From positions 7,274 through 71,273 of the forward strand of contig SIBU01000002.1 of NCBI GenBank assembly GCA_009695005.1: a stretch of DNA of 64,000 bases, given 5' to 3'. Positions within the stretch are counted from its first letter, which is position 1, and the number at the start of each line of letters is the position of its first letter. This stretch comes from Candidatus Tayloriibacteriota bacterium. GTDB taxonomy: Bacteria; Patescibacteriota; Minisyncoccia; Phycocordibacterales; SIBU01. Below the pieces are notes generated by a model. That model saw only the letters and a program-made list of their open reading frames with translations, was not told the origin of the DNA and did no database searches. Made by a program: the position numbers and the translations under genes. Shown here in pieces: positions 1 through 64,000 of the stretch.

Positions 1-798
1 AAAATTCAGTGCACCATAGGAATCCTTACTTTCAATTCAGAACGCACAATCAAGGAAACACTTGAGTCTGTTAAGAATTTTTCTGAAATTATTATTTGTG
101 ATGGCGGTAGTACCGACGAAACACTTAGTCTTGCTAGGGCCTATGGCGCGCGCATCATTGTGCAAGACCCGGAATATAAAAATCGAAATAATCAAATTGT
201 TGATTTTGCTGGAGTGAGAAATCAAATGCTCGCTGTTACAAATTGTCAGTGGTTTTTTTCTCTTGATTCAGATGAATTGATGACTCAAAAGCTTGAGATG
301 GAAATCGAGGTAGTTGTTTCCTCAAAACATCCGGCCACCACTTTTTGGGTGCCGAGAAAATATACTTTAAGTGGTGAAGTTGTGGATTGCGCCGCCACTT
401 ATCCTACAAAGCAGATGCGTTTCTTTCATCTCGGAGCGGTCAATGGTTTTATTAAAACTATTCATGAAAGAATTGAGGTTAAACAAGGATCGCCGGTTTC
501 TAGCTTGGAAAATTTTATGTTGGTTCCGATGAATCCGGACCCTCTTTTTCATAGGATGAAATGGAGTCATTACGTTGATTTGGAGCTGGTACGTAGACAA
601 AGAATTTCATTTTATGAATGGCTGTTGTTATGTTTGGAGAATTCCAAAATTTCTCTGCTTTTCATTTATCGATATGCGCGAAATTTATTTTTTTGCAAAG
701 GCAAGAAAATTCCTTGGAGTTTGGAGCGAGAGAGACATATTTATCATATAGATATGTGTAAGCGATTAGCACCGTTTAAAAAAAATAAAAATGGATAG
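1..798 (+). CDS. Glycosyltransferase family 2 (GT-A fold), 5'-partial (continues upstream of window)
   Basis: Frame 1 is open from base 1 (KIQCTIGILTFNSERTIKETLESV...IICDGGSTDETL...) and runs into ORF 160..798. It has the GT2 N-terminal signature (ILTFN, DGGSTD). Stop TAG at 796-798 overlaps the next ATG (791). Confidence 0.65.
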   Translation, partial: KIQCTIGILTFNSERTIKETLESVKNFSEIIICDGGSTDETLSLARAYGARIIVQDPEYKNRNNQIVDFAGVRNQMLAVTNCQWFFSLDSDELMTQKLEMEIEVVVSSKHPATTFWVPRKYTLSGEVVDCAATYPTKQMRFFHLGAVNGFIKTIHERIEVKQGSPVSSLENFMLVPMNPDPLFHRMKWSHYVDLELVRRQRISFYEWLLLCLENSKISLLFIYRYARNLFFCKGKKIPWSLERERHIYHIDMCKRLAPFKKNKNG

Positions 799-2191
799 AA
801 ACTCGATTACACGTTATTTTGATGAGCAGGTCTCTTCCAGGGAGTACTGGAAAAAACGTAACTGGTATTATCATAAAGTTGTGGAAAATTTGGTAAGTTT
901 TCTTGTGCCACCTTCAGGTTCAGTTTTGGAGATTGGTTCTGGAGTTGGGGATTTACTTTCTGTTTTAAAGGCAAACCATTCGGTTGGAATTGATTTGAGT
1001 TCAAAAATGGTTGAGGTGGCGAAAAAGAAACATCCTGAGTGTGAATTTAGAGTGATGGACGCTGAAGAGATGGAATTTTCGGAAACTTTTGATTATATTG
1101 TTTTGTCAGATTTGTTGGGGCATTTGGCTGATGTAGAAAAAGTTTTTCATAATTTAAAAAAAGTAAGTCATTCTAAGACTCGGGTGATTATTACTTATTA
1201 CAATTACGCATGGGAGCCGATTTTGCGTTTGGCTGAGACTTTGGGTTTGAAAGCGAAGCAACCTCTTCAGCATTGGCTTTCTGAAAAGGATATTGAAAAT
1301 TTGCTTTATTTGGCTGGATTTGAAGTTGTTAAAAGAGATAAAAAAATGCTTCTACCTTTTTATATTCCTTGGGTGACAGCATTTACTAACCGAATTATCG
1401 CCAATTTGCCGTTAATCAATCGCTTGTGTCTTATTCAGTATTTTGTTGCTAGACCGATTGATCAGGGATCAAGAAGCTGTTCTGTTTCTGTAATCATTCC
1501 AGCCAGAAATGAAAAGGGAAACATTGAACAAGCTCTTCGACGTATGCCTTATCTGGGCACTGAATGCGAAATTATTTTTGTTGAAGGACATTCTACCGAC
1601 GCCACTTTTGAGGAGATTAATAGGGTCGCCAAGTTATTTGAAAAGAATTTCAAAATTTCCGTCTTGTCCCAGGAAGGTCGCGGAAAGGGGGACGCAGTAA
1701 GAAAAGGTTTTGCTAAAGCTTCGGGTGACATATTGATGATTCTTGATGCCGATTTGACCGTGCCACCGGAAGAATTGGGAAAATTTTACGAAGCGCTATG
1801 TTCAGGAAAATGTGACTTTGCTAACGGCTCAAGGTTGATTTATCCGATGGAGAAGGAGGCTATGAGATTTTTTAATGTGCTCGGTAATAAATTTTTTAGT
1901 TTAATGTTCAGTTGGCTGCTGGGTCAAAGAATTAAAGACACTCTTTGTGGCACTAAGGTTTTGTTCAGAGAGGATTATGAAAAAATTATTAAAGGCAGGG
2001 CATATTTTGGCGACTTCGATCCTTTTGGTGACTTCGATCTTTTATTCGGTGCGGCTAAATTGAATTTAAAAATAATGGAAATTCCTGTTCATTATAAAGC
2101 CAGAACTTATGGTACGACTCAAATTGAAAGATGGAAACATGGCTGGCTCCTTTTGAAGATGTGCGTTTTTGCTGCACGTAAATTAAAATAG
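791..2191 (+). CDS. Bifunctional class I SAM methyltransferase / GT2 polyprenyl-phosphate glycosyltransferase (DPM1/ArnC/GtrB-like) fusion
   Basis: The N-terminal half has methyltransferase motif I (VLEIGSGVGDL). The C-terminal half has GT2 motifs (SVIIPARNE, ILMILDADLTVPPEE, ANGSRL), typical of dolichyl/undecaprenyl-phosphate sugar synthases. ATG at 791 overlaps the upstream stop by 8 bp. Confidence 0.6.
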   Translation: MDRNSITRYFDEQVSSREYWKKRNWYYHKVVENLVSFLVPPSGSVLEIGSGVGDLLSVLKANHSVGIDLSSKMVEVAKKKHPECEFRVMDAEEMEFSETFDYIVLSDLLGHLADVEKVFHNLKKVSHSKTRVIITYYNYAWEPILRLAETLGLKAKQPLQHWLSEKDIENLLYLAGFEVVKRDKKMLLPFYIPWVTAFTNRIIANLPLINRLCLIQYFVARPIDQGSRSCSVSVIIPARNEKGNIEQALRRMPYLGTECEIIFVEGHSTDATFEEINRVAKLFEKNFKISVLSQEGRGKGDAVRKGFAKASGDILMILDADLTVPPEELGKFYEALCSGKCDFANGSRLIYPMEKEAMRFFNVLGNKFFSLMFSWLLGQRIKDTLCGTKVLFREDYEKIIKGRAYFGDFDPFGDFDLLFGAAKLNLKIMEIPVHYKARTYGTTQIERWKHGWLLLKMCVFAARKLK

Positions 2192-2199
2192 CTATTTAA

Positions 2200-3690
2200 A
2201 TGGAAAATTATTTTGATAAATTATATCTTTTCGGTAAAAGGTTTCCCTTGCGGAGTTTTTTTCTACTGTCTGGTTTTTTGTTTATGATTTTATTTTCTCT
2301 ATTTCATTTGACTACACAGCCGAGACTTTGGCTTGATGAAGCGAAGAATATTGAGATTGCCCAAAGTTTCAACACTTCCGGTAAATTTGATATGGAGCTT
2401 TCTTTGGGACATTTCAGTGAAGTACCCCATCTTTTGCAATCTACAGGTTATCCGGTAACTATTCCTTTGGCGTTGACGTTTAGAATTTTTGGTTTTGGTC
2501 TGGTTCAGGCGCGCTTATTTATGCTTGCCTGGATGATTGTCGCCATGTTGGTTTCCTTTATTCTTTTAAAAAAGATAATCGGTTTTCGGTCGGCAGTTTT
2601 TTCGATACTGTTGATTGTGACTTTTGCGTCATTTTATGACAACGGTCGGCCGATGATGGGGGAGATTCCAGGGTTTCTATTTTTAGTTTCAGGTTTGTAT
2701 TATTGGCTTTGCCGTCAATCCCCGTGGATAGCAGGAGGTTTTTTTAGTTTGGCTGTAGTTTCTAAACCGTCTGTATATCTTTTGATAATTCCAACATTGT
2801 TTTTTGTACTCATATTTAGAGGGCAGAGAATTAAGAATTTGATGGTGTTTTTTGCTTCGATGTTACCCGCAGCTCTAGGTTGGATTTTTTTGGTAATGAG
2901 TCAGCCGTTTTCAAAGTTGGCCTGGTTTCAAATTATAGATATGTATGGAAATCCGTATAACGCAATTCCTATAATGCAAAATATTCTAAATAACATTATT
3001 TCCATTCCGCGTACTTTGACAATTGTTTATTTCGGTATTTTTTTTATTTTACTACTGTTGGTTAGGATAGGATTTAGAAAGGAAAATTATAATTTGTCTT
3101 TGGTATATGATTTTGTATTGATTTATTCTCTGTTTGCTTTTTTATATTACCTCCGAAGTCCCGGATGGCTACGCTATACGATCGTGTCGGAACTTTTGAT
3201 TTTAGCTATTCTGCCGAATGCTTTAGAAATTATCCTTTTGTATTTTTCAAGGAAATTTAAAAACGCACGGATTTTTAAGGGAGAAATTGTTTGGTATGCG
3301 AGCCTTGTTTTTCTGGTTGTCTTTCAAATTTTTCATTTATTCAATGGCGCGAAAATTTATTTCTCGGATAGTGATATCATGACCGCTAAATACATAGAAG
3401 ATAAATATTTTATGGAAACTGTAGGTTATGTGGACGCGCTTAATTTGGCGATTTTTAAGGATCGTAAATTGAGATTTATGACGATCGAAGGATCGGTGGT
3501 GCCAATTTTAAAAAGTAATAATACTTTTAAAAATGTTTCCCTTTATTCTCTCGCTGTTCTTCCAGAAGTTTTGGTCCTCAAAAAAGATATCGTTACTTCT
3601 TTTGCAGACGCCAATGTTCTCAATGACAATTACAAGGTGGACACTGTTATGAACGGTTATGCTATTTACGTTAAGAGTAAGATTGAGTAG
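2200..3690 (+). CDS. Polytopic membrane GT-C glycosyltransferase, ArnT/PMT_2 (GT39/GT83)-like
   Basis: Has 10 or more hydrophobic segments. The N-terminal loop motif (PRLWLDEAKNIEIAQSFNTSGKF) matches the ArnT/PMT family DE motif. It sits next to ArnC-like GT2 synthases. Confidence 0.5.
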   Translation: MENYFDKLYLFGKRFPLRSFFLLSGFLFMILFSLFHLTTQPRLWLDEAKNIEIAQSFNTSGKFDMELSLGHFSEVPHLLQSTGYPVTIPLALTFRIFGFGLVQARLFMLAWMIVAMLVSFILLKKIIGFRSAVFSILLIVTFASFYDNGRPMMGEIPGFLFLVSGLYYWLCRQSPWIAGGFFSLAVVSKPSVYLLIIPTLFFVLIFRGQRIKNLMVFFASMLPAALGWIFLVMSQPFSKLAWFQIIDMYGNPYNAIPIMQNILNNIISIPRTLTIVYFGIFFILLLLVRIGFRKENYNLSLVYDFVLIYSLFAFLYYLRSPGWLRYTIVSELLILAILPNALEIILLYFSRKFKNARIFKGEIVWYASLVFLVVFQIFHLFNGAKIYFSDSDIMTAKYIEDKYFMETVGYVDALNLAIFKDRKLRFMTIEGSVVPILKSNNTFKNVSLYSLAVLPEVLVLKKDIVTSFADANVLNDNYKVDTVMNGYAIYVKSKIE

Positions 3691-5113
3691 GCTTTTCTGT
3701 CGGAGTACCAGAAGTTTGTTTTGGATTTTTTAAATCTTTAACCTCTTTGACTTGAAGCCAAATTGAGATAATTATAAAAAATTCCGAGAAAATATATTTT
3801 GATGAATCAAGGGCTTTGCAGAACGACGAAGGGGAAGCAAAATCTCTCCATCCTAAATACATACAATCTGGTACAAAGGCGAGTAGTAAAGCAACAACCA
3901 ATAAGACCCAGGGAATGGTTCGCATCCGATCTTTTGACCAAGGGTGTTGTCCGACAGCGAGAGTTGACAGTGGAATAATCCATACAGCATTCATTGTCCA
4001 GGTCAAAGGTCCAAAAAGCATTAAAATCATAAGAATTGAATACCAATAAAGAAATTCCTTTTCGCTTGAAAGTCCCAAGTTTTCGATTTGAATTTTTTTG
4101 AGAGCCATATATGCCACGGGCAAAAATAAAGCCAAAAGCATTATAGAGATCAGTGTGGGACTGATTTGCCATTCACTGTTTAGATCGTTTGCTCTCATTG
4201 CGATAAAACGTGCTAAAGAGGCGTTGGGAGCGAATGACAAGTGAATGCCTTTAAACCATTGACCGTCCTTTTCAAGGCCGTAAGTGCTCCCCGGATTGCG
4301 TTCATTGTAATATTTTTCAAAATAACTATCGGGCAGTTTCATTTCCGATGTTCCGGCTTCTCCGTATTTTGCAATTCTTGGAAATTCCTTGACGATATAA
4401 TCAGAAACTGAACTTGGTCCGAGAAGAAGTGCTGTTAGAACGACAATCGTTACTCCTCCAAAAAAATATCCCGCTAGTATTTTCCACTGCTTTCTTAAAA
4501 TAAAAAAGATAGCTACGAAGCCTATGTGTAATTTAACCAACGTTGCGAAGGTCCATATAAAACCGGAAACAATTTCTTTTCGGCTTTTTCCAACCGCTAA
4601 GGCTATGGCCGAGATCGCAAGTAGGAGGGTCAGGTTATCGATCTGTCCGCGTTCCAGAGAAGTTAAAAGCGGAAAAAACCAGGAAGTGTAAATTCCAACT
4701 ATGAGATATTGCCAAAAATTTAATTTAAGTTTGAGAGATCGTATGGTGATAAAAATCGAAACTAACAAGCAAGTTAGAGAAAAGTACATCCAAAAAAACT
4801 TTGCAATTCCGTAAGTCATAAACGACGCTATCAGTTCGAAAGGTATTGCGGCTAGAGGAGGGTATAGATATCTGCTGTGAACGTAACGATCAAGACCGTC
4901 CCATATCGGTGGATTGGCGATTATGCCGTTTTTATATAGTGGAAAATCAAAAAGTAAATTTTGGCCGGTAGTGTAGTAAACCGAAAAATCCACTTGAACA
5001 CTGTCTTTTCCGAAGATGGCTATTTTTTCCTGTAATCTTATGATGGAAAATAATAAAAATATGCAAAGACTAATTTCGCAGATAATTTTTATTAATTTAG
5101 TGTTTGTTTTCAT
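3671..5113 (-). CDS. Polytopic membrane protein, putative GT-C-type (DUF2029/GT87-like) glycosyltransferase
   Basis: 501-aa ORF (3671..5176) with many TM helices. The ORF-track start at 5176 is TTG; the first ATG (MKTNTKLIKI..., 5111-5113) is used here. It converges on the upstream gene with a 20-bp overlap. Confidence 0.4.
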   Translation of the reverse strand: MKTNTKLIKIICEISLCIFLLFSIIRLQEKIAIFGKDSVQVDFSVYYTTGQNLLFDFPLYKNGIIANPPIWDGLDRYVHSRYLYPPLAAIPFELIASFMTYGIAKFFWMYFSLTCLLVSIFITIRSLKLKLNFWQYLIVGIYTSWFFPLLTSLERGQIDNLTLLLAISAIALAVGKSRKEIVSGFIWTFATLVKLHIGFVAIFFILRKQWKILAGYFFGGVTIVVLTALLLGPSSVSDYIVKEFPRIAKYGEAGTSEMKLPDSYFEKYYNERNPGSTYGLEKDGQWFKGIHLSFAPNASLARFIAMRANDLNSEWQISPTLISIMLLALFLPVAYMALKKIQIENLGLSSEKEFLYWYSILMILMLFGPLTWTMNAVWIIPLSTLAVGQHPWSKDRMRTIPWVLLVVALLLAFVPDCMYLGWRDFASPSSFCKALDSSKYIFSEFFIIISIWLQVKEVKDLKNPKQTSGTPTEKPTQSYS

Positions 5114-5327
5114 AAAACTATTTTTGTGACCAAAATCTGTCACCAAGTGCAAAAAGGGTTTTTCTGTATTGTTCAACTTGCTTTCCTTTCATTACTCTGT
5201 CGTTTTACTCGGTCTCACTTATTGCTGGGTTGTAAGAATAATCGAATGGTACTGAAGAAATCCTTGAACCGTACACTCTCTTTTGTTTCTTCTAGGTCGA
5301 TCGATTCCATGGATTATTCATTTAAAT

Positions 5328-6218
5328 TTATTTGTAACGAGATAAAAGATAATTTTCTAAGGATTTTTTCCAGGAAATTGTTTCTAAATTGTCAGAGTGC
5401 GCAAGGACAGTGCAAGTCGGACGTTTAACAGAGTGGGTTTTTTTGAATGAACATTTTTTTATGAGTGAAGTGTCGAGCTTAAGAATTTTTGCGACTTCCT
5501 TTGCAATGTCGTATTTAGTTACACCTTGTTCTTTTTTTGAGGCGCCGATTTGATAGATTTTTGTCGTATTAGGTTTTTTTTCAGATATAAGTTTAAGGGC
5601 TACATTGACTATATCTTTTGTCCAAACAGGAATATTGAATTGGTCATTTATCGCTTCGAGTAATTGATTTTGCTTAAGTGTTTTGACAACCATATCGATA
5701 AAAGTGTCACGACCGTCTCCATACAACCAACCGGCGCGTAAAATATAAAAATTCTCTGAAAAGTTTTTTCCGATTTGCTGAACGATTTGTTCCCCACCAC
5801 ATTTTGACCAACCGTAGACGTTTACAGGTGTAGGTAAATCATTTTCCACATACTTTTTCTTACTTCCACCGAAAATGTCGGAAGTACTGATTTGAATAAG
5901 TTTTGTGTCGGTAAGGTTGGATTCCTTGATTACCTCCGCGATGATCCCAGCTCCAATGGTATTGACGTTCCATGCGGTAAGCGGGTTTTTTTCACAGAAA
6001 TCTACATTTACCACAACCGCACAGTTTACTACGGCGTTGGGGCGATTTTCTGAAATTATTTTAGTGACTACTGTTTTGTCAGTTATGTCAGCGGATTCTT
6101 TGGAGTAAGCAATAATTTCCAAACCATTAGGTTTTCCAGATAAAGAAGCGAATTCTTTTCCAAGTAAACCATTTGAACCAAAGACAACAATTTTATTGTT
6201 AGTTTTTCTTGTAGTCAT
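5328..6218 (-). CDS. RmlD-like NAD(P)H-dependent NDP-4-keto-sugar reductase
   Basis: N-terminal Rossmann motif (KIVVFGSNGLLG). Has STSDIFGG (compare RmlD STDYVFDG) and YGWSK (YxxxK). ATG at 6216-6218. Confidence 0.5.
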   Translation of the reverse strand: MTTRKTNNKIVVFGSNGLLGKEFASLSGKPNGLEIIAYSKESADITDKTVVTKIISENRPNAVVNCAVVVNVDFCEKNPLTAWNVNTIGAGIIAEVIKESNLTDTKLIQISTSDIFGGSKKKYVENDLPTPVNVYGWSKCGGEQIVQQIGKNFSENFYILRAGWLYGDGRDTFIDMVVKTLKQNQLLEAINDQFNIPVWTKDIVNVALKLISEKKPNTTKIYQIGASKKEQGVTKYDIAKEVAKILKLDTSLIKKCSFKKTHSVKRPTCTVLAHSDNLETISWKKSLENYLLSRYK

Positions 6219-7389
6219 GGGAGAAGATGGATATTAGAATTTTTATATCTGAGTTCGACAGGTCGGGGTTATTTCCAAAATAAATTCCTTGTTCGTGGAT
6301 TAAAGAGGAAGTGGAATTTATAATTTGTGAACCTTTCATATATTTTTTAAAAAAAGGCTGTTTAGTCATGTCGCCACCAACTATTGGACGAATTTCCACT
6401 TTTTTATTGCAGGCTTCGATTATGGAGTCGCGGATTTCCTTTGTCTTGCAGATGATAGGGAAGGCGAAATTGGAAATAACATCTAAATGGTTAGATTGAA
6501 TTGGATAATATAAGTCAGTGCGTGTGTAGATTGCCTCAGCAAATTTTTTGAAATTACTTTCGCGTTTCTTGACGATAGTGTTTAAGTGGGAGAGTTGAGC
6601 GTTTCCAAGAAAGCCGGATATCTCGGTGGGCCTTAGGTTGTAACCTAGATCGTAAAATGTGTATTTTGCGTAAAGGGAGTCTGACACGCCAAATTCTTTT
6701 CTTATTTTTTTCTGTCCATCCTCTCCTAGGTTGCGGTCCCAGCCGTGGGCGCGGACAATTTTAAGCATTCGTGCTAACTTTGGATCGTCTGTGCAAACGG
6801 CGCCACCTTCAATTGTTGAGAGGTGGTGGGCAGCAAAAAAAGAAAAAGTGCTGGCAAGACCAAAGTTTCCAAGTTTTTTTCCTTTATAAACTGTACCAAG
6901 TGCCTCACAAGTATCCTCGAGAATCAAAATGTTCTTTTCTTTGCAGTAGGATTGAATTTTTTCCATATCGCCGCAAAAACCTAGAAGGTGAGTAATGAAA
7001 AGAACTCTGATAGGATTTTTTTCTGTTGCACTTTTGAAAGTTCTTGATGAAACGTTGAGGGTTTCGATTTCTACGTCAACAGGTATAGCCTTGAGACCAA
7101 GTTCAATAATCGGCATAACATTTGTCGCCCAAGTTAGTGCAGAAAAAGCTACTGAGTCTCCACGTTTTATAGTGCCAAGATTTAAAAGGGTTTGAAGAAT
7201 TGCTAGATTAGCAGAGCTTCCGCTGTTAAAAAAAACAGCATGCTTTCTGTTTTGCCATAATGCAAAAGAGTTTTCAAATTTTTCGCACTCCTTTCCGAAA
7301 CTTAGGGCGTCTGTTTTTTCTATGAAACGACAAAGTTTCTTTTTTGTGCCCTTTTCCTTGAAGAATACATTTTTGACAAGTGGTATCAT
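6199..7389 (-). CDS. PLP-dependent sugar 3-dehydratase, ColD/E1-like (DegT/DnrJ/EryC1 fold with His replacing catalytic Lys)
   Basis: DegT-family core (SGSSANLAIL ... FSFFAAHHLSTIEGGAV ... RAHGWDRN). The Schiff-base position is His (FFAAHH), as in ColD and E1 dehydratases. RAHGW is a ColD-type motif. ORF start at 7413 is TTG; the first ATG (MIPLVKN..) is at 7387-7389. Confidence 0.55.
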   Translation of the reverse strand: MIPLVKNVFFKEKGTKKKLCRFIEKTDALSFGKECEKFENSFALWQNRKHAVFFNSGSSANLAILQTLLNLGTIKRGDSVAFSALTWATNVMPIIELGLKAIPVDVEIETLNVSSRTFKSATEKNPIRVLFITHLLGFCGDMEKIQSYCKEKNILILEDTCEALGTVYKGKKLGNFGLASTFSFFAAHHLSTIEGGAVCTDDPKLARMLKIVRAHGWDRNLGEDGQKKIRKEFGVSDSLYAKYTFYDLGYNLRPTEISGFLGNAQLSHLNTIVKKRESNFKKFAEAIYTRTDLYYPIQSNHLDVISNFAFPIICKTKEIRDSIIEACNKKVEIRPIVGGDMTKQPFFKKYMKGSQIINSTSSLIHEQGIYFGNNPDLSNSDIKILISIFSHDYKKN

Positions 7390-7462
7390 ATTTTGGCTGA
7401 TTTTAGGGGTCAATTGTTGCCTAATGCTAATGGATGGTGGCCGTGATATTATACCTTACACT

Positions 7463-8188
7463 ATGAAAGAGATATCTTCAAATGGGACGGAGTTGTCTGT
7501 AGTTTTGCCTACTTACAACGAAAGAGAAAATCTTGCGGTGCTAATTCCGGAAGTTGAAAAGGCTTTTGGTCATTTGGTGTTGGAAATTATTGTGGTTGAT
7601 GATGGTTCCATGGACGGGACAAAAGAATTGTTGTCAGAGTTAAATGTGACTTTTGGTAATATTAAGCCGATATACAGAAAATCTTTGGGGGGAATTGGCT
7701 CTGCCTTACGGGATGGTTACAACAATGCTTCTGGAGAATTTATTCTTTCTTCCGACGCCGATATGTCTTTCCCCGTAGGCGACATGGTGAAGCTCTATCA
7801 AAAAATTAAGGAAGGGTATGATTTTGTTACGGGATACCGTCACGGAGGAGAAGGTTATTACGAAAAAAGAACTGCCTCTGTGAAAATTAAATATATTATC
7901 AGTCGATTTGGCAATGTAGTGGTAAGAAAGCTTAGTGGAATTAAAGTTCGTGATTTTTCGGCTAATTTCAGGGTTATTCGTCGCGTAAAATGGCTGGAAC
8001 TTAAAACTAAGGAGAATACAAACAGTTTGCTTTTTGAAATGATAGTCAAAGCCACTCAAAAGGGATTTCTTATTACGGAAATACCCGTTCATTTTCATGA
8101 AAGAAGATTTGGAACATCAAAACTGAATCTTTGGAAGGAAGCTCCTAAATTTTTGATTAAGGCTTTAAAGTATGTGTTTTTTAAGTAA
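7463..8188 (+). CDS. GT2 polyprenyl-phosphate sugar synthase-like glycosyltransferase (DPM1/ArnC family)
   Basis: LSVVLPTYNERENL, VVDDGSMDGT and SSDADMSFP motifs. The longer ORF (7322) overlaps the divergent gene, so the start is placed at the internal ATG 7463 (MKEISS..). Start is uncertain (7424/7430 also possible). Confidence 0.55.
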   Translation: MKEISSNGTELSVVLPTYNERENLAVLIPEVEKAFGHLVLEIIVVDDGSMDGTKELLSELNVTFGNIKPIYRKSLGGIGSALRDGYNNASGEFILSSDADMSFPVGDMVKLYQKIKEGYDFVTGYRHGGEGYYEKRTASVKIKYIISRFGNVVVRKLSGIKVRDFSANFRVIRRVKWLELKTKENTNSLLFEMIVKATQKGFLITEIPVHFHERRFGTSKLNLWKEAPKFLIKALKYVFFK

Positions 8189-8221
8189 AAGGTTTGTAAA
8201 CTGCCAAGACAGTTATGAAAG

Positions 8222-9289
8222 ATGAATTTAGAAAATAAGACAATCTGCTATTTTGGTTTTTATCGACCTACCGCCCCTAGGGACAAGGTGTATTTTGATG
8301 GCCTGAAGGAAAGGGGATATAAAGTAATTGAGTGTGTAGATAATTCACCGGGTCTTTTGAAATTTTTTAGATTGGCAAAAAAACTTCGATCACTTAAAGG
8401 CGAATACGATTTTTTGTGGGCAGGGTATTTAAGTGGAAGAGTTGTATCAGTTGCGTGGTTATTTTCTCAGAAGAAAATTTTTTGGAACGTTTTAAATTCT
8501 CAGTATGAAAGAGTGATATTGGACAGAGGAATGCATTCCAAATTTTCTTTAAGAGCCTGGATTTTTTGGTGGATAGATTTTTTTTCCTTTCATCTGTCGG
8601 ATGTATCTTTGGTGGAAACGGAAAGTCAGAAAGGCTACTTGGTCAAAGAGTTTAAAATTAATCCAAAAAAACTTGTTGTTGTTTTTACGGGCGCTGACCC
8701 TGACGTTTTTTATCCGGATCCAGAAGTGGCAAAACGAGAAAATTTTACCGTCATGTTTCGTGGCATGTTTCTGCCGGAAACTGGTGTGGAGTATATTTTG
8801 GAGGCGGCGAAACTTCTTCAAAAAGAGTCGATTGATTTTGTTGTGATGGGCTGGGGGGCGTCTTTGCTAAAAATCGAAAGTCTTTTGAAAAGTTACAATC
8901 TTCCTCGGGTCACTCTTAAGACAGAGTTTCTTCCGCCGAAAGTTTTACGAGAACTTATTCTTTCTTGTCACGTAATGCTTGGGCAGTTTGGTAATCATCC
9001 TCATCTTGATCACACTATTCAAAATAAAACTTTTGAGGCCCTTGCGCTTGGTATGCCATATATTACGAGAGATTCAAGAAGTAATCGTGAACTTTTGGTG
9101 GACGGAGAGAATTGCGTTTTTGTGCCACCCGCTGACCCTCATTCCATCGCCAATGCTATTCTTGATCTTAAAAACAGAGAAGATTTTCGGAATAAAATTG
9201 GGTTAAGCGCGAGAACGACTTACTGCGAAAAAGCTTCACCTGAAGTTTTGGCAGAGCAAATTGTCGAAATTATTCAAAGTGCAGTATAA
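8222..9289 (+). CDS. GT4 (GT-B fold, Glycos_transf_1) glycosyltransferase
   Basis: C-terminal GT4 signature (FVVMGWGAS..., EALALGMPYITRDSRSNRELLVDGENCVFVPP). ATG at 8222. Confidence 0.6.
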   Translation: MNLENKTICYFGFYRPTAPRDKVYFDGLKERGYKVIECVDNSPGLLKFFRLAKKLRSLKGEYDFLWAGYLSGRVVSVAWLFSQKKIFWNVLNSQYERVILDRGMHSKFSLRAWIFWWIDFFSFHLSDVSLVETESQKGYLVKEFKINPKKLVVVFTGADPDVFYPDPEVAKRENFTVMFRGMFLPETGVEYILEAAKLLQKESIDFVVMGWGASLLKIESLLKSYNLPRVTLKTEFLPPKVLRELILSCHVMLGQFGNHPHLDHTIQNKTFEALALGMPYITRDSRSNRELLVDGENCVFVPPADPHSIANAILDLKNREDFRNKIGLSARTTYCEKASPEVLAEQIVEIIQSAV

Positions 9290-9638
9290 AGCCAGATATT
9301 ACGCGTAATTGATTATCTCGCGGGTCGTACGGATGACTCTTCTAAGGAAAGTTTGAAAACCCTAGGCTTTAAAATCCCATTTGTGGTGAAGCCTTTAGTT
9401 GCATCCATCCGGGCTAACTACTAAACGAGCATTTTTAAGCTGACAAAAGCAAGCTGTGGGTACCAACAATATTTGTTTCAACAAAAAACTCGGTTTTTCT
9501 ATTCAAAAATCTATTGGGATCTCCGCGACGAAATGAATGATGTGTGTAGGGTGAAAGACGAAAAATGTTTTTTAAGGTTTTCTATGTCTCTTTTATATTT
9601 GGTTAAGTAAGATCAAATATAATTTTTTTCTGCACATG

Positions 9639-10613
9639 TTATTCGTAATTTATTGTTTCAACCCTTCCTGATTTAGATGATTTTATAATCGCATCTAGTA
9701 TGATTGCTTGGTCGAGGAAGGCTTTGTTGTATTGAAGGTAAGACTCGGGTTTAATTTTTGCATAATGGTTAAACATTTCTAGAAAAGAATCGGAAGATTC
9801 TACTGGAATATCTTTGGCAATGTTGCGCGATCTGTAAAGGATGTTATTAGTGTAATCTTTCGGCGCCGTAAACGCTCGGTCCAAAGACAAATAAAAACCA
9901 GAACCCCACAGGTCTAAATTATTTCTATATTCCAGGTCAAAACCGATATCACCTTGTAAAGTTTTGCTTTCTCCGAAATCAATTGTAACCGCGGCTAGCA
10001 TCGGGATACCACTCTGTTTATTGATACTTACCGAACAGTACACCTTTTTCGGTCTACTGTTGAAATAATACTGACCAACCGAAACTAAGTAGGGGCCTAA
10101 GTCAAAGAGACAGCCTCCTCCAAGTTTTTTGTCGTTGCGGTAGTTATTTTTTTCTAGTGGAGGAAATCCAAATTGAACACTAATTTTATTCAGTGAAGAA
10201 GTTTGAGATTCTAATATAATTTTCAACTTTTGATGCTGGCTGTGATAAAGGTAGGGGATTGACTCAAAAATCAATAATTGATTATTTGCCAATTGGTAGC
10301 ATTTTTTCGCTTCTTTTTTTGAGAGTACTGCAGGCTTATCCACGATAATATTTAATTTTCTTTTCAAGCAGTAATCAATCAATTTGTAGTGTGATGAATT
10401 TTGCGTGGAAATATAAACGGTGTCACAGCCACTTTTCTCGATCGCTCTCTCATAATTATCAAAAATAGGTAGGTCGGAGTTGATTTTCGAAGCCTTGGTT
10501 TGTGAAGCGATGCCTACTAAGGTCACTTTTTTATGATTTTTTATAGCAGGAATTATTGCCTTTTGGGCAATAGCTGAATATCCAATGAGTAGAATTTTAT
10601 TTTTTTTTATCAT
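9639..10613 (-). CDS. Gfo/Idh/MocA-family oxidoreductase, putative NDP-hexose 3-ketoreductase (KijD10/OleW type)
   Basis: N-terminal Rossmann (KILLIGYSAIAQKAIIPAI). GFO_IDH_MocA layout (..DTVYISTQNSSHYKLIDYCLKRKLNIIVDKP..). Its stop lies 6 bp from the 2,3-dehydratase gene start, which implies a coupled function. Confidence 0.5.
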   Translation of the reverse strand: MIKKNKILLIGYSAIAQKAIIPAIKNHKKVTLVGIASQTKASKINSDLPIFDNYERAIEKSGCDTVYISTQNSSHYKLIDYCLKRKLNIIVDKPAVLSKKEAKKCYQLANNQLLIFESIPYLYHSQHQKLKIILESQTSSLNKISVQFGFPPLEKNNYRNDKKLGGGCLFDLGPYLVSVGQYYFNSRPKKVYCSVSINKQSGIPMLAAVTIDFGESKTLQGDIGFDLEYRNNLDLWGSGFYLSLDRAFTAPKDYTNNILYRSRNIAKDIPVESSDSFLEMFNHYAKIKPESYLQYNKAFLDQAIILDAIIKSSKSGRVETINYE

Positions 10614-10619
10614 TTAGCG

Positions 10620-11348
10620 TCAAAGTGGACTGAGGATTGCCTTTACATATGGATTAACTATATTATCAACTAACATTAAAGCTTTTATTTCCGATAGAGA
10701 TAGCCAAATAAAATTATCATTTTCTTGCAGGGGAAGTTTAACTCCTGGCTTCAACAGATTTAATCTGCTCACGTTGCTTTTTTGCCAGAATCTTCCACCC
10801 TCCTCATTCTGACTGGCGGAATAAATAATTGTTGTATCGGGATGGTCAATATACTCGCTAAGAATAGGTTTGTGGCCCGAGTGATGTTGTCTCAGGTTAC
10901 TCATCGTTGCTTGGATAGAAGGTCCGAATTGAATTCTATTAATATTTCCACCCTCAAACTTGGCCTGCAATAAAAATTTAATCTCCCCTTTAATTTCTTG
11001 ACACAAGATAACCAAGTAGCCCCCTTCTTCCTGGACTATAATTGGCTGATCCCAACCAGAGACCTCGGAACTATTCGCATTTTGCACTCTTATTCCTTGA
11101 ACTGAAAAAAAATGACTGGTGCCTGCTTTGTGTCTGACCATCCCTTCTTTCTCTGAGTAAATCCAATCTTTCAATGAAGAAATTGGGAGTATCTGAATCG
11201 TCGATTGGTTTTTTGCTCTTTTTTTATGTAACCAATCCGTAGCGCGTTTAATATTCACTTTTGCTTTTTTCTTGTTAGAAAAAACTTTTGACCTTAGTTC
11301 ATTTAACCTTTTAGTATAAACTCGGGAGTTATTTTTAACCGTTTCCAT
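10620..11348 (-). CDS. NDP-hexose 2,3-dehydratase-like protein, single domain (half the size of EvaA/TylX3)
   Basis: Motifs HFFSVQGIRV, DQPIIVQEEGGYLVIL, LLQAKFEGGN, SQNEEGGRFW and FIWLSLSEI align (from memory) with the C-terminal Nudix-like repeat of 2,3-dehydratases. Only one repeat is present (242 aa). Confidence 0.5.
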   Translation of the reverse strand: METVKNNSRVYTKRLNELRSKVFSNKKKAKVNIKRATDWLHKKRAKNQSTIQILPISSLKDWIYSEKEGMVRHKAGTSHFFSVQGIRVQNANSSEVSGWDQPIIVQEEGGYLVILCQEIKGEIKFLLQAKFEGGNINRIQFGPSIQATMSNLRQHHSGHKPILSEYIDHPDTTIIYSASQNEEGGRFWQKSNVSRLNLLKPGVKLPLQENDNFIWLSLSEIKALMLVDNIVNPYVKAILSPL

Positions 11349-11358
11349 GGTGGAATAA

Positions 11359-11387
11359 ATTATATATAGACCTATTTATATTTGCAA
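11359..11387 (-). promoter_or_regulatory. Candidate sigma70-like promoter for the 2,3-dehydratase/3-ketoreductase unit (-35 TTGCAA, 17-nt spacer, -10 TATAAT, ~10-nt leader)
   Basis: Minus strand reads TTGCAA-N17-TATAAT-ttattccacc-ATG(11348). Hexamers are at 11382-11387 and 11359-11364. AT-rich background makes chance matches likely. Confidence 0.3.
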
Positions 11388-11623
11388 ACTTGTATAAAAG
11401 ACTACCCATTTTCCCACTTTCTGAATGGCCGTTGATATTATTTTTGTAAAACAGGAAGCGATTTCAAACGTCAGTTTTCACTGAAACAAGTTAAGTTTTC
11501 TTTCAGGCTCAAGAATGAAAATAGCAGGTGCACGAACAGGCCCGCCACCGATATGATTTTGAATTTTTTTAAACCGCTTTACTAAATTGAGTGTGTTGAT
11601 TCCAGAATTACGTTAATCATGTT

Positions 11624-12487
11624 TTACGCTTTTCTATCAAACACACTATTTGATTTCAGTATTTTTGAAATACTCTGGGGGTAATAGTTCAAAGTGGTGT
11701 ATGTTTGAATACAATCCATAGATAAATTTGCTAATCTGATATCTTTTGATAAATCTAATTCTTCGGGGATAATCAGACTTGTGTCAAAATTAAAATGTTC
11801 TGCTATTTTTAAAGCAAAATCATATCTAGATAGACTTTCTGATCCTGCACAGTGAAATATTCCTCGATGCTCCTTTTCGATAATAATTCGAAGCATATTA
11901 CATAAATCTCCAATATAAGTAGGATTGTTTATTAGATTTACATAGGCATGAAAATTTCCCTCCCGTTTTAATTTCGTGTATACCTCATCAACAAAATCGT
12001 TTTTTGTTCCAAAAATTCCGCCTATTCGTACTATGACAAAATCAATCAAATTATTTCTTATCAGGTTCTCAGTTGCCAGTTTATCTTTCCCGTATTGCGT
12101 AGTTGGCACTGCAACTGATAATTCATCATGTTTATGAACGCCGTCAAAAACAGCATCTGTTGAAATATAAATCAATTTTATTTTATTTTCAAAACACTGT
12201 GAAATGATATTTTCTGAAGCTTCAAAATTAATTCTTCTTGAAAAAATCTTATCTGCTTCACATTTAGCCATATCCTTGCTTCCAGCAAGATGGAGAATAA
12301 TGTCTGGGGAAACAGATTTAATATATTGATTTGTTTTTATAAAGTCAGTTAAATCAACGTTACGGACATTTTCATGAATATGGGTATTAGAAAATCCAAT
12401 AGGAATAATTTGGTTTTCCTCGTCAGGAAGCATTCGCAATAATTCGCTACCGATATAACCAGTTGCACCGGTCATCAGAATTTTCAT
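11624..12487 (-). CDS. RmlD-like dTDP-4-keto-6-deoxyhexose reductase
   Basis: MKILMTGATGYIGSEL Rossmann. ISTDAVFDG (RmlD STDYVFDG motif). 287 aa is RmlD size. ATG at 12487. Confidence 0.6.
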   Translation of the reverse strand: MKILMTGATGYIGSELLRMLPDEENQIIPIGFSNTHIHENVRNVDLTDFIKTNQYIKSVSPDIILHLAGSKDMAKCEADKIFSRRINFEASENIISQCFENKIKLIYISTDAVFDGVHKHDELSVAVPTTQYGKDKLATENLIRNNLIDFVIVRIGGIFGTKNDFVDEVYTKLKREGNFHAYVNLINNPTYIGDLCNMLRIIIEKEHRGIFHCAGSESLSRYDFALKIAEHFNFDTSLIIPEELDLSKDIRLANLSMDCIQTYTTLNYYPQSISKILKSNSVFDRKA

Positions 12488-12760
12488 TTTATCATTTAGG
12501 AAAATTTTGATAATAACACTGAGACAATTAACAACTTCTTTCGATATTCTTAATTTGTTGACCTGTAAATATTTTCCGTATCCAGTGAAAATCTGGGGTT
12601 AAACTCATCGGAATTGGGAGTAAAAAATATATCCATCATGTACGTTTCGCTTTTTTGAAAGCAGATGTCATGTTAAAGCCCGTAAATCAGTTGCCGTCTG
12701 GGACAAGAATTTTTTTCATAAGGTTGAATATAATTTAATTACTTACCGTTCGTCTTAAAA

Positions 12761-14122
12761 TTATTTCTTGATTTTCTTGGTTGTTACTGTTTTTTTATAT
12801 TCCTCCGCTCCCACAATTCGAGGAAAGGGAATGGGGATAATAAATTTACCTCCTTTGTCGCTAAAATCTTTGAGGTTGGCAATGATTTCCTTGGAAAAAT
12901 TCCAAGCTAGAAGTAGTGCATAATCCACCCCTTCGTTTATGAGTTCTACGTCGGAGACGACAGGAACGTGTCCACCGCCATGGCCACCCGGTGCGAAGCG
13001 GCCAATTTTCAAGCGCGCTCTTTCCGAAATAAGTTTGATGTGTCGGTTTGAAACTCCGATGTAATTTAAAAGAGTCATGCCTTTGGCAGGAGCCGAAACC
13101 ACCGCCAACTTTTTTCCTTGGTGTAGTAGTTTTTCAATAATCGTCATGAGTTCATCGCGATTTTTTCTAACACGTTTGGCAAAATTAAGCATGGTTTCCT
13201 TTTCGTGGAGTTTTGATTCTTTTTCAGCTTGAAGGAATTTTTGGACACTTGCATCAATCGAACGTGTACCGGTCCTTGCTATAAACACTCTGATGGAACC
13301 GCCATGAATATTGGTTTCTCTAATCATAAATATTTCCAAACCAAATTTGGCGAAGAAAGAAATGAGGGGTTTTATGGAAAGGTAAGACAGGTGTTCATGA
13401 TATACGGTATCGTATTCAAGATTTTCGACGAGGTGCTGAAAATACGGCGACTCAAAGATGAAAACCCCGTTCTTTTTAAGGATATATTTTACCGCGCGCA
13501 TTATTTCGTGCAGATCATCTATATGCGCGAACACGTTTGTGCCGACAATGACGGAAGCTGCGCCGACAAGTTTTTTGACTTTTTTGGCGCTTTCCATGCT
13601 GAAAAAATCGCAGATAGTCTTAATACCGTGTTCTTTGTTGGCTATTGCAACGATATTCGGAGCGGGATCAACCCCGATGGTTTTCATTCCCAGCTCTTTG
13701 AAAGATTTAAGAAGTGTGCCGACATTGCTTCCGATATCGACAATAACGTCATCTTTTTTTAATGAAAGGTCGGCGGTGATGGATTCCGCGAAACTGCCCC
13801 AGTGAGCCTGACCCGTTTTGGTCATCGATTGCTCGTAAGGATAGTCTAGTTGATATAGGACTTTCGGGTTGACTATATGACTTAACTGCGAGAGTCCGCA
13901 ATTTTCGCATAAAAGGACTCGTAGCGGATAAGAAATTTCCGGGATATCTAGTTCGTGCGCCGCTCTGAATTGGTCCGCGGGTGGAGTTAAACCCATGTCA
14001 AGATACAAGAAGAGTTTAGGGCTTTTGCACATTCGACAGACGGATGTTACACGATAGAGGTCTTTTACCGCTTCAGCCTGGATGTCTTTTTGCTTATGAT
14101 TTGTTTTTCGGTTGATAGTCAT
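12761..14122 (-). CDS. NDP-hexose C-methyltransferase, TylC3/NovU/EvaC family (Zn-ribbon + MTase + C-terminal domain)
   Basis: N-terminal CxxC...CxxC ribbon (CRMCKS...CENCGLSQL). Class I MTase motif (VIVDIGSNVGTL). Typical family length. ORF start at 14137 is TTG; the first ATG is at 14120-14122 (MTINRK..). Confidence 0.6.
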   Translation of the reverse strand: MTINRKTNHKQKDIQAEAVKDLYRVTSVCRMCKSPKLFLYLDMGLTPPADQFRAAHELDIPEISYPLRVLLCENCGLSQLSHIVNPKVLYQLDYPYEQSMTKTGQAHWGSFAESITADLSLKKDDVIVDIGSNVGTLLKSFKELGMKTIGVDPAPNIVAIANKEHGIKTICDFFSMESAKKVKKLVGAASVIVGTNVFAHIDDLHEIMRAVKYILKKNGVFIFESPYFQHLVENLEYDTVYHEHLSYLSIKPLISFFAKFGLEIFMIRETNIHGGSIRVFIARTGTRSIDASVQKFLQAEKESKLHEKETMLNFAKRVRKNRDELMTIIEKLLHQGKKLAVVSAPAKGMTLLNYIGVSNRHIKLISERARLKIGRFAPGGHGGGHVPVVSDVELINEGVDYALLLAWNFSKEIIANLKDFSDKGGKFIIPIPFPRIVGAEEYKKTVTTKKIKK

Positions 14123-14401
14123 ATAATAAGATGCCAAATTCTTGCATATTTTTTTCTGATTTGCAACATCTGTAATGTATCACGACCTTCGCAATACATG
14201 AAGTAAAATTATGTATGTTCCAGACACGATAAATTTCCAAATCTTGCTTTACTTTAGACTAGGGATGCAATAAAGACCTTTCCTAAAAGATTCCGACTCC
14301 AAAAATAAATATGAGTAAGGTGAAGGAAGTGGAAGAAAATAGCAGAAAAAATTTCGTGTAAAGAATCAGCTAGGAAAAGCCTGTTTAAAAAATTGTGAAA
14401 A

Positions 14402-15667
14402 TTATCTGGCGGATTTTTTATCAAAACGATCTATGCATGCGTTCAGCTTGTTGCTTAGATTGCTAAAGGACCATCTTTCCAAAACTTTTTTACCGTTTAG
14501 TACGAGTTGTTTCTGAAGATTTTCGTCTTTAGAAAAGGAATGAATTTTTTCGGCAATATCCTCCGGGTTACTTGGATCGAACAGGAGAGCTGCATCAAAA
14601 ACTTCATCCAATATTCCGGGAACATTTGATTGAAGAACTGGCTTGTCCATGAACCACGCTTCGATTGTTGGGGTTTGAATCCTACCCATAAAGCTTGGAA
14701 TAATCATTGCGGAACAAAGGGCAAATAACGCACTCATTTCATCATTGTCGGCATAGCCAATCAGGTGGATTTGGTTTTCAATTTTTAAATCCTTGATTTT
14801 CTGGAGTACCTTCTCGTATTCTCCCCACAGTTCTTGTTTGCTTCCGGGTAGAACAAGGTGGAAAATTTCCCCTTTGTCTCGAAGAATTTTAACAGCCTCT
14901 ATCAAATTTCGATGGTTTTTATGGGGCCAAAATTGGGCTGGATAAAATAAAAAACCTGGGGGGAGACTGTGTTTTAGGGCAACTTCCTTCTTTTTCTCTT
15001 CCGAAACGTTTTTTGTCAGATAGATAGGTGGAGCGCACCGTATGACTTCCACAGTATTTTCATCTCTGCCATAAATTTCACAGAACTCTCTCTTGTTTTG
15101 GTCGATTTCAACTATTACAATGGTTGCCTTTTTGGCCACATTTTTATATAGGTATTCCCTTTTTTCCCACTGTCCTAAAGACCAAACTTCTGGAAATTGC
15201 CTGTTGAATCTGTGCTGAAGTTCGTGGACCACTACCAGCGAAGGAATGTTTGACAGATAAGACATTTCCGAAGGCCCGTGATAGACCATAAGGTCTATCC
15301 CGTGACCTTCAAAGTTAAGTGCTCTTTTTTTAGAGTTCAGCCTCGCCAAGAAAATTTCAACCCTGTACAGTCGGAGTGCGCGGAGAAGATTTATTATCAA
15401 CAAATTTATTTTTCTGCGGAATGTTGGTGCAACAGATTTTTCTTCGTTGACACTTTTGCCTTCCTCGGAATTTTTTATCCTTTTAAATCCAATAGGAACT
15501 ATTTTCCAGTTCGAATCCTTGAAATCTTCAAAAGGAAAATCAGGGGAAAGGGTGAATATGATGTAGTCATGTTTTTTATTTTCCTTAAATGCGGCAAGCA
15601 TATTGACGGCGTATTGGTATACGCCACCGGATTTCATATTGCATTCGAAATAGAAGCCTATTTTCAT
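14402..15667 (-). CDS. GT4 (GT-B) glycosyltransferase
   Basis: C-terminal Glycos_transf_1-like region (HLVLPGS...IHLIGYADNDEMSALFALCSAMIIPSF...EAWFMDKPVLQSNVPGILDEV). ATG at 15691 or 15667 (MKIGFYF..); the latter is chosen by analogy with GT4 N-termini. Confidence 0.5.
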   Translation of the reverse strand: MKIGFYFECNMKSGGVYQYAVNMLAAFKENKKHDYIIFTLSPDFPFEDFKDSNWKIVPIGFKRIKNSEEGKSVNEEKSVAPTFRRKINLLIINLLRALRLYRVEIFLARLNSKKRALNFEGHGIDLMVYHGPSEMSYLSNIPSLVVVHELQHRFNRQFPEVWSLGQWEKREYLYKNVAKKATIVIVEIDQNKREFCEIYGRDENTVEVIRCAPPIYLTKNVSEEKKKEVALKHSLPPGFLFYPAQFWPHKNHRNLIEAVKILRDKGEIFHLVLPGSKQELWGEYEKVLQKIKDLKIENQIHLIGYADNDEMSALFALCSAMIIPSFMGRIQTPTIEAWFMDKPVLQSNVPGILDEVFDAALLFDPSNPEDIAEKIHSFSKDENLQKQLVLNGKKVLERWSFSNLSNKLNACIDRFDKKSAR

Positions 15668-15862
15668 ATTATGTTTCGATAATGGTAGCATGTATATATA
15701 GGGTTTTCCACATATACTGTAACAATCGAAAATTGCTGTAGTTACAAGACGATATGATGTGTGAAGCGGATTTCTCAGCGATTTAGCCCTACTTACTAAA
15801 TTAAATAGTTAATTATTTCATCAAGTAGGATATGAAAGAGTGCTGTGCTAGTATTGTTGACT

Positions 15863-16654
15863 ATGAATGCACAAATTGTATCGACCTTGGGTCCATCTAG
15901 CGGAAGCGAGAAAGTTTTGGTAGCAATGATTAAGGGAGGTATAAATATAGCTCGATTAAATTTTTCATGGGGTACTCATGAGGAGCATGGCTTACGTGTA
16001 GATAACCTTCGTAAGGCTGCCAAAAAACTTAAAAAGAGGATCCTAATCCTTCTGGATTTGTCTGGGCCAAGAGTGGCTGCTAAAGGTGGACATCATTTTG
16101 ACGGTGTAAGTAAAAAAATATTGACTAAAAAGGATATAAACGATCTTAATTTTGCTAAGAAATATGGTGTTGATTACGTTGCCCTTTCTTATGTCGGATG
16201 TGCGGCAGATGTGGTAGATCTTAAAGAGGAGTTGAAGAAAAAAGGCGTTACCGCAAAAGTAGTTGATAAAATTGAAAGAAAGAAGGCTTTCGATAATTTG
16301 GATGAAATTTTGAAAGAAGCTGACGCCATTATGATTGCCCGCGGAGATTTGGGGAATGAAATTCCTTTGGAAAAAATTCCTTACGTTCAAAGTATTATTA
16401 TTGCCAGAGCCAAGGAGGCGGGGAAGCCGGTGATTACTGCAACAGAAATGATGATATCAATGGTTGAAAAATCAAGACCTTCACGTGCGGATGTTTCGGA
16501 TGTTACAGTTGCAATTTTAACCGGAACAGATGCTGTTATGCTTTCCGAGGAGACAGCTATCGGTAAGTATCCTGTTGAAGTTGTGCAGATGATGAAAAGA
16601 ATAGCCGTAGAAGCTTCTCGTCAGCCGTTCGCTAAACCTCTCAATTCTTTTTAG
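15863..16654 (+). CDS. Pyruvate kinase-like protein, A-domain (TIM barrel) only; lacks B (lid) and C (allosteric) domains
   Basis: PK signatures: IVSTLGPSS, INIARLNFSWGTHEEH, LLDLSGP, MIARGDLGNEIPLEKIPYVQSIII, PVITATEMMISMV, PSRADVSDVTVAILTGTDAVMLSEETAIGKYPVEVV. Only ~17 aa lie between DLSGP and the second barrel half. The protein ends at ~264 aa. ORF start at 15845 is GTG; ATG at 15863 gives the canonical MNAQIVSTLGP. Confidence 0.6.
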   Translation: MNAQIVSTLGPSSGSEKVLVAMIKGGINIARLNFSWGTHEEHGLRVDNLRKAAKKLKKRILILLDLSGPRVAAKGGHHFDGVSKKILTKKDINDLNFAKKYGVDYVALSYVGCAADVVDLKEELKKKGVTAKVVDKIERKKAFDNLDEILKEADAIMIARGDLGNEIPLEKIPYVQSIIIARAKEAGKPVITATEMMISMVEKSRPSRADVSDVTVAILTGTDAVMLSEETAIGKYPVEVVQMMKRIAVEASRQPFAKPLNSF

Positions 16655-16799
16655 TTTTAGTATCATTTTAGACCTGAAGTTAGAAGTTTTAGGGTGTGTT
16701 TGTTGTATTAAATTTATTTGACATATTATCATGTTCATGATAGTGCGAAATTCGGTTACTTAGTCAGAACATATAAAAATTCAATCAGGAAAGGTCAAT

Positions 16800-17351
16800 A
16801 TGACCGAATGGACATTTGATGAAATTGAAGAAGGTAAAAGAACCCTAGCACGAATCAAGGAAAGAGGATTTCCCGTTCCACTCGATATTATTTTTGGCTT
16901 AACTGAGTCATTTTTCACTATCGTCGTTGAGTGCGCCGTGGTTAAGCGGTTTGACCACGGACCTACTGGGGTCGAGTGGCAGACACTCTGGATTCGCCGA
17001 CCCTCGGATGATCGTTATTACCCCAATAGGTGGCATATGCCTGGGAAAATGCAATTACCAGGGATCAGCATTCCGAAAATGATTGAGAGGACATTAGCTC
17101 GTGAAGTAGGCGTTGCTGTCGACGGAAGTCTGGTTCCCAAAATTGGTTTTTTTGAGGATATTGGCGGTCGTCGAGGGCACGAACATCAGCACCAGTACTT
17201 TGTCACTGTGCCGCAAGACTCCGAAGTAAAAACGGAAAAGGGCGAGTCTCATGTTTGGTGCAATGTGTTTGGGGCTCCGCCTCAGCCAACCCTTCAACCC
17301 CATCTGAAACTTCTTGAAAACCTTCGAGATTTCCTGAGAAAGAAGATTTAA
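16800..17351 (+). CDS. Hypothetical protein with degenerate Nudix-like segment; GC-rich relative to flanks
   Basis: ATG at 16800 preceded by SD AGGAAAGG (16785-16792). Followed by a hairpin terminator. The segment RWHMPGKMQLPGISIPKMIERTLAREVGV resembles a Nudix box, but the catalytic Glu residues are not conserved. Local GC is visibly higher than neighbours. Confidence 0.5.
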   Translation: MTEWTFDEIEEGKRTLARIKERGFPVPLDIIFGLTESFFTIVVECAVVKRFDHGPTGVEWQTLWIRRPSDDRYYPNRWHMPGKMQLPGISIPKMIERTLAREVGVAVDGSLVPKIGFFEDIGGRRGHEHQHQYFVTVPQDSEVKTEKGESHVWCNVFGAPPQPTLQPHLKLLENLRDFLRKKI

Positions 17352-17370
17352 GATTCGGGCGATACCTAAT

Positions 17371-17405
17371 ACCCAACTACACTTGTGTGGTCGGGTATTT
17401 TTTTA
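17371..17405 (+). terminator. Rho-independent terminator (12-bp imperfect stem, 2-nt loop, T9)
   Basis: acccaactacac-tt-gtgtggtcgggt followed by atttttttt. Lies immediately after the 16800..17351 stop and abuts the convergent gene's stop (17407). Confidence 0.5.
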
Positions 17406-17406
17406 G

Positions 17407-18639
17407 CTAATATTTTTTAAGAAAATCAGTAAATATTTTTTTCATATAATCAAGCATTTCCGGAGTTAATCCTTGATGAGCACCTACTGCGAAGGTATCC
17501 TTCATTATTTTGTCGGCATTTTTGAGTTCCCCAACAACTCTTCGTGGTAAGTTTTTGTAAGCTGGATGTCTTAAGATGTTTCCCGCAAAGAAGAGTCTTG
17601 TTTGGATGTTTTGGCTTTCCAGGTATTTTACTATTGTAAAGCGGTCAAAGGGCGCCCCGTCTCTAATGGTAAGAGGGAATGCCAGCCAGCTTGATTTAGC
17701 ATTACTGTGTTCCTCCGGTAAAATAAAATATTTCTCATATTCCTTAAAAAACCTTTTTAAGGAATCAAAGTTATGTTTACGAATTTTAATTACATTCGGC
17801 AATCTTTTTAGTTGTTCTAGTCCGAAGGCGAACATCATTTCGACAGGCTTTAGATTAAAACCCATATGAGTATAAGTAAATTTCCTGTCATAATGAATAC
17901 CTGTAATTTTTGTGGTAAAACGCTTTTCTAGGCTTTCATCATCGTTAAGAGCTGCTCTACCCCATTCACGATAAGAATAAGCCGATTCGTATAATTTTTT
18001 GTCTGAAACCGCAACGATACCTCCGCCTCCTCCTGCCGTGATGTGATGTGAGGCGTAGAAACTTGACGTGGTTACATCACTGTAGGTTCCTGCCGGCTTT
18101 CCGTTGAATGTTCCAGCCATAGTGTCGCAACTATCATCTATGAGATAAAGTTTGTGCTTGTTGCAAAAAGCACGAAGTTTTACCATGTCATTTAAATTAC
18201 CAAAAGCGTGCGGAATTAATATCGCTTTAGTTTTTGGAGAAATCATTTTAGGAAGATTGTTGAGATCTAGGTTGTAAGTGCCAAGTTCAGAATCACCAAC
18301 TACAGGTACTAAATTATTGATATATATCGTGCTGTAAGTGGTAGAGAAAGTGCACGCAGGAGTGATTACCTCACTACCTGGAGGGAGATTTAATATTTTG
18401 AGGGCGAGTAGGTTTGCCGATGATCCTGAATTGACTACTATGCCGTATTTTTTTCCAAAAAGCTTGGAGGTTTTTTTTTCGAATTCCTCCACAATTGGTC
18501 CCATTCCAAGCCAGCCACGTTTGAGACAGGCTACTACTGCCTCTATTTCCTCTTCACCGTACACTGTTTGAGCATAGTAAACTTTATCTTTTCCTGGGGT
18601 AAACTTTCCTGACTTATTGTGTATTCCGTAATATTTCAT
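17407..18639 (-). CDS. PLP-dependent NDP-4-keto-6-deoxyhexose 3-dehydratase, E1/SpnQ-like (His in place of Lys)
   Basis: DegT fold (VVNSGSSANLLAL ... SFYASHHITAGGGGG ... YREWGR). The HH motif is at the Lys position. The E1-type FRDWGR-like motif is present. ATG at 18637-18639. Confidence 0.55.
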   Translation of the reverse strand: MKYYGIHNKSGKFTPGKDKVYYAQTVYGEEEIEAVVACLKRGWLGMGPIVEEFEKKTSKLFGKKYGIVVNSGSSANLLALKILNLPPGSEVITPACTFSTTYSTIYINNLVPVVGDSELGTYNLDLNNLPKMISPKTKAILIPHAFGNLNDMVKLRAFCNKHKLYLIDDSCDTMAGTFNGKPAGTYSDVTTSSFYASHHITAGGGGGIVAVSDKKLYESAYSYREWGRAALNDDESLEKRFTTKITGIHYDRKFTYTHMGFNLKPVEMMFAFGLEQLKRLPNVIKIRKHNFDSLKRFFKEYEKYFILPEEHSNAKSSWLAFPLTIRDGAPFDRFTIVKYLESQNIQTRLFFAGNILRHPAYKNLPRRVVGELKNADKIMKDTFAVGAHQGLTPEMLDYMKKIFTDFLKKY

Positions 18640-19564
18640 AGCGTTTGTAGTGGTTGATAATTTTTTTCAGGCCCTCAGTATAATCTATTTGCGCGTGCCA
18701 ACCAAGTTTATTTATTTTTGAGGTATTGGCTACAAAGTTGGTGATTCCCACTGCATTATGAAAGGCAGGTGGCGGTATCGGAGTTATTTTTGATTTATTG
18801 CCGGTATGTTCCAGTATGTAATTAATCATATCCTTAAATTGCACTGGTTTCCCATAGCCAATTAGATAAGTTTCGTTGACCGCTTTATTTTCTAAGAAGT
18901 GGAGAGCATCAATTACATCATCAATATAGATGTAATCTCGCTTAAAATTTCCACCATGATAGACGTTTAAATTTTCACCTCGGATAGCTCTCATTACTGC
19001 AAAATTGAGCCATGCTTTTTTCGGATCATCAAAAGTTTCACTAGCGCCGTACACGTTTGTAAATCGGGCAATGAGGTAGGGAATTTGATATAGGCGAGAG
19101 TAGAGTTTTAGAATTTCTTCGGTTGCTAATTTGGTAATTCCATATAATCCCAAAGGATCAATTTTACTCTCCTCGGTTATCGGTTTTTTTGTATTATCGT
19201 ATTCGTTGCCGTAAACTTGAATTGTTGCCGGATAAATTATTTTCGGTTTTTTTGTTAAATCTTTGCATAATTCTAAAATTCTCAACGTTCCCTTTATATT
19301 TGTATCAACGTCGACAGAAGTGTCGGTCAGGACGTGATAATTGTGTGTTGTGCTCGCACAGTGGTAAATGCAGTCAACTCCTTCGATGTCATTTTTTGTT
19401 ATGGCCGATATATCCTTTATTAAAATTTTGACATTTTTGTTTTTAATACGATTTTTATCTTTTGAAGATCTTGAAATTACGGTGATGGAACCCTTAAGTG
19501 AGTTTGCTATGGCTGATCCAATAAAACCTAAACCGCCAGTTACTAGGTATTTCTTTTTTTTCAT
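18614..19564 (-). CDS. NAD-dependent epimerase/dehydratase (extended SDR)
   Basis: YLVTGGLGFIGSAI Rossmann. YGITK (YxxxK). 26-bp overlap with the downstream E1-like gene. Confidence 0.6.
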   Translation of the reverse strand: MKKKKYLVTGGLGFIGSAIANSLKGSITVISRSSKDKNRIKNKNVKILIKDISAITKNDIEGVDCIYHCASTTHNYHVLTDTSVDVDTNIKGTLRILELCKDLTKKPKIIYPATIQVYGNEYDNTKKPITEESKIDPLGLYGITKLATEEILKLYSRLYQIPYLIARFTNVYGASETFDDPKKAWLNFAVMRAIRGENLNVYHGGNFKRDYIYIDDVIDALHFLENKAVNETYLIGYGKPVQFKDMINYILEHTGNKSKITPIPPPAFHNAVGITNFVANTSKINKLGWHAQIDYTEGLKKIINHYKRYEILRNTQ

Positions 19565-19566
19565 GA

Positions 19567-20556
19567 CTATTTATTTTTATAAAAAGACAGTGTAATCAAT
19601 AAACCTTCGTCAAAAGAAACTGCTGGTTTCCAGCCGAGCTCTACTTTTATTTTTGTACAGTCCAGTGAGTAACGAAAATCATGACCTGGGCGATCTGGTA
19701 CGTACATAATATAGGAGTTGTCGAGTTTGTGGAAAGCAAGTAATTTTTTTGTAAGTTCGAGATTGCTTAGTTCTGTGTTACCTGCAATGTTATAAACTTC
19801 ACCACTTTTCCCACTCTGAAATACCAAATCAATTGCTCTAATATTGTCCTCAACGAACAACCAGTCACGTATCTGGGCGCCCTCTCCATACAACGGAACT
19901 TTTTTGCCTCTTGAAAGATTGGTGGTAAAAAGAGGTATAAGTTTGCTTTTGTCTTGATGTGGACCGTAATTGTTGGAAGATCTGGTAATAATAATATCTA
20001 GACCAAAAGTATGGTGGTATGAATGTACAAGACGATCTGCTGCTGCTTTTGACGCACTGTAAGGATTGCGTGGCATAAGAGGGGAGTCTTCGGTAAAGAC
20101 CCCTTTTTTTGTTGCAAGTGCCCCGTATACTTCGTCGGTTGAGATAAAAAGAAATCTTTTTGTTTTGAATTCTCTCGCTAAAATAAGTAAATTGTGAGTT
20201 CCCATGACGTTTGTTTCTATAAACAGACTAGGGTTTTTTATACTTAAATCTACATGACTTTCCGCTGCGAAATGAATTATGTCAGTTGGCTGATATTTTT
20301 TAAAAATTTTACGTAAATTTGAAATGTTTCGTATGTCCGCTTTTTCAAAAATGTAATTTATTTCCTTATCAATTTTAATGTTATCGATGTTTGCCGCGTA
20401 GGTTAGGCTATCAATATTGATAAACAGTGTGTCGGGATAAGCGACTACAAATTTATTCAAATAGTGACTTCCGATGAAGCCGGCACCGCCAGTTACTACA
20501 ATTCTTTTTTTGTAGGAAGGGGGTGATTTTTTTGAATTACTTCTTTTTGTTGTCAT
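19567..20556 (-). CDS. rmlB: dTDP-glucose 4,6-dehydratase
   Basis: IVVTGGAGFIGSHY, HFAAESHVDLSI, TNVMGTHNLL, STDEVYG and YSASKAAAD are all RmlB hallmarks. ORF-track start is TTG (20601); the first ATG at 20556 gives MTTKRS... Confidence 0.7.
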   Translation of the reverse strand: MTTKRSNSKKSPPSYKKRIVVTGGAGFIGSHYLNKFVVAYPDTLFINIDSLTYAANIDNIKIDKEINYIFEKADIRNISNLRKIFKKYQPTDIIHFAAESHVDLSIKNPSLFIETNVMGTHNLLILAREFKTKRFLFISTDEVYGALATKKGVFTEDSPLMPRNPYSASKAAADRLVHSYHHTFGLDIIITRSSNNYGPHQDKSKLIPLFTTNLSRGKKVPLYGEGAQIRDWLFVEDNIRAIDLVFQSGKSGEVYNIAGNTELSNLELTKKLLAFHKLDNSYIMYVPDRPGHDFRYSLDCTKIKVELGWKPAVSFDEGLLITLSFYKNK

Positions 20557-21283
20557 TATTTTTATTGCGAATAAAATTTGCAGTTTCAAGCAAACTGTCA
20601 AACGTGCCTATATCGAACCATTCTTTTTTTAAAAAGATACCATGAAGTTTGCCATCCTTGATATATTGCTTGTTTATGTCGGTAATTTCGTACTCACCTC
20701 TCTCTGATGCTTTGAGACTTAAACATTTCTTAAAAACTGTACTGTCATACATATAAACACCGGTCACAGCGTAATTGGTCTTTGGTTTGGTTGGTTTTTC
20801 ATCAATATCTAGAATCTTGCTGTTTTGTCCAAGTGTAGCAATGCCGAATCTTTCAGGGTCCGCTACTTCTTTTAGAAACACCGTCGCTCCACTTTTGAAT
20901 TTTTTTATGTGTGGTGTTAGGTCGTCTTCAAAAATATTGTCGCCAAGATACAGCACACAGTTATCATTACCGATGTAATCTTTGGCGATCCATAAGCCGT
21001 AAGCAATGCCATTGGGCTGGTTTTGGATACCGTAGACAATTTGTATTTGCTTGCCGGTGCGTTTTGACATGAAATCAGCCCCTGAACCGAGAAGTTTAAC
21101 CATAGATTCGATTGCTTCAGGTGAAGTGACAATCATGATTCGGTCGATTCCAGCGTCTACAAGTTTTTTGACCGCGTAATAGATTACAGGCTTATCATAT
21201 AGAGCAAGTAGATGTTTGTTGGTAGAAACGGTTAAAGGACGAAGTCTGGTTCCACCACCTCCGGCGAGTATAATCCCTTTCAT
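20537..21283 (-). CDS. rmlA: Glucose-1-phosphate thymidylyltransferase-like sugar nucleotidyltransferase
   Basis: MKGIILAGGGGTRLRPLTVSTNKHLLALYDKPVIYY matches the RmlA N-terminus (MKGIILAGGSGTRLYP...IYDKPMIYY). ORF-track start is TTG (21337); the canonical ATG (MKGII) at 21283 is used. Confidence 0.6.
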   Translation of the reverse strand: MKGIILAGGGGTRLRPLTVSTNKHLLALYDKPVIYYAVKKLVDAGIDRIMIVTSPEAIESMVKLLGSGADFMSKRTGKQIQIVYGIQNQPNGIAYGLWIAKDYIGNDNCVLYLGDNIFEDDLTPHIKKFKSGATVFLKEVADPERFGIATLGQNSKILDIDEKPTKPKTNYAVTGVYMYDSTVFKKCLSLKASERGEYEITDINKQYIKDGKLHGIFLKKEWFDIGTFDSLLETANFIRNKNNDNKKK

Positions 21284-21468
21284 TTGCTTGTTATTTGACA
21301 TGAGGGTAATCATAACGACATTTGAAAACTGTGTCAAAGAAAAGGTCCTTGATTTGGGCGGTAATTATTCTCTTGTTTTAGCGGTTTAATTAAGGGCTGA
21401 AACCCTTGGTCCATTTCACCTAAACCACTCTATTTACACTCCTAAGCGGTACCGCTATAATTCGAATT

Positions 21469-22635
21469 ATGCAATTACGACAAAAAATAAAGAATATTCC
21501 AATACTCGGCGATCTGATCATGATTTTTGTTCGACTCCCGAGTTTTGTAAAGGGGTCTTTTCTTACTTGGAAATACTATTCTAAACGTCATGCTTCTGCG
21601 GATTTTTTTGGTACTTACATTATTACAGATGTTGCCCCGATTGCGACTCAATATGAGAAAATTGTTAGCCAACTTGGTGGCGACATACTAAAAAATAATC
21701 CAGAAGGTGATCATGTTGAAATAACACCGGTGAGTTTCAAAAACAGGGGACTTTTTTCAATTATGAATGAGGTGTTGGATGAAATTTCCATGAATAATGA
21801 GAAGTCATTCCAGATACTTTTACAAAATACGATGTATAACAATTCTCCGGATGAGAATATGTGGAACTATTATTTTGAACCAATAGATAATAGTGCTGAT
21901 AAACGATTCCCATATAATCTTTTCTTCAACACGAGACCATTTTTCAATAGTCTCTTTCCGCACCGACCAAAGCTTGTCTCACTGTTTAATAAAGTTTTTA
22001 AAAGTCGGATCAAAATAAAATCCGAGATACTCGAGAAAGCAGAGCTGTTTGTTCGTACCAATTTTGCAAATAAAAAAATTGTTGGCGTGTACTATCGAGG
22101 TACTAATATTATGATATCGATTGATTCGGTTTCCCAAATGTACAGAAAGGCACTCCATGAGGAATATTTTATAGAGATAGATTCATTATTGGCGAACGGA
22201 TATGACGCTGTTTTTCTTTCAACCGACGATGAGAAAATTTTTCCAAAATTTAAAGAACGCTACGGTTCAAGGTTGCTATATTACGCTGAAAATAAAAACG
22301 GTTTGAACACAATAATATTTGTGGACTATACACAAAAACCCCCAAAAATTCCGAAATGCTTTACCCCAAGAGAGTTTGGAGAGGGTGCTTTAATCAATAG
22401 CATCCTTTTAGCTAAATGTGATTTTTTCGTTTCCGGCCTTTCAAATGTTTCTGCGGTTATTAAATATTTTAATCCTAAGATTCCATTTAAAAATCTTGAT
22501 ATTAAATATACTAATAAATACATGCAAGATATTGTTAGTATCGGAATGTTTCGAGGACTGGGCAATTTCGGGGAGGGAATTCGAACTTTAAAGTTTTTGA
22601 GAGAAGAAAGTAAAAAGATAAAAAATGAAAGATAA
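21469..22635 (+). CDS. Hypothetical protein, possibly fucosyltransferase-superfamily GT-B (GT11/GT23/GT65-like motifs)
   Basis: VGVYYRGTN resembles the GT11 HIRRGD block. FFVSGLSNVSAV resembles the GT11 NSTMSWW block. No confident family match. ATG at 21469. Confidence 0.3.
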   Translation: MQLRQKIKNIPILGDLIMIFVRLPSFVKGSFLTWKYYSKRHASADFFGTYIITDVAPIATQYEKIVSQLGGDILKNNPEGDHVEITPVSFKNRGLFSIMNEVLDEISMNNEKSFQILLQNTMYNNSPDENMWNYYFEPIDNSADKRFPYNLFFNTRPFFNSLFPHRPKLVSLFNKVFKSRIKIKSEILEKAELFVRTNFANKKIVGVYYRGTNIMISIDSVSQMYRKALHEEYFIEIDSLLANGYDAVFLSTDDEKIFPKFKERYGSRLLYYAENKNGLNTIIFVDYTQKPPKIPKCFTPREFGEGALINSILLAKCDFFVSGLSNVSAVIKYFNPKIPFKNLDIKYTNKYMQDIVSIGMFRGLGNFGEGIRTLKFLREESKKIKNER

Positions 22636-23779
22636 GCTTTTTCTTGTTTTCCATGGACGTTTCCCGAGCGAGAAAGCCGCTGCATTATTTGTAGCGAAAA
22701 GTGCTGAGGCGTTTGCAGAGAAAACTTGCGAGGTTATTCTGCTTGTTCCTAGACGGTTCGGGAGGGCGTCAAAGCCTGCCCGTGAATTTTACGGATTAAA
22801 AAATAATTTTAAGATTGTTTTTTTGCCGACCATTGATTTTTTTCCGTTTCCAGTTTTGAGAAAGCTTGCTTTTTATATAAGTTATATTTCATTTTCAATC
22901 ATTACATTTATCTATTTAATTTTACGTGCCAAACGTCATGACACCATTTACTCCAACGAAGCCTTACCCGTTCTTTTGGCCTCATTTATCCTTCCGAAAA
23001 CTGTATACGAAATTCACGATTTTCCTAAAGAGAATTTTTTTTACCGAAAGATTTTTTCCAAGGTGAGTAAGTTTGTTGTTACTAATGTTTGGAAATCTGA
23101 AAAACTACAGAAGATATTTTCAGTATCACGGGACAGAATAATAGCTGAACAAAATGCGGTCTCTTTGCTTGATTTTAAAACCACATTAAGTACTCTTGAG
23201 GCAAGATCTACGCTTAAACTTTCTATTGATGCAACAATCATCACTTACGTCGGTAGTTTACGCACTATGGGTATGGAAAAGGGAATCGAGGTGGCATTAG
23301 AGGCGTTACTGTTACTCCCGGAAAAAGTTAAACTGCTCCTTGTTGGGGGAAGCCCAGAGGACGTCCTTTTTTATTCAAAGAAGGCAAAACAGCTTGAAAT
23401 TATTAATCGAGTTATTTTTACAGGTTTTGTGCCACACGAAAAGGTTCCACTTTATCTTTCCGCTTCTGATGTTTTGATTGCACCTTTTCCAAAAAACGAC
23501 CACTATGAGTTTTATATGTCTCCTATGAAAATATTTGAGTATATGGCCAGTGGCAGACCAATTGTAGCTTCGAATTTACAGTCTATTCGAGAAATTTTAT
23601 TAGGTGATTCAGCAGTCTTTGTTTTGCCCGGTAATGTTAAATCTTTGGCAGAAGGTGTCGTTGGTTTGTTGGATAATGGAGATGAAGCTTCCATTAAAAT
23701 AGCAAACGCCATGAAAGTTGTTCAGAATCATAGTTGGGAGGGGAGGGCGAAACGTATCCTTGATTTTATTTTGCACTAG
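22625..23779 (+). CDS. GT4 (GT-B) glycosyltransferase
   Basis: LLLVGGSPEDVLFY...VIFTGFVPHEKVPLYLSASDVLIAPF...KIFEYMASGRPIVASNL is the classic GT4 C-terminal domain. 11-bp overlap with the upstream gene. Confidence 0.6.
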   Translation: MKDKLFLVFHGRFPSEKAAALFVAKSAEAFAEKTCEVILLVPRRFGRASKPAREFYGLKNNFKIVFLPTIDFFPFPVLRKLAFYISYISFSIITFIYLILRAKRHDTIYSNEALPVLLASFILPKTVYEIHDFPKENFFYRKIFSKVSKFVVTNVWKSEKLQKIFSVSRDRIIAEQNAVSLLDFKTTLSTLEARSTLKLSIDATIITYVGSLRTMGMEKGIEVALEALLLLPEKVKLLLVGGSPEDVLFYSKKAKQLEIINRVIFTGFVPHEKVPLYLSASDVLIAPFPKNDHYEFYMSPMKIFEYMASGRPIVASNLQSIREILLGDSAVFVLPGNVKSLAEGVVGLLDNGDEASIKIANAMKVVQNHSWEGRAKRILDFILH

Positions 23780-24800
23780 ATAAAAAATAAAATTTAAATA
23801 TCCGTCCTATGGTTTTTAGGTCTATTTTAATCCAGCTTCGAATTATAGAATTCCAGAAAATTTTTTTTACTTTTTTACCGAGTTTCAACGAAAGTCTGCA
23901 ATAGGTGAGCCACTCTTGACTTAGAACTTTTTGCAAGGCTTTTTGGTTGTATACTTTACTGGTTTCATTGGCATTATCTATTTTCAAAAACCACTCAGAG
24001 ATTTTTAATAAATCCTCAGGACTTGAAAGTTTTCGGTACTGGCGGACGTTTTCATACAAAGCTTTTTCATCGGTAGATAGAGGTATACCAAGTTTTCCAA
24101 AAGCATCAGCACAGATACTGTCGCGTACCACTGCTTGTTTCTCAGGTGTTTTGTAACTTGCCTGGTCTTCATGAGTTCTGTAATAGAGTAGAACTTTCGG
24201 TATGTTGGCAATTTTCACCACCTTTGAAGCTCTGTACCAAAACTCGTAGTCTTCAGTGCGTTCAAGTGTTGGGTCATAACGTAGATTAAGTTCATTAAGT
24301 ATTTGTTTTCGCATCATCACCGTTGGATGGATCAGGGATGAATGAAAAAGTAGGCTTGCCCGGATTTCCTCATGGTTAAGAGGGTGGCGCATCGTTATAC
24401 CGGGATTTCTCCCGATAGTTTTGGCATAAGAACCCGCAATGGTAATTTCTTGATGTTCCTCCATAAACTTGATTTGGGTTTCAAATCTGTGAGGTAGTGA
24501 GATATCATCACTATCCATCCTGGCTATATATTCACCTTTTGAGAGGTCAATTCCATGGTTTAGGGCAGCGGGAAGATATGTCAAATTCGCATCACGTCTG
24601 ATGTGGTAGATACGAGAGTCTTTGAAATTACTGATAATTTCAAGACTTTCTGTGCTGGTGTTAGCCGAGCTTAAAATTATTAATTCAAAATTTGTATAAG
24701 TTTGTTTAAGGATGCTGTCTATTGCGTCTGTAAGAAAAGCCTCGCCGTTGTGGACTGGCATAATCACACTTATCAAGGGTAAACGTTTTGAATTAATCAT
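23766..24800 (-). CDS. GT2 glycosyltransferase
   Basis: ISVIMPVHNGEAFLTDAIDSILKQTYTNFELIIL and ARMDSDDISLPHRFE (DxD) motifs. ATG at 24800. 14-bp convergent overlap with the previous gene. Confidence 0.65.
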   Translation of the reverse strand: MINSKRLPLISVIMPVHNGEAFLTDAIDSILKQTYTNFELIILSSANTSTESLEIISNFKDSRIYHIRRDANLTYLPAALNHGIDLSKGEYIARMDSDDISLPHRFETQIKFMEEHQEITIAGSYAKTIGRNPGITMRHPLNHEEIRASLLFHSSLIHPTVMMRKQILNELNLRYDPTLERTEDYEFWYRASKVVKIANIPKVLLYYRTHEDQASYKTPEKQAVVRDSICADAFGKLGIPLSTDEKALYENVRQYRKLSSPEDLLKISEWFLKIDNANETSKVYNQKALQKVLSQEWLTYCRLSLKLGKKVKKIFWNSIIRSWIKIDLKTIGRIFKFYFLSSAK

Positions 24801-25777
24801 AAACTTGAGAAAATTATCTCAGAACCTTCGTGTGTGAAGGAAAAAGGGACCTCCCGTAATTTTGAAAGCGCCTTTCTTAATTTGGTTTGATTGGACCTTT
24901 CACAATAGAACAATAGAAAACCCCCTCCGCCAGCGCCCAGAAGTTTTCCGCCCGAAGCACCATTTTTTAAAGCTAGTTCGTAATAATTATTAATTTCGAC
25001 ATTTGAAACATTGTCAGCAATTGATTGTTTGAGCATCCAGCTGTCATGTAAAAGTTTACCGAAATTTTCTAAGTCATCAGATTCAAGTACGGTTTTCATG
25101 TGATGTGCCATTTCTACCATGTGCTCTAAGGTTGCAACAACTTCATTTGATTTTATGATATTTTCTTTTTGTTTTTCCAAAATATTGTTGGCGGATCTTG
25201 TAACTCCTGTATAAAAAAGCAATAGATTATTTTGAAGTTTCTCTAAGGTTTTTGGTTTTATTTTTACTTCTTCAACTGTGACTTTTCCGGAAGGCATAAA
25301 TTGGATGAAATTAATTCCACCAAAAGAGGCGGCGTATTGGTCTTGTTTTCCAATAGGTGATTTGAGATGCAAAATTTCTGTTCTGCAGGCTCGTTTGGCT
25401 AGTTCCTCTGGTGATATGGTTTTCTTTTGGTAAGCGGATACAAGATGATGTAACCCTACTGCAAATGAACTTGAAGACCCAAGACCAGTTTGGGCCGGTA
25501 TGTCTGCGATAACTTCTATTTCTACACCATTCACTTTGTACTCACTTAGGATACTACGGGCGATGTTGTTTTCGAGATCTTTAGGATGATCTACATCTTC
25601 GGTTTTTTTGTATTTTAGTAGGATTTTTTCCTTGTTGAAATTTGGATGTATGGCCAGATAAATGTATTTATTTATAGTTACACTTAAGACAGCCCCCTGG
25701 TGCTTGCTATAAAATTCCTGTTGATCTGAGCCGCCACCGGCGAAACTTACTCTAAATGGGGTACGGGTAATAATCAT
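24797..25777 (-). CDS. GHMP sugar kinase of the HddA/fucokinase type (COG2605)
   Basis: N-terminal IITRTPFRVSFAGGGSD (compare HddA PLRISFAGGGTD). PAQTGLGSSSSFAVGL is the GHMP ATP motif. 4-bp ATGA overlap with the downstream gene. Confidence 0.55.
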   Translation of the reverse strand: MIITRTPFRVSFAGGGSDQQEFYSKHQGAVLSVTINKYIYLAIHPNFNKEKILLKYKKTEDVDHPKDLENNIARSILSEYKVNGVEIEVIADIPAQTGLGSSSSFAVGLHHLVSAYQKKTISPEELAKRACRTEILHLKSPIGKQDQYAASFGGINFIQFMPSGKVTVEEVKIKPKTLEKLQNNLLLFYTGVTRSANNILEKQKENIIKSNEVVATLEHMVEMAHHMKTVLESDDLENFGKLLHDSWMLKQSIADNVSNVEINNYYELALKNGASGGKLLGAGGGGFLLFYCERSNQTKLRKALSKLREVPFSFTHEGSEIIFSSL

Positions 25778-25845
25778 GAGTGTAATTCTATAACTATATA
25801 AGTGAATGTCTAGTTACATACATAAAGAATATTAAGTTGTGACTT

Positions 25846-25878
25846 TAAAATAAAAAAAGACTCCTGAATGAGGAGTCT
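25846..25878 (-). terminator. Rho-independent terminator for GalT-like gene (8-bp stem agactcct/aggagtct, 5-nt loop, U-run on minus strand)
   Basis: Forward sequence is aaaataaaaaaagactcctgaatgaggagtct. On the minus strand the hairpin is followed by TTTTTTTATTTT, just downstream of the stop at 25886. Confidence 0.5.
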
Positions 25879-25885
25879 CTATGTA

Positions 25886-26764
25886 TCAACCTGGATCAAC
25901 TTGGAGTAGGTGGGCATGTGGGTGTGGCATGTTTTGACCACCAAAGGTGCCGGCGTGTATTCCAAATTGAACTGGAAGGTTGGGATATTTTCGTTCCCCG
26001 CACAAAACAAGAATCAATTCTAGAATTTCAGACAGCATCGGAAGAGGAAGGAGCTGTGTCTTTGTCTCGAGAGGGTTACTTTCCAGCCACCTTTTGTTCG
26101 GCACAATCATTTTGTGCCATGGGTGGGGGGTGCCTTGGTTATCGAAAACAATCAAATTATCTACATTAATCGGATTTAGCACTTCGCCTGAACAAAAACT
26201 GCAGGCCTGACTCGACAGATGAGTCAGATTACCCTCTCCCCAAGCACGCCTCATTTTTGTCCGTATCAGTTCCACACCGCACCTTGTGCCACCGCTCGTA
26301 ACTTGTTTTTCAAGATGAAGTTTGTGGTAGTCTGCCGTTTCTTTCACAAAGAATACTTGCCCGGCGCGAATACCACCGACGAGAGCTTTCCACCCTCCCT
26401 GTTTGTCCAGCAATAAATCACCGTCGGGTTCATCGGTGTCTGTGAGATAACGCCATGTGTCGATGTGAGGCCACGGCAAGGTGAACTTACCCATTCCGTA
26501 AGCCAGTTTGTCGAACTCGGTGAATCCCCAATGGTTTAGGATGGGTAAATAATAGGCCATCAATTTTCCGTCGGAGTTAATCGTTACCGATAGGAGAAAA
26601 GAAGGGCCGATTCCGGTGTTTGGATTCGCGAATTTTTTCTGACAAAGGTCAATCGTGTTCCATATCAGGACCACTAGATCATTAAGCATTTTCATTATCC
26701 GGGCTCCTTTTGTTGAATTTTCAGGCTGAAGACAGTTGGTTAATTTCTGCTTCAAATAATACAT
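25886..26764 (-). CDS. GalT-like HIT-superfamily sugar-1-phosphate nucleotidylyltransferase/phosphorylase (putative)
   Basis: CSFCSGE (CxxC Zn motif) and MPHPHAHLLQ (compare GalT HPHGQ). Size ~290 aa. GC-richer than flanks. Own terminator. Confidence 0.4.
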   Translation of the reverse strand: MYYLKQKLTNCLQPENSTKGARIMKMLNDLVVLIWNTIDLCQKKFANPNTGIGPSFLLSVTINSDGKLMAYYLPILNHWGFTEFDKLAYGMGKFTLPWPHIDTWRYLTDTDEPDGDLLLDKQGGWKALVGGIRAGQVFFVKETADYHKLHLEKQVTSGGTRCGVELIRTKMRRAWGEGNLTHLSSQACSFCSGEVLNPINVDNLIVFDNQGTPHPWHKMIVPNKRWLESNPLETKTQLLPLPMLSEILELILVLCGERKYPNLPVQFGIHAGTFGGQNMPHPHAHLLQVDPG

Positions 26765-26821
26765 ATTATTTTAAAAAAGTCAATACAAGTGACCAAGGAC
26801 GCTATATGTTAGTATGTGTTT

Positions 26822-27745
26822 ATGAAAATTATTGTGGTTACCGGTGGGGCTGGATTTATCGGTTCAAATACAGTTGAACTTCTTTGCGATTTGGGTTTCC
26901 ATGTGCGCGTGATTGACGATCTTTCTTTCGGTTATCGTGATTTTGTCGATCCTCGAGCGGAATTTACACAGGCGTCAATTGGAGACCGTGAAAAAGTTCT
27001 AAAAATTTTAAATGGCGCCGACGCCGTTATTCATTTTGCCGCTTCAAGCATTATCAAATTTTCAATTGAAAATCCAGCATTTTATATTCAAAATAATATT
27101 TTGAACGGCACGGTTTTACTTGAGGCCATGAGAGAAACGGGTGTGAAAAAAATTATCTTTTCTTCGTCTGCTTCGGTGTACGGGGAACCTGATCGTGTAC
27201 CAATTCAAGAGGGTGACTCTAAGCGCCCCTTGCAACCTTACGGAGCGACCAAACTTGCCTTTGAGGCCATTTTGTCTGCCTACTATAACTCCTATGGCAT
27301 CGAAAGCGTTTCATTGCGTTATTTCAACGCTTATGGCCCGCGCGACGAACAAAAACCTGCCACTCGCGCAGTTCCGATGTGGATTAAGGAAATACTTTCT
27401 GGAGAGACGGTGAAAACTTATTGGAAGGGGTCTCAAAGAAGGGATTACGTCTTTGTCAAAGATATTGCGAAGGCACATGTTGATGTACTGGATTTGAAGG
27501 GTTGTCATGTTTTTAACATCGGTTCGGGTGAAGGTGTTTTGATGAAGGATATTCTTTCAGAAATAATCTCTCTCACTGGTAAGAGTCCAACAGTAGAAGA
27601 TCAAGGTGAGCGGATGGGCGACCCTAAAATTCTTGTTGCTGATATTTCTTCAATTAAAAAGGCAGTTGGCTGGCAACCGAAGTTTAATTTACATGACGGC
27701 TTGTTAGAAACTGTCAGTTATTATAAAAAACGTTTGAATTTATGA
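26822..27745 (+). CDS. NAD-dependent sugar epimerase (GalE-like extended SDR)
   Basis: MKIIVVTGGAGFIGSN, SSSASVYGEP and YGATKLAFE (YxxxK). ORF-track GTG at 26816; ATG at 26822. Confidence 0.6.
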   Translation: MKIIVVTGGAGFIGSNTVELLCDLGFHVRVIDDLSFGYRDFVDPRAEFTQASIGDREKVLKILNGADAVIHFAASSIIKFSIENPAFYIQNNILNGTVLLEAMRETGVKKIIFSSSASVYGEPDRVPIQEGDSKRPLQPYGATKLAFEAILSAYYNSYGIESVSLRYFNAYGPRDEQKPATRAVPMWIKEILSGETVKTYWKGSQRRDYVFVKDIAKAHVDVLDLKGCHVFNIGSGEGVLMKDILSEIISLTGKSPTVEDQGERMGDPKILVADISSIKKAVGWQPKFNLHDGLLETVSYYKKRLNL

Positions 27746-28461
27746 AAGCCGTTATTTTGTGCGCCGGTTTAGGAACTCGTCTTTTGCCACTAACAAAAGA
27801 TATTCCAAAAGTTATGGTGGAGATTGGCGGTAAGCCACTTTTGCAACACCATATAGAATGGCTTGCAAAAGAGGGAATCCGGGAAATTGGTATCAATCTT
27901 TTTTATCTACCAGAGGTAGTGCCGAGTTATTTTGGTAACGGTTCAAAATTTGGAGTAAATATTCACTATTCTCATCAATCCACGCTTTCAGAAACCGCTA
28001 GTGGTTTTAAACGCTTTGAAAAATTTGCCGACGGCGAAAGATGCGTGGTTATTTATGGAGATAATATTTTTCAGCTTGATTTGAAAGATTTAGAATTGTT
28101 TCATGAAAAAAAGGGCGGTATCGCAACCATTACCTTGCGAGAATGGGAAAATCCTACAGCTAAAGGAATTGTTGAGATGGACAATAATTACCGAATTTTG
28201 AAATTTAAAGAAAAACCAAAAGCTGAAGAGGTAACCACTAATTTGGGCAACGCCGGCGTATATATATTTGAATCGAAACTGTTCGATTATATTCCGACAG
28301 ACAAGGACTATGATTTTGGTAAGGATATATTTCCAAAACTTCTTGAGGAGAATCAGAATCTTTATGGTTATCGTCTACATGGTTATCATCTAGATATCGG
28401 TACTCTCGAGATGCTGGAAAAGGCCCGTAAAGATTTCAATCAATATGAAGACCTCGTCTGA
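27742..28461 (+). CDS. Sugar-1-phosphate nucleotidylyltransferase, HddC/ManC-like (putative GDP-heptose or GDP-hexose pyrophosphorylase)
   Basis: MKAVILCAGLGTRLLPLTKDIPKVMVEIGGKPLL is the nucleotidyltransferase N-terminal motif. 239 aa. ATGA overlap with the epimerase gene. GmhB lies immediately downstream. Confidence 0.5.
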   Translation: MKAVILCAGLGTRLLPLTKDIPKVMVEIGGKPLLQHHIEWLAKEGIREIGINLFYLPEVVPSYFGNGSKFGVNIHYSHQSTLSETASGFKRFEKFADGERCVVIYGDNIFQLDLKDLELFHEKKGGIATITLREWENPTAKGIVEMDNNYRILKFKEKPKAEEVTTNLGNAGVYIFESKLFDYIPTDKDYDFGKDIFPKLLEENQNLYGYRLHGYHLDIGTLEMLEKARKDFNQYEDLV

Positions 28462-28960
28462 AAAAAAGTCAAAAAAAGCTGTGTTCTTCGACCGCGATGG
28501 TGTGTTGAATAAGAAAGCATCTGAGCATGATTATGTTAAAAAACATGAAGAATTTTTTTGGATAAATGGCGTTAAGGAATTGATTAAGAAAATTAACGAC
28601 CTTGGTTTTTTGGTTGTTGTAATTAGTAATCAGCGAGGAATTGCTAGAGGATTAGTGACTTCCGGATTTGTAGATGAACTTCACGCCAGAATGAACAGGG
28701 ATCTGGAGGAAATAGATGCTCATATTGATGGTTTCTATTATTGTCCTCATGATCACGAAGATAAATGTTTGTGTCGCAAGCCTAAGTCTGGAATGTTCTT
28801 GACCGCAGCTAAAGAACTAGATATTAATCTTTCGGAAAGCTTTGCTGTTGGAGATAGTGTTACGGACACTGAGGCAGCTCTTCTTGTGGATTGTACTCCG
28901 ATATTCGTGTTGACTGACAAACTTGATACAAAACTCGTGATGGGCAGTATTTTAAAATAA
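28445..28960 (+). CDS. gmhB: D,D-heptose 1,7-bisphosphate phosphatase-like HAD IIIA phosphatase
   Basis: AVFFDRDGVLN (HAD motif I), VVVISNQRG, and CPHDHEDKCLCRKPKSGMF (GmhB Zn-loop plus CxCRKP motif). Confidence 0.65.
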   Translation: MKTSSEKKSKKAVFFDRDGVLNKKASEHDYVKKHEEFFWINGVKELIKKINDLGFLVVVISNQRGIARGLVTSGFVDELHARMNRDLEEIDAHIDGFYYCPHDHEDKCLCRKPKSGMFLTAAKELDINLSESFAVGDSVTDTEAALLVDCTPIFVLTDKLDTKLVMGSILK

Positions 28961-28963
28961 TCC

Positions 28964-29815
28964 TTATAATTTAATCCATTCTGGTAGGGAAGGATTATCG
29001 TTTTTGGCGTCTTTTTTCCATACTTGAGGGGTGCAGACAATTTTTCCCGGATTTTTATTGAGCCACGCACCCCACCAGCTCATGGTCGAATTGGCGATGA
29101 TGTTGTGTTTGCAAAGACTCATGAGAGTCAGTTCTTCGGTGTCCGAAATTTCAGGCGAAGAGATGAAAGTTAAAGGATAATTTTTCGAAAAATTATCCTT
29201 TACCCAGAGGATATCGTCTGATGATATGAAGAAGTGAGCGTTCACAGCATAGTCTAGAATTTTTACTATCGCTTTTTCATAGTAGGTAAGAGGGAGAACG
29301 CCGTGAGTGTCGGCAATTTTTTTTATTGAAACATAGTCGCCGCGTCGGATGTGGAGACTGGTGGCGTTTGGTTCGGTTTTTATCCTCTCCGCCATTTCTA
29401 GCGCTTTTACTCCGAGTGGCCGTTTGAGTTCAAAATCCTTTCGAATGGTATTTTCGTTATTTTTGAAATAATTTTCATTCTGCCAATGACCATCAAAGTA
29501 ACCGTCATTTATTTTAAGTATTTGCGCATCAAATGTCTCTGATTTTTCAAAAATATATTTTTTCTGTGTTTCAGGAAAAATTTTTCCTAAAATTTTGATT
29601 AAAGGTCTGCTGTACGATGCAATTTCAGATGCCTCCGACTCCTCTGTGGATATATTAAAATTGTCCAACTGAAAAATACGTCCGCTTTGGTTTGGTCCCC
29701 TAAGATATGAGGAATCAATTTTAAACGGTACTTTATGCAGTAAGGAGAGGTTTCTTCCTAGGGCATACTGAAACATTTGATTGCCAAGCCCGCCGTATAT
29801 TTTCACAATTATCAT
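28964..29815 (-). CDS. GT11 alpha-1,2-fucosyltransferase (FutC/WbsJ-like)
   Basis: MIIVKIYGGLGNQMFQYALG, SLHIRRGDYV and NSTMSWWGAWL are GT11 motifs I-III. ORF ATG at 29851; the internal ATG at 29815 gives the canonical GT11 N-terminus. Confidence 0.7.
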   Translation of the reverse strand: MIIVKIYGGLGNQMFQYALGRNLSLLHKVPFKIDSSYLRGPNQSGRIFQLDNFNISTEESEASEIASYSRPLIKILGKIFPETQKKYIFEKSETFDAQILKINDGYFDGHWQNENYFKNNENTIRKDFELKRPLGVKALEMAERIKTEPNATSLHIRRGDYVSIKKIADTHGVLPLTYYEKAIVKILDYAVNAHFFISSDDILWVKDNFSKNYPLTFISSPEISDTEELTLMSLCKHNIIANSTMSWWGAWLNKNPGKIVCTPQVWKKDAKNDNPSLPEWIKL

Positions 29816-30012
29816 GCTTTGTAGTATATAGCTTTCGGCAAATGTTTCCAATTAGTATTCGCCAATATTCAACTATTAATTTTATGAAAATGTTGCTATT
29901 GAGCAGTAGGTTGTTAACTTTTTGCAATAAATCTTTTCACGGTTTTGAGTTGTTTGTTGACAGCGTTGAAGGAGAAGTCGTCTTTAAATATTTAAAGTGA
30001 CAATCTTTTTAT

Positions 30013-31113
30013 TTATTTGAACTTAAACTTATTGATTATTTCAATCACACTTTCAATTTCCTTGTCAGTCAGCTCTGGAAATATCGGTAAGGAGATGATT
30101 TTCTCGGAATCGTTTTCAGTGTTGAGTAAGGATCCATTTTTGTAACCAAGAAATTCGTAGGCTTTTTGAAGATGGACAGGGAAGGGGTAATGAATGCCAA
30201 AACCTATACTGTTCTTTTTTAGATGATCAATGAAGGATTCTCGTTTTGAGATCTTTACAACGAATAGATGGAAAACGTGAAGATTTCCGTTTCGGATTTT
30301 AGGTAATTCAATCTCAGGATTGTCTATTTTCGAGAGATATTGGTGTGCAATGAAGGCGCGTCTTTCGTTGTTCGAATCAAGTGTTGGTAGTTTTGTTCTG
30401 AGAATAGCGGCTTGAATTTCGTCAAGTCTACTATTGAAGCCCTCTATATTTGCAAAATAGGTTTCTTGCATACCATACACTCTAAGTTGTCTGCAGGTAG
30501 TGGCGTATTCTTTCGAATTAGTAAGAATCATCCCTCCATCGCCGTAAGCGCCAAGGTTTTTTGTGGGATAGAAACTGAAACAAGAAAGATCACCAAAACT
30601 TCCAGCTTTTTTGTCTCCCGCTTTCGATCCAGTGGCTTGAGCACAGTCTTCAACCACTTTAAGGCTGTGTTTGTTGGCGATTTTCATTATCTCGACCATA
30701 TCAGCTGTTTGTCCGTAAAGGTGAACGGGTAACAAAACTTTTGCTTTTCTTGTGATTGCGGCTTCAATTTTTCTTACGTCCATTAAAAAATATTCATCCG
30801 TATCGACAAATACAGGTGTTGCTCCTAGCTCACGAATAGCACTGATTGTTGGGGTCGCTGTGTTTGAGACTGTGATTACTTCGTCTCCGGTTCCTACCCC
30901 CAGGGTCTTTAAGGCTATTTTTATAGCATCAGTTCCGGAGTTAACTCCTATTCCATGTGTGGTGCCGATATACGAGGAGAATTCCTTTTCAAACTTATTT
31001 ACTTCTTCATCAAGCACAAATTTACCAGAGTTTAAGACTCTTTTTATGGCAGCATTCGTTTCTGCTTCGGTTTTTTTTACCAATCGTGTTGCGTCAAAAA
31101 AAGGGATTATCAT
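30013..31113 (-). CDS. DegT/DnrJ/EryC1-family PLP sugar aminotransferase (FdtB/QdtB-like)
   Basis: [15 protein letters not shown] (Lys retained) and [12 protein letters not shown]. Adjacent to an FdtA-like isomerase. Confidence 0.7.
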
Positions 31114-31526
31114 TTTTGTATTAGCTTTTTAAACTCCTCGTAATCACGAATATAGTCTTTTTCGTCATAGACTGTGTCGGCGAGGACGAGCAATATCGTA
31201 TTTTTTTTGAAATTTTTCATCTTGTGCCACAAATATGGTTCAAGAAGCAATCCTTCACTGAGTTTAGAAAGTGTAATTGTTAATTTCTCCTTTCCACTAT
31301 CTAATTCTACGTCGCATTCTCCTGTGATTACGATAAGAACTTGTCTCATTTTGTGGTGGGTATGGTCACCTCGCACATCACTTTCCTTCATGCCTTGAGT
31401 AATAAGAGTTTTTTTTACAACAAATGGAATTTCATTATCTTTCGGTCCGAATTGAATAGGTGTAAGTGTGCCGGTACTATTACTAAATGATGAAAAATTT
31501 ATTATTTTGTATAAAGTGTTTATCAC
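31110..31526 (-). CDS. NDP-4-keto-6-deoxyhexose 3,4-ketoisomerase, FdtA/QdtA-like cupin
   Basis: [11 protein letters not shown]...FVVKKT...VRGDHTHHK...[17 protein letters not shown] matches the FdtA pattern (tlTPIeF..RG.HAHK..Qvl...G). GTG start at 31526 is needed to keep the N-terminus. Confidence 0.5.
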
Positions 31527-31533
31527 GGTAGGG

Positions 31534-32475
31534 TTATTTATTTTTATAATTAAGAAGTTTTAAATATTCTGGCAAGTATTTTTCCAGAGAGGTTTTTGGT
31601 TTCCAACCGAGTTTTCTAGATTTGGATGAGTCGACTGAGTATCGAATATCTTGTCCAAGTCGGTTCTCGACGAATTCGTAAAGGTTTTCTGGTTTACCCA
31701 TGGCTTTCAGTACCATTTTCACAATTTCCAGGTTGGTAAACATTTCTCCAGAAGAAATATTATAAATTTCACCATTCAAACCCTTCTCCATCATAAGAAA
31801 AATTCCCTCACAGTTGTCCCCTGCGTATGTCCATTCACGTAGGTACGATCCGTCTCCGTGTACCGTCATTTTCTCGTTTTTTGTGGCCAGATTTACTGTT
31901 TTGGAGATAAGTTTTTCTGGGTATTGCCCATGGCCATAATTATTGCTTGATCGACAAATTTTAGCCTTTAATCCATAAGTTTTTACCCAGCCGGAAATGA
32001 GCATTTCTGCCGCAGCCTTGGCTGCTGAGTAAGGATTTTCAGGGTGAAGTTGGTCGTTTTCTTTGGCCGAAAATCCTTCTTGTATTTCGCCGTATACCTC
32101 GTCTGTGGAGATGTGAATGAGTGTCGGCCGGTCATTTGGATCCTTGGATCGTATTAGCTCTAGCAAATTGTAGACTCCTCGAATATTACTTTCAAAAAAT
32201 AGACCGTTTGATGTAATTGCATTGTCTACATGTGATTCGGCAGCGAAATTTACAAGATAATCAGCATTTTGAGGTAAATATCGTAAGGTGGCTATATCTT
32301 CACGAATAAGTTCGTATTCTGGATGAGCATCAAAATTGAGATCGTGCCTGGCAGCATAAGTCATTTTGTCGATATTGATGACGTGGTAGCCGTTCTTCAA
32401 AAGCAAATCAACAAAGTAGCTTCCAATGAAGCCCAATCCTCCTGTCACTATTACTCTTCTTTTGATTTCTGCCAT
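31534..32475 (-). CDS. rmlB: dTDP-glucose 4,6-dehydratase (second copy)
   Basis: VIVTGGLGFIGSYF, NFAAESHVDNAI, STDEVYG and YSAAKAAAE. Confidence 0.7.
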   Translation of the reverse strand: MAEIKRRVIVTGGLGFIGSYFVDLLLKNGYHVINIDKMTYAARHDLNFDAHPEYELIREDIATLRYLPQNADYLVNFAAESHVDNAITSNGLFFESNIRGVYNLLELIRSKDPNDRPTLIHISTDEVYGEIQEGFSAKENDQLHPENPYSAAKAAAEMLISGWVKTYGLKAKICRSSNNYGHGQYPEKLISKTVNLATKNEKMTVHGDGSYLREWTYAGDNCEGIFLMMEKGLNGEIYNISSGEMFTNLEIVKMVLKAMGKPENLYEFVENRLGQDIRYSVDSSKSRKLGWKPKTSLEKYLPEYLKLLNYKNK

Positions 32476-32479
32476 ATTT

Positions 32480-33499
32480 TTATGATTGTATCATTTTAAT
32501 AATCGGTGACAAAAGCTTCTTGGTTGCGCGTCGTGATGGATAGTGGAATGTATTGTGCCAGAATTCCCTGAGACTTTTTTTGAGGGGTGGCCGGGGAGTG
32601 AGGCCGTGCGACCATTGTGGGTCTACGTGTCGGATTTGGTCTAAAATCCGGTAGAGTGTCTTTGCGTAGGGTCTATAGATGAGGTCTTTGGCAGGGGACG
32701 TTTTGGTGTATTTGTGAAAGATGTCGGGACCATAGGGCAAAAGTGGAGTGGGAGGATAGAGCACGAATCCCGAGTAGTGAAAAAATATGAGCGGTGTGTC
32801 CCCGATGTAGACAACACCATTTTTCTTTGTAACCTCTTTGCCTTCCATGTTCCATGTTGCAACATTTGCGCCTTCATTTTGAAGTGGGTGAACACCCATG
32901 AACTTTTCTTCAAAAAAATCCAGATATTTTTGGTCGCCATAACGATTTGGTTCAATCCTGTCGAAGCACCATTCAAGACATCGGTCTTGCCACCAATGTA
33001 AACATGCGAGGCCGTTCTCGTCTTTTCTGAAAATTGGCAAACTGACGTTATATTTCCCAACCTCCTTTTCTTTGTCTTTTCTGGTCCAGAATAATCGGTG
33101 TGGAATTATAAGAATTGAATGATTTTCAAATTCTTTGTAAATGGTTTCTGGTGACGAGAAAAAATAAGTGTCAGCGTCGAGGTACGCTATCGATTCTATA
33201 TCGTTGCGTTCCATGACATACAGAGTAAGTACTGAAGATAATGTCCAGCAATACTCACGGTTGTTTCGGGTTTTTTTTGCATTTAACACAGCCTCGGTTT
33301 CGATATCTTGAAGTGAAAGAAGTAGAACATTTTCTAGATTTAATTTTTCAAGTGTGGTGCGAGTTTCTGTATCCATACATAAAATCCAAAGTGTAAAGTT
33401 TTCAGCATGTTTAACAAGCGATTCGTGAAGAGCCACGCCTTTTAGTAAGAAACCTTTGTCAAAAAGAGTGCAGAAGTGGTAAGGGCTTTTCTGGGTCAT
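32480..33499 (-). CDS. Putative GT-A-like glycosyltransferase (DxD: YLDADTYF)
   Basis: Soluble 339-aa protein with a DAD motif. Sits within a glycan operon. No confident family. Confidence 0.3.
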   Translation of the reverse strand: MTQKSPYHFCTLFDKGFLLKGVALHESLVKHAENFTLWILCMDTETRTTLEKLNLENVLLLSLQDIETEAVLNAKKTRNNREYCWTLSSVLTLYVMERNDIESIAYLDADTYFFSSPETIYKEFENHSILIIPHRLFWTRKDKEKEVGKYNVSLPIFRKDENGLACLHWWQDRCLEWCFDRIEPNRYGDQKYLDFFEEKFMGVHPLQNEGANVATWNMEGKEVTKKNGVVYIGDTPLIFFHYSGFVLYPPTPLLPYGPDIFHKYTKTSPAKDLIYRPYAKTLYRILDQIRHVDPQWSHGLTPRPPLKKSLREFWHNTFHYPSRRATKKLLSPIIKMIQS

Positions 33500-34452
33500 A
33501 AAATTTTTTTTACTGTATTTTTTAGCATTCTGATTATTTTTGCTCCTTTGTTTGTTCTTCGGTTGTATAATTCTATTTTGGTAGTAATTATTTTTGTCTC
33601 ATCTATAAGGTCCTTAAAAATAGGATCGTTAAATTTTTTGTCACCATTTGAAGCGATTTCAAAAGCAAATCCATATTGTTTTTTGATAGTGGCAAATACC
33701 CAAAGTAATAAATACTCTCTAGTACCGAAAGATTCCATGTTTCCTTTGTTTATGTAAGATATCTCTGTCCATCCTGGTGATTCGATAGTTGATGATCGAA
33801 GACTATTTCCCAGTTTAGTGTTGAATTTTTCGTAACCTAGGGGCATTTTTCTTGCACCAATAACTCTCATTGTGCTCATCCAGAAATCCATTTTTTCCAT
33901 AAATTGCATCACCTCCCAGGCCTTATCCTCATTTTCGTAAGCTTCAATAATTCCAGGTTCAAAGTCCGCGACAAGAGTTCCCTCCATTATGTCTTTTCCC
34001 AGACTTTTAAAAATTTTAAGGTCGGTTCCTTGAGAATCAGTTTTGAACCAATCGATTCTTGAAATGTTTTTTGAAATAATAACTCTTTTTAAATTTTCTG
34101 TTTTGAGTTTTACTTCATTTTCGACTTTAAATAATGGAGCAATTGTCCATCTAGAATCAATTTTTGGTTTAAGTGTGCTTGAACAAAACGGGGAAGCGGT
34201 TAGGTAAAAATTACTGACATCATTTTCCGATTCAGTAACTATAGAATTGTTAATGTAAAGTTCGCGGTAAGGCGAGGTTCCTTCCTTTAGGTGCTTCATT
34301 TCTCGTATGTCAGGGTCAAAGGCGATACAGATTGCGTATTTGGCGATCTCTTTCCAATGAGAATAAAGATCGCCCGAAGCGCCAATGTCTACAAGTACTG
34401 GTGGACGGTCCACTAAAGTGGTGTGGTTGAAAATTTTTTCAAAAATTTTCAT
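33496..34452 (-). CDS. FkbM-family SAM methyltransferase
   Basis: VLVDIGASGDLYS and FKTDSQGTDLKIFKSLG (compare FkbM iKiDvEGaE..vL.G). Confidence 0.45.
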   Translation of the reverse strand: MKIFEKIFNHTTLVDRPPVLVDIGASGDLYSHWKEIAKYAICIAFDPDIREMKHLKEGTSPYRELYINNSIVTESENDVSNFYLTASPFCSSTLKPKIDSRWTIAPLFKVENEVKLKTENLKRVIISKNISRIDWFKTDSQGTDLKIFKSLGKDIMEGTLVADFEPGIIEAYENEDKAWEVMQFMEKMDFWMSTMRVIGARKMPLGYEKFNTKLGNSLRSSTIESPGWTEISYINKGNMESFGTREYLLLWVFATIKKQYGFAFEIASNGDKKFNDPIFKDLIDETKIITTKIELYNRRTNKGAKIIRMLKNTVKKIL

Positions 34453-35273
34453 TTTCTTTTAAAAATAAAGCCTCTATCGTTCGCAACAGTATCGTTTAGT
34501 TGGATGGTTCCAGCTAGGGCGTCCCATTCCGCAATATATTCATATTTGTCGGCTAGGAATTTAATAAATTTTTCCTTGTTGAAAAACCAAGCCGGATAGC
34601 TTGAGTCGTATATTTTTGGAGCTACTTTTTGGATAGTTATTCTATCTGGGCCATTTGGAATAAACGAAATTCTATCAAAAATAATATATTTAAAATTTAA
34701 AGCGATAGTCTTCTCTAAAATTTCGTATGGTTTTTCAATGTACTGAAGTACGCTAGAGAAGAGAGCTGTATTTGGTGAGGTTTCTTTGAAACATCCCTCT
34801 GTAGATTCAAAGAATTTGAGAGTGTTATCCTCAAATTCTTTCTTACCGGTTCTTACGAAATTCTGTTGTTCTACTATACTCCATTGGATTTTCGATAGAT
34901 GGGCAAGCATTTTTTTATTTTGAAAATAAGAACTTCCCAATGATCCGCCGAAATCCATTAGGTTCAGTTGGTTTCCCTCTTGCGAGCTAATCCAAAGAAG
35001 GCTGGCCAGCAATGGCCACGAATATTCGGGAGTTGCAAAAGTTACAGAGTCACGTTCGAAGGCCACTTCTCCTAGTTTGGCCTTTGTGGCACCAATTCTC
35101 ACCTTTTCTAGAACCGTGCTTGTGTCATAGCCAGTGGAATTTTTCTGAGCCTCTTTCCATGTAGGAAAATTCCCAAAAAAACCGAAAGATGATTGACCAT
35201 TAAGTTTTTTAATAGTCCGAGTAATTGCTGGCGGTAGCCAATTCTTTGCTATCTTTCGTATTTTATTTTTCAT
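34449..35273 (-). CDS. Putative class I SAM methyltransferase
   Basis: LMDFGGSLGSSYF (DxGGxxG motif I-like) and an N-terminal WLPP segment. Confidence 0.35.
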   Translation of the reverse strand: MKNKIRKIAKNWLPPAITRTIKKLNGQSSFGFFGNFPTWKEAQKNSTGYDTSTVLEKVRIGATKAKLGEVAFERDSVTFATPEYSWPLLASLLWISSQEGNQLNLMDFGGSLGSSYFQNKKMLAHLSKIQWSIVEQQNFVRTGKKEFEDNTLKFFESTEGCFKETSPNTALFSSVLQYIEKPYEILEKTIALNFKYIIFDRISFIPNGPDRITIQKVAPKIYDSSYPAWFFNKEKFIKFLADKYEYIAEWDALAGTIQLNDTVANDRGFIFKRK

Positions 35274-36102
35274 TATTTTTTGTGATACCTAAGATGTCAT
35301 CTAAGTTTTTTCTAGGAAAGAGATCTAGAAGTCCTCCATCCGTGGCGTTCGTTATGGAAATGTGCTCTTTTTTTGCAAAACTTCTGATTGAACGGTATTT
35401 GTCCCATAAACTGGCGTAGGATGCGCATTCCGTTCCAAAATCGCTTTCAGACCACTCGTTGTATCCTTTTTGACTCAAGACACTTTCTTTCTCTTCGAAA
35501 AAATGTCTGCTTTCTCCAACGTGCAGAATCCAATCATGGTCAACACCTAAAAGATTAATTTCTTTAACTCCAAGATATATCGCTAAATAGATGGCGACAT
35601 GAGGGACGGTTTGTATTTCCGGAAGATCCTTTGTGAAATCAATTTTCTTGTCAATTGGTTTGATCCCAAGGTAATAATAATAAACATTTTGTTTCTTAAA
35701 GACTTGATATCTCTCGACAATATGTTTGTCAGACAATGAGATCATAACATTCTGATTTTCAGGAAAGTGTTTCTCTGCGTCTTTAAACATTTCCCCAAAT
35801 TGGTCCTCTGTAATTGGTGGATGAGAGGGGGTGAAAACATGGAAGAATGGTTTGATGATTTTAAAGTCAGGATGAACAAAGAAATTACTGACGCTTATTG
35901 AAATCTCACCAGAAAGTTTTGAAAGATCTTGTCTTTTGATCGACGGACCTGTTGCCAGCACAAAACAGCGCCTGTTCGAAAAAACATTTTTAAGTCCAAT
36001 ATTTTTTTGAAGGAGTTTTCCGTCTCTCATTCTTAAATATATACTGTATATGTTAACCAATTTCCTACCTAAAATTGGTATTTTTTTAATTCTTTCCTTC
36101 AT
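35263..36102 (-). CDS. DUF115/MptE-like protein (motility-accessory-factor-like; putative nonulosonic-acid transferase)
   Basis: CFVLATGPSIKRQDLSKL (the G.GPSL motif of DUF115). Directly downstream of the NeuB-like gene. ORF ATG at 36198 overlaps the NeuB gene by 95 bp; the internal ATG at 36102 (MKERIKK) leaves a 1-bp gap. Either is possible. Confidence 0.4.
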   Translation of the reverse strand: MKERIKKIPILGRKLVNIYSIYLRMRDGKLLQKNIGLKNVFSNRRCFVLATGPSIKRQDLSKLSGEISISVSNFFVHPDFKIIKPFFHVFTPSHPPITEDQFGEMFKDAEKHFPENQNVMISLSDKHIVERYQVFKKQNVYYYYLGIKPIDKKIDFTKDLPEIQTVPHVAIYLAIYLGVKEINLLGVDHDWILHVGESRHFFEEKESVLSQKGYNEWSESDFGTECASYASLWDKYRSIRSFAKKEHISITNATDGGLLDLFPRKNLDDILGITKNNEK

Positions 36103-36103
36103 T

Positions 36104-38011
36104 TTAAAAATTGTGTTTTTGTAAACGTTTAAGTGCAGTGATGAATCCTTCGCCGTGATCACGATGACCCATCCAGATTTCCGGTGAAATGGTGACATCG
36201 ACTTTTAAAATTTCGGGCATGAGGATGTTCCATGGAACATCACCTTCACCCACCTGAAGACCTTCTCCGTCGGTACCGGCTCCATCTGATAGATGAATAT
36301 GTTTTATCAAAGGCTTCAATGTTTCAAAATATTTAATTGGATCTTTTTTCGCAAGTGTACAGTAAAGCTGGGCATGGCTACTGTCGTAACAGAGATTAAA
36401 ATTATGTTTCTTAGCGAACTCATATATTTCATCAGCATCGGTGAAAGTGTTTGAAAACCATGAACCTCCTTTGTACCACGGTAGAGGGGCTTGATTTTCC
36501 AGCAATAATTCAATGTCCGTTCGATCTATTTTTTCTAGGGCTTTGCCGAGACGAGTATACATTTTCGCACGTTCGTCTTTGGAAACAAAATCATCATAAC
36601 TCATGCCACCTGGATGAAGAACCACCTTGGCCTTTGTGGGGGTTTTTCCAAAATATTTTCTTATGGATCGAACAGTGTTTAGTAGGTCGTTGATGTTCTT
36701 GATGGAAGCATTCACAACAGAAGAGTCTGTGGAAGAAAAATCTAGAAGTTGGTCACCCCAAAGTTCAGGCGCGTGCACGATGAGTTCAAGTTCTGGATGG
36801 TTTTTGAAAGCCATCTGATTTTTTAGGTCGTGAGAACTGAAATGAAATTCAACAAATGAAGGTTTGAGTCCCGCAATCATTTCCTCGAAATCATGAGGTC
36901 GGACAATGAGCCCCCATTTTCTGCTAGATGAGAAATTGCGATTCAGCCTTTTTTTACCGAGGTCTTCTTCTGTAAAATAGTCATCCATTGGTATGTCGCG
37001 TTCGGCCTTTAAGCCAATCAATTTGTAAAGTTTCTGAGGAGAAAGGCCTTTGGCGGGACTTTTAGAAATAATCATTTCGCGTGTCAAAATTTCTCCTTTT
37101 TTTATTGGAACTTTAGCCACCAAACTTTTTCCTAGAATTTTTCTGTTGATAAGTTCTCCTGCTGTGATAAATTTTTTGTCACTTCTAAGCGCTTCTTCTA
37201 TTGCTCGTATATCTCTGACAAGTTTTTTTATACCAGTTGGTTCAAGTGAAATAGCATGGTCAGGTCCAGTCATGGTTCTGTCCAAAGTGATATGTCTTTC
37301 GATAACTTTGGCACCGAGCGGAATGGCCGCAGAACTTATGGCTATGCCATGTTCGTGGCCAGAGTAGCCAACCGGAACATTGAATTTTTCTTGAAGTGTT
37401 TTTATGAATCGTAAGTTTACGTCCTTCGGGGCAGTAGGGTAGGTGCTGTTGCAGTGAAGAAGAATGTATTCTGCATTAAGCTTGTTTAGAAAATCCACAG
37501 TGTCGCCGATTTCTTCCAAAGAGGACATTCCGGTGGAAACTATCATGGGCTTTTTCTTTGAAGCTATGTATTCAAGAAGTTCAAAATTTACCATGTCAGC
37601 AGAGGCGACTTTGTAGGCGGGCACATTTAGTTTTTCCAATGCGTTAACACTTGGAATATCCCAAGGTGTACACAAAAACATGATACCTTGATCTTTTGCG
37701 TACTTTGCAAGTTCTTTGAAATTTTCATGTGACAGTTCCGATTCTCGGATGAGAGACAAGATGTATTGAGTTGCGATATCTTCATTTTTTGTATTGTTCC
37801 ATGCCTTGTCGGTATAGAGGGTTTTGAAATCTCGCATTTGAAATTTCACGGCGTCGGCCTTGGCCTCAACAGCAACGTCGACAAGTTTTTTTGCCAGTTC
37901 TATTCTGCCGTTGTGGTTGATTCCGGCTTCGGCAATTATGAAAGTTGGCTGGTCTTCTCCGACCAATCTTTCGCCAATTTTAACTGTCTTTTTGTTGTTT
38001 GGTTTTTTCAT
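36104..38011 (-). CDS. Nonulosonic/sialic-acid synthase (NeuB/PseI/LegI family) + SAF domain fused to C-terminal xylose-isomerase-like TIM barrel
   Basis: N-terminus IIAEAGINHNGRIELAKKLVDVAVEAKADAVKFQ (NeuB). SAF region (KVPIKKGEILTREMI). The C-terminal ~270 aa carry HAPE...VLHPGG...LENQ...HLSDG, reminiscent of AP-endonuclease-2/xylose-isomerase-like barrels. Total 635 aa. Confidence 0.6.
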   Translation of the reverse strand: MKKPNNKKTVKIGERLVGEDQPTFIIAEAGINHNGRIELAKKLVDVAVEAKADAVKFQMRDFKTLYTDKAWNNTKNEDIATQYILSLIRESELSHENFKELAKYAKDQGIMFLCTPWDIPSVNALEKLNVPAYKVASADMVNFELLEYIASKKKPMIVSTGMSSLEEIGDTVDFLNKLNAEYILLHCNSTYPTAPKDVNLRFIKTLQEKFNVPVGYSGHEHGIAISSAAIPLGAKVIERHITLDRTMTGPDHAISLEPTGIKKLVRDIRAIEEALRSDKKFITAGELINRKILGKSLVAKVPIKKGEILTREMIISKSPAKGLSPQKLYKLIGLKAERDIPMDDYFTEEDLGKKRLNRNFSSSRKWGLIVRPHDFEEMIAGLKPSFVEFHFSSHDLKNQMAFKNHPELELIVHAPELWGDQLLDFSSTDSSVVNASIKNINDLLNTVRSIRKYFGKTPTKAKVVLHPGGMSYDDFVSKDERAKMYTRLGKALEKIDRTDIELLLENQAPLPWYKGGSWFSNTFTDADEIYEFAKKHNFNLCYDSSHAQLYCTLAKKDPIKYFETLKPLIKHIHLSDGAGTDGEGLQVGEGDVPWNILMPEILKVDVTISPEIWMGHRDHGEGFITALKRLQKHNF

Positions 38012-39015
38012 TTTTGTTTTAGTTTTCTGTATATACCTCTAGTTACTCTATATAACGGTCCTGTTAAGCGAAATGTTTCAAATGCGACGTGCCGAAAAGA
38101 AAATTTCTTTAGGGCGTAATACCACCGTAAACGCTTGGTTTTTTTAAGATAATCCAGTATTTTTTTTGAGTTTTCGGTTTCGGTGCTGTTTGTCCCAGAT
38201 TTGCTTTTGTAGATGGCCGTAATTATTTCATTGCCATAGATTAACTCGAAGCCGGATTTGGCCAGAAGGGAATTGAGGGTTTTTAAGGTGAAATACCACA
38301 CATGAGCATTTTGAAGGTAACCCATAAGATCTCCTCGGTAGGTGTCGTGAATGCTGTAAATTCCAGGGAGGGCAATGTAGAGTACTCCATTTGGTGACAG
38401 CAGTGTTTTAATTCTTTCAAGTTCTTCTTGAGGTTTAAGCATGTGCTCCAGTGTATGGTTTAGGATAACGATATCCGCTGTGCCGAATTGCTTGAGTGTT
38501 TCCGCACTGCCTTCCACTAAATTCAAATTTCGCGTATTACCAAATTCTATATATGAGCGACCATAATCACATCCGAATACCTCGTTACCGTTTTCTTTGA
38601 AAGCTTCCAGGATACCACCAGCACCACAACCTATCTCAAAAATTCTTTTTCCAGTAAGCTTTCCATTAAAAATTTTTTCAGAAAGAAGGTTTTTTATAAT
38701 TCTTCCGAAAGTTTTTTGGCTCATAAAGAATTCAGACGTTGCTTTGTCAGTACCGGTGTAAAGTGGACGGTATTCCTTGCTGTAGAATTGACCAAGGGTA
38801 TTTTCATCGTAGTACGGATCGGATCGAACTAGACCACAAGATTCACAAAGAACCGTCTTGATTGGAATGTCGTAGCGATCATTTTCGGCAAGAATGATGC
38901 CATTTATCTTTCCACAAATACATGGATTCTCTGTAGTTCGATATTCACCATTTTTCATTTTTCGAACAATGTCGTTGCGTGCAACTATCATTGCCTTGGT
39001 GATTGGTACAGCCAT
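38008..39015 (-). CDS. Class I SAM methyltransferase with N-terminal CxxC..CxxC zinc ribbon
   Basis: CICGK...CESCGLV and IFEIGCGAGGILEAF. Confidence 0.55.
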   Translation of the reverse strand: MAVPITKAMIVARNDIVRKMKNGEYRTTENPCICGKINGIILAENDRYDIPIKTVLCESCGLVRSDPYYDENTLGQFYSKEYRPLYTGTDKATSEFFMSQKTFGRIIKNLLSEKIFNGKLTGKRIFEIGCGAGGILEAFKENGNEVFGCDYGRSYIEFGNTRNLNLVEGSAETLKQFGTADIVILNHTLEHMLKPQEELERIKTLLSPNGVLYIALPGIYSIHDTYRGDLMGYLQNAHVWYFTLKTLNSLLAKSGFELIYGNEIITAIYKSKSGTNSTETENSKKILDYLKKTKRLRWYYALKKFSFRHVAFETFRLTGPLYRVTRGIYRKLKQK

Positions 39016-39016
39016 A

Positions 39017-40096
39017 TTATTTTATATTTTTCAAATTAAGCACTTCGACAATGCGATTACAAAAATATTCCGTTGAGAATTTTTTGCAACGCTCAGTTTG
39101 AAGATACTTTTCTCCAGCAGCAATCATTTCATTGTACTGACTTTCAGTAACTCCTTTTAAATATTTGGCCAGTTGTTCATCGTTTTTAAATTTCCGTCTA
39201 TCAATAAAGGCGTCTTCGTCGACATAATCTAGGATGTTGGAAGCGCCCCAGTATATTGGGACTGCCTTAGCCTGAAGAGCGTCAAATATTTTTTCCGTTA
39301 CGTATCCTTTTGCGCCGGACATATTTTCGTAGGCAAGCGCAAATTTATATTTAGACATGGTGCTTATTTTGTTTTCCGCTGGTCCACGGTAGCAGGCAAA
39401 TTTTGGCACTAACCAGGGGAAGTACTTTTGAAGTCGTGTTCTTGGTGTATGCCAAAGCGCGCCATAAAGGTCAAAATCTTTTGGGTAGTGAGAGCTGAAG
39501 TAGGCGCTGGTTCGGGCTCTGGCTGAATATAATTCGTTAGGTCGTGGGTAGTATCGATTGGCCGACATGTTTATTAAAAGCTTTTTTTCATGAAAGGTTG
39601 GGAGTGTTGTTGGTGTTTGACGAAGCGGAATAGGCAGGAAGAATTTGAAAAATTTAATATTATCAACGAGGTCATCATTCCAGGTGAAAAAGTATTTGAA
39701 CTTTTCGAAAACTTGATCCGTGTAGTTTTCTGGGTTGTTGACCTGTCCTTCCCACAGAAACATCGCCATTTTATCCTTCAAACCTTTTTCAATCGCTTCT
39801 CTATATAGTGCTCTGGTTGGCCAGTTCGAATTGCGGTTTCGAATACGCAAGATTTTTTTGATTAAAGACTTGATTGTGTTTTTAGGGAGAAGTCCATCAA
39901 CACTAGGTGAATCGATAAAAAGAATCCACTCGCAATCCTCAAGCTTATGATTGTCTGCAGTAACCAATTCATAGCCGAGTTCTTCGAGACGGGCTTTAAG
40001 TTTTTGCCAAGGCTCGTTCATGTTGTTTACGTCTATGCCGAAAATAGCGTTATTCGCATAAACTGAATTTGGCACTTGGAGAAGGATTTTTTTCAT
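39017..40096 (-). CDS. GT10 alpha-1,3/4-fucosyltransferase-like glycosyltransferase
   Basis: C-terminal KYKFALAYENMSGAKGYVTEKIFDAL matches the GT10 FxLxFENSxxxxYxTEK motif. Confidence 0.6.
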   Translation of the reverse strand: MKKILLQVPNSVYANNAIFGIDVNNMNEPWQKLKARLEELGYELVTADNHKLEDCEWILFIDSPSVDGLLPKNTIKSLIKKILRIRNRNSNWPTRALYREAIEKGLKDKMAMFLWEGQVNNPENYTDQVFEKFKYFFTWNDDLVDNIKFFKFFLPIPLRQTPTTLPTFHEKKLLINMSANRYYPRPNELYSARARTSAYFSSHYPKDFDLYGALWHTPRTRLQKYFPWLVPKFACYRGPAENKISTMSKYKFALAYENMSGAKGYVTEKIFDALQAKAVPIYWGASNILDYVDEDAFIDRRKFKNDEQLAKYLKGVTESQYNEMIAAGEKYLQTERCKKFSTEYFCNRIVEVLNLKNIK

Positions 40097-40112
40097 TAAA
40101 TTGTGACTACGT

Positions 40113-41057
40113 TTAAAGAGGTTTCCAGATTACAATCGAATAACCTTCAATAAATTGACTGCCAATATAAGTTCTTTTGGTTTCGATTATTTTTATTTTA
40201 CCCATTAGTTCAAGCTCCTTCAGGTAATCGAGAAAGCCGTTTAGATAATTTCTCTTTCTGAAATATTTGATAGACAAGTTATCAATCAGTCTGTTTTCAT
40301 CAAGCATTTCGGCAATCGGTTCGATGTGTATGCAAAGTTCCGGTTTATTTTTTATAAGGTAGGAGACAAAATTTTTATGATTTTTGCCAACCTGTTCAAG
40401 TGCGGCTACTGTGTAGATAGCGGAATTTTCTGCAATTTTAACTTGTTTGTTCGGTTTAAAAAAGTCAAAATTGTATCCCGTGATATTTTGCACTAGGCCA
40501 GAGTCAACCATTTTTTTAAGTATCTTTTGTGAAGATTTCGCCCAATCGAGGCCGAATAGATTTACTGTAGGATTAACTTCTCGTAATTTAAGTAGATTGT
40601 GGCCAGTTCCGCAACCAAACTCATAGATGTTTTCAAACTTTCGGAAATGTTTGTCAAAAACATAGTCCAAAATTACATAAAGCATGTTTCTTTCATAATT
40701 AGGAGAAATGCCTTTGACAAAACTTTGATTCAGTCGATTTATTGCGTATTTGCCGTGGTAGTGGGGGAATACTGCGTCAACGGTATTTTGCTCATCGAGT
40801 TCGGTGAGATTTTGCCCCCAGCCCTTTTCCCACTGTTTCAGTCGGTGAGGACCGGAATATACTAAAAAGGGGTCGAGTAAAGTGTTGATGATTTTAATCA
40901 GAATCTGCTCTTCCTCTTGCTTTTCGAGCGGTGAATAGACCAATTTGTAACCATCAATTTTATTTTTGACGTACTCACTTAGCTTTTCGTTCCAAAGTTT
41001 TTCAAAATCTATGTAGTTTAAAGTGATTTTTTTCATGTTTATCAACGTATTGTACAT
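40113..41057 (-). CDS. Class I SAM methyltransferase
   Basis: IYEFGCGTGHNLLKL (motif I) and LFGLDWAKSS. Confidence 0.5.
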   Translation of the reverse strand: MYNTLINMKKITLNYIDFEKLWNEKLSEYVKNKIDGYKLVYSPLEKQEEEQILIKIINTLLDPFLVYSGPHRLKQWEKGWGQNLTELDEQNTVDAVFPHYHGKYAINRLNQSFVKGISPNYERNMLYVILDYVFDKHFRKFENIYEFGCGTGHNLLKLREVNPTVNLFGLDWAKSSQKILKKMVDSGLVQNITGYNFDFFKPNKQVKIAENSAIYTVAALEQVGKNHKNFVSYLIKNKPELCIHIEPIAEMLDENRLIDNLSIKYFRKRNYLNGFLDYLKELELMGKIKIIETKRTYIGSQFIEGYSIVIWKPL

Positions 41058-41170
41058 GAGGCTATATTGTTTGACAAATTCTTTTTATATGGTAAACTGA
41101 TACCAGAAGAATAGTAATTCCATGATTTGGAAATTAGGGATTACTGTTTGAAATTATCGGGGGTTAATAA

Positions 41171-41854
41171 ATGGAAACTAATACTAATGCTAGGGAAATT
41201 TTTGTTCGTAACAGAGCAAAGTTTGCCGGTCTTTTTGAGAGAATTAAGGCAATCCATCACGAAATTGTTGTCGCTGGTCGCGATGTCAACGGGCACGGAT
41301 TTGACCATGACGTCATGGTTGCACAGTATGCTGCCATGATTTCGGAAAATGAACGTGTTGCTGAGATGGCGTGGGTTGCAGGACTCATGCATAGCCTCGA
41401 CCGACACTTTCCCGATAGCTTTAATGCTAAAATAGAGGAATGTATTGTTTTGGTCGGGCACCTGTTTTCAGTGGCTGAAATCGAAGAGATTCGAGTGGCG
41501 GATAGGGTTCACTCACGTCTGAACGATCCCTTGGACGGACCCGTGACAATCGCGCTCAAGGATGCTGATCGGTTGGCCAATGTCGGTGCGCTCAACATTA
41601 TTCGTGGTGGTCAGCATCGACCTAACATTCCTGCCTGTGTGATGGAGTCACTTGGTGGTCTTAATCCAGCATCAACTTTTAAAAGACCCGCCAGTTGCTA
41701 TGATGCAACTTTTTACAACCTAGAGTGGTGGGATATGTTGCGATCGGAGAAAGCCCGTGATCTTGGGAGAGCCGATTTTGAATATACCAGGGCCTGGCAG
41801 CGGAGCGTCGAAGCAAAGTTTGCTCAAGTTGGCCTTTTCCCTTGGAAAACATAA
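41171..41854 (+). CDS. HD-domain-like phosphohydrolase (putative); GC-rich island
   Basis: HHEIVV...GHGFDHDVMVAQYAAMI...LMHSLDRH is an H..HD..H..D pattern. Preceded by a GGGGG SD-like run. On the opposite strand to its flanking operons. Confidence 0.4.
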   Translation: METNTNAREIFVRNRAKFAGLFERIKAIHHEIVVAGRDVNGHGFDHDVMVAQYAAMISENERVAEMAWVAGLMHSLDRHFPDSFNAKIEECIVLVGHLFSVAEIEEIRVADRVHSRLNDPLDGPVTIALKDADRLANVGALNIIRGGQHRPNIPACVMESLGGLNPASTFKRPASCYDATFYNLEWWDMLRSEKARDLGRADFEYTRAWQRSVEAKFAQVGLFPWKT

Positions 41855-41986
41855 AATTCGAACCACTCTCTTTAAAGCGCAATCTAAGGTTGCGTTTTTT
41901 TATTTGCAAGTTAACCAGACATTGACTTTGTGTATTATTTAGGGTATCTTTCTAAAAGAATTTTGTAGAATATAGAGAAATAATAA

Positions 41987-42958
41987 ATGAAAACAAAAAT
42001 ATTAGGTCGTACGGGTTTGAACGTTCCAATTGTGGGGCTGGGAACAGCCTTTATCGGAATTCCAACTCCTGAGCAGGCGGCAAGGGAATATAAAGGTGCA
42101 AGTCAGATGATTCATGAGCTTGGTGTTAAAACTGTTGTTGCCGCATTAAATGCCGGTTGTACGTTAATTGACACTGCTGTTATATATGGCAGGACACAGA
42201 GTGAAAAAATGATAGGGGAAGCTTTGCAGCTTTGTCCCAAACTTGCCAAGCAATGTATTGTGACAACCAAAGTTGGTAAATGCTTGGATCTTAGCACTTT
42301 CAATTATAATGCTGATTTTATCACTCGGAGTGTTGAGGAAAGTTTAGCGCGTCTCAAGCTTAAACGAATTGAAATCGTATATGTTCACGATGCCATGGGC
42401 GCTTCGATGCAAGATTTGTTTGGCAAGGGGAAAATTGTCGATTCTCTTAGAATTCTTCAGAAACGTGGTCTGGTTCGATTTATCGGTACTGCTTCAAATG
42501 ATCCTGAAGTTAATGCTGACCTTATCGAAACAGGTGAGTTTGATGTTGCTGTTGTTTGTGAAGCGTGGAGCCTACTTAATCAACTTGCGTATAAGCGGAT
42601 ACTACCAGCGGCTGAAAGGCATAATGTAGGTCTTGTTATTGCCGCGCCGCTTGAACGAGGGCTGTTGGCAACGGGTCCCGTGCACAATATGATCTACGAT
42701 GACCGAAATTTTAGCCAAACTTGTCTTGAACATGTGGTGAAGATTAAAAAATTGTGTGAGAAGCACGGAATTTCTATGGCAGCGGCTGCGCTTCAGTGGT
42801 GTACACGACATCCTCAAGTTGCATCAACAATTCCTGGTGCCAGGCTTCCGGAGGAAGCAGTCTCCAATATTAAAGCCGGCGAGATGGAAATTCCAGAGAG
42901 TTTTTGGGATGATTTAAAACCACTTATTCGTAATTTTGAAAAAGGTAATGGGCGATAG
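41987..42958 (+). CDS. Aldo/keto reductase family oxidoreductase
   Basis: KILGRTGLNVPIVGLGTAFIG is an AKR N-terminus. ~320 aa. Confidence 0.65.
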   Translation: MKTKILGRTGLNVPIVGLGTAFIGIPTPEQAAREYKGASQMIHELGVKTVVAALNAGCTLIDTAVIYGRTQSEKMIGEALQLCPKLAKQCIVTTKVGKCLDLSTFNYNADFITRSVEESLARLKLKRIEIVYVHDAMGASMQDLFGKGKIVDSLRILQKRGLVRFIGTASNDPEVNADLIETGEFDVAVVCEAWSLLNQLAYKRILPAAERHNVGLVIAAPLERGLLATGPVHNMIYDDRNFSQTCLEHVVKIKKLCEKHGISMAAAALQWCTRHPQVASTIPGARLPEEAVSNIKAGEMEIPESFWDDLKPLIRNFEKGNGR

Positions 42959-42974
42959 TGGCTAGTATAAGTAA

Positions 42975-43009
42975 AAGATGTGGTATTGAATCCACGTCTT
43001 TTTTATTTT
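42975..43009 (+). terminator. Candidate rho-independent terminator after AKR gene
   Basis: aagatgtgg-tattgaat-ccacgtctt followed by ttttattttc (one mismatch in the stem). Confidence 0.35.
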
Positions 43010-43932
43010 CTTATATTAGGATAATTTTCAATAAACCACCGAACGGTTTTTTTGACACCTTTTTCTATAGACGTAAATTTGAAATCAGGTTTGTATTTCA
43101 AAAATTTTGTGGTGTCGGATGGTTTACGGAATTGACCATCTGGTTTTGAGGAGTCAAGAGTAATTTTACCTTTAAAATTCATTTCCTTGGCAATCATTTT
43201 GACCAAATTTTCGATGCTGACTTCAGCTCCAGAGGATAAAATAATAGGGGAGGGTTCATTGTAATTTTTTAGAGCCCAAATTGCCAGTTTTCCAATATCA
43301 TCTGACAGGACAAATTCGCGGAGTGGTTTGCCACTGCCCCATACATAAAGATCCGTATTGTTCTTTTTGGCTAAGTAGCATTTCTGGATGAGAGATGGAA
43401 CCACATGTCCTTCAGTAGGGCTGAAATTATCATTAGGACCATAGATGTTTGTGGGTATGGCGACGATAAAATTGCAACCCCATTCGTTTCTGTAGGCGTT
43501 ACTTTGTACCTCAAGCATTCTTTTCGCGTAGGCATAGCCAAAATTTGAAGGATGGGGCGGACCATTGTGAAGATTTTTTTCGTTTAAGGGGTATTCGCAT
43601 TTGTCCGGAAAGATGCAAGTGGACATAAAGGAAATTAATTTTTTGACATCGGTAAGTCTGGCTGCTTCCAAAACATTTATATTAATCATAATGTTGTTAC
43701 GGAAGTATTCTCCGGTGTGCATGCTGTTGCCCCCGATACCTCCAACTTGGGCAGCCAGATGAATAACGTGAGTGGGCTTGTGTTTTTTGAAAATTTTAAG
43801 TGTTTGATTGAAATCAGTTAAATCACCGTCTTTGCGCGATAAAAAAATCGCATTAGGAACTTTCAGTCTTTTAAGAGCTGAACCGATTAGTCCACTTCCG
43901 CCCGTTACCAATATTTTTTCTGGATTTTTCAT
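43003..43932 (-). CDS. GDP-4-keto-6-deoxymannose epimerase/reductase paralog (Fcl/ColC-like)
   Basis: KILVTGGSGLIGSAL, HLAAQVGGI, FMSTCIFPDKCEYPLNE, YAYAKRM and IPTNIYGPNDNF all follow the Fcl pattern. It is more divergent than the fcl copy next to gmd. Confidence 0.55.
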   Translation of the reverse strand: MKNPEKILVTGGSGLIGSALKRLKVPNAIFLSRKDGDLTDFNQTLKIFKKHKPTHVIHLAAQVGGIGGNSMHTGEYFRNNIMININVLEAARLTDVKKLISFMSTCIFPDKCEYPLNEKNLHNGPPHPSNFGYAYAKRMLEVQSNAYRNEWGCNFIVAIPTNIYGPNDNFSPTEGHVVPSLIQKCYLAKKNNTDLYVWGSGKPLREFVLSDDIGKLAIWALKNYNEPSPIILSSGAEVSIENLVKMIAKEMNFKGKITLDSSKPDGQFRKPSDTTKFLKYKPDFKFTSIEKGVKKTVRWFIENYPNIRK

Positions 43933-44053
43933 AAAGTTTTATAATTTTATTATCAATGCCTGGGTATCATGGAAAATAAGGAAGAGTGAATTTTTTTGAA
44001 ATTAATTATTATTCTTTCTATCATGTCCACTATGTTTTTAATTGGTTTTATCA

Positions 44054-45073
44054 TTATGTTTTGTAGAGGATTTGTTGCCACCTTATCGTTCTTTCTAAGC
44101 CGTCATTTAAGGGGATATAGTCGGTTTTTTTAAATTCCTTGACGGCTTTTGTCATATCAAGTTGAACATCGGTTGGGGCTTCCTGTAAATGATTTGTCGT
44201 ATTTTTGGGGAAAATTACAGGTGTGTCAAGAGATGTTCCAATCATTTTTGCTAGTTGTGCAATTGTGGTATTTGAAATTCCTCCAACATTATAAACAGAT
44301 TCTTTCCCAAAAAAAAGTATTTGCCATAAAACTTCTACAGCATCACTAACATAACAGTATGTTCTTTTAGAGATACCCTGATCAAGTAATTCAAGTTTTC
44401 CTCCTAGAGCTTTTTCTATGAAAGCATTCAGGACTCGTTTGTCACCTTTTTTTGTGCCTGGACCGTATGCAAGAGAAAGACGGGCAGATTTTGCCTCAAC
44501 TCCTTTTCCTCGATAGGCATTTACAATTGCTTCCCCGCATCTTTTACCCTCTATGTAACAGGCGCGTGGGTGGTTGGTGTTGGTGGTTCCTATTTGCTCT
44601 TCTTTGAATGGTGGAGTTTCTAGACCGCTATAAACTTCGCTGGTGCTAATAAAGAGAAACTTTCCATTCGTTTTAAGTTTTTTTATTAAGTTGATTGTGC
44701 ATGTTGTGTTTAGTTCTATGGTTTTGGTCGGGTCTTCTAGAAATTTTCCAGGTTGGCCATATCCTGCGGCGTGAATGATATAGTCGACTTTTAGAATCGA
44801 GTCCAGCAATTTTTGATTGGTAAGGTCACCTTTGATAAATTTCACATTTTCTCCGAAATGGGATAAATATTTTGGGAAGCCCCCTTGGGTCAGGGCAATT
44901 ACTTGTATTTTGAAACCCTCGTCAGCCAATTCTCTCATTGTTGCTAATAGGTATGTGCCAATAAGTCCAGAGGCACCGGTAATAAGAATGGTTTTTCCAT
45001 TAAGCTCTTTGAAATCAATCTTAGGTAAGATTTCCAAAATATCTTTTTGAATTATAGCTTCAAGTTTATTCAT
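44054..45073 (-). CDS. NAD-dependent epimerase/dehydratase (UXS/ArnA-like YxEGKR motif)
   Basis: ILITGASGLIGTYL, FISTSEVYS and CYIEGKRCGE (compare UXS YDEGKR). Confidence 0.5.
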   Translation of the reverse strand: MNKLEAIIQKDILEILPKIDFKELNGKTILITGASGLIGTYLLATMRELADEGFKIQVIALTQGGFPKYLSHFGENVKFIKGDLTNQKLLDSILKVDYIIHAAGYGQPGKFLEDPTKTIELNTTCTINLIKKLKTNGKFLFISTSEVYSGLETPPFKEEQIGTTNTNHPRACYIEGKRCGEAIVNAYRGKGVEAKSARLSLAYGPGTKKGDKRVLNAFIEKALGGKLELLDQGISKRTYCYVSDAVEVLWQILFFGKESVYNVGGISNTTIAQLAKMIGTSLDTPVIFPKNTTNHLQEAPTDVQLDMTKAVKEFKKTDYIPLNDGLERTIRWQQILYKT

Positions 45074-45954
45074 TAGATTAACTTATGTAGGCGGTTCCGG
45101 ATTGATGAAGCTGTAAGTCCTATTTGCTCGTCATGTTCATCCGATTTGCCGTAATTGGTTAGAAATTTTCTCGGTACACCCACGGTATCGATTGATGCCG
45201 CTTGTGGTTTTAATGAATTGATTATTTCATTTGTTAAACCACCTTCGTAGTATGGTTCACATAGTAGAACTTTTCCTGATGGGCAATTGTTTCTAAGAGT
45301 TTCATGATCAAACGGTTCAAGTGTTGTGTAATAAAGAATAGTTACATCCTCGTTTAAGCAAGCCTCCAAAACAGATTTTAGTATTGGCCCTACTGCGACT
45401 ACTGTGGCTGATTTACCTTTTCTAATTAAGTGCGCTTTTCCAAATTTTACCGGCAGACTTTCGGTATTTTCCTTTTCGGATAATCTGAAATATGTAGGGT
45501 GGCCATTGGCGTACGATTCCTTAAAAAGAATATCAAATTCACCCGCTGTTCCTGGTACAACGATTTCCATACCAGGAATTTGTTTCAAAATACCGATGTC
45601 TCCAGGACAATGATGTGTACAACCAAGTGCCGCGTAATCGTATGAAGCCCCGATGCTGACAAAGTTTCCACCTAACTTTTGATAGCCGAAATCATCTTTA
45701 AGTTGTTCGAGTGAACGCTCGATTAAAAAAGGTGCGATGGTGTGGATTACGGGAATTTTACCGGTTAATGCTAAACCTGCGGCCAGACTGACTGTGGATT
45801 GCTCAAGGATGCCTACGTTGTAAATTCTTTTTGGAAAATTTTCAAAAGCTTTTCTGAAGCCAAAAATTCCAATGTCACAGAGAAGGGTAACCAAGCGCTC
45901 GTCTTTTTCGAGGAGCGATTCGACTGTGACGATTAGTTGTTGGCGCATATTCAT
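45073..45954 (-). CDS. Transketolase, C-terminal (pyrimidine-binding) subunit
   Basis: Matches the Transket_pyr/C-terminal subunit (..GILEQSTVSLAAGLALTGKIPVIHTIAPFL..). ORF ATG at 46011; the internal ATG at 45954 gives an ATGA overlap with the N-terminal subunit gene. Start is uncertain. Confidence 0.65.
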   Translation of the reverse strand: MNMRQQLIVTVESLLEKDERLVTLLCDIGIFGFRKAFENFPKRIYNVGILEQSTVSLAAGLALTGKIPVIHTIAPFLIERSLEQLKDDFGYQKLGGNFVSIGASYDYAALGCTHHCPGDIGILKQIPGMEIVVPGTAGEFDILFKESYANGHPTYFRLSEKENTESLPVKFGKAHLIRKGKSATVVAVGPILKSVLEACLNEDVTILYYTTLEPFDHETLRNNCPSGKVLLCEPYYEGGLTNEIINSLKPQAASIDTVGVPRKFLTNYGKSDEHDEQIGLTASSIRNRLHKLI

Positions 45955-46754
45955 TTGAGTTCTTTTAGGATTATCTCGAGTTCTTCCTTGTTCGGTGATT
46001 TGTGGTGCCATGCAGGATTGTGTTCCATGGTTTTTGAACCGAAGCCTTTAATCGTTTCTGCGATGATCGCGATTGGTTTTTTGTCTGATTGCGATGATAA
46101 GGCCTTTAGAATTTTTTTGTGATTATGTCCATTGATTTTCAAACACTTCCATCCGAAAGCTTCAAATTTTAGACTTAGATCACCAACAGAGAGAGCTCTG
46201 TCGGTGGAATGATTGTAGTCAACTATGCAGATCAGGTTTGTTAGTTTGTGGTGGGTAGCAAGCAAGGCCGATTCCCAGACGGTACCTTCGTTTGCTTCGC
46301 CGTCTCCTATAAGAGTGAAAACTTTTGCTTTAGAGTTTGAAATTTTCAATCCTAGGGCCACACCTATCGCCATCGGAAGTCCGTGTCCCAAAGATCCTGT
46401 TGAGGCTTCTACTCCAGGGATTTTGTTTCTGTCTGGGTGTCCCCCCAAAATACTGTCGAATTTTGCGAATCGCTCTAGTTCGCTTTTTTCAAAAAAACCT
46501 TTTTCCGCAAGAACAGCATAAAGGGCAAGAGAAGCGTGCCCCTTACTTAATATAAATATATCTCTTTGCGGGTCTTTAGGATTAAGAGGGTTAAATCTTA
46601 AAACTAGGTCGTAAAGTACCCACAAAATATCAAGAATTGAAAAGGCACTTGCAACATGCCCTTCGCCGGCATTGTGTGCTGCTAAAACGATTGAACTTTT
46701 TAAGGAGTTAATTTTTTTAATGGGGTAGTTCATTTGTTTGGATTTGCCATTCAT
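45951..46754 (-). CDS. Transketolase, N-terminal (TPP-binding) subunit
   Basis: GHVASAFSILDILWVLY and GSLGHGLPMAIGVAL are TPP-binding motifs. ~267 aa split-subunit size. Confidence 0.65.
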   Translation of the reverse strand: MNGKSKQMNYPIKKINSLKSSIVLAAHNAGEGHVASAFSILDILWVLYDLVLRFNPLNPKDPQRDIFILSKGHASLALYAVLAEKGFFEKSELERFAKFDSILGGHPDRNKIPGVEASTGSLGHGLPMAIGVALGLKISNSKAKVFTLIGDGEANEGTVWESALLATHHKLTNLICIVDYNHSTDRALSVGDLSLKFEAFGWKCLKINGHNHKKILKALSSQSDKKPIAIIAETIKGFGSKTMEHNPAWHHKSPNKEELEIILKELK

Positions 46755-47985
46755 TTTTTATCAAAATTTTTGCACCTGTATTTTCAGTTGGATGCGCCTG
46801 GTTGAAATGTGCCGAAGGGCCGACTGTGATGGATTTTTCTATTTGATGTTTTGCTAGATAGTTGATTATTCCAAAACGTCCAGCGTTGAGGGCAATAAAG
46901 TAATTTCCTGGAGTAAGAAGCTTTTCTGGAAAAGGTAATGTAATTTTGTAGTTACCTTTTTTTATGTTTTCAAGTTCCGGTTTCCAGTCGGCGATAAAAC
47001 TTCTGATCATGATGTCGCCCATGGAATTTTTTACATATATGCCGATACGGAATAGTGTGAGGTCGGAGAGTGTTTCAAAATCAATCTCAACCTCGAATGG
47101 CGAATCGCAGTCAAGGTGTGTGGTCTTGGAATTTCGTTGTTTTGTGTGGAATCTTTTTATGATGATATCTTTTTCTTTCAATGGAAAAAGTTTTTCACCC
47201 TCGATATTTTTCTCATATTCATTTTGAAGGTAATGTTCTATGACTTTTTTGGTGTCGTCAAACATTACTAGCTGGCCTTTGCTTAAAAGTACGCTTTTAG
47301 GACAAAGTTTTTCGACGGCCGACATGTTGTGGCTAACGAAAAGAATAGTTCTACCGGCTGTGCCCGTAACTTCTTCCATCTTCCCCAAACATTTTTTTTG
47401 GAATTCTGCATCTCCGACTGCTAACACTTCGTCAACCAAAAGGATATCTGGCTCGATGTGGGCAGCAATTGAAAAAGCAAGACGAACATACATTCCAGTT
47501 GAGTAGCGCTTGACCGGTGTGTCAATGAAATTTCCGATGCCCGAGAATTCAACTATCGCATCAAACTTTTTCTCTATTTCTTGTTTAGTCATGCCTAGAA
47601 TGGCTCCGTTCAGGTAAATGTTTTCCCTACCAGATAATTCAGGGTGAAAGCCTGTGCCGACCTCGAGAAGAGAGGCGATTCTTCCATGTATTGTAATTTC
47701 ACCTTCAGTTGGGGGAGTAATTCTGGATAAGATTTTTAGGAGGGTCGATTTTCCAGCTCCATTTGCTCCGATTATTCCTATGGCTTCTCCTTTAAATACT
47801 TCAAGGTTAAAATTTCTGAGTGCCCAAAAAGTTTCAGAACCATTTTTATTAAATATTGATTTGATAAATTTAAAGGGGTGAAGAAAATTTTCGGTAATCA
47901 CGTCACGTAAGGCAACATAACCGCCTTTTTTGCCGATGATGCTGTATCTCTTACCAACATTTTTTATTTCGATGATAGGTTTCAT
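46717..47985 (-). CDS. wzt: O-antigen/polysaccharide ABC exporter ATP-binding protein with C-terminal carbohydrate-binding extension
   Basis: Walker A GIIGANGAGKST, LSGG-like SRYSTGMYVRLAF, and Walker B ILLVDEVLAVGD. ~170 extra C-terminal residues. Confidence 0.7.
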   Translation of the reverse strand: MKPIIEIKNVGKRYSIIGKKGGYVALRDVITENFLHPFKFIKSIFNKNGSETFWALRNFNLEVFKGEAIGIIGANGAGKSTLLKILSRITPPTEGEITIHGRIASLLEVGTGFHPELSGRENIYLNGAILGMTKQEIEKKFDAIVEFSGIGNFIDTPVKRYSTGMYVRLAFSIAAHIEPDILLVDEVLAVGDAEFQKKCLGKMEEVTGTAGRTILFVSHNMSAVEKLCPKSVLLSKGQLVMFDDTKKVIEHYLQNEYEKNIEGEKLFPLKEKDIIIKRFHTKQRNSKTTHLDCDSPFEVEIDFETLSDLTLFRIGIYVKNSMGDIMIRSFIADWKPELENIKKGNYKITLPFPEKLLTPGNYFIALNAGRFGIINYLAKHQIEKSITVGPSAHFNQAHPTENTGAKILIKNEWQIQTNELPH

Positions 47986-47989
47986 AGTT

Positions 47990-48808
47990 TTATACTATAT
48001 CTGCGAAATAACGTTCAGTTTTTTTGAAAAAATAAATACCAAGTGATAGTAGAACTATTGATCCCACAAAGGAAATTGAAAGTGAATGCCAACCAATAGA
48101 GCCAGTGCCCAGAAGACCTGATCTGGCGGCTTTGATTACCCCAGTCATGGGATTAAGTGAAAGAAGCCATGCGTATTTTCCGGCAATACTTGAAGGATAA
48201 ATAACTGGTGTAAGGAATAAAAGTAGTTGCATGAAGAACGGTAGTACGTATCGAACATCCCGATATTTAACGTTTATAGAAGCTAATATTAACCCGCAGC
48301 CGACCGCGGTAGCTGAAGTGATGAAAAGTAGCAATGGGACAATAGTTAACCCCACAATTCCTGGAGCATAGTTGTAATGGAACATTAAAAAGATTAACGC
48401 TAAACTCGCGAAGAAAAAATCGACGTATTTATTTGCCGTGTCTGCGAGAGGAAGAATGATTCTAGGGAAGTAAACTTTTGTTATGATGGCCGAGTTCGAA
48501 ATAAGAGAATTAGAAGTATCGGATAATGCACTTGAAAAAAGTTGCCAAAACAAAAGCCCGCTGTAGACAAAAATAGGGTAGGGTATGCCGTCGGATGGAA
48601 CCTTGATTAGTTTTCCGAAAAAAACACTGAAAACAACCATGGTCATGAATGGTTGAAAAATGGCCCAACCGATGCCGACAATAGTTTGTTTGTACCGAAC
48701 TTTTAAGTCTCGCCAGACAAAAAAATAAAGTAAACCTTTGTAACGCCAAACTTCCTTGAAGTCTTCAAGGCTAAAAGTTTTTTTTGGTTTTATAATTGTC
48801 GTCACCAT
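47990..48808 (-). CDS. wzm: ABC-2 type polysaccharide exporter permease
   Basis: 272 aa with 6 predicted TM segments. Immediately upstream of wzt. Confidence 0.65.
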   Translation of the reverse strand: MVTTIIKPKKTFSLEDFKEVWRYKGLLYFFVWRDLKVRYKQTIVGIGWAIFQPFMTMVVFSVFFGKLIKVPSDGIPYPIFVYSGLLFWQLFSSALSDTSNSLISNSAIITKVYFPRIILPLADTANKYVDFFFASLALIFLMFHYNYAPGIVGLTIVPLLLFITSATAVGCGLILASINVKYRDVRYVLPFFMQLLLFLTPVIYPSSIAGKYAWLLSLNPMTGVIKAARSGLLGTGSIGWHSLSISFVGSIVLLSLGIYFFKKTERYFADIV

Positions 48809-48818
48809 AGTGTATTGC

Positions 48819-49766
48819 TTAATTTTTTACCTTTATCTCCTTTTGTGATTTTTGAAACCAATCGAAGGTTTCTCTTATACCTTCTTCTAATGTCTTTTTG
48901 TGGTGCCAGCCTAAGGCATGAATTTTGGAAACGTCTAATAGTTTCCTAGGTGAGCCGTCGGGTTTTGTCTTGTCCCATAAAATTTTACCTTTAAATCCAG
49001 TAATTTTTTTAACAAGTTCGGCCAGAGCTTTGATAGAAATATCTTCATTTGTCCCGACATTGATGATTTCGCTGTCGTTATAGTGCTTCATAAGAAAAAT
49101 TGCAGCATCGGCGAATTCATCGACGTGAAGAAATTCACGCTTTGCTTTGCCACTGCCCCATAAGGTTATTTCATTTTGATTATGCTTTTTTGCTTCATAA
49201 AATTTTCTGATGAGAGATGGTAGTACGTGGGAATGTTCAAGATCGAAATTATCATTTTGGCCGTAAAGACTGGTCGGCATTGCAGATATGAAATTGGTTC
49301 CGAATTCCTTGTTGTATGATTGACATGTGATAACTCCAGCAATTTTGGCGATGGCGTAGGCTTGATTTGTCGGTTCGAGTGGTCCTGAGAGTAGGTACTT
49401 TTCTTTTATGGGTTGTGGTGCTAGGCGTGGGTAGATACATGAACTACCAAGGAATAGTAATTTTTTAACACCATTTTTACGTGACTGTTCTAGGACATTA
49501 GCCTGGACCATCAGATTTTCATATATAAATTCGGCTGGAAAATCCTTGTTAGCCATGATCCCACCAACTTTAGCAGCAGCCAAAAAAACATAGTCAGGTT
49601 TTTCCTGAGCAAAAAAGTCTGTAACGGATTTTTGGTCAAGAAGGTCAAGTTCAGTTCTTGTTTTAAGAACAAGATTTCTGTAACCTTCATTTTGGAGTTT
49701 TCGAACGATGGCTGATCCTACCAACCCTCGATGACCAGCTATATAGATTTTATATTTTTTTTCCAT
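48819..49766 (-). CDS. fcl: GDP-L-fucose synthase (GDP-4-keto-6-deoxymannose 3,5-epimerase/4-reductase)
   Basis: KIYIAGHRGLVGSAI, LFLGSSCIYP, YAIAKIAG and MPTSLYGQNDNF. Confidence 0.75.
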   Translation of the reverse strand: MEKKYKIYIAGHRGLVGSAIVRKLQNEGYRNLVLKTRTELDLLDQKSVTDFFAQEKPDYVFLAAAKVGGIMANKDFPAEFIYENLMVQANVLEQSRKNGVKKLLFLGSSCIYPRLAPQPIKEKYLLSGPLEPTNQAYAIAKIAGVITCQSYNKEFGTNFISAMPTSLYGQNDNFDLEHSHVLPSLIRKFYEAKKHNQNEITLWGSGKAKREFLHVDEFADAAIFLMKHYNDSEIINVGTNEDISIKALAELVKKITGFKGKILWDKTKPDGSPRKLLDVSKIHALGWHHKKTLEEGIRETFDWFQKSQKEIKVKN

Positions 49767-49786
49767 TATTTTACTTGATAAGGGAA

Positions 49787-50890
49787 TTAAATATTTGATT
49801 CTGCTTTTTTAATTTTAGTCAGTATCAAATCATGAGCTACCATTTCCTTTATCAGTGTTTCAAAACTTATTTTTGGTTTCCAATCCAAAATATCTTCTGC
49901 CTTGCTTGCATCTCCAAGTAACGAATCCACTTCAACCGGCCTGAAGTATCGAGCGTCGATTTGTACGACTACTTTTCCCGTCTTTTTGTCCACACCTTGC
50001 TCTTTGATGCCTTTGCCTCTCCACTCAATTTTGATTCCTATTTCATTAAAGGCTAGTTCAACGCATTCTCTTACTGTGTGTTGCTTGCCAGTTGCGATCA
50101 CGTAATCGTTTGGTTCCGACTGCTGCAACATAAGATACATGGCTAGCACATAATCTTTGGCATGACCCCAATCGCGTTTGGCTTCCAGATTTCCTAAATA
50201 AAGTTTTTCTTGCAGGCCCAACTTGACGCGTGCAACCGCTTCGGTAATTTTTCTGGTGACGAATGTTTCTCCTCGTCGAGGTGATTCATGATTAAATAAA
50301 ATACCGTTGACCGCAAACATTCCGTAGGATTCTCTGTAATTCACTACTGAGTGGTAGGCAAAAACTTTAGCGGTGCCGTATGGGCTGGCTGGAGCAAAAA
50401 CAGTTTTCTCGTTTTGTGGTGGGGGAGTGGTGCCGAACATCTCCGATGAAGAGGCTTGATAAAATTTAATTTTTTTACCCGCATGCTCTTCGGTGTTTTT
50501 TACCGCTTCAAGTAGTCTAAGTACCCCTAACCCTGTTACGTCGGCTGTATATTCAGGCATATCGAAAGAAACTCTGACATGAGATTGAGCACCAAGATTG
50601 TAAACTTCATCCGGGTTTACTTTATAGAGAATTTTCTGGAGGTTGCTACCGTCAATTAAATCACCGTAATGAAGGAATAATCGTGTGTTTGGCAAGTGGG
50701 GATCTTGGTATAAATGTTCTATTCTGCCGGTATTGAAACTCGATGATCTTCGGATGATGCCGTGCACTTCGTAACCTTTTTCTAGTAACAGTTCTGCAAG
50801 GTAAGAACCGTCTTGGCCGGAGATACCCGTGATTAAAGCTTTTTTTCGTAAACCAGCGACTGTTGAGGTTTTTTTGGTTTCTTTTTTCAT
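49787..50890 (-). CDS. gmd: GDP-mannose 4,6-dehydratase
   Basis: [34 protein letters not shown]...NLGAQSHV...YGTAKV...NHESPRRG. Confidence 0.85.
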
Positions 50891-50947
50891 ATATGGTTTA
50901 TATAGTCAAATAGTATAACATTTTCTCTTTGGACAATGTTTTATATA

Positions 50948-51196
50948 TTACCATTTGTTGATTTTTCCGATTACTTTGCGTTTAATCTTTAGGTAAGATT
51001 TTTCCGCTTCCTTTTCCAGTTCCGGTGATAGTGCGCGAAGCAATTCCTTGCCAAGAATCCTGTATTGACCGCCAATTTTGTTTGCACGTATAAGCCCGCG
51101 TTTCAGAAGGCGCTTAACTGTGCTTTCGCTTATCCTTAATATTTTTTGGGTTTCTGCGGTTGTATACACAGCCCCTGGCTTGATTTCTTCATTCAT
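50948..51196 (-). CDS. Small helix-turn-helix DNA-binding protein (excisionase/MerR-like HTH)
   Basis: 82 aa. YTTAETQKILRISESTVKRLLKRGLIRANKIGGQYRI is a typical excisionase-family HTH. Confidence 0.5.
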   Translation of the reverse strand: MNEEIKPGAVYTTAETQKILRISESTVKRLLKRGLIRANKIGGQYRILGKELLRALSPELEKEAEKSYLKIKRKVIGKINKW

Positions 51197-51270
51197 TTAC
51201 GTATAATGTAGCAAAAGTGTCAAAAGGTGTCAAGTTGTATCAAATGCGTATTGTATGTTATTCTATATAA

Positions 51271-51954
51271 ATGATAAATAATCTCAAAATAGTTGGACTG
51301 GTCCCTCTTAGAGGTGGGTCAAAGTCTATACCGTATAAGAACATAAAAACCTTGGCGGGTAAGCCTTTGTGCTACTGGGTTCTTAAGGCGGCTACTGATT
51401 CCAAGTACATAGATGAGGTTTGGGTTTCAACTGAGGATAAAAAAATTAAAGACACAGTTTTGTCGTTTGGTTTGGGTGTGAAAGTTATAGATAGACCAGC
51501 TGAATTAGCCCAAGATAACTCTTCAACTGAATCAGTTATGATGCATTTTGCTAAAGAAGTGTCTTTTGATATTTTGATTACAATTCAGGCCACTTCACCT
51601 TTGACTGAAAATCAAGATTTAGATTTGGCAATTGAACAGTTTGTCGAGGGAAAGATGGACAGTATGGTGTCGGGAGTGCAATTAAAACGTTTCTTCTGGA
51701 CTCATGAGGGTGTGCCACTGAATTATAATCCTTTGAAACGTCCCTTGAGGCAGGAGTGGAACGGTACCATTATGGAGAATGGAGCTTTTTATATTACAAA
51801 GAGAGAAATTCTAGACACTCTTAAAAATCGCCTTGGAGGTAAAATAGGGGTGTTTAAAATGCCTGAACATACCGCTGTGGAAATCGACGAGCCGGAAGAT
51901 TGGTTGTTTATTGAGAATCGACTTTCCGGTCATTTTAAAAAATCAAAGGCTTAA
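51271..51954 (+). CDS. CMP-nonulosonic acid (acylneuraminate) cytidylyltransferase-like (NeuA/PseF/LegF/KdsB family)
   Basis: KIVGLVPLRGGSKSIPYKNIKTLAGKPL and VWVSTEDKKI. 227 aa. Confidence 0.6.
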   Translation: MINNLKIVGLVPLRGGSKSIPYKNIKTLAGKPLCYWVLKAATDSKYIDEVWVSTEDKKIKDTVLSFGLGVKVIDRPAELAQDNSSTESVMMHFAKEVSFDILITIQATSPLTENQDLDLAIEQFVEGKMDSMVSGVQLKRFFWTHEGVPLNYNPLKRPLRQEWNGTIMENGAFYITKREILDTLKNRLGGKIGVFKMPEHTAVEIDEPEDWLFIENRLSGHFKKSKA

Positions 51955-52081
51955 TTTTTTTGGATTACATTTTGGTCGAAACTCTTAAATTAAGATTACG
52001 GAGTATTGTTTGGCTGTAGATTTTTTAGGTATACACTAATTTGTGTAGCTCTCATTTTATCTCTGTGCTATAGTTTTTGTC

Positions 52082-54406
52082 ATGGCTAATCAAAAAAATT
52101 CACGGAAGCAAAAAAAAGATGGTACTTCGGAAGAAGTGTCTCAGGTTTCTGTTACTCGTCAATCCAATGACATTGTTGACGTGGTGTTAAGGTCAATTAT
52201 TTTGTGTGGAATTTTTATTCTGCCGTTTCTTTGTCTTTTTGTTTCAAGTCATTTGTTTTTTCCTTTTATTACCGGAAAGAATTTTTCCTTTAGAATAATT
52301 GTAGAGATTATTGCTTGTCTGTGGATAATTTTGGCCCTCAGGGATCGTTCCGCTCTTCCGAAGTTTTCCAGAATTTTCCAGGCTTTTGGGGTTTTTGTGG
52401 CACTTATATTTATTTCCGATCTTTTAAGTCCAAATGTGAGTAAAAGTTTTTGGTCAAATTACGAGAGAATGGAAGGTTGGGTGACACTTGCTCATCTTTT
52501 TGTGCTGTTTGTGGTTTTGAGTTCTGTCATGACTAAAAAGGTTTGGGAGTGGTTGTTTAGAGTTTCTCTTTTTGTAAGTTTTATTATTTTTATTTACAGT
52601 TGTCGACAGCTTTTAGGTCAACTTGCTATACATCAAGGGGCTACACGCATTGACGCTACTATCGGTAATTCTGCATATCTTGGTGGATATATGCTATTCC
52701 ATGTTTTCTTCGCTTTGTATTTGCTTTCGGGGTATGCCAGAAGAAGTTACGAGACCTTTGAGTTTGAGGATTATTTTTGGATTATTTCTTACAGTGTTTT
52801 TGCGTTAGCGGATACTTTTATTCTTTATAAAACTGCAACCCGAGGCGCAACCATTGGTTTGGTAGCTGGAATAGTATGTGTGACAATAGGATTGGCGGTC
52901 TTCGAGAAGAAAAATAAAATATTACGCAGTGTCAGTATTGCAATTTTGGCTGTTATTGTTTTGGTGGGAGGTCTGTTTATTTTTCAAAGAAATTCAGATT
53001 TCGTTAAGAATCATGAGCCTCTTTTCCGTTTAGCCGCCTTTACCGATGATTTGTTAACTTTCGATACAAAGGCTATTTGTGAAGGTGAAATGAAATCACG
53101 TTGTTTGTTGTGGCCAGTGGCACTTAAGGGAGTGGGAGAAAGACCTCTTTTGGGTTGGGGACAAGAGAGTTTCAATTACGTCTTTAATAAATATTACGAC
53201 CCCTTGATGTTCCATCAAGAACAATGGTTTGATCGCACACACAATATTATTTTTGATTGGCTTATTGCAGGTGGAATTTTGGGACTTTTGGCCTATCTTT
53301 CAATTTTTGGTTTTACTTTTTATTACCTTTGGCGAAAGGGTAGCCCATTTTCTTTCTCAGAAAAAAGTTTGTTAACCGGATTGTTTGTTGGGTATTTTTT
53401 CCACAACCTTACTGTGTTCGACAACATAACCAGTTACATTCCTTTCATCATGGTTTTGGCCTATATTGATTCTTTTGTCGGTGTACCATCGCCTAAGGTT
53501 GAGGAGAAGGTTGGTGCTTTGGATAGTGGTTTGAAAAATCGTATGATTATTCCGCTTGTTTGTTTGGTTACGGTTTTCATACTTTATAAAGTTAACGCTC
53601 CTCCTATTTTGGCGGCCACTGAACTTATTCAAGCACTTTCGAATTTACAAGGTGGACCTGCTGTTAACTTGGCTCGTTTTGAAAAAGCCTTATCACACAG
53701 ATCATTTGGTGATCCCGAAATTCGTGAACAATTACTTCAAACGGCCACTCAAGCTTCCAACGCACCTAATCTTGATCAGAAAATTAAGGGCGAGTTCTTT
53801 AGTTTGGCGAGAAATGAAATGTTGCTTCAGCTCGAGCAGGCACCTAATGACGCAAGATATCAGTTGTTCAACGGCACATTCTTGATGGCTATAGGTGATT
53901 TGGATAATGCTATTTTGTATTTGAAAAAAGCGCAGGAACTTTCACCGAAAAAGCAGGCAATTCTTTTCTCTGTTGGTTCCGCTTATCTTTCTAAGAAGGA
54001 TTATCCGAATGCTGTGGCGACAATGAAAATTGCTTTTGACGGTGATCCAACCCTCAATGAGTCTCGTACTCTTTATGGATTGTCACTTATTTACGCCAAA
54101 CAACCGGAGCTTGCAGCCGAGGTGTTAAAACCCATTCCTCTTGATTCTGTTTTGGGCGATGAGCGATTTATAGTGGCATTTTACACAAGCGGATATTTTG
54201 AAAATGCTTTGCAGAGCGCGAATGCCTTGATCAAGAAGAATCCATCTAATGCGAATTATTATTTTATGCGTGCAGCTGTTCTTAATGGAACGGGTCGCAA
54301 AGCTGAAGCGATTGCTGATTTAAACAGAGGAGCGGAACTTAATCCTTCTGCCAAGGCTCAGGCTGATGATTACGTAAAACAAATTAAAGCAGGGAAGATG
54401 TTTTAG
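52082..54406 (+). CDS. O-antigen ligase/polymerase-like (Wzy_C) polytopic membrane protein fused to C-terminal TPR repeats
   Basis: About 12 TM segments in the first ~470 aa, with a Wzy_C-like loop. The C-terminal ~280 aa form TPR-like repeats (..AILYLKKAQELSPKK.., ..ANYYFMRAAVLNGTGRKAEAIADLNRGAELNP..). Confidence 0.55.
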   Translation: MANQKNSRKQKKDGTSEEVSQVSVTRQSNDIVDVVLRSIILCGIFILPFLCLFVSSHLFFPFITGKNFSFRIIVEIIACLWIILALRDRSALPKFSRIFQAFGVFVALIFISDLLSPNVSKSFWSNYERMEGWVTLAHLFVLFVVLSSVMTKKVWEWLFRVSLFVSFIIFIYSCRQLLGQLAIHQGATRIDATIGNSAYLGGYMLFHVFFALYLLSGYARRSYETFEFEDYFWIISYSVFALADTFILYKTATRGATIGLVAGIVCVTIGLAVFEKKNKILRSVSIAILAVIVLVGGLFIFQRNSDFVKNHEPLFRLAAFTDDLLTFDTKAICEGEMKSRCLLWPVALKGVGERPLLGWGQESFNYVFNKYYDPLMFHQEQWFDRTHNIIFDWLIAGGILGLLAYLSIFGFTFYYLWRKGSPFSFSEKSLLTGLFVGYFFHNLTVFDNITSYIPFIMVLAYIDSFVGVPSPKVEEKVGALDSGLKNRMIIPLVCLVTVFILYKVNAPPILAATELIQALSNLQGGPAVNLARFEKALSHRSFGDPEIREQLLQTATQASNAPNLDQKIKGEFFSLARNEMLLQLEQAPNDARYQLFNGTFLMAIGDLDNAILYLKKAQELSPKKQAILFSVGSAYLSKKDYPNAVATMKIAFDGDPTLNESRTLYGLSLIYAKQPELAAEVLKPIPLDSVLGDERFIVAFYTSGYFENALQSANALIKKNPSNANYYFMRAAVLNGTGRKAEAIADLNRGAELNPSAKAQADDYVKQIKAGKMF

Positions 54407-54430
54407 GTTGAAAAATTGAATTATTCTAAG

Positions 54431-54481
54431 AATCAAAAAAATCGAGCGCATGCTTGACTTTTTTGATTTCTATGCTACATT
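54431..54481 (+). promoter_or_regulatory. Intergenic long AT/GC hairpin (possible terminator of ligase gene) overlapping candidate promoter (-35 TTGACT 54454-54459; -10 TACATT 54476-54481)
   Basis: aatcaaaaaaatcgagc-gcat-gcttgacttttttgatt is an imperfect inverted repeat ending in a T-run. TTGACT-N16-TACATT lies upstream of the strong SD AAGGAGGAG (54543-54551) for the TTG start at 54554. Confidence 0.3.
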
Positions 54482-54553
54482 TTGGATAGTTCACCGTGGT
54501 CTTTGCCATGGGCGAAATAAAATCTAAAACAAATCTACGTAAAAGGAGGAGAC

Positions 54554-55615
54554 TTGTCTAAAAACATAATAGTAGTAACAAAAGACATTGCGGAATTTCT
54601 AATCTACTTTCTTCTCGTGTCTGCTTTGCGTGAAAGAGGTCACAATGTGACTGTGATCGCTGAGGGAATTTCACTCGATAAGTGGTTGGAAAAAGATGAG
54701 GCTGTTGCTCGTCATTTCTCCGGTTCCACGGAGTGTGAGTTCGAAATTTTTCTCGCTGGGCTAAAGCCGGATCTTGTTCTTACAGGTCTCGCTGATCCGA
54801 TTAATTGGGGGGAAAAGTTCGGACTAGCCGCTAACAAGTTGGGGATAAAGCTCGGTTACGTCATTGATGTTTGGGGCGCTGAGTCTCGGTCAACCGCAGT
54901 GCCGAATTTCATTTGCACTCTTGACAATTTTGCTAGAGAAAGAATCTTGAACTACCATCCCTTTGGAGCATCGATGCCCAAAGTTTACATTACGGGTTCA
55001 CCGGCAATGGATTCTTTGGCTAAGGTCAAGATTCCGACTGGGTTTCTTGGTAATCTTGCAAATTGCAACGAGCGTACTATTCTGTTTTGCGGGCAAAATA
55101 TCTTCTCTGCCTCAGCTCTCGAGGGTTTGATTCAGGCACTGAATGATTGTCAAAAAGAGATACCTTGCATTCTTATTCCGAGATTTCATCCGAAATTCAT
55201 GCAACGAGCTGATCATTGTGCACTTTGGAATGCCATTTTGGCAAAGGCCAAAGGGTATGTGCTTCACGTGCCAACATCAACCACATCGCAACAGTTGATG
55301 ATGTTGGCCGGACTTACGGTTAGTGTGTTTTCGAATGCATTAATCGAGGCGGCCGCCTTGGGGTCACTTCCTGTTAGTTGGAATTCAGAGAACGGTCGGA
55401 AAAATATGAGCTCTGTCTTTGGCGGTCTGACACGTTTCCCATTGGTGGATTGTGGGTGTGCTGTCGAAGTGGAAACTCCGGCAGATTTTATTAGTGTCCT
55501 CAGGATGGCCCCCGTGGATTTTCAGAATAGGATCCGTCGGTGTAAGGCAATGTATCGAGGTGATGGTAATAATACCCAGCGTGTAACAGAGGCCGTCACG
55601 GCTGAGCTTGCTTAG
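54554..55615 (+). CDS. Hypothetical protein, possibly GT-B-like/capsule-biosynthesis-type transferase; GC-rich island
   Basis: TTG start with a strong SD (AAGGAGGAG). Motif YITGSPAMDSL. No confident family. GC is visibly higher than flanks. Confidence 0.3.
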   Translation: MSKNIIVVTKDIAEFLIYFLLVSALRERGHNVTVIAEGISLDKWLEKDEAVARHFSGSTECEFEIFLAGLKPDLVLTGLADPINWGEKFGLAANKLGIKLGYVIDVWGAESRSTAVPNFICTLDNFARERILNYHPFGASMPKVYITGSPAMDSLAKVKIPTGFLGNLANCNERTILFCGQNIFSASALEGLIQALNDCQKEIPCILIPRFHPKFMQRADHCALWNAILAKAKGYVLHVPTSTTSQQLMMLAGLTVSVFSNALIEAAALGSLPVSWNSENGRKNMSSVFGGLTRFPLVDCGCAVEVETPADFISVLRMAPVDFQNRIRRCKAMYRGDGNNTQRVTEAVTAELA

Positions 55616-55866
55616 TTGTTTTGCTGGTTTAAGTATCACCTGTTCCAATTTCGGTTGGGGCAGGTTTTTTTATGTCGAGGAATTGCCTCGACAGAGAGTT
55701 CGTGTGGTGTAATTTCAAACCCGTCGTTTTAAAATTGCTCTGGAGTAGGGTAAATCTTTGGAGTATGATTAAGTTGTGTATTATTGTGAGTGATGGATGT
55801 CGTTGATTGCGATTATGCGATGTTGGTTTAGACTCGAGTTTTATAGGTTCTCTGTTTTGTAATTTT

Positions 55867-56904
55867 ATGGAAGAAAACGTACCACTATCGAAATATACAA
55901 CTTTTAAGATTGGCGGATCAGCCCGCTATTTTTTTCGTATAAGAAAAGTTGAAGATATAATTAGTACTATCGATTTTGCTAGGAAAGAAAATTTACCAAT
56001 TTTTGTTTTGGGCGGTGGTTCAAATTTGTTGGTAAATGACGATGGTTTCAGAGGGGTAATCGCAAAAAATGAGATTTTAGGATTGTCGTATGTGGATGTT
56101 TTGGGTGGAGTTGAGGTTGCATCTGGTTCGGGTGAATTGTGGGATGAATTCGTGGACGCTATGGTCAATCGGAATCTTTACGGTTTGGAAAATCTTTCAG
56201 GCATACCCGGTACTGTAGGGGCATCACCGGTTCAAAATATCGGAGCGTATGGTGTTGAGGTTAAGGATTTTGTTATTGCAGTCGAGACAATCGATATGAG
56301 AAGTGGGGCGGCTAGAATTTTTAGCAATTCAGAATGCCATTTTGGATACAGGGACAGTTTTTTTAAGACCCCTGAAGGAAAAAATTTTTTCATAATCAAG
56401 GTCACTTTTCTTTTGAAGAATAGTTCACCACTTAATCTCGAGTATAAGGATTTGAAAAATTATTTTTCCTTAGAGTCTCGAAAAAATATTGTTCCCACGC
56501 TTCAGCTTGTAAGGAGTGTCGTTTTGGAAATTCGTAAGGGAAAATTCCCTGATTTAAAAAACGTTGGTACTGCAGGGTCGTTTTTCAAAAATCCAATAAT
56601 TTCTAAAGAGAAATTTGAAGATTTAAGAAGGAAATTCCCAAACTTGCCGGGTTTCAAGATACCAAGCACTTCAGGTCAAGATTTGATGATTAAGATTCCC
56701 TTGGCTTGGATTCTTGATAATGTGTGTCATCTTAAGGGTTACGTGAAAGAAGGCGTTGGACTTTTTGAATTGCAACCGATTGTTTTGGTGAGTGCTGACG
56801 GAACCAGTTCATCTCAGGTTCGGTCTCTTGCTGTTGAAGTTTCCCGATGTGTCAAAGAAAAAGTAGGTATTGAGATCGAGTGGGAAGTGAATTATTTGTC
56901 GTGA
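55867..56904 (+). CDS. murB: UDP-N-acetylenolpyruvoylglucosamine reductase
   Basis: LSKYTTFKIGGSARYFF...PIFVLGGGSNLLVNDDGFRGVI is the FAD-binding MurB N-terminus. Start taken at ATG 55867 rather than the upstream ORF start at 55807. Confidence 0.8.
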   Translation: MEENVPLSKYTTFKIGGSARYFFRIRKVEDIISTIDFARKENLPIFVLGGGSNLLVNDDGFRGVIAKNEILGLSYVDVLGGVEVASGSGELWDEFVDAMVNRNLYGLENLSGIPGTVGASPVQNIGAYGVEVKDFVIAVETIDMRSGAARIFSNSECHFGYRDSFFKTPEGKNFFIIKVTFLLKNSSPLNLEYKDLKNYFSLESRKNIVPTLQLVRSVVLEIRKGKFPDLKNVGTAGSFFKNPIISKEKFEDLRRKFPNLPGFKIPSTSGQDLMIKIPLAWILDNVCHLKGYVKEGVGLFELQPIVLVSADGTSSSQVRSLAVEVSRCVKEKVGIEIEWEVNYLS

Positions 56905-56974
56905 TTTTCATCTTGATTTTCCACAATAAAGTTTTTATGTTAATCTGACTTATAAGTTAAAATAAATAAAATAT

Positions 56975-57805
56975 ATGATATTTGTCTCAAATCTAAAAAA
57001 TAGTTTTTACAACCCTGTGTTTTATAGATCTTTGAAGGATAAGTCTCTGGGCTTTTCAATGAAATATTTTTTTTCATTTATAGTAATTTTGGCATTTATA
57101 GTCGCTTTTATTTTAGGAAGCGAGTTGGCTCCTCTATTTTCCGCGGAGAGTCTCAAAAAATTTGTAAGTTTTTATCCTAAGGAATTGTCACTTACCATCA
57201 AGAATGGGGTGGTTTCGAGCAATGTTTCGGAGCCGTATGTCCTCAAGGCGACATCTGTCAAAAAGGGCGAGCATAGTAATTATTTGGTAGTTGATACTAG
57301 TAGTGATTCATCTTTGGATACTTTTCGAAAATATGATACGGATGTTTTGATAGGACGAAATTTTATTGTTAGTGAAAAAGGGAAAAGTCAGATTCAAGTG
57401 ACTGATATCAGTCGTTTGCCTGATTTTACTTTTAATCAGGAATTATTGTTTCATTGGGCCGATGTCATAGGTAGTCATCATTTGGCGCTTTCGTTCGGCT
57501 TTTTCTTTATTCTATGGACTGCGTTTGTATTTTATTTTACTTTTAATTTGGTATGGTTGGCCGTTATGGCACTTATAGTTTTGTTGATTGGTAAGGTAAA
57601 GGCTGTTTCTTTGTCATATAGCCAGTCTTTAAAAATCACACTATTTGCTTCTACTTTGCCACTAATATTAAAATCAATTTTTGTTGTTGCTGCTATCTCT
57701 GCGCCATTTCCGCTATTTTTCAGTGTGCTGATTGTTGTTGTGGTTATTGCCAACATTAAAGCAGATGAGATTGAAATTTCTCATAATCCTTCTGAAGTTG
57801 CGTAA
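56975..57805 (+). CDS. Membrane protein of unknown function
   Basis: An N-terminal TM segment, then a soluble segment, then 3-4 C-terminal TM helices. No motif recognised. Confidence 0.4.
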   Translation: MIFVSNLKNSFYNPVFYRSLKDKSLGFSMKYFFSFIVILAFIVAFILGSELAPLFSAESLKKFVSFYPKELSLTIKNGVVSSNVSEPYVLKATSVKKGEHSNYLVVDTSSDSSLDTFRKYDTDVLIGRNFIVSEKGKSQIQVTDISRLPDFTFNQELLFHWADVIGSHHLALSFGFFFILWTAFVFYFTFNLVWLAVMALIVLLIGKVKAVSLSYSQSLKITLFASTLPLILKSIFVVAAISAPFPLFFSVLIVVVVIANIKADEIEISHNPSEVA

Positions 57806-57814
57806 AGCGTTTGG

Positions 57815-57846
57815 AAGAAAATTGAAAACGGCGCGCCTTGGCGCGC
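57815..57846. terminator. Strong GC-rich palindromic rho-independent terminator (bidirectional)
   Basis: aaaacggcgcgcc-ttg-ggcgcgccgtttt is a perfect 13-bp stem flanked by an A-run and a T-run. Lies between the membrane-protein gene and secA. Confidence 0.7.
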
Positions 57847-57890
57847 CGTTTTCGTCGAATACCTGTCAATTTGATGTTTTATGTTAATAT

Positions 57891-60395
57891 ATGACGATGC
57901 TTTTTACATTAAAAAAATTATTCGGAGATGGAAATGAGGCTAAAATAAAGGTTTTTTTACCGATAGTAGCAAAAATTAGCGCATTAGAAGCCTCAATTAA
58001 AGCTCTTTCTGACGATGCTTTAGCGGGCCGAACAAAATTTTTTAGAGAAGAATTGGCAGAAGGCAAGACTTTCGAGGATATTTTACCTGAGGCATTTGCT
58101 GTGGTTCGCGAGGCTTCAAGACGCACTTTGGGCCAGCGTCACTTTGATGTTCAACTTCTGGGTGGAATTATTTTACATAAAGGAAATATTGCAGAAATGA
58201 GAACTGGAGAAGGTAAAACTTTGGTGGCTACTTTGCCTGCCTATTTGAACGCTTTGGGTGGTAAGGGCGTTCATGTTGTAACCGTCAACGATTATCTTTC
58301 TCGCCGAGATGCTGCTTGGATGGGGCAGATTTATTCTTTTCTGGGATTGTCAGTTGGAATTGTTAATCATGAAAGTTCATTTATTTATGATCCAAAACAT
58401 ACAGAGGTAGATCAGGATCGGGATGAAGTAGGTTCATTTAAAGTGCACCACGAATTTTTGCGGCCGGTTAGCCGACGGGAGGCGTATCACGCGGATATTA
58501 CCTATGGTACCAACAATGAATTTGGATTTGATTATTTACGAGACAATATTTCGTATGAAGAAAGAGAACTGCGCCAGCGCGATTTTAATTTTGCCATCGT
58601 CGACGAGGTAGACTCGATTCTTATCGATGAGGCAAGAACACCTCTTATTATTTCTGCTGCCACAGTTGATTCTGAGGATCTTTATGCTACTTTTGCAAAA
58701 ATCGCCACCACTCTTAAACGAGATGTGGATTTTAAGGTAGATGAAAAGATGCACGCTATAACATTGACAGACAGTGGTATTGAAAAGGCTGAGCAAGAAC
58801 TTGGGGTGGACAATATATACACCGAAAAAGGAATGAAATATGTTCATCATTTAGAAACTGCAGTTAAGGCAAAAGCTCTCTATGAAAGAGATCGGTCTTA
58901 TGTGGTAAAGGAAGATCAGGTGATTATTGTGGATGAATTTACCGGCAGGCTTCAGCCTGGACGAAGATGGAGTGAGGGCTTGCATCAAGCTGTTGAGGCC
59001 AAGGAGGGGGTTGCGGTACAAAAGGAGTCCCGCACTATGGCTTCCATTACTTTCCAGAACTATTTCAGGCTTTACAAGAAGCTGTCTGGCATGACGGGTA
59101 CCGCTAAAACCTCATCTGAGGAATTTTACAAAGTTTACGGTACGGACACTTTGGTGGTACCGACAAACAAACCCATTAACCGTCGTGATGGTAATGATCA
59201 GATTTTTCAAACAGAAATAGGGAAATTTAAGGCTATAGCTCGAAAGGTAAAAGATTTGCACGCCAAAGGACAGCCGGTTTTAATAGGTACGGTTTCGATT
59301 GAAAAAAATGAATTACTGAGCGAATATCTAAAGAGTGAAGGCGTGCCACATGAAATTCTTAACGCTAAAAATCATGAACGTGAAGGTGAAATTATTGCTC
59401 AGGCCGGACGAAAAGGAGCTGTAACTATTGCCACTAACATGGCGGGTAGAGGTGTAGATATTAAGTTGGGCGGTAATCCATCAACCGACGTTATTTCGGA
59501 GGAAGTGAAAATTTGCGGTGGACTTTTTGTGCTTGGTACTGAAAGGCATGAGGCCAGGAGAATTGATAACCAACTTCGCGGTCGTTCCGGAAGACAAGGT
59601 GATCCTGGTTCAACACAGTTTTTTGTTTCGTTGGAGGATACTTTGATGCGTGTTTTTGCTTCGGACATGATTAAGAATATGATGGGTCGTTTCGGCATTC
59701 CGGAAGATCAGCCAATTGAGAATCGTCTTATTACTCGTTCTCTAGAAACAGCACAGACAAAAATTGAAGGTTTTAATTTTGACGCTCGCAAACATGTTTT
59801 GGAATACGATGATGTATTGAATCATCAACGCACGGTTATTTACGCCAGACGCCGAAAGATTTTACTTGGAACAGTTGAAGAAATTGAAGAAATTCTTTCT
59901 GACATGTCGGAAGGGGACGAAGAGGTGATTAAAATAATCGAGAGTAAAAGAAAAGAAGTGGGAGAGGATGAATTTTTCCGCAATCTTCGTCGTTTAATGC
60001 TTCAGGCCGTAGATACTTTTTGGATTGAACATCTAGAAATTATGGATTACATGAGAGGTTCAGTTAACCTTCGTGCTTACGGTCAGCGTGATCCGTTGGT
60101 GGAATATAAAAAAGAAGGATTGCGTCTCTTTAAGGAAATGGAAGCTGCCGCCTCAAGTCAGATTATTCGTCTTATTCCTGCAATTGCTTCAAATGTAGCT
60201 ATTTTTAAGGAAGAAAAACGTCGATTAGCAGAGGTGCATGAGCAAGCTCAAAGTATAGGTAGTGGTGATGTTGAATCGAACAAACAGCACAATGCTCATG
60301 ATGTGCCAGCAATTTCTTCAGCATCTAAGGTGGGTAGAAATGATATTTGTCCTTGTGGGTCAGGGAAGAAGTACAAGAAGTGTCATGGAGCATAA
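57891..60395 (+). CDS. secA: Preprotein translocase ATPase SecA
   Basis: N-terminus [21 protein letters not shown] motor motifs ([49 protein letters not shown]). C-terminal Zn finger [14 protein letters not shown]. 834 aa. Confidence 0.9.
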
Positions 60396-60560
60396 CAAGC
60401 TATGAGAATTTATGTAACCTCATCTTTTGGAGAAAGTAAGTAGTCGAGTATGCTGTAATAGAAGATATTTCTAATGGACTCAAAAAGCTTTGATTAGGAT
60501 ATGTTGTGAGTAAGTACTTTTTAGGTAGTAAAGAGTAAATTTCTCTCAAATAAAAATATT

Positions 60561-61022
60561 ATGCCGCACATACATGAAAAAATTGATTTTACTGTAGAAG
60601 TTTTTATTGTTCACAAGGACCGAGTACTTCTTCGGATGCATGACAAGTATAAGAAGTGGCTTTCGGTCGGCGGACATATTGAACTGTACGAGGATCCGAT
60701 AGAAGCTGCAGTCAGGGAGGTGAAGGAGGAAGTTGGGCTTGATATTGAGCTAGTCGGTAGTCAAAAAATCTTTGAGGGAGTTGACCACACAATAGAGCTT
60801 CTACCACCGATTGCCTTAAATAGAAATCGTGTATCTCCGACACACGAACATGTCACTTTTGTATATTTTGCCCGTACCGATAAAACGGAAATAAAGGCAC
60901 AATATGAAGATGATAAAAGTGAGGAATGCAGATGGTGTACTGAAAAAGATTTGTCGGAGATGGATCTTTGGCCAAACGTCAAGGCTTACGCATTGGAAGC
61001 GCTTCATCGCTTAGGAAAATAA
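60561..61022 (+). CDS. Nudix hydrolase
   Basis: GGHIELYEDPIEAAVREVKEEVGL is the canonical Nudix box GX5EX7REUXEEXGU. Confidence 0.7.
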   Translation: MPHIHEKIDFTVEVFIVHKDRVLLRMHDKYKKWLSVGGHIELYEDPIEAAVREVKEEVGLDIELVGSQKIFEGVDHTIELLPPIALNRNRVSPTHEHVTFVYFARTDKTEIKAQYEDDKSEECRWCTEKDLSEMDLWPNVKAYALEALHRLGK

Positions 61023-61028
61023 TCTTTT

Positions 61029-61661
61029 ATGCCAAAATCTGTTTGGGATACAATTTACAAAGATTATGAAAAAGACGGAAAGGCTTGGGCGAGTTTGAAA
61101 GACGGCATCCACCCGTTATTTATTAGTTTTCTTAAACAAAGTAAGTTCGGCAGGAAGTCGGTATTTGATTTGGGTTGTGGTAATGGGAAGTATTTAGAAT
61201 TTTTACAAAAAGTGGGTTTTGAGGTTTCGGGTATTGATTCTAGTCCAACTGCAATTAGAATGGCACAAAAGAGTTTGGGGAAAAATGTAAAACTTAAAAT
61301 TGCCGATATGTATCTATGTGAAATTCCTGAAGGTATTGATTTGATAATTTCCATTGCAGCAATCCAACATCACACTAAGCCAGCAATAGCAAAGCTTGTT
61401 TCAAGGGTATATAAATCTTTATCGTTAGAGGGAAATTTTTTTATCACTTTTCCACGTCTGAGTATGGCTAGCCGTTGGAATACTTTTAAAGATGCAAAAC
61501 AAATTGCTCCAGGCACGTTTGTCCCCATTCATGGTCCTGAAAAGGGATTGGTGCACAGTTTTTACGAAAAAGAAGAATTGGCAAAACTTTTCTCTAATTT
61601 CGAAAACGTCAAAATTATTAAAGACGACATGGGTAGGTGGGTAGTACAAGGGAAAAAATGA
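61029..61661 (+). CDS. Class I SAM-dependent methyltransferase
   Basis: VFDLGCGNGKYLEFL (motif I), VSGIDSS, and LIISIAAIQH. Confidence 0.6.
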   Translation: MPKSVWDTIYKDYEKDGKAWASLKDGIHPLFISFLKQSKFGRKSVFDLGCGNGKYLEFLQKVGFEVSGIDSSPTAIRMAQKSLGKNVKLKIADMYLCEIPEGIDLIISIAAIQHHTKPAIAKLVSRVYKSLSLEGNFFITFPRLSMASRWNTFKDAKQIAPGTFVPIHGPEKGLVHSFYEKEELAKLFSNFENVKIIKDDMGRWVVQGKK

Positions 61662-62239
61662 TTCATTCCAAAATTCTCAAGAATGTTGGAATAGACGTAA
61701 ATTATATGAATAATAAAAGTTACCAGATTGGTTCAGAAGTCACAGTGAAGGAGTCTCTGGTACAGGGAAAAGGAGTTTTTGCTTTGCGTGATTTTAAAAA
61801 GGATGAGCTGGTTTATGTTGTCCCAAGAGGAAGATTTGTTAAAAAAAGTGAGGTGAAAGGCCTATCAGAATATGAAAAAGAGCATTTGGACCGTGTGGAT
61901 GTAGACACTTATGAATTAATGCAGGAGCCCGCTTGCTTTATAAATCATTCCTGCGAGCCGAATATTATAGAAAAGTTAATGCCAAAGGGGATTGAGGGTT
62001 ATGCGTTTCGAAATATTAAAAATGGAGAGGAGGTCGGTGTTGATTATCGGGTACGAGGTTTTGATGATTGGAAAATGAATTGCAAGTGTGGATCAAAATT
62101 TTGCACGGGTATTGTAATTGGTAATTTTTTCACACTTTCTTTAAAACTTCAGAAAAAATATTTGCCGTTTGCTCCAAAGTTCATCCAAGAAGAATTTGAG
62201 AAAAAGAAAAAAGCGAGGTGTAAAACACCCCGCTTTTAA
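61658..62239 (+). CDS. SET-domain protein (putative protein-lysine methyltransferase) with post-SET Cys cluster
   Basis: GKGVFALRDFKKDELV is the SET N-terminus. FINHSCEPN is the NHSCxPN motif. GYAFRNIKNGEEVGVDY (compare ELTxDY). Post-SET region CKCGSKFC. ORF-track GTG at 61637; the ATG at 61658 gives an ATGA overlap with the MTase stop. Confidence 0.6.
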   Translation: MIHSKILKNVGIDVNYMNNKSYQIGSEVTVKESLVQGKGVFALRDFKKDELVYVVPRGRFVKKSEVKGLSEYEKEHLDRVDVDTYELMQEPACFINHSCEPNIIEKLMPKGIEGYAFRNIKNGEEVGVDYRVRGFDDWKMNCKCGSKFCTGIVIGNFFTLSLKLQKKYLPFAPKFIQEEFEKKKKARCKTPRF

Positions 62240-62241
62240 GG

Positions 62242-63948
62242 TCATTCGATTTCTAGGTCTTGATCATCTGCCATTCTCCTGAATGTTGGCGATATGTCAT
62301 GAAGTTCGCGAAACGAATTTGCTATCGCTTCGATTTTTCCTCCAGAAAGAACAACAATCTTGTTAGCTCTCCTAACCGTCGATAGTCGGTGAGCGATGAC
62401 AAGTGTTCCAACTCCCTTGAGCAGTTCATCCAGACCAACCAATACCGCTTTTTCGGTAGTGGAGTCAAGCGAACTTGTGGCTTCGTCAATAATCATGAAT
62501 CGCGGTTTTTTTAGTACCGCCGCTCCGATCATCAAACGCTGTGCTTGTCCGCCGGAGAGTTTCACCCCGTCGCGTCCGACCACGATGTCGAGCGGATTTT
62601 CCCCAATCGGTCGTTTGCCGAAATCAATACAAAGTTTATTGAGTAGTGTTTTCAGATCCGATTCCGTGTTTCTGGTCGTTAACTCTTCCTTCGTGAGTCC
62701 ATATAAAAGATTGTCTTTTACAGTACCGTCAAGGATTTGTGAGTGTTGAGGAATGTATCCTACAGCTTTCATCCAGGAACTAGTTTTGATATCCCGAAGG
62801 TTTTGACCATTGATCGTAATGTTTCCTTCATCTGGATCCATGAAGCGCATAGCCAGGGCTTCGAGGGTGGATTTACCCGATCCCGAAGGTCCGACCAGTG
62901 CTACAATTTCTCCGAAGCCTACCTCAAAACTTACTTCTCGAAGAACAGGTTCTCCTTTTGGATAGGAATGAGATATTTTATTGAAGGCTAGTTTTACTCC
63001 GCCGTTTAGTATAAGTGCTTTTGCATTTTTACTCTCGATTACATTTGTCGGTTTTTCGAGAATATTCATGATTGCCTTAAGTTTCGGCATGTGCCTTCGC
63101 ATTTCTCGCTCAAGCCAGCCTAAACGTTCCAAGTTACCTCGAACAACTGAACTCCAAATCCAAATTGGAAATAAAATTCCGAATTCTTTACCTGAAGTTT
63201 TTGAAGTAAGGATTGAATAAGTGATTAACGCGAATACTGCAATTGTCCAAAGTGATGTAAGACTTTCTCTTAATGTTGAAGAAGCATTTTCCCACAACCA
63301 AAAGTCTCGATCTCGTTCACAAAGCAGTTTCTGCTGAGCTTTGATAGTTTCAATTTCCTCATCTTTTTTTGCTGAGGTTGAAACCCTTTCGACATTTTGC
63401 CAACGTGCGGCAATATATCGGTCTAGCGCTCGAAAATCATCATCTAGCGCCGCGCATTCCACTTCAAGTCGCCAATTGTTATAGGCACTCCAAAGAATGT
63501 GAATGATGACAATGGTAATCATGGCTAGCCCCGCCTTAGGATAGAGCAAGGTTAAATACACAAGAGCCATTGTCAGAAGACAAATCACTTCGAAAGTATC
63601 CGTAGACTTGTTTGTAAGAAGATCTTGGGCGCTTTCTCTGGATCGCCCTAAGCTTTCGTGATTTAAGTCCTTTTCTTCACGGTGCTGGTTTTGAGATTTC
63701 CCAAAAAATCTTTCTGTTATACCGACAACTATAGATACTTTGTTCATCCCCCAAATCCACTCATGTGCTCTGGTTGACTGCCATCTCATTACTCGGCCAA
63801 ATAGCTCAAGACTGATTAGTATTAGAAAAAGATAAATAATTCTTTCTCTTTTACCTCCAGTTACATCTGCTATCAGAACGCCTACGATTCCTGGTTCAGC
63901 AAGACTGGCCGCCATCATAAGAAGGATTGTAACGTATCTCCATGCCAT
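62242..63948 (-). CDS. ABC exporter, fused transmembrane/ATP-binding (MsbA-like type I exporter)
   Basis: An N-terminal 6-TM domain. NBD with Walker A GPSGSGKST, signature LSGGQAQR, and Walker B MIIDEATSSLD. Confidence 0.7.
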   Translation of the reverse strand: MAWRYVTILLMMAASLAEPGIVGVLIADVTGGKRERIIYLFLILISLELFGRVMRWQSTRAHEWIWGMNKVSIVVGITERFFGKSQNQHREEKDLNHESLGRSRESAQDLLTNKSTDTFEVICLLTMALVYLTLLYPKAGLAMITIVIIHILWSAYNNWRLEVECAALDDDFRALDRYIAARWQNVERVSTSAKKDEEIETIKAQQKLLCERDRDFWLWENASSTLRESLTSLWTIAVFALITYSILTSKTSGKEFGILFPIWIWSSVVRGNLERLGWLEREMRRHMPKLKAIMNILEKPTNVIESKNAKALILNGGVKLAFNKISHSYPKGEPVLREVSFEVGFGEIVALVGPSGSGKSTLEALAMRFMDPDEGNITINGQNLRDIKTSSWMKAVGYIPQHSQILDGTVKDNLLYGLTKEELTTRNTESDLKTLLNKLCIDFGKRPIGENPLDIVVGRDGVKLSGGQAQRLMIGAAVLKKPRFMIIDEATSSLDSTTEKAVLVGLDELLKGVGTLVIAHRLSTVRRANKIVVLSGGKIEAIANSFRELHDISPTFRRMADDQDLEIE

Positions 63949-64000
63949 CCAACGTCTCCATTTTTCGTGATTGGCTATCGATATAAGCCAGTTCCAAATT

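Follow-up and report, generated by a model that had tools for sequence, protein, structure and literature searches.

A large surface-glycan locus in an uncultured Candidatus Taylorbacteria genome pairs a core kept in relatives with an accessory region of further sugar genes

In Geobacillus and Paenibacillus, the gene clusters for S-layer glycans combine the ABC transporter Wzm/Wzt with the chain-capping methyltransferase-glycosyltransferase WsaE and a Wzy_C O-oligosaccharyltransferase, and an Asn-synthase homologue and FdtA also occur in such clusters (PMC2943079). A TPR region lies at the C terminus of both WsfB and PglL (PMC2943079). A curated Parcubacterium genome holds 20 glycosyltransferases and zero lipid A/LPS genes (PMC5220378). 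Here we analyzed a window of 64,000 nucleotides from an uncultured, tiny-genome member of Candidatus Taylorbacteria (CPR/Patescibacteria), nearly all of which is filled by a surface-glycan super-locus of at least 63 kb. Rather than a new kind of system, the locus is recognisably related to O-antigen and S-layer-glycan machinery that is already known. The proteins closest to the window's SecA all come from Patescibacteria MAGs (60-68% identity).

The first-pass annotation had described a cell-surface glycan locus of very large size within a genome that is compact and low in GC; this was borne out, the genome being that of a CPR/Patescibacteria member. The extent it gave (1-57000) is corrected at both ends: the window start truncates the locus, which continues leftward for 7.3 kb of glycan genes (Ugd-like, GtrA, GT2, Asn-synthase homologue, PMT and GT4) until the source contig itself runs out, and on the right it stops at ~55.7 kb, ahead of murB. 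Fifty-nine ORFs were scanned against Pfam and NCBIfam. Among the 52 at positions 1-55,670 that reach 100 aa, 48 matched glycan-assembly families, so that the reading of most ORFs as glycan enzymes withstood the homology search; coding density was 93.7%. Probable non-glycan genes number four to five (the mini pyruvate kinase, the Nudix-like and HD-like proteins, and possibly the aldo-keto reductase at 41987-42958). Scores for many of the enzymes do not reach the NCBIfam equivalog cut-offs (for example HddA-like, 184 vs 600; PseF-like, 97 vs 206; NeuB, 357 vs 400), and the sugar identities suggested by these matches are provisional.

Comparison with relatives divided the locus in two. Only the right-hand ~25 kb has counterparts in relatives (window ~33/35-55.7 kb; 51-85% amino-acid identity); none exists in them for the left ~35 kb, which is therefore accessory. 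In a sister Taylorbacteria genome (L085 + L088) gene order matches from the Maf-like gene through SecA, with proteins 51-85% identical, and its whole locus spans ~28-28.5 kb, ending at NAD synthase. L086 also keeps the core, with the cytidylyltransferase directly abutting the NeuB fusion, and more distant Paceibacteria keep Wzt-Wzm-Gmd-ligase-MurB-SecA. Thus, the proposed mosaic, stepwise assembly is right, chiefly by virtue of this synteny, which separates core from variable cassettes; GC heterogeneity, also invoked for it, gives barely any support, being mild (GC3 standard deviation 0.041 vs 0.028 expected from sampling; 7 outlier genes). Gene orientation divides the locus into 13 strand blocks and the window into 14, and no IS elements, tRNAs or repeats were found. 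The right-hand features are as follows.

35263-36198, -, MptE/DUF115 (Maf-like) candidate ulosonic-acid transferase; PF01973 30.8 bits vs 34.6
36104-38011, -, NeuB-SAF ulosonic-acid synthase fused to a xylose-isomerase-like TIM barrel; PF03102 297 bits, PF08666, PF01261
38008-39015, -, SAM methyltransferase; PF13489 74 bits
39017-40096, -, GT10 alpha-1,3/4-fucosyltransferase family; PF00852 65 bits; L085 orthologue 61%
40113-41057, -, probable SAM methyltransferase (weak); PF13847 E 4.5e-4, GCGTG motif; L085 orthologue 75%
41171-41854, +, HD-like phosphohydrolase, locus role uncertain; HD E 0.13; weak HD gene at the matching place in L085
41987-42958, +, aldo-keto reductase, locus role uncertain; PF00248 162 bits
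43003-43932, -, second GDP-fucose-synthase-like SDR (candidate ColC-type reductase); NF047922 243 bits, below 500; L085 orthologue 78%
44054-45073, -, SDR dehydratase/epimerase; PF01370 148 bits
45073-46754, -, split transketolase-like ThDP enzyme; C half 45073-46011 and N half 45951-46754; PF02779/PF02780, PF00456; kept in L085 at 68-72% identity
46717-47985, -, Wzt ABC ATPase with divergent C-terminal domain; PF00005 76 bits, Wzt_C 29.1 bits vs 30.4
47990-48808, -, Wzm ABC-2 permease; PF01061 54 bits; 85% identity to relatives
48819-49766, -, GDP-L-fucose synthase (Fcl); NF047922 484 bits vs cut-off 500
49787-50890, -, Gmd; PF16363 501 bits
50948-51196, -, HTH_17 DNA-binding protein, 82 aa; PF12728 48 bits; position kept in relatives
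51271-51954, +, CMP-ulosonic-acid cytidylyltransferase; PF02348 108 bits
52082-54406, +, Wzy_C (O-antigen-ligase family) membrane protein with C-terminal TPR; PF04932 63.5 bits, TPR families
54554-55615, +, lineage-restricted protein (g52), UDP-GlcNAc 2-epimerase-like fold; AF2 pLDDT 91.7
55638-55665, +, terminator-like hairpin, 12 bp stem and T-run; right boundary of the locus
55807-56904, murB, housekeeping, beyond the locus

At family level, the core sugars comprise GDP-fucose synthesis (Gmd, Fcl) with the GT10 and GT11 fucosyltransferases, a ColD/E1-type 3-dehydrase route to a 3,6-dideoxyhexose, and a CMP-ulosonic-acid route of g52, the NeuB-TIM-barrel fusion, the cytidylyltransferase and the Maf-like transferase. 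Also assigned to the core by family are several methyltransferases, the split transketolase-like module, the Wzm/Wzt exporter, the HTH regulator and the Wzy_C-TPR ligase. The NeuB fusion, a widespread architecture, scored 357 bits against TIGR03569 (below 399.65) and matched PseI/NeuB in the PDB at E 1e-52; Maf-like orthologues (48-51% identity) adjoin it in relatives. The methyltransferase at 38008-39015 is functionally linked to it, and a methyltransferase-NeuB fusion is present in a 959-aa homologue (P0085). The cytidylyltransferase is PseF/NeuA-like and not KdsB-like (PseF 97 bits vs KdsB at most 60 bits). Furthermore, g52 had no Pfam, NCBIfam or PDB sequence match and only 21 homologues; when its AF2 model was searched against the PDB with Foldseek, the best 50 matches were all 2-epimerases (E 1e-14 to 1e-11), making it a candidate for the NeuC/MnaA step. 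The HTH_17 gene adjoins gmd in L086 and L088, and its product is a candidate locus regulator.

The accessory region (~35 kb or more) contributes, again at family level, dTDP-sugar 2-deoxygenation and C-methylation, an FdtA/aminotransferase 3-amino-sugar route, a heptose-like kinase/nucleotidyltransferase/phosphatase set, extra GT2 and GT4 enzymes, and GT-C enzymes; GtrA lies just beyond the window. The features at the left, up to position 35273, are as follows.

1-798, +, GT2 glycosyltransferase; frame open from base 1, start codon 8 nt left of the window; DSDE motif; public gene call of 268 aa with PF00535
791-2191, +, SAM-methyltransferase and GT2 fusion; Methyltransf_23 residues 31-181, Glycos_transf_2 233-362
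2200-3690, +, GT-C, PMT_2 type, ~8 or more transmembrane helices by hydropathy; PF13231 33.7 bits vs cut-off 26.1
3671-5176, -, GT-C, GT87 type (polyprenyl-phosphate-sugar dependent family); PF09594 73 bits; 8 predicted transmembrane helices
5328-6218, -, RmlD-like NDP-hexose 4-ketoreductase; PF04321 190 bits, TIGR01214 169 bits, below equivalog cut-off
6199-7413, -, DegT-family sugar 3-dehydrase (ColD/E1 type); RfbH-like 223 bits; FSFFAAHH, His for catalytic Lys
7322-8188, +, GT2 glycosyltransferase; PF00535 84 bits
8222-9289, +, GT4-type (GT-B) glycosyltransferase; PF00534, PF13692
9639-10613, -, GFO/IDH/MocA oxidoreductase; PF01408, PF22725
10620-11348, -, half-size NDP-hexose 2,3-dehydratase; PF03559 171 bits; one Nudix-like domain, not two
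11624-12487, -, RmlD-like 4-ketoreductase; PF04321 161 bits; GC3 0.233, the window minimum
12761-14137, -, NDP-hexose C-methyltransferase (TylC3 type); Methyltransf_13, Methyltransf_23, Methyltransf_14
14402-15691, -, GT4-type glycosyltransferase; PF00534 81 bits
15845-16654, +, mini pyruvate kinase, barrel only; PK family matches; probably a non-glycan interruption
16800-17351, +, Nudix-like protein; NUDIX E 0.0011; probably a non-glycan interruption
17407-18639, -, sugar 3-dehydrase (RfbH/E1/ColD type); NF011936 412 bits vs cut-off 423; SSFYASHH, His for Lys
18614-19564, -, SDR epimerase/reductase; PF01370 139 bits
19567-20601, -, ORF; TIGR01181 388 bits, above cut-off 365
20537-21337, -, glucose-1-phosphate thymidylyltransferase-like (RmlA-like); PF00483 194 bits, TIGR01207 245 bits, below cut-off
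21469-22635, +, 388-aa protein, weak hint of an alpha-1,6-fucosyltransferase (FUT8/NodZ) fold; FUT8_N_cat E 0.059, NodZ E 0.18; no Pfam/NCBIfam family at E 0.001, no PDB match
22625-23779, +, GT4-type glycosyltransferase; PF13692 87.5 bits
23766-24800, -, GT2 glycosyltransferase; PF00535 98.5 bits
24797-25777, -, GHMP sugar kinase, closest to heptose-7-phosphate kinase HddA; GHMP N-/C-terminal domains; NF049969 184 bits, far below cut-off 600
25886-26764, -, protein with C-terminal HIT-like motif HPHAH, possibly a nucleotide transferase or hydrolase; HIT E 0.08, PDB HIT protein E 0.012
26816-27745, +, GalE-like SDR epimerase; TIGR01179 231 bits, below 262
27742-28461, +, sugar-1-phosphate nucleotidyltransferase (ManC/HddC-like); PF00483 166 bits
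28445-28960, +, GmhB-like HAD phosphatase; NF006506 170 bits vs cut-off 178
28964-29851, -, GT11 alpha-1,2-fucosyltransferase family; PF01531 91 bits; perfect 32-nt palindrome at 29171-29202
30013-31113, -, genuine DegT-family sugar aminotransferase; PF01041 370 bits; FSFYPTK motif, catalytic Lys kept
31110-31526, -, FdtA-type 3,4-ketoisomerase; PF05523 122.5 bits
31534-32475, -, second dTDP-glucose 4,6-dehydratase-like SDR; TIGR01181 323 bits, below 365
32480-33499, -, GT8-like protein, DxD motif (DAD); PF01501 22.8 bits vs 24.3, sub-threshold
33496-34452, -, FkbM-family methyltransferase; PF05050 30.4 bits
34449-35273, -, TIGR04325 (LIC12133-type) methyltransferase; 207.5 bits vs cut-off 80

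An aminotransferase reading was rejected for two of the three DegT-family proteins, which have His where the catalytic Lys would stand and are 3-dehydrases; orthologues of the one at 17407-18639 (47-49% identity) are present in relatives' loci. The 2,3-dehydratase aligns to EvaA residues 41-244 only (E 1e-45), and the adjacent oxidoreductase at 9639-10613 is, from this adjacency, probably the NDP-hexose 3-ketoreductase that partners it. Mini pyruvate kinases are elsewhere fused to enolase, phosphoglycerate mutase or glycerate kinase.

Eleven glycosyltransferases scored above Pfam cut-offs, plus two to three weak ones. The firm set comprises GT2 enzymes (1-798, 791-2191 with its methyltransferase fusion, 7322-8188, 23766-24800), GT4-type enzymes (8222-9289, 14402-15691, 22625-23779), GT11 (28964-29851), GT10 (39017-40096) and the GT-C proteins PMT_2 (2200-3690) and GT87 (3671-5176), our summary count of GT-C-type enzymes being three. 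With the three sub-threshold candidates (GT8-like, 32480-33499; MptE/Maf-like, 35263-36198; the FUT8/NodZ hint, 21469-22635), the earlier figure of more than 11 is acceptable. More than seven methyltransferases, in contrast, was an over-count: six lie within 1-57000 (791-2191, N-terminal domain; 12761-14137; 33496-34452; 34449-35273; 38008-39015; 40113-41057, weak), and a seventh and a SET protein, both at 61-62 kb, are outside the locus. Family matches upheld the four nucleotide-sugar chemistries (dTDP, GDP-fucose/colitose-type, heptose-like and CMP-ulosonate), as well as Wzm/Wzt, the GT-C route and the Wzy_C-TPR fusion.

We favor, with a probability of roughly 60%, a model in which the locus makes a methyl-capped, lipid-carried glycan that is exported by the ABC transporter and transferred by the ligase to a non-LPS acceptor, most likely a surface protein. 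[quoted passage not shown] The Wzy_C-TPR enzyme would then transfer it outside the membrane to a non-LPS acceptor, most probably a surface protein such as an S-layer protein or type IV pilin (cf. WsaB/WsfB/PglL), and GT-C enzymes would add further sugars on the outer face from polyprenyl-phosphate donors. Compared with the copies in relatives, Wzt is 67-78% identical in its ATPase domain but 58%, 33% or undetectably so in its C-terminal domain, a confined divergence that would be expected of a cap-specific binding module. The ligase has 13 predicted transmembrane helices (AF2 pLDDT 89.9) and Arg and His residues invariant in the 302-388 loop; helix number, the positive-inside rule and loop charges predict that both catalytic loop and TPR domain face outward. 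Its family is conserved across Parcubacteria, adjoining murB-secA throughout; Foldseek with the model returned TPR proteins only. Neither the window nor its flanks (7.3 kb on the left, 8.5 kb on the right) yielded a phosphoglycosyltransferase of the WbaP/Bac_transf or WecA/MraY family that could initiate the chain, which leaves the pathway's first step unaccounted for, and no S-layer or pilin gene was identified near the locus.

The locus could instead make several independent glycans and not one product, as the 13 strand blocks and the separate GT-C/GtrA module would allow. Among the products first offered, an S-layer or protein glycan fits best, and a classical O-antigen is least likely because the lineage is reported, from other CPR organisms, to be without LPS genes (PMC5220378). 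A chimera or misassembly, raised earlier as a possible refutation, is ruled out by independent assemblies, in which the sequence recurs at 100% identity: Logan contigs built from separate read sets matched 11143-29200 and 29632-64000 at 99.99-100% identity, and the single gap coincides with the perfect 32-nt palindrome inside the intact GT11 ORF.

The favored model, a capped glycan exported and ligated to a surface protein, has accessory cassettes that probably diversify the coat for host attachment and phage evasion. The methyltransferase-GT2 fusion at 791-2191 has a domain order identical to that of WsaE. The locus ligase has a C-terminal TPR domain, as do WsfB and PglL (PMC2943079), and the likeness to Gram-positive S-layer glycosylation would, by analogy, lie in transfer to a surface protein.

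We translated 59 non-overlapping ORFs of at least 100 aa from the window and scanned all of them against Pfam and 40 of them against NCBIfam. Genes for glycan assembly were found to run nearly continuously from base 1 to ~55,670, and the families recovered across 1-55,670 bore out the view of the first-pass annotation that the region consists mostly of glycan enzymes. Coding density is 93.7%, many stop and start codons overlap, and the locus is divided into 13 strand blocks. The source contig (ENA) is 86,247 bp long, with window base 1 at about contig base 7274, and in the public gene list the stretch from the window to the left contig end holds genes for a Ugd-like protein, GtrA, a GT2, an Asn-synthase homologue, a PMT-type GT-C and a GT4. 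Because glycan genes continue leftward to the contig end, the locus spans at least 63 kb and is cut by that end. At its right edge, a terminator-like hairpin with a 12-bp stem (55638-55665) follows the last locus gene, after which come murB, DUF1189 and secA; promoter and terminator scans of the window gave background level overall, and the strong hairpin after the last locus gene is the one used. The closest SecA proteins are all from Patescibacteria MAGs (60-68% identity); NCBI lists the identical proteins under Candidatus Taylorbacteria bacterium, a taxon of the Parcubacteria group. The DUF1189 membrane protein (56975-57805, +) lies between murB and secA here and in a sister Taylorbacteria genome (L088), and a perfect 14-nt inverted repeat with a 2-nt spacer between DUF1189 and secA (57824-57853; GAAAACGGCGCGCC / GGCGCGCCGTTTTC) is probably a terminator or regulatory hairpin.

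We compared the locus with that sister Taylorbacteria genome, GCA_016188455.1, which contributes two loci (L085 and L088). Its gene order is the same as that of the right-hand part of the window, from the Maf-like gene to SecA.

Gene order in the sister Taylorbacteria genome, with amino-acid identity to the window where given
1-3: Maf-like, 51%; NeuB fusion, 77%; GT10, 61%
4-6: methyltransferase, 75%; HD-like; Fcl-like reductase, 78%
7-10: SDR, 69%; split transketolase, 68-72%; Wzt, 70%; Wzm, 85%
11-14: Fcl; Gmd; HTH_17; cytidylyltransferase
15-19: ligase-TPR, 64%; homologue of g52, the protein encoded between ligase and murB; MurB; DUF1189; SecA

The sister locus ends at an NAD synthase ~7 kb past the Maf-like gene and totals ~28.5 kb. 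The core is also present in a second relative (L086), and more distant Paceibacteria retain Wzt-Wzm-Gmd-ligase-MurB-SecA. The left ~33 kb of the window and the 7.3 kb beyond it have no counterpart in the relatives compared. Comparative synteny thus supports calling the locus a mosaic, whereas GC heterogeneity, a ground given in the first-pass annotation, barely does: the standard deviation of GC3 is 0.041 vs 0.028 from sampling, several of the 7 outlier genes encode orphan proteins of unusual amino-acid composition, and as proof of horizontal assembly this is too weak to carry the claim. A mobile-element origin of the mosaic is unsupported, as the window contains no tRNA, no Rfam family, no long direct or inverted repeats and no IS elements, its sole 'repeats' being Rossmann-motif paralogy. 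The sister locus (L088) carries toxin-antitoxin-type genes at 6378-6862, 9145-9987 and 20405-20852 (ParE-like, NTP_transf_2/HepT, and HicA + UPF0150), and its wzm and wzt are separated by an inserted gene for a PDDEXK_3 nuclease. The window has none of these genes.

The window encodes the following glycosyltransferases, firm by Pfam or, where marked, sub-threshold.

Glycosyltransferases and candidates
1-798, 791-2191, 7322-8188 and 23766-24800: four GT2 enzymes, firm
8222-9289, 14402-15691 and 22625-23779: three GT4-type enzymes, firm
28964-29851: GT11, firm
39017-40096: GT10, firm
2200-3690 (PMT_2) and 3671-5176 (GT87): two GT-C enzymes, firm
32480-33499: GT8-like candidate, sub-threshold
35263-36198: MptE/Maf-like candidate, sub-threshold
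21469-22635: protein with a faint FUT8/NodZ hint, sub-threshold

PDB sequence searches gave no significant match for the protein at 21469-22635 and only noise for the GT87 and Maf-like proteins. Methyltransferases are fewer than the more than seven counted in 1-57000 by the first-pass annotation, since the Pfam and NCBIfam scans found only 6 there.

Methyltransferases
791-2191: N-terminal methyltransferase domain, fused to GT2
12761-14137: TylC3-type C-methyltransferase, read from a TTG start (the public gene call starts elsewhere)
33496-34452: FkbM methyltransferase
34449-35273: TIGR04325 (LIC12133-type) methyltransferase, 207 bits vs a cut-off of 80
38008-39015: methyltransferase
40113-41057: methyltransferase, weak

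The nucleotide-sugar enzymes include Gmd (501 bits) and Fcl (484 bits, cut-off 500), and two fucosyltransferase families (GT10 and GT11) are present alongside. A candidate for the ColC-type partner of a 3-dehydrase is another Fcl-like reductase (43003-43932, 243 bits). Alignment of the three DegT proteins placed His at the catalytic-Lys position in two of them, 17407-18639 (SSFYASHH) and 6199-7413 (FSFFAAHH), whereas the third, 30013-31113, retains the catalytic Lys (FSFYPTK). His in place of the catalytic Lys is the signature of ColD/E1/SpnQ-type sugar 3-dehydrases, and the score of 17407-18639 against the RfbH model (412 bits, cut-off 423) is in line with it. At the family level, a colitose-type set (Gmd, Fcl, His-type DegT and Fcl-like reductase) thus appears to be present, in which the dehydrases could act on GDP-, dTDP- or CDP-linked sugars. 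The earlier suggestion of a 'colitose-like' GDP sugar is reasonable given Gmd/Fcl and the His-type DegT proteins, but there is only one true amino-sugar route. For the dTDP sugars, RmlB scores above its equivalog cut-off (388 vs 365) and an RmlA-like enzyme is also present; a second RmlB-like enzyme, FdtA and the true aminotransferase are predicted to lead to a 3-amino-3,6-dideoxyhexose. No RmlC or 3,5-epimerase was found among the window ORFs, and therefore no L-rhamnose is predicted.

The same part of the locus holds a set for 2-deoxygenation and branching.

2-Deoxygenation/branching set
10620-11348 (-): 2,3-dehydratase
9639-10613: GFO-type reductase
12761-14137: C-methyltransferase
11624-12487 and 5328-6218: RmlD-like reductases

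All four families of the NDP-2,6-dideoxy/3-C-methyl route occur here next to one another, with the dehydratase spanning only the N-terminal half of EvaA. Characterised 2,3-dehydratases such as EvaA consist of two Nudix-like domains and ~470 aa. The protein encoded here has 242 aa and a single domain, with a flanking gap of 275 bp and no space for a second domain, and its activity is uncertain because the match is limited to EvaA residues 41-244; it could work as a homodimer or be the product of a decayed gene. A heptose-like set scored against NCBIfam comprises an HddA-like GHMP kinase (184 vs 600), an HddC-like nucleotidyltransferase (107 vs 300) and a GmhB-like protein (170 vs 178). No SIS/GmhA protein was found among the window ORFs by Pfam, and the protein adjoining the set ends in a HIT-like HPHAH motif. 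A split transketolase-like enzyme, two SDRs and an aldo-keto reductase lie at 42-46.8 kb.

A further module would supply an ulosonic acid; it includes the first of these two proteins and, as a candidate, the second.

36104-38011 (-): NeuB-SAF synthase fused to a xylose-isomerase-like TIM barrel (AP_endonuc_2)
54554-55615 (+): g52, a protein with an epimerase-like predicted fold

The NeuB domain matches PF03102 at 297 bits and PseI/NeuB in the PDB at E 1e-52 to 1e-48. No substrate is assigned to the fusion, because it scores under the equivalog cut-offs of TIGR03569 and TIGR03586. The cytidylyltransferase (PF02348, 108 bits) scores better as PseF-like than as KdsB, with 97 bits for PseF, below the cut-off of 206, and directly adjoins the NeuB fusion in the second relative. 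The Maf-like protein and two to three methyltransferases also belong to the module, in which no PseB/PseC/PseH or LegB/C/H step was recognised. g52 has no Pfam, NCBIfam or PDB sequence match and only 21 homologues. Its AF2 model (pLDDT 91.7) matched UDP-GlcNAc 2-epimerases (WecB, MnaA, NeuC) in all of the best 50 PDB fold matches (E 1e-14 to 1e-11, TM 0.6-0.7), and on the basis of this modelled fold g52 is a candidate for the missing first step of the CMP-ulosonate route. In both genomes examined, this one and the sister Taylorbacteria genome, g52 sits between the ligase gene and murB; a 368-aa gene between wzt and the cytidylyltransferase gene of the second relative was considered as a g52 homologue and rejected, being a weak GT10-like protein instead. 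The architecture of the NeuB-SAF-AP_endonuc_2 fusion is uncharacterised but occurs widely: over 100 cluster representatives are 46-82% identical to the protein found here, and those that carry names come from Parcubacteria, Rokubacteria, Orenia marismortui, Nitrospinota and two archaeal groups, Nanoarchaeia and Helarchaeota; one homologue (959 aa, P0085) also has a fused SAM methyltransferase.

Export and transfer are represented by one exporter pair and one ligase. Wzm (47990-48808; PF01061, 54 bits) adjoins Wzt (46717-47985; PF00005, 76 bits) on the same strand, and the Wzt_C domain match of 29.1 bits lies just under the Pfam cut-off of 30.4. Compared with its relatives, Wzt is 67-78% identical in the ATPase domain; identity in the C-terminal domain is 58%, then 33%, and then undetectable. 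The cap-recognising Wzt C-terminal domain belongs to the E. coli O8/O9a paradigm (PMC2943079), and the divergence seen here would be the behaviour expected of a cap-recognising module. No MOP/Polysacc_synt flippase (Wzx), Wzy polymerase or Wzz was found among the window ORFs or in the flank gene lists, and the only Wzy_C protein in the window has ligase-type architecture. This ligase (52082-54406, 774 aa; PF04932, 63.5 bits) has its Wzy_C domain at residues 241-406 and TPR at 575-757. Its AF2 model (pLDDT 89.9) contains 13 membrane helices, and loop charges predict an N-terminus inside, with the 302-388 loop and the C-terminal TPR outside. R316, R340, R385 and H387, which fall within the predicted outward loop, are invariant in 30 homologues. 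Wzy_C together with a conserved Arg/His loop is common to WaaL ligases and protein O-oligosaccharyltransferases and does not discriminate between them, and a PDB sequence search with the ligase gave TPR matches only. The ligase-TPR has 4,519 homologues at E <=1e-10, of which the best 120 are all Wzy_C+TPR proteins of ~650-850 aa, spread across Parcubacteria.

The gene families, their arrangement, the conserved core and the C-terminal divergence of Wzt, together with the predicted outward placement of the ligase loop and TPR, would fit a route in which a lipid-linked heteroglycan is assembled in the cytoplasm, capped by methylation and exported by Wzm/Wzt, after which the Wzy_C-TPR enzyme would transfer it to an acceptor. 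The GT-C enzymes, with GtrA and GT2 polyprenyl-phosphate-sugar synthases, might decorate the glycan or glycosylate proteins on the outer face. The main gaps of this model are the initiating transferase and the acceptor. No Bac_transf or Glycos_transf_4 phosphoglycosyltransferase was found in the 59 window ORFs or the flank gene lists, and the gene for a WecA/WbaP-type enzyme may lie in another part of the genome. Among the window ORFs, Pfam gave no match to an S-layer or pilin family.

The CPR cell envelope has been described as unresolved, and a curated Parcubacterium genome is without lipid A/LPS genes (PMC5220378). Because of the latter, the S-layer glycan system of Geobacillus and Paenibacillus is the closest described analogue. 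This analogy (Wzm/Wzt, WsaE, Wzy_C enzymes, TPR, the Asn-synthase homologue and FdtA), together with the absence of LPS from the curated Parcubacterium, leads us to favour a protein acceptor, to which we give roughly even odds. A wall- or lipid-anchored polymer ranks next, and a true O-antigen is unlikely. Of the products proposed in the first-pass annotation (O-antigen, capsule or S-layer/protein glycan), the protein glycan is thus the one retained at those odds, and the O-antigen the one disfavoured.

It is possible that several independent glycan systems lie side by side, an ABC/ligase core next to separate polyprenyl-phosphate-sugar/GT-C systems (Pmt-type O-glycosylation, Gtr-type decoration) and nucleotide-sugar cassettes for other acceptors; this overlaps the main explanation and does not exclude it. 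The 13 strand blocks, the limitation of synteny with relatives to the right ~25 kb, the grouping of GT-C enzymes, GtrA and a PMT at the far left and the housekeeping-type genes (mini pyruvate kinase, Nudix-like) that break up the locus all point this way. However, ~71 kb of known sequence contains one exporter pair and one ligase only, with no Wzx flippase or Wzy polymerase, and the cassettes are contiguous, with no unrelated operons except a 1.5-kb PK/Nudix insert.

We consider it unlikely that the product is a wall- or lipid-anchored polysaccharide (secondary cell-wall polymer, teichoic-like polymer or lipoglycan) and not a protein glycan, with Wzm/Wzt acting as TagGH, g52 providing UDP-ManNAc for a linkage unit and the Wzy_C-TPR enzyme attaching the polymer to lipid or peptidoglycan. 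The fold of g52 is that of MnaA/WecB epimerases, including Paenibacillus alvei MnaA (9cm8), the ligase-g52-murB adjacency is conserved, and the near-universal presence of the ligase family in Parcubacteria suggests an envelope housekeeping role. Against this, no LCP (LytR-CpsA-Psr) ligase was found in the window or flank gene lists, nor TagF-type polymerase, TagO or TagA in the available sequence, and the predicted outward TPR domain suggests recognition of a protein partner. Furthermore, Wzy_C enzymes transfer to lipid A-core or proteins and are not known to transfer to peptidoglycan.

A classical LPS O-antigen, exported by Wzm/Wzt and ligated by a WaaL-type enzyme to lipid A-core in a diderm cell, is highly improbable: the match to the Wzy_C 'O-antigen ligase' family, Wzm/Wzt and the typical sugars (fucose, colitose-type, 3-amino) would suit it, but the organism is a CPR bacterium of the Parcubacteria group, for which a curated genome is without lipid A/LPS genes (PMC5220378), the gene lists for ~80 kb of contig contain no lpx, kds, waa, lpt or bam gene, and the cytidylyltransferase scores PseF-like over KdsB.

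It is scarcely credible that the locus owes its size to a chimeric assembly in which glycan clusters from several organisms were joined: the contig is metagenome-assembled, every Logan contig breaks at ~29.2 kb and a few genes have deviant GC3, but window 11143-29200 and 29632-64000 are recovered at 99.99-100% identity in independent Logan assemblies of three read sets, two ~36-kb contigs of one sample abut at 29.2 kb, a perfect 32-nt palindrome sits exactly at the break, the GT11 ORF is intact across it, and overall composition is uniform (GC 0.34-0.42). The misassembly that the first-pass annotation had itself raised was thus sought in independent assemblies and not found. The palindrome (29171-29202; TAAAGGATAATTTTTC and GAAAAATTATCCTTTA) lies inside the GT11 gene (28964-29851), exactly where every Logan contig ends; it accounts for a de Bruijn-graph break at 29.2 kb, a technical cause and not a chimera. 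By our own estimate, the chance expectation of such a 32-nt palindrome in 64 kb is far below 1.

Three neighbouring observations concern genes of other kinds. At 15845-16654 (+), a 269-aa pyruvate kinase consists of the A-domain barrel only, without the B 'lid' or the C domain and with catalytic motifs intact. In an exhaustive search, around twelve cluster representatives (257-269 aa) aligned with it over the full length. The same barrel also occurs in fusion proteins, whose partners are enolase, His_Phos_1 phosphoglycerate-mutase-like domains or glycerate kinase (DUF4147+MOFRL); in one protein of 1092 aa, glycerate kinase, enolase and mini pyruvate kinase are all joined. These fusions with enolase, phosphoglycerate mutase and glycerate kinase are the reason for placing it in lower glycolysis, and they point to what may be a distinct minimal pyruvate kinase family; a role as a glycan enzyme (PEP supply or pyruvylation) was rejected on the same ground. 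Downstream of secA and a NUDIX gene, 61029-62239 (+) encodes a SAM methyltransferase overlapping a SET-domain protein (PF00856, 56 bits); bacteria do not commonly have lysine methyltransferases of the SET type. Finally, ~6 kb right of the window end (18252-18658 of locus L001), two very small ORFs (74 and 63 aa) that closely precede acetate kinase match the two ends of phosphoketolase, XFP_N and XFP_C, and seem to be what is left of a phosphoketolase gene after its deletion.

All component families are already known and the MAG is public and auto-annotated, so that the locus is a new example and not a new principle. It is notable for its size relative to a CPR genome, for the clear split between core and accessory parts, for an antibiotic-type deoxysugar cassette in a surface locus and for a lineage-wide ligase-TPR beside murB-secA. 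A typical CPR genome is ~1 Mb, of which at least 63 kb would be roughly 6%; a very reduced genome thus spends an unusually large share on what is predicted to be a complex, heavily methylated glycan containing fucose and ulosonate. Because CPR bacteria live attached to other cells, surface display is central to their biology and to phage recognition. The locus separates a conserved core, including the Parcubacteria-wide Wzy_C-TPR transferase, from strain- or species-specific additions, and it offers concrete candidates for experiment in the ligase, the NeuB-isomerase fusion and the epimerase-like g52. We propose, tentatively and with considerable doubt, that Paceibacteria/Parcubacteria share a lineage-wide, LPS-independent glycan display (Wzy_C-TPR beside murB-secA, Wzm/Wzt, fucose and a methylated ulosonic acid from the NeuB-isomerase fusion), that it has been expanded here to at least 63 kb (probably ~6% of the genome) by accessory cassettes including an antibiotic-type 2-deoxy/C-methyl route not otherwise tied to surface polymers, and that this coat is what chiefly determines how these episymbionts attach to hosts and how susceptible they are to phages. 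CPR genomes are known to be rich in glycosyltransferases and surface modifications (PMC5220378, PMC12911398).

Several described systems resemble parts of the locus. The antibiotic deoxysugar pathways (EvaA-E, TylX3/TylC1/TylC3, SpnO/N/Q) share with 5.3-21.3 kb, at the family level, a 2,3-dehydratase, a 3-ketoreductase, a C-methyltransferase, a 4-ketoreductase and an E1/SpnQ-type 3-dehydrase; here, in contrast, these lie within a surface-glycan locus that contains neither NRPS nor polyketide genes, the 2,3-dehydratase is a single-domain and not a two-domain protein, and no 3,5-epimerase was detected. Nonulosonic-acid pathways with Maf transferases (Campylobacter, Helicobacter, Leptospira) likewise combine a NeuB synthase, a CMP-transferase, an MptE/DUF115 Maf-like protein, a TIGR04325 LIC12133-type methyltransferase and a 2-epimerase-fold protein, for which g52 is the candidate here, but in this locus the synthase carries a xylose-isomerase-like TIM barrel and all scores are under equivalog cut-offs. 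The ~80 kb examined yielded no flagellin gene, and the acceptor would therefore differ from that of the Maf systems. The E. coli O8/O9a ABC pathway (WbdA/WbdD, Wzm/Wzt, WaaL) has in common with the locus Wzm/Wzt, a Wzt C-terminal domain that may diverge with the glycan, potential capping methyltransferases, a Wzy_C-family ligase and the lack of Wzx, Wzy and Wzz; it differs in that the present lineage is reported without lipid A-core, WecA was not found, the ligase possesses one additional transmembrane helix as well as a predicted outward TPR, and Wzt_C scores 29.1 vs 30.4. PglL/PilO O-glycosylation systems (Neisseria, Pseudomonas) use short Wzx-flipped oligosaccharides, whereas the exporter here is of the ABC type and the genes present point to a methylated chain of considerable length and complexity. 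The two are alike in a Wzy_C enzyme with C-terminal TPR, and PglL transfers lipid-linked glycan to proteins outside the membrane (PMC2943079); CPR bacteria carry type IV pili (PMC5220378).

The slg clusters of Geobacillus stearothermophilus NRS 2004/3a and Paenibacillus alvei CCM 2051T (WsaA-F/WsaP, WsfA-H/WsfP; PMC2943079) differ from this locus, which is 3-4 times larger and adds fucose, ulosonic-acid, heptose-like and deoxy/C-methyl modules and three GT-C enzymes; the available sequence has no WbaP-type initiating enzyme, no S-layer structural gene and no rmlC, and the protein acceptor is suggested here by analogy. These S-layer systems possess Wzm/Wzt, the methyltransferase-GT enzyme WsaE and the Wzy_C O-oligosaccharyltransferases WsaB and WsfB, WsfB having a C-terminal TPR as PglL does, and their clusters include an Asn-synthase homologue and FdtA chemistry (PMC2943079). 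The present locus resembles them in a host reported, by lineage, to be without LPS, in the Wzm/Wzt exporter, in a possible counterpart of the soluble methyltransferase-GT multidomain enzyme (the WsaE-like 791-2191, with one N-terminal methyltransferase and one GT2 domain, where WsaE has two GT domains), in a wsfA-like Asn-synthase homologue just left of the window, in FdtA-type chemistry, in nucleotide-sugar genes inside the cluster and in a Wzy_C transferase with a C-terminal TPR, as in WsfB and PglL.

Follow-up and report, generated by a model that had tools for sequence, protein, structure and literature searches.

The 64,000-nt stretch of a Candidatus Tayloriibacteriota contig analysed here (the window) encodes a ColD-type sugar 3-dehydratase and not, as its NCBI name 'DegT/DnrJ/EryC1/StrS aminotransferase family protein' states, an aminotransferase (Table 1). 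The enzyme is real but a fairly ordinary deoxysugar enzyme of known type, which by itself holds no surprise for the specialist; its partner, an RmlD-type reductase encoded by an overlapping gene, is modestly novel. We favour, with moderate confidence, an explanation in which the dehydratase acts on the product of GDP-mannose 4,6-dehydratase (Gmd), the RmlD-type enzyme reduces C4, and the resulting sugar is transferred through a lipid-linked intermediate.

Table 1. Positions of the genes and motifs considered, in order along the window.
Feature	Position	Strand	Remarks
PMT_2-family (GT-C fold) membrane glycosyltransferase	2200..3690	+	Convergent with GT87 gene
GT87-family (GT-C fold) membrane glycosyltransferase	3671..5146	-	Downstream of partner reductase; Pfam GT87 4e-20
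Partner reductase: RmlD-type SDR, putative 4-ketoreductase	5328..6218	-	20-nt overlap with the stop end of the dehydratase gene
ColD-type PMP/PLP-dependent NDP-4-keto-6-deoxyhexose 3-dehydratase	6199..7389	-	396 aa; Pfam, PDB, AF2 model
RAHGW motif of the dehydratase	6739..6753	-	Residues 213-217; aligned with ColD IRAHGWTRN
His188-His189 codons of the dehydratase	6823..6828	-	His188 at the Schiff-base Lys position
GT2, polyprenyl-phosphate sugar synthase type (DPMS/ArnC/GtrB-like)	7430..8188	+	Pfam Glycos_transf_2
GT1-fold (Glycos_transf_1) glycosyltransferase	8222..9289	+	Kept with the module in L084
Second His-type DegT gene	17407..18639		RfbH 412 bits; in RmlA/RmlB operon; missed by the first-pass annotation
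Lys-type DegT-fold gene, third in window	30013..31113		Normal Lys at Schiff-base position, in contrast to the dehydratase
Eukaryote (FX)-type GDP-L-fucose synthase paralogue	43003..43932	-	342 bits to human GDP-fucose synthase 4e5y
Bacterial-type GDP-L-fucose synthase (fcl)	48819..49766	-	Directly after gmd; NCBIfam Fcl 484 bits (cut-off 500)
GDP-mannose 4,6-dehydratase (gmd)	49787..50890	-	Only Gmd of the window, proposed substrate supplier; NCBIfam gmd 578 bits (cut-off 415)

Active site and class of the dehydratase

The dehydratase reading frame runs from an ATG at 7389 to a TAA at 6199-6201. An in-frame TTG at 7413, upstream of this ATG, is used neither in the NCBI model nor in the homologues, whose N-terminus always reads MI(P/R/K)L(I/V)K. 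Residues 16-386 match Pfam DegT_DnrJ_EryC1 far beyond chance (E=2e-63). Among PDB sequences, ColD (2gms) is the best match (2e-53), followed by E1 (2e-46), the CDP-4-keto-6-deoxy-D-glucose 3-dehydrase also known as RfbH or AscC (PDB 3bcx). ColD chains also head the Foldseek results for the AF2 model (pLDDT 84.5, pTM 0.88) with TM-scores of 0.80-0.84 (best 0.82-0.84), although precisely the His loop (residues 186-192), together with residues 246-252, is modelled with low confidence. Sequence identity to E. coli ColD is 32%, barely above the 31% to E1.

The active-site segment FSFFAAHHLSTIEGG, in which HH corresponds to residues 188-189, aligns with FSSFYSHHIATMEGG of ColD, and His188 falls on the catalytic His188 of the E. 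coli enzyme. The register of this column was fixed by the PDB sequences of the ColD mutants H188K (..YSKH..), H188N (..YSNH..) and S187N/H188K (..YNKH..); with these as markers, the first His is the replacement of the Schiff-base Lys. All 93 aligned sequences of the dehydratase type have His at the catalytic column, and the sole Lys-type aminotransferase in the alignment has Lys. The residue preceding His188 is Ala, as opposed to Asn or Thr in transaminases. The first-pass annotation had reported HH at the lysine position and a RAHGW motif typical of ColD, and had named a catalytic Lys as the finding that would make the protein an ordinary aminotransferase; alignment with ColD, E1 and an aminotransferase bears out both motifs and places His, not Lys, at that column. 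RAHGW is invariant across a 30-sequence family alignment, and E1 reads FRDWGRDC at this position.

E1 resembles the dehydratase in being a His-for-Lys PMP enzyme with an AHH motif. However, the dehydratase is ~40 residues shorter and lacks the C-x-C-x7-C [2Fe-2S] segment: no counterpart of the E1 cysteines DCYCAPGCDNTC was found in it, and the 75 residues after HH hold one Cys, compared with four in E1. The [2Fe-2S] motif separates E1 and SpnQ from the ColD type (PMC8987622). An assignment to E1/RfbH was considered and rejected; RfbH is the best NCBIfam model, but its 223 bits are far below, and about half of, the cut-off of 423, and the Fe-S cysteines are absent. An E3-type reductase was not seen among the annotated window genes examined.

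The likeness to ColD extends to the second His after the catalytic one, to the missing Fe-S cysteines, to the shared motifs RAHGW(D/T)RN, EDxCE, GYNxRP and E-x-R-P, and to the conserved equivalents of ColD Arg219, Glu329 and Arg331. An Arg is likewise retained at the position of ColD Arg250 (GYNLRP), where E1 and the second His-type paralogue have Lys; this is suggestive, from sequence, of a glutamate-dependent regeneration of PMP with release of ammonia. Differences from ColD are Ala187 for Ser187 and Thr160 for Asn160, a host belonging to the candidate phyla radiation, and a locus in which the dehydratase adjoins neither gmd nor a ColC-type gene and has an RmlD-type partner. The ColD class proposed in the first-pass annotation thus stands, on the grounds of the His-for-Lys replacement, the RAHGW motif, the absence of the four-Cys motif of E1 and SpnQ, and best sequence and fold matches to ColD.

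The partner reductase and its neighbourhood

That an RmlD-like reductase lies next to the dehydratase had been noted in the first-pass annotation and is borne out by a Pfam RmlD_sub_bind match (7e-56) and the overlap of the two genes. The enzyme carries the motifs GSNGLLG, STSD and YGWSK. With RmlD (dTDP-4-dehydrorhamnose reductase) it shares the RmlD_sub_bind fold and the S/T-Y-K catalytic residues, and its best PDB matches are RmlDs (112-122 bits). The classical substrates of RmlD-family enzymes are dTDP-L-sugars. Unlike RmlD, the partner reductase scores below the cut-off of the NCBIfam rmlD model (169 bits, cut-off 224) and groups apart from it, in a clade whose genomic neighbours are gmd or ColD-like genes and not rmlA/rmlB. 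The Cys/His epimerase pair of Fcl and ColC is missing from it.

This clade is rare, with only 4 close homologues of the partner reductase among 5.8 billion proteins, and the evidence on it comprises six short metagenomic contigs. On the five contigs other than our own, its members adjoin ColD-like genes (loci L084, L086 and L087) or gmd (L085, L087 and L088), in the latter case lying directly upstream of it. The dehydratase-reductase pair recurs in L084 (79% and 60% identity) and L086 (74% and 55% identity), and L087 holds a compact island of RmlD-like, gmd, ColD-like and GT2 genes flanked by housekeeping genes, with no Fcl-like gene in the island. The clade splits from the canonical RmlDs of the same scan, which adjoin RmlA/RmlB.

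The pair is embedded in glycosyltransferase genes. The GT2 gene is divergent from the dehydratase gene across a 40-nt gap, an arrangement that recurs in L084, and the best PDB matches of its product are DPMS (5mlz, 80 bits), a user of GDP-mannose, ArnC and GtrB. L084 retains all four glycosyltransferase genes (GT2, GT1, GT87 and PMT_2) around its copy of the pair, with the position of GT87 likewise occupied. A promoter and terminator scan of positions 3400-9700 returned fewer matches than shuffled sequence and was thus uninformative.

Source of the substrate and alternative readings

The gmd gene, correctly recognised in the first-pass annotation, lies ~42 kb from the dehydratase gene; the Fcl-type genes belong to another operon, at a distance of 36-42 kb. 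Since gmd is this distant and is followed by a true fcl, we infer the supply of substrate and do not read it from linkage within the window; the direct pairing of gmd with fcl points to a fucose pathway. A synteny survey of 79 related genome loci located gmd in 46 of them (57-68% identical to the window Gmd; directly adjacent, within 300 nt, in 31) and an Fcl/ColC-like gene in 49 (adjacent in 38), the usual order being gmd, ColD-like, fcl-like. Of the 138 alignment columns with conservation of 90% or more among the gmd-adjacent members, the dehydratase keeps 115, E. coli ColD 74 and E1 55. In a neighbour-joining tree, which like our other trees of this kind carries no bootstrap support, the dehydratase nests within the gmd-adjacent family. 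Its closest large clade (57-63% identity) mostly has no gmd within 10 kb, and in L004, a locus of that clade, CDP-glucose-type genes lie 7-9 kb away. Genomic context lends indirect support to a GDP-linked substrate: gmd is a recurrent neighbour of the dehydratase family as well as of the reductase clade. The dehydratase is probably fed by the GDP-mannose dehydratase of the window.

With gmd, the dehydratase and the Fcl/ColC-like paralogue now identified as FX-type, the first-pass annotation considered the enzymatic logic for GDP-colitose or a related 3,6-dideoxyhexose complete. In such a pathway, which we regard as unlikely, the dehydratase would act on the Gmd product, either of the Fcl-type enzymes would serve as ColC in C5 epimerisation and C4 reduction to yield GDP-L-colitose, and the RmlD-like enzyme would serve another sugar. 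Both Fcl paralogues, which are 39% identical, do carry the catalytic Cys and His (GSSCIYP and SHV in the bacterial-type enzyme, STCIFP and GHV in the FX-type enzyme). An Fcl-like gene 50-67% identical to the window fcl usually comes after the ColD-like gene in related loci; the product of the window fcl, a gene missed in the first-pass annotation, may alternatively take up the 3-deoxy intermediate as a ColC-like enzyme. Known colitose clusters combine gmd with colA/colD, colB/colC, manB and manC (PMC5399914). At the dehydratase locus, however, neither Fcl gene is nearby, the Fcl-type genes being located elsewhere in the window, and the overlapping partner is an RmlD-type reductase, a coupling that recurs in L084 and L086; the L087 island holds no Fcl-like gene. 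The FX-type gene is a genuine Fcl-type gene, but it encodes a normal fucose synthase in a different operon context. A complete colitose pathway through this gene is therefore not shown, the coupled reductase having no Cys/His pair and the distant gmd being paired with a true fcl. The coupling to an unusual RmlD-type reductase means that the product may not be colitose, and the broader wording, a related 3,6-dideoxyhexose, fits better. None of the papers listed by our literature search on colitose in Patescibacteria/CPR contained this word.

More doubtful is a role in 3-dehydration of dTDP- or CDP-4-keto-6-deoxy-D-glucose or of GDP-6-deoxy-4-keto-heptose, leading to paratose- or abequose-type sugars or a 3,6-dideoxyheptose. 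The RfbH model match points this way, as do the JGI names of relatives (CDP-6-deoxy-D-xylo-4-hexulose-3-dehydrase), the nearby genes in L004 resembling glucose-1-phosphate cytidylyltransferase (281 bits) and CDP-glucose dehydratase, and the RmlB genes and the set of GHMP-kinase, NTP-transferase and HAD genes in the window. Apart from the low RfbH score, this reading is opposed by the second His-type paralogue (RfbH 412 bits), which already sits in the RmlA/RmlB operon, and by the synteny of the dehydratase family, which is overwhelmingly with gmd.

We assign a slightly lower probability again to a function like that of SpnQ and UrdQ, the His-type 3-dehydratases of dTDP-4-keto-2,6-dideoxyglucose. 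The dehydratase would then remove the 3-OH from a dTDP-4-keto-2,6-dideoxyhexose made by a nearby 2,3-dehydratase and 3-ketoreductase, and the RmlD-like enzyme would complete a dTDP-2,3,6-trideoxyhexose. Genes for such a supply lie 2.2-7 kb upstream on the same strand: an EvaA-like 2,3-dehydratase (159 bits), a KijD10-like 3-ketoreductase (80 bits), an MtmC-like C-methyltransferase (307 bits) and another RmlD-like reductase. The dTDP sugars are, moreover, the usual substrates of RmlD-family enzymes. This upstream set nevertheless already includes a 4-ketoreductase and has the look of a self-contained, mycarose-like unit, and the locus of the nearest relative, L084, keeps the dehydratase-reductase pair without a 2,3-dehydratase or GFO gene. 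We down-weight the SpnQ-like role because those genes are not conserved with the dehydratase in its closest relative and because both partner families track gmd rather than rmlA/rmlB. SpnQ also has an Fe-S motif, which is missing from the dehydratase, and depends on ferredoxin or flavodoxin reductase pairs (PMC8987622). Finally, the ordinary sugar aminotransferase that the DegT fold and the NCBI name would suggest is extremely improbable given His188, the preceding Ala187 and the uniform His of the family; even ColD reportedly becomes a transaminase only when S187N and H188K are combined (title of PDB 3gr9).

Proposed pathway and its implications

By homology to ColD, PMP in the dehydratase would form a Schiff base with the 4-keto group of an NDP-4-keto-6-deoxyhexose, most likely GDP-4-keto-6-deoxy-D-mannose from the window Gmd. 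His188, in the usual place of Lys, would abstract the C4' proton, upon which the 3-OH would leave; hydrolysis of the enamine would release a 4-keto-3,6-dideoxy sugar and ammonia, and L-glutamate would regenerate PMP from PLP. Such a reaction would need neither an iron-sulfur cluster nor a reductase partner. The RmlD-type enzyme, whose gene is predicted to be translationally coupled to that of the dehydratase, would then reduce C4. As it lacks the Cys/His epimerase pair, a D-series product other than colitose is probable: the sugar would be a GDP-3,6-dideoxy-D-hexose formed with no C5 epimerisation, of D-arabino (tyvelose) configuration or its C4 epimer, and not L-colitose. The DPMS/ArnC-like GT2 may load it onto polyprenyl phosphate, from which the GT-C enzymes (GT87 and PMT_2) may transfer it to a surface glycan.

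The known routes to tyvelose, paratose and abequose are CDP-linked and depend on Fe-S and E3 proteins. We tentatively raise the possibility of an undescribed GDP route, in which Gmd, a ColD-type 3-dehydratase and an RmlD-type 4-reductase, with no epimerase, would yield a GDP-tyvelose-like sugar or its C4 epimer for delivery via polyprenyl phosphate to the surface of candidate-phyla-radiation cells. Should the partner reductase indeed stand in for ColC, there would be a GDP-linked way of making a D-series 3,6-dideoxyhexose with simple cofactors and no Fe-S protein; glycoengineers would find it of interest, and the map of deoxysugar pathways would gain a new branch.

Beyond the correction of a database name from aminotransferase to dehydratase, the analysis shows that ColD-type 3-deoxygenation, usually tied to the O-antigens of enterobacteria, is the property of an environmental family of very large size, with roughly 7,600 homologues. 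This ColD-like family is common among Patescibacteria. Their surface glycans, which have hardly been characterised, probably serve to attach these bacteria to their hosts.

Active site and enzyme class

The window comes from a metagenome-assembled contig of 86 kb, which NCBI places in Candidatus Taylorbacteria (Patescibacteria/candidate phyla radiation, CPR). The exact 396-aa protein under study is present at NCBI under the name 'DegT/DnrJ/EryC1/StrS aminotransferase family protein'. It matches Pfam DegT_DnrJ_EryC1 over almost its entire length (2e-63), far exceeding chance, and the ORF is, by homology, a real gene; a longer start (TTG at 7413) has no backing from homologues. Among all PDB sequences, the best phmmer match is E. 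coli ColD (GDP-4-keto-6-deoxymannose 3-dehydratase; 2gms, 2e-53), followed by E1 (3bcx, 2e-46); no Lys-type sugar aminotransferase scores better than ∼1e-27. The active-site segment FSFFAAHHLSTIEGG aligns to FSSFYSHHIATMEGG of ColD. ColD mutants in the PDB, H188K (..YSKH..), H188N (..YSNH..) and S187N/H188K (..YNKH..), set the register, so that the first His of the pair (residue 188) replaces the Schiff-base lysine. E1 reads FRDWGRDC at the RAHGW site (Table). In a 94-sequence alignment, His occupies the catalytic column in 93 of 93 dehydratase-type sequences, and the Lys-type paralogue of the window has Lys there. This paralogue belongs to a dTDP-3-amino-3,6-dideoxyhexose-type pathway (30013-32475), whose genes serve as an internal Lys control. 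The closest PDB structures to an AlphaFold2 model (mean pLDDT 84.5, pTM 0.88; confidence is low in the His loop, which has no cofactor, and in loop 246-252) were ColD chains (TM 0.80-0.84), then E1, then GDP-perosamine synthase. The first-pass annotation had proposed a ColD-type 3-dehydratase with His in place of the Schiff-base Lys; a Lys at the catalytic position was looked for and His was found, bearing out the replacement, and the enzyme class was correct.

E1 and SpnQ hold a [2Fe-2S] cluster by four cysteines and need a reductase, whereas ColD has no cluster, its enamine being hydrolysed and PMP regenerated with glutamate (PMC8987622, review). Where E1 has the cysteine-rich segment DCYCAPGCDNTC, the target has GWDRNLGEDGQKK, and there is a single Cys within 75 residues downstream of the His pair, compared to four in E1. 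On the NCBIfam RfbH model the target reaches 223 bits, with the cut-off at 423, and no ferredoxin-reductase-like gene was seen among the annotated window genes. Judged from these comparisons, the target is mechanistically ColD-type.

Features of the window and of one related metagenome contig
Feature	Position	Strand	Remarks
RmlD-type SDR	5328-6218	minus	motifs GSNGLLG, STSD, YGWSK
Target dehydratase ORF	ATG 7389 to TAA 6199-6201	minus	Pfam DegT_DnrJ_EryC1
RAHGW motif of target	6739-6753	minus	residues 213-217; pairs with ColD IRAHGWTRN
His188 codon of target	6826-6828	minus	from alignment to ColD mutants
GT2	7430-8188		divergent from target
Neighbour set	9639-14137	minus	MtmC-like 3-C-methyltransferase, RmlD-like reductase, EvaA-like 2,3-dehydratase, KijD10-like 3-ketoreductase
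Short pyruvate-kinase-domain ORF	15845-16654	plus	∼265 aa
Second His-for-Lys DegT	17407-18639	minus	410 aa, SSFYASHHITAGG; E1/RfbH-like
Operon of second His-type DegT	17407-21283	minus	short RmlA-like, dTDP-glucose 4,6-dehydratase, another SDR
GT11-family (fucosyltransferase)	28964-29851	minus
Lys-type DegT aminotransferase	30013-31113	minus
FdtA-like cupin isomerase	31110-31526	minus
RmlB-like dehydratase	31534-32475	minus
NeuB + SAF + AP_endonuc_2 protein	36104-38011	minus	635 aa; xylose-isomerase-like TIM barrel
GT10-family (fucosyltransferase)	39017-40096	minus
gmd operon	43003-50890	minus	gmd (49787-50890), fcl, wzm, wzt, split transketolase, SDR, FX-like GDP-fucose synthase (43003-43932)
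SDR of gmd operon	44054-45073	minus
Split transketolase	N half 45951-46754; C half 45073-46011	minus
CTP_transf_3	51271-51954
Four-gene island, L087	3582-9170 (L087)		RmlD-like, gmd, ColD-like, GT2 (813 aa, long C-terminal extension)

Gene context and the nucleotide sugar

Because the nucleotide sugar cannot be read from the sequence, comparative gene context was used. With each species represented by one genome, a scan gave 80 loci with relatives at 44-62% identity, mostly from Patescibacteria (Saccharibacteria, Peribacteria, Parcubacteria) and also from Fuerstiella, Chitinophaga, Bdellovibrio, Pelagibacteraceae and others, and all their ORFs were compared with the window proteins by BLAST (n = 79 loci). 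Gmd is encoded at 46 of the 79 (57-68% identical to the window Gmd), with no more than 300 nt between it and the dehydratase gene in 31 of these 46. An Fcl-like gene is present at 49/79 and adjoins the dehydratase in 38; the commonest order is gmd, ColD-like, fcl-like on a single strand. Out of 138 alignment columns at least 90% conserved among 30 gmd-adjacent members, the target keeps 115, E. coli ColD 74, E1 55 and a Lys-type transaminase 41. A neighbour-joining tree without bootstraps nests the target and a 79%-identical relative within the gmd-linked family, with E. coli ColD outside it and E1 in a separate clade with the second His-type paralogue of the window. A GDP-linked substrate, as first proposed, is thus plausible from the family's link to gmd, albeit with the window gmd 42 kb from the target.

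The nucleotide is somewhat uncertain, since in the clade closest to the target (57-63% identity) gmd is seldom within 10 kb and one locus (L004) has CDP-glucose-type genes 7-9 kb away; flanking SDRs in this clade nevertheless resemble Fcl/ColC and have both the cysteine of SSACxYP and the histidine of SHVIPAL. A dTDP- or CDP-glucose-derived substrate is less likely, because the second His-type DegT already sits in an RmlA-like/RmlB operon. This protein scores 312 bits to 3bcx and 412 on NCBIfam RfbH (cut-off 423), and the 4,6-dehydratase of its operon 388 bits, over the cut-off. Unlike in E1, its Fe-S cysteine segment is deleted; an E1-like 3-dehydratase without a cluster is unusual.

A colitose route, in which either window Fcl would take the 3-deoxy intermediate, appears improbable. 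The presumed 'divergent Fcl/ColC-like paralogue' is instead an ordinary GDP-fucose synthase of eukaryote type, matching human FX at 342 bits. Directly after gmd, in an operon with wzm/wzt, comes a true fcl (484 bits), and together with the GT10/GT11 genes this makes gmd/fcl foremost a fucose pathway. The specific GDP-colitose logic of the first-pass annotation is not borne out, with gmd so distant, and its fallback, 'a related 3,6-dideoxyhexose', is the best match. GT10 and GT11 genes alongside gmd and fcl suggest that this Patescibacterium fucosylates its surface glycans, and a sugar branched or extended by two carbons is hinted at by the split transketolase. The fusion protein containing NeuB, a sialic/nonulosonic acid synthase domain, adjoins an MptE-like gene; with the CTP_transf_3 gene, these point to a nonulosonic acid pathway. 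The pyruvate-kinase-domain ORF, mid glycan locus, may be truncated or repurposed.

The neighbour set represents mycarose-like 2,6-dideoxy-3-C-methyl sugar genes in a CPR genome. Its methyltransferase scores 307 bits to 4rv9, and its single-domain 2,3-dehydratase (242 aa) matches only residues 41-244 of two-domain EvaA; this half-size 2,3-dehydratase and its GFO partner recur as a pair in metagenome locus L130 (6832-8602). The 2,3-dehydratase and 3-ketoreductase genes near the target raised the possibility that the target acts like SpnQ in the synthesis of a 2,3,6-trideoxy sugar, which has low probability given the Fe-S motif typical of SpnQ-type enzymes, the set's own reductase, its absence beside the target's counterpart at related locus L084 (no 2,3-dehydratase there), and a dehydratase family and reductase clade that both track gmd.

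The RmlD-type partner reductase

The target stop and the start of the RmlD-type SDR overlap by 20 nt. The partner scores 169 bits on NCBIfam rmlD, under the cut-off of 224, its top PDB matches are RmlDs (112-122 bits), and it lacks the Cys/His pair used for epimerisation by Fcl/ColC enzymes. Such a partner was found at none of the 79 relative genome loci, and a search of 5.8 billion proteins gave only four close homologues. Overlapping pairs occur at L084 (dehydratase 79%, reductase 60% identical), surrounded by the same GT1, GT2, GT87 and PMT_2 genes as in the window, and at L086 (74% and 55%); at L085 and L088 the reductase (41% and 37%) is followed directly by gmd. L087, a JGI contig located by scanning metagenomes with the aligned reductase clade, has a four-gene island between phosphoglycerate mutase and cation-efflux genes. 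Its ColD-like protein is 53% identical to the target and carries HH and RAHGW; no Fcl-like gene is found in the island. In a tree, the partner reductases form one clade, apart from RmlDs adjoining RmlA/RmlB in the same scan. These contexts and the tree support a pair that would act on Gmd-derived GDP-sugars, with the RmlD-type enzyme, in place of ColC, as the probable dedicated terminal reductase.

The dehydratase and GT2 genes diverge from starts 40 nt apart (7390-7429; 42 nt in the same layout at L084), so that promoters must fall inside coding sequence; a consensus promoter scan was uninformative.

Proposed pathway and its meaning

Gmd would convert GDP-mannose to GDP-4-keto-6-deoxy-D-mannose. 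The target would remove the 3-OH of this intermediate by means of PMP and His188, with recycling by glutamate. The RmlD-type reductase would then reduce C4 without C5 epimerisation, giving GDP-3,6-dideoxy-D-hexose, D-arabino (tyvelose-like) or its C4 epimer, not L-colitose. The divergent GT2 resembles dolichol-phosphate-mannose synthase, a GDP-mannose user, as well as ArnC and GtrB, and may load the sugar onto polyprenyl phosphate. GT-C-type transferases normally take lipid-phosphate sugars, and the downstream GT87 and PMT_2 could attach it outside the membrane. This whole glycosyltransferase set is kept in L084. The L087 island would represent a minimal form of the pathway and a promising choice for heterologous expression.

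The target is a ColD-type 3-dehydratase, a known kind of enzyme wrongly named in the database. Its family, environmental and very large, counts >7,600 homologues at E≤1e-20. The novelty of the locus is modest and confined to the rare RmlD-type partner, which hints that a 3,6-dideoxyhexose at the surface of this CPR bacterium is made by a GDP-linked route lacking an epimerase.

Follow-up and report, generated by a model that had tools for sequence, protein, structure and literature searches.

Four adjacent genes in a surface-glycan locus of Candidatus Taylorbacteria (CPR), an uncultivated, ultra-small host, combine the enzyme families of antibiotic deoxysugar pathways, and we put at about 0.5 the probability that their product is dTDP-2,6-dideoxy-3-C-methyl-D-hexose, a sugar of the D-mycarose type. 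If this is true, an antibiotic-type methyl-branched 2,6-dideoxy sugar may occur in a CPR surface glycan.

The window, meaning the whole 64 kb stretch that was analysed, is a glycan locus of more than 55 kb in a MAG. The sequence-only reading had placed four co-directional genes in such a setting, at 9639-14137: the list of open reading frames gives their exact coordinates, all on the minus strand, and the setting is matched by GT1, GT2, GT10, GT11, GT87 and PMT_2 glycosyltransferases, a Wzm/Wzt ABC transporter and a Wzy_C-TPR protein. The features used below are:

5328-6218: second RmlD-like gene
9639..10613, minus strand: Gfo/Idh/MocA oxidoreductase (Gfo), 324 amino acids, with GFO_IDH_MocA and GFO_IDH_MocA_C3 domains
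10620..11348, minus strand: NDP-hexose 2,3-dehydratase homologue (DH), 242 amino acids, with one PF03559 domain
11349..11623: spacer between the RmlD-like gene and DH, 275 nt, GC 0.338
11624..12487, minus strand: RmlD-family NAD(P)H-dependent reductase, 287 amino acids, RmlD_sub_bind at 160.9 bits
12488..12760: spacer between C-MT and the RmlD-like gene, 273 nt, GC 0.311
12761..14137, minus strand: sugar C-methyltransferase (C-MT) of the TylC3/TcaB9/MtmC family, from Pfam and PDB matches
14402..15691, minus strand: GT1/GT4-type glycosyltransferase (Glycos_transf_1), directly upstream of C-MT
17407-18639: RfbH/SpnQ-like 3-dehydratase
19567..20556, minus strand: RmlB, dTDP-glucose 4,6-dehydratase, TIGR01181 at 388.2 bits, above the cut-off of 365.1
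20537..21283, minus strand: short RmlA-like glucose-1-phosphate thymidylyltransferase, 248 amino acids, TIGR01207 at 245 bits
30013-31113, minus strand: DegT aminotransferase, from a DegT match
31110-31526, minus strand: FdtA cupin, PF05523
31534-32475, minus strand: second rmlB-like gene, TIGR01181 at 322.6 bits, just short of the cut-off

The families proposed for the four cassette genes agree with Pfam matches far over threshold: the weakest E-value is 8e-16 (GFO_IDH_MocA) and the strongest 2e-50, far outside chance. The order of the cassette genes is recorded on three contigs, which makes a one-off assembly chimera unlikely, and no terminator-like site was detected between them.

The methyltransferase starts at ATG 14122 (453 amino acids) or TTG 14137 (458 amino acids); the NCBI gene model, of 423 amino acids, would remove Cys34, which favours a longer form. 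The protein matches Methyltransf_13 (69 bits), Methyltransf_23 (67.8 bits) and Methyltransf_14 (154.8 bits), and keeps Cys34/37/77/80 and the Y246-H-E-H motif. Its top PDB match is MtmC (4rv9), a D-mycarose 3-C-methyltransferase, at E 1.6e-90, the two being 39 % identical across 412 aligned columns; bit scores are 307 for MtmC, 229 for TcaB9 and 211 for 5t64, deposited merely as ‘Sugar 3-C-methyl transferase’ and which we take to be KijD1. The nearest solved relatives are thus all sugar 3-C-methyltransferases, and no grouping with non-sugar methyltransferases appears. Judging by the enzyme's name, the MtmC substrate bears a 3-OH, and TcaB9 and 5t64 presumably act on 3-amino sugars, 3-amino-4-keto in the case of TcaB9; the greater closeness to MtmC then favours a mycarose-type route.

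DH matches Hexose_dehydrat (PF03559) at 171.5 bits against a cut-off of 25, over profile positions 4-202 of 203, so that the reading frame first called dehydratase-like does belong to that family. Its best solved relative is the 2,3-dehydratase EvaA (E 1e-45), of which it has about half the length (242 against 471 amino acids), and it forms a single Nudix-like domain. Its alignment with the N-terminal domain of EvaA (residues 41-244) scores 103 bits, that with the C-terminal domain 54.5 bits; the mean identity of DH to fused enzymes is 36 % for N-domains and 29 % for C-domains. By these alignments, DH corresponds to the N-terminal, probably catalytic domain of EvaA. Residues E132 and E182 are the counterparts of EvaA E139 and E190, and are invariant or nearly so in 22 single-domain homologues. 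In EvaA, mutation of these two glutamates abolishes activity (PMC8987622); both fall in the N-terminal half by numbering. A review of EvaA describes pocket A as the active site and pocket B as an inactive leftover of gene duplication, and leaves their domain location unstated. The AF2 model of DH has a pLDDT of 82.9, and Foldseek retrieves EvaA as its sole close structure (E 6e-15, TM 0.75 on query and 0.42 on target). The single-domain form is a minority, uncharacterised architecture: Foldseek found no solved structure of any such PF03559 protein, and the literature searched yielded no study of one. No second PF03559-like sequence was found in the window, and DH would need self-association, presumably as a homodimer that mimics the two-domain pseudo-dimer of EvaA.

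The Gfo gene starts 6 nt past the DH stop. Its product, a putative NDP-sugar C3-ketoreductase, matches GFO_IDH_MocA at 59.3 bits and GFO_IDH_MocA_C3 at 42.8 bits, and its best PDB match is the sugar 3-ketoreductase KijD10, with E 2e-21 over residues 7-310, the runner-up lying 30 bits lower. Identity to KijD10 is just 22 %; K93 is the equivalent of Lys102, and Y175 is kept, Lys102 and Tyr of KijD10 serving as reference residues (PMC11167396). The clade of this Gfo scores 100-125 bits against KijD10, versus 150-258 bits for the Gfo proteins encoded beside two-domain dehydratases and in the related locus L069. The RmlD-like reductase, probably the C4-ketoreductase, reaches 149.8 bits against TIGR01214 (rmlD), under the cut-off of 224; its PDB matches are the RmlD homologues 2ggs and 1vl0 (best E 5e-28), and it carries GATGYIG at 7-13 (GxxGxxG) and Y132xxxK136.

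Precursors would come from the same strand, 5.4 kb upstream of the cassette, where the RmlA-like gene may start the dTDP-sugar supply and RmlB would provide dTDP-4-keto-6-deoxy-D-glucose. An rmlA and two rmlB copies had been announced elsewhere in the locus and they are indeed there, with two reservations: the RmlA-like protein is below the cut-off of 360, covering model positions 1-239 of 286 and lacking the C-terminal ~45 residues (the related loci L069, L085 and L087 have equally short forms), and the second copy is the rmlB-like gene just short of its own cut-off. In the order and with the stereochemistry that we infer, the RmlA-like protein and RmlB would deliver dTDP-4-keto-6-deoxy-D-glucose; DH, a Nudix-type enzyme working through E132 and E182, would remove the 2-OH to give dTDP-3,4-diketo-2,6-dideoxyglucose; Gfo would reduce C3, with K93 as acid, to dTDP-4-keto-2,6-dideoxyhexose; the Zn-containing, SAM-dependent C-MT would methylate C3 via a C3/C4 enediolate; and the RmlD-family enzyme would reduce C4. 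The product would be D-mycarose or a C3/C4 epimer, which the adjacent glycosyltransferase, a candidate for its transfer, would add to a glycan exported by Wzm/Wzt. No 5-epimerase of the TylK/RmlC type exists anywhere in the 64 kb window, hence the prediction of a D-sugar, if the product is made, rather than L-mycarose.

This route gives a role to every cassette gene and needs only RmlA and RmlB besides, which speaks for it, as do the family matches and best solved relatives of all four genes, the conserved catalytic residues, the 6 nt between DH and Gfo, the frequent company of a KijD10-homologous Gfo gene at single-domain DH loci, the nearby rmlB and rmlA and the lack of a terminator-like site. 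Against it count the uneven composition and the spacers of the cassette, the DH-free surroundings of the close C-MT relatives examined, the aminotransferase present at 60 of the 64 single-domain DH loci and its likeness to presumed C3-aminotransferases, the distance of Gfo from KijD10, and a DH architecture for which neither a solved structure nor, in the literature searched, a study was found. The sequence-only reading saw in the four genes the logic of TylX3/TylC1/TylC3/TylC2. The families stood up; the pathway logic stays conjectural, given a single-domain DH, a mosaic cassette, other usual partners, a missing 5-epimerase and an insecure C3 assignment for Gfo.

The cassette consists of three compositionally distinct units with AT-rich spacers of about 275 nt between them. 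GC3 is 0.438 for C-MT, 0.233 for the RmlD-like gene, the lowest among the 31 genes computed, which all fall within the initial 32.5 kb, and 0.35 for both DH and Gfo. These differences and the spacers indicate that the four genes are not an old co-evolved operon, and suggest a mosaic of separately acquired modules. The spacer 11349..11623 gave no Rfam match, and no trace of a former gene could be detected in it; just upstream of DH, at 11387-11359, it contains a -35/-10-like site, TTGCAA-17-TATAAT, in a region where promoter-like sites are not above chance. The spacer 12488..12760 occupies the position of a 128-amino-acid cupin gene in related CPR loci, a cupin ORF following C-MT in L083, L084, L085 and L169, and tblastn found no cupin remnant in it. 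An empty spacer of 349 nt follows Gfo, where relatives have DegT. The cupin and DegT that accompany C-MT elsewhere are missing from the cassette, and the RmlD-like gene, DH and Gfo stand in their place.

The closest relatives of C-MT are arranged as C-MT-cupin-GT1 modules; in the four close relatives examined (67-82 % identity), no PF03559 gene lies within 8 kb, which implies that this clade normally methylates a 2-hydroxy substrate. Between the window glycosyltransferase and the GT1 proteins encoded alongside C-MT in L083 and L084, identity is 41-47 %; L085 and L169 have a GT1 near C-MT that is comparable in length. Around DH the company is different. A KijD10-homologous Gfo gene is found within 2.5 kb of DH in 48/64 single-domain loci, and the closest DH relatives with an available downstream flank (53-60 % identity) have DegT beside DH and Gfo, as DH-Gfo-aminotransferase triplets, whose product is presumably an amino-trideoxy sugar. 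Just 5 of 140 loci with a single-domain DH have a full-length C-MT within 10 kb of it, and the other 22 loci, where the dehydratase is two-domain or split, yielded none, in keeping with the rarity claimed for C-branched 2,6-dideoxy sugars in envelope glycans. Recombination probably took DH-Gfo from a DH-Gfo-aminotransferase module and C-MT, perhaps with GT1, from a C-MT-cupin-GT1 module, coupling the two, while the low-GC RmlD-like reductase would stand in for the amination step.

Could the two modules still work apart? C-MT and the RmlD-like enzyme would then act on dTDP-4-keto-6-deoxyglucose to give a 6-deoxy-3-C-methylhexose of the evalose/virenose type, with the 2-OH kept, and the 4-keto-2,6-dideoxy product of DH-Gfo would be completed by one of the three DegT proteins of the locus, by the RfbH/SpnQ-like enzyme or by the second RmlD-like one. 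We hold this to be rather unlikely. The mosaic, the dehydratase-free surroundings of the C-MT relatives and the 5/140 loci speak for it, as does the surplus of tailoring enzymes in the locus, namely an RfbH-like protein (412 bits), another RfbH-like DegT and the second RmlD-like gene. However, it leaves unstable diketo and 4-keto-2,6-dideoxy intermediates to enzymes encoded 2-19 kb away, the RmlD-like gene, DH and Gfo stand where C-MT elsewhere has its cupin and DegT, and L069 combines the same six functions in a single compact operon that includes no further tailoring enzyme. The possibility that DH-Gfo is a stranded remnant that makes no sugar, with C-MT and the reductase functional alone or nothing functional at all, is very improbable: the near-universal DegT partner is lost and its place is empty, but both ORFs are full length and conserved, with catalytic residues intact, a promoter-like site precedes DH, and the arrangement is found on three contigs.

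The distal DegT offers a third course, akin to the EvaA-E route to vancosamine: DH would give the 3,4-diketo sugar, DegT would aminate C3, C-MT would methylate C3, and the RmlD-like protein or Gfo would reduce C4, yielding a 3-amino-2,3,6-trideoxy-3-C-methylhexose. Single-domain DH genes nearly always adjoin an aminotransferase gene whose product shares 45-52 % identity with this DegT, or 47-51 % in the closest DH-Gfo relatives; its PDB search returns 7b0d, deposited as glutamine--scyllo-inositol transaminase, then as best annotated QdtB, 2oga and 5u1z, presumably C3-aminotransferases; and TcaB9 is assumed to methylate an amino sugar. We nevertheless consider it improbable: the gene lies 19 kb away, in an overlapping rmlB2-FdtA-DegT operon of its own (30013..32475) that explains its presence, one of the two reductases would have no role, C-MT is nearest to MtmC, and L069 has no aminotransferase. 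The same resemblance to C3-aminotransferases raises a doubt about the mycarose-type route itself: in its native DH-Gfo-DegT module, Gfo might reduce C4 instead of C3, and together with the 22 % identity to KijD10 this makes its C3 regiochemistry insecure.

Among the systems compared, L069 (Patescibacteria group bacterium H41-bin079, JBBTSV010000014.1) is the one other locus of about 140 in which these genes are contiguous, in the order rmlB-rmlA-rmlD-like-DUF218-C-MT-single-domain DH-Gfo, with no aminotransferase within 10 kb. Both loci have rmlB, a short rmlA, the rmlD-like gene, C-MT, DH and Gfo, all co-directional, in a glycan setting; L069 is tightly packed and spacer-free, contrary to the window. 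Its gene set is exactly what the mycarose-type route needs, which we count in favour of it. Protein identities are low (DH 32 %, C-MT 40 %, reductase 26 %, Gfo 24 %), implying independent assembly or ancient divergence, and its Gfo, 38 % identical to KijD10, is much closer to that enzyme than the window Gfo. The DH-Gfo-DegT and Gfo-DegT-DH triplets of Alphaproteobacteria (cultured Bradyrhizobium included), CPR, Chloroflexi and others share the single-domain DH family, usually the same Gfo family, and adjoining rmlA/rmlB; they have an aminotransferase and no C-MT, whereas the window has C-MT and a reductase and no adjacent DegT.

EvaA shares with DH the fold and the two catalytic glutamates, and differs by its two tandem domains. 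KijD10 (PDB 3RBV), the dTDP-L-digitoxose C3-ketoreductase, shares with Gfo the Gfo/Idh/MocA fold, a full-length alignment, the Lys102 and Tyr equivalents and a gene beside a 2,3-dehydratase; it differs by its low identity and by the DegT that usually accompanies the window clade. The LPS of Coxiella burnetii contains the C-branched sugars virenose and dihydrohydroxystreptose, which keep the 2-OH and whose synthesis is not known to involve a 2,3-dehydratase; the likeness lies in a Methyltransf_13/14-type C-MT in a cell-envelope glycan pathway. Mycarose is made by TylX3/TylC1/TylC3/TylK/TylC2 in tylosin biosynthesis, and MtmC serves D-mycarose in that of mithramycin. These dTDP-mycarose pathways share with the window a PF03559 2,3-dehydratase, a Gfo/Idh/MocA 3-ketoreductase, a Methyltransf_13/14 C-MT and an SDR 4-ketoreductase, fed by RmlA and RmlB; the window differs by the missing 5-epimerase, with a D-series product predicted, and by its single-domain DH. 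They lie in polyketide clusters, whereas the window cassette is a recent mosaic in a CPR glycan locus.

The sequence-only reading had proposed a co-directional set of four genes, and the list of open reading frames contains all four on the minus strand with exactly the proposed ends. A profile search matched each of them to the Pfam family expected of it:

14137 to 12761, minus strand: sugar C-methyltransferase, 458 amino acids from a TTG start, 453 from the ATG at 14122; Methyltransf_13 69 bits, Methyltransf_23 68 bits, Methyltransf_14 155 bits
12487 to 11624, minus strand: RmlD-like reductase, 287 amino acids; RmlD_sub_bind 160.9 bits
11348 to 10620, minus strand: dehydratase, 242 amino acids; Hexose_dehydrat (PF03559) 171.5 bits
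10613 to 9639, minus strand: Gfo/Idh/MocA oxidoreductase (Gfo), 324 amino acids; GFO_IDH_MocA 59 bits, GFO_IDH_MocA_C3 43 bits

The dehydratase covers positions 4-202 of the 203 in the PF03559 profile, its 171.5 bits standing against a cut-off of 25, and its best solved relative is the 2,3-dehydratase EvaA, from an antibiotic-sugar pathway. Canonical 2,3-dehydratases are chains of about 470 amino acids (roughly 450-500) with two tandem PF03559/Nudix-like domains; this two-domain EvaA architecture is absent from the window's enzyme, which has one domain in 242 amino acids. It aligns with residues 41-244 of EvaA at 103 bits and with residues 263-451 at 54.5 bits, and its mean identity is 36% to the N-domains of fused enzymes from other genomes versus 29% to their C-domains. 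Its residues E132 and E182, which 22 single-domain homologues share with few or no exceptions, occupy the alignment positions of EvaA E139 and E190. These two residues of EvaA are essential, its pocket A is the active site and its pocket B an inactive leftover of gene duplication (review PMC8987622); the review assigns neither pocket to a domain, and by numbering E139 and E190 fall in the N-terminal half.

The AlphaFold model of the dehydratase (pLDDT 82.9) has EvaA as its sole close structure in a Foldseek search, with TM scores of 0.75 (query) and 0.42 (target), half of EvaA being covered. The next structural matches are Nudix hydrolases, for example NUDT5, ADP-ribose pyrophosphatases and GDP-mannose hydrolase, and these hydrolases are homodimers. 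We infer that the dehydratase would form a homodimer recreating the pseudo-dimer of EvaA domains. The window holds no second PF03559-like sequence, and tblastn of the dehydratase finds the dehydratase alone. The 183-amino-acid frame at 16800-17351 (plus strand) was considered as a second-half partner and rejected: hhalign against the dehydratase family gives a probability of 0.1%, and it has no PDB relative. This frame has an anomalously high GC content (0.47) and a sub-threshold NUDIX match, 19.5 bits against a cut-off of 21.1; a diverged NDP-sugar hydrolase is one possibility.

Single-domain dehydratases are a minority: among the best 150 of 1360 family representatives, drawn from 1.84 billion proteins, about 7 cluster representatives have one domain and about 143 have two. 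Their hosts are Alphaproteobacteria (cultured Bradyrhizobium; Brevundimonas and Caulobacter MAGs), CPR, Chloroflexi, Acidobacteria, Haliangiales and Pelagibacteraceae. Three comparison loci, from Nitrospirota and Desulfobacterales MAGs, carry "split" dehydratases, that is, adjacent pairs of single-domain PF03559 genes (L056, 8975-10384; L062, 1570-2929; L070, 2836-4156), and these pairs resemble a stage midway between the single-domain and the fused architectures. NCBIfam has no model for the window's dehydratase and none for its C-methyltransferase; our searches of the literature and the PDB returned no work on single-domain PF03559 proteins, and those of the literature nothing on 2,3-dehydratases in surface glycans or on Taylorbacteria glycans. 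That the substrate is dTDP-4-keto-6-deoxyglucose, dehydrated at C2 and C3, is supported indirectly by rmlA and rmlB in the same locus; rmlA/rmlB-like genes are recurrent neighbours in the tabulated loci of its relatives.

The best solved relative of Gfo is the "sugar 3-ketoreductase" KijD10 (E 2e-21, full length, 80 bits; next match 50 bits), at an identity of only 22%. The conserved tyrosine of the two enzymes, here Y175, presumably has an active-site role, and K93 (in DKP; motif EKP/DKP) aligns with KijD10 Lys102, the proton donor (PMC11167396). A WbpB/GnnA/NtdC-type 3-dehydrogenase paired with an aminotransferase is an unlikely identity, given the 30-bit lead of KijD10; among the 24 PDB matches of Gfo, no such enzyme is recognisable by its deposited name.

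The C-methyltransferase had been expected among sugar methyltransferases, and its nearest solved relatives are indeed sugar 3-C-methyltransferases, deposited as such or known as such. The closest is MtmC, "D-mycarose 3-C-methyltransferase" (E 1.6e-90, 39% identity, alignment over residues 8-420 of 426), which we take to be a 3-OH-substrate enzyme, followed by TcaB9 and by 5t64, deposited as "Sugar 3-C-methyl transferase". Its three-part architecture is complete in Pfam: Zn-binding, class I SAM methyltransferase and C-terminal Methyltransf_14 domains. Cys34/37/77/80 and Y246-H-E-H (246-249) are conserved with MtmC; in work on TcaB9, the four cysteines are said to be Zn ligands and Y-x-E-H the catalytic motif. 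The NCBI gene model (423 amino acids) starts at a Met inside the first CxxC and would drop the first Zn-ligand Cys, so that the 453- or 458-residue start is more likely. The RmlD-like protein has RmlD homologues as its best solved relatives and carries the motifs GATGYIG at 7-13 (GxxGxxG) and Y132xxxK136 (YxxxK), and it misses the level of an RmlD equivalog (TIGR01214, 149.8 bits against a cut-off of 224); judged by its sequence, it is a paralogous, 4-ketoreductase-like SDR and no orthologue of RmlD.

The cassette formed by these genes is a mosaic. It consists of three units separated by AT-rich spacers of 273-279 nt, with a 349-nt spacer after Gfo, and GC3 is 0.438 in the C-methyltransferase gene, 0.233 in the RmlD-like gene, 0.350 in the dehydratase gene and 0.354 in Gfo. 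The spacers give no Rfam match at E<=1. Searching with the spacers and with proteins of the relatives (tblastx, tblastn) turned up no remnants of cupin, DegT or DUF218 genes in them. The module junctions have no significant repeats, just short ones at chance level, and no mobile-element repeats. No terminators were found in the cassette region, and promoter-like sites are at chance level, so that the scan is uninformative on operon structure. An assembly chimera was rejected as the source of the mosaic: the same neighbourhood is on record on three contigs.

Around relatives of the dehydratase, 79 species-level genome loci and 80 metagenome loci were fetched and screened with the window's proteins. 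Single-domain loci whose flanks reach 2.5 kb or more in each direction number 64; a DegT aminotransferase lies within 2.5 kb in 60 of these and a Gfo/Idh/MocA gene in 48. The closest relatives with a downstream flank (53-60%; L004, from Gottesmanbacteria, and L086-L092) all have the order dehydratase-Gfo-DegT; for P0004 (64-65%), the next in closeness that has any context, the contig is 5 kb long and breaks off within the gene that follows the dehydratase. Most alphaproteobacterial loci have the order Gfo-DegT-dehydratase beside rmlA and rmlB. This triplet with a single-domain dehydratase is very common in Alphaproteobacteria, cultured Bradyrhizobium included, and predicts an undescribed 2-deoxy amino sugar in their envelope glycans, for which they are tractable hosts. 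Triplet loci are the following:

L005-L054, L057, L082 and L097-L168: comparison loci with the triplet
L057, CP136626, 2267053-2287619: locus of Bradyrhizobium sp. BWA-3-5

Every Gfo adjacent to a dehydratase is a full-length KijD10 homologue; those beside two-domain dehydratases score 150-258 bits against KijD10, versus about 100-125 for the clade of the window's Gfo. With the DegT proteins of single-domain loci, the window's DegT (30013-31113) shares 45-52% identity; among solved structures with annotation, those proteins are best matched by QdtB, 2oga and 5u1z, which we take to be C3-aminotransferases. Since DegT is a near-constant partner, the usual job of the single-domain dehydratase would be making an amino-trideoxy sugar. 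In the triplets, Gfo could be a C3-ketoreductase preceding C4 amination, or a C4-ketoreductase following C3 amination. For the window's Gfo, C3 reduction is favoured because the gene adjoins that of the dehydratase; a role at C4 is possible too, because its clade usually accompanies DegT proteins with those presumed C3-aminotransferase relatives.

The C-methyltransferase has more than 6,000 homologues, the nearest of which (55-86%) bear mostly CPR names (Parcubacteria/Patescibacteria). Four loci with relatives at 67-82% have the C-methyltransferase, then a 128-amino-acid cupin frame, then a GT1, and usually a DegT; none of the four has a PF03559 gene within 8 kb of the C-methyltransferase, and a 2-OH substrate is therefore equally possible for the window's enzyme. 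The window's GT1 (14402-15691), just upstream of the C-methyltransferase gene, shares 41-47% identity with the GT1 of L083 and of L084. The cupin is absent from the window, where a spacer, the low-GC reductase and the dehydratase-Gfo pair take its place. These loci form a conserved Parcubacteria module of (O-)methyltransferase, C-methyltransferase, cupin, GT1 and usually DegT, without a dehydratase, which may be a route to a 3-C-methyl (amino) 6-deoxyhexose:

L083, 8001-12884: module; this locus also has a second C-methyltransferase, then an SDR and a Gfo gene
L084, 8001-11103: module
L085, 8001-9712: module; this locus also has a 688-amino-acid SDR-C-methyltransferase fusion
L169, 8001-12090: module

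A full-length C-methyltransferase lies within 10 kb of a single-domain dehydratase in only 5 of 140 loci, and in 0 of the 22 remaining ones. In one of the five, L069 (Patescibacteria group bacterium H41-bin079, JBBTSV010000014.1), an uninterrupted, co-directional run of genes comprises rmlB, rmlA, an rmlD-like gene, DUF218, a C-methyltransferase, a single-domain dehydratase and Gfo, the last with 38% identity to KijD10; the 20 kb of this locus contain no aminotransferase. Identities between proteins of L069 and of the window are low, 24-40%, so the same gene set has been joined, or kept, in two distant CPR lineages.

The dehydratase and the C-methyltransferase are each 100% identical to an NCBI protein from a Candidatus Taylorbacteria MAG. 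The cassette lies in a glycan locus that spans over 55 kb, surveyed through precomputed Pfam annotation of the called genes (about 620-64000). It holds many GT1/GT2 genes, along with GT10, GT11, GT87, PMT_2, Wzm/Wzt, a Wzy_C-TPR protein, Gmd-like and Fcl-like genes, a NeuB-like gene, a CMP-sugar synthetase, a GHMP kinase/nucleotidyltransferase/HAD set and a split transketolase. An rmlA and two rmlB copies had been announced elsewhere in the locus; the survey finds a short rmlA-like gene, a bona fide rmlB and a second rmlB-like gene:

20537-21283, minus strand: short rmlA-like gene preceding rmlB, 245 bits, about 45 C-terminal residues missing
19567-20556, minus strand: rmlB, NCBIfam 388 bits against a cut-off of 365
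31534-32475, minus strand: second rmlB-like gene (rmlB2), 322.6 bits
31110-31526, minus strand: FdtA cupin, the sole cupin in the annotated range
30013-31113, minus strand: DegT, in an rmlB2-FdtA-DegT operon
5328-7389: second RmlD-like gene and second RfbH-like DegT

Several other parts of the locus point to further sugars. The operon at 17407-21283 (minus strand) combines the rmlA-like gene, rmlB, a 316-amino-acid SDR and a homologue of the RfbH/E1-like PMP-dependent 3-dehydratases (412 bits, cut-off 423), which suggests a 3,6-dideoxy sugar that is dTDP-linked, not CDP-linked, or a 2,3,6-trideoxy sugar if the RfbH/E1-like enzyme works in the manner of SpnQ on the product of the dehydratase and Gfo. 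A 635-amino-acid NeuB + SAF protein is fused, unusually, to an AP_endonuc_2 (xylose-isomerase-like) domain (36104-38011, minus strand), and a CMP-sugar synthetase (CTP_transf_3; 51271-51954, plus strand) lies apart from it; the two may belong to a nonulosonic-acid branch. The split transketolase (45073-46754, minus strand), a Transketolase_N gene and a Transket_pyr gene beside two SDR genes directly downstream of wzt/wzm, could provide two-carbon branching or chain extension for another unusual sugar. In mid-locus, on the strand opposite to its neighbours, a pyruvate kinase fragment of 263 amino acids (15863-16654, plus strand) has only the barrel domain, in two stretches (TIGR01064, 312 bits), full-length pyruvate kinase being about 476 amino acids; either truncation of the gene or a minimal form of the enzyme could explain it. 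Two frames match no Pfam family: one of 292 amino acids at 25886-26764 (minus strand), with GC 0.46 versus about 0.38 for the locus, and one of 388 at 21469-22635 (plus strand).

Assuming that the four genes work together, they would make a mycarose-type dTDP-2,6-dideoxy-3-C-methyl-D-hexose, a reading to which we give a probability of about 0.5. Judging each catalytic step from homology and context, the RmlA-like enzyme and RmlB would supply dTDP-4-keto-6-deoxy-D-glucose; the dehydratase would eliminate the 2-OH through a C3/C4 enolate, yielding a 3,4-diketo-2,6-dideoxy sugar; Gfo, encoded 6 nt downstream and with K93 corresponding to KijD10 Lys102, would reduce C3; the C-methyltransferase would methylate C3 of the 4-keto sugar; and the RmlD-family reductase would reduce C4. 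No dTDP_sugar_isom (RmlC/TylK-type 5- or 3,5-epimerase) is found among the called genes of about 620-64000, so the product should be a D-sugar, whose C3/C4 stereochemistry is not predictable. The candidate transferase is the GT1 next to the C-methyltransferase; homologues of this GT1 accompany the C-methyltransferase in other loci. Wzm/Wzt and the Wzy_C-TPR protein suggest that the finished glycan is exported and ligated to a lipid or protein acceptor.

The mycarose-type reading is preferred because it uses all four genes and needs nothing else, and because in L069 these genes are tightly packed in one operon that lacks an aminotransferase. Confidence is only moderate because of the mosaic origin, the habits of the modules' closest relatives and the weak similarity to KijD10. 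Those habits leave some room, though less, for two independent branches, in which the C-methyltransferase and the reductase make a 6-deoxy-3-C-methylhexose, presumably the product of the close C-methyltransferase relatives, while the dehydratase and Gfo feed another tailoring enzyme of the locus; the tight operon of L069 argues against such a division, which we think unlikely. It is improbable that the distal DegT takes part in a route like that of EvaA-E, leading to a 3-amino-3-C-methyl trideoxy sugar: this DegT is accounted for by its own rmlB2-FdtA-DegT operon, the C-methyltransferase is closest to the 3-OH-substrate enzyme MtmC, and L069 manages without an aminotransferase, all of which favour the mycarose-type sugar. 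Very improbable, finally, is a dehydratase-Gfo pair that is a stranded remnant.

More tentatively than the sugar itself, we propose a joint reading, in which the dehydratase is a functional homodimeric 2,3-dehydratase and CPR/Patescibacteria use it with the C-methyltransferase to put a 2,6-dideoxy-3-C-methyl sugar on their surface. The enzyme would then represent the undivided state of EvaA-type enzymes before the duplication, its two active sites being equivalent, and the sugar would reflect a recent exchange of the tailoring modules that act on a common dTDP-4-keto-2,6-dideoxy intermediate. Hexose 2-deoxygenation and C-branching are textbook traits of antibiotic sugars and, to our knowledge, almost unheard of in cell-envelope glycans; CPR surfaces are believed to serve in attachment to hosts and in escape from phages. 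An antibiotic-type branched deoxysugar on a CPR surface is plausible, and should the cassette function as proposed, an uncultivated bacterium of an episymbiotic lineage would be decorating its surface with a mycarose-type sugar, which would broaden the known chemistry of CPR surfaces. The single-domain dehydratase, widespread in environmental bacteria, invariably placed in glycan loci for dTDP-sugars and ancestral-looking, is open to direct test, including of the second EvaA pocket as a relic of gene duplication, and offers smaller parts for the glycoengineering of 2-deoxysugars.

The likeness to mycarose biosynthesis thus stands in its pathway logic and in all four expected superfamilies; it does not extend to a two-domain dehydratase, a 5-epimerase or a reductase at RmlD equivalog level. 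The dTDP-L-mycarose pathway of the tylosin/erythromycin type has an RmlC/TylK-type 5- (or 3,5-) epimerase, whereas the window's annotation has none, and where EvaA has two Nudix-like domains per chain, the dehydratase of this cassette has one.
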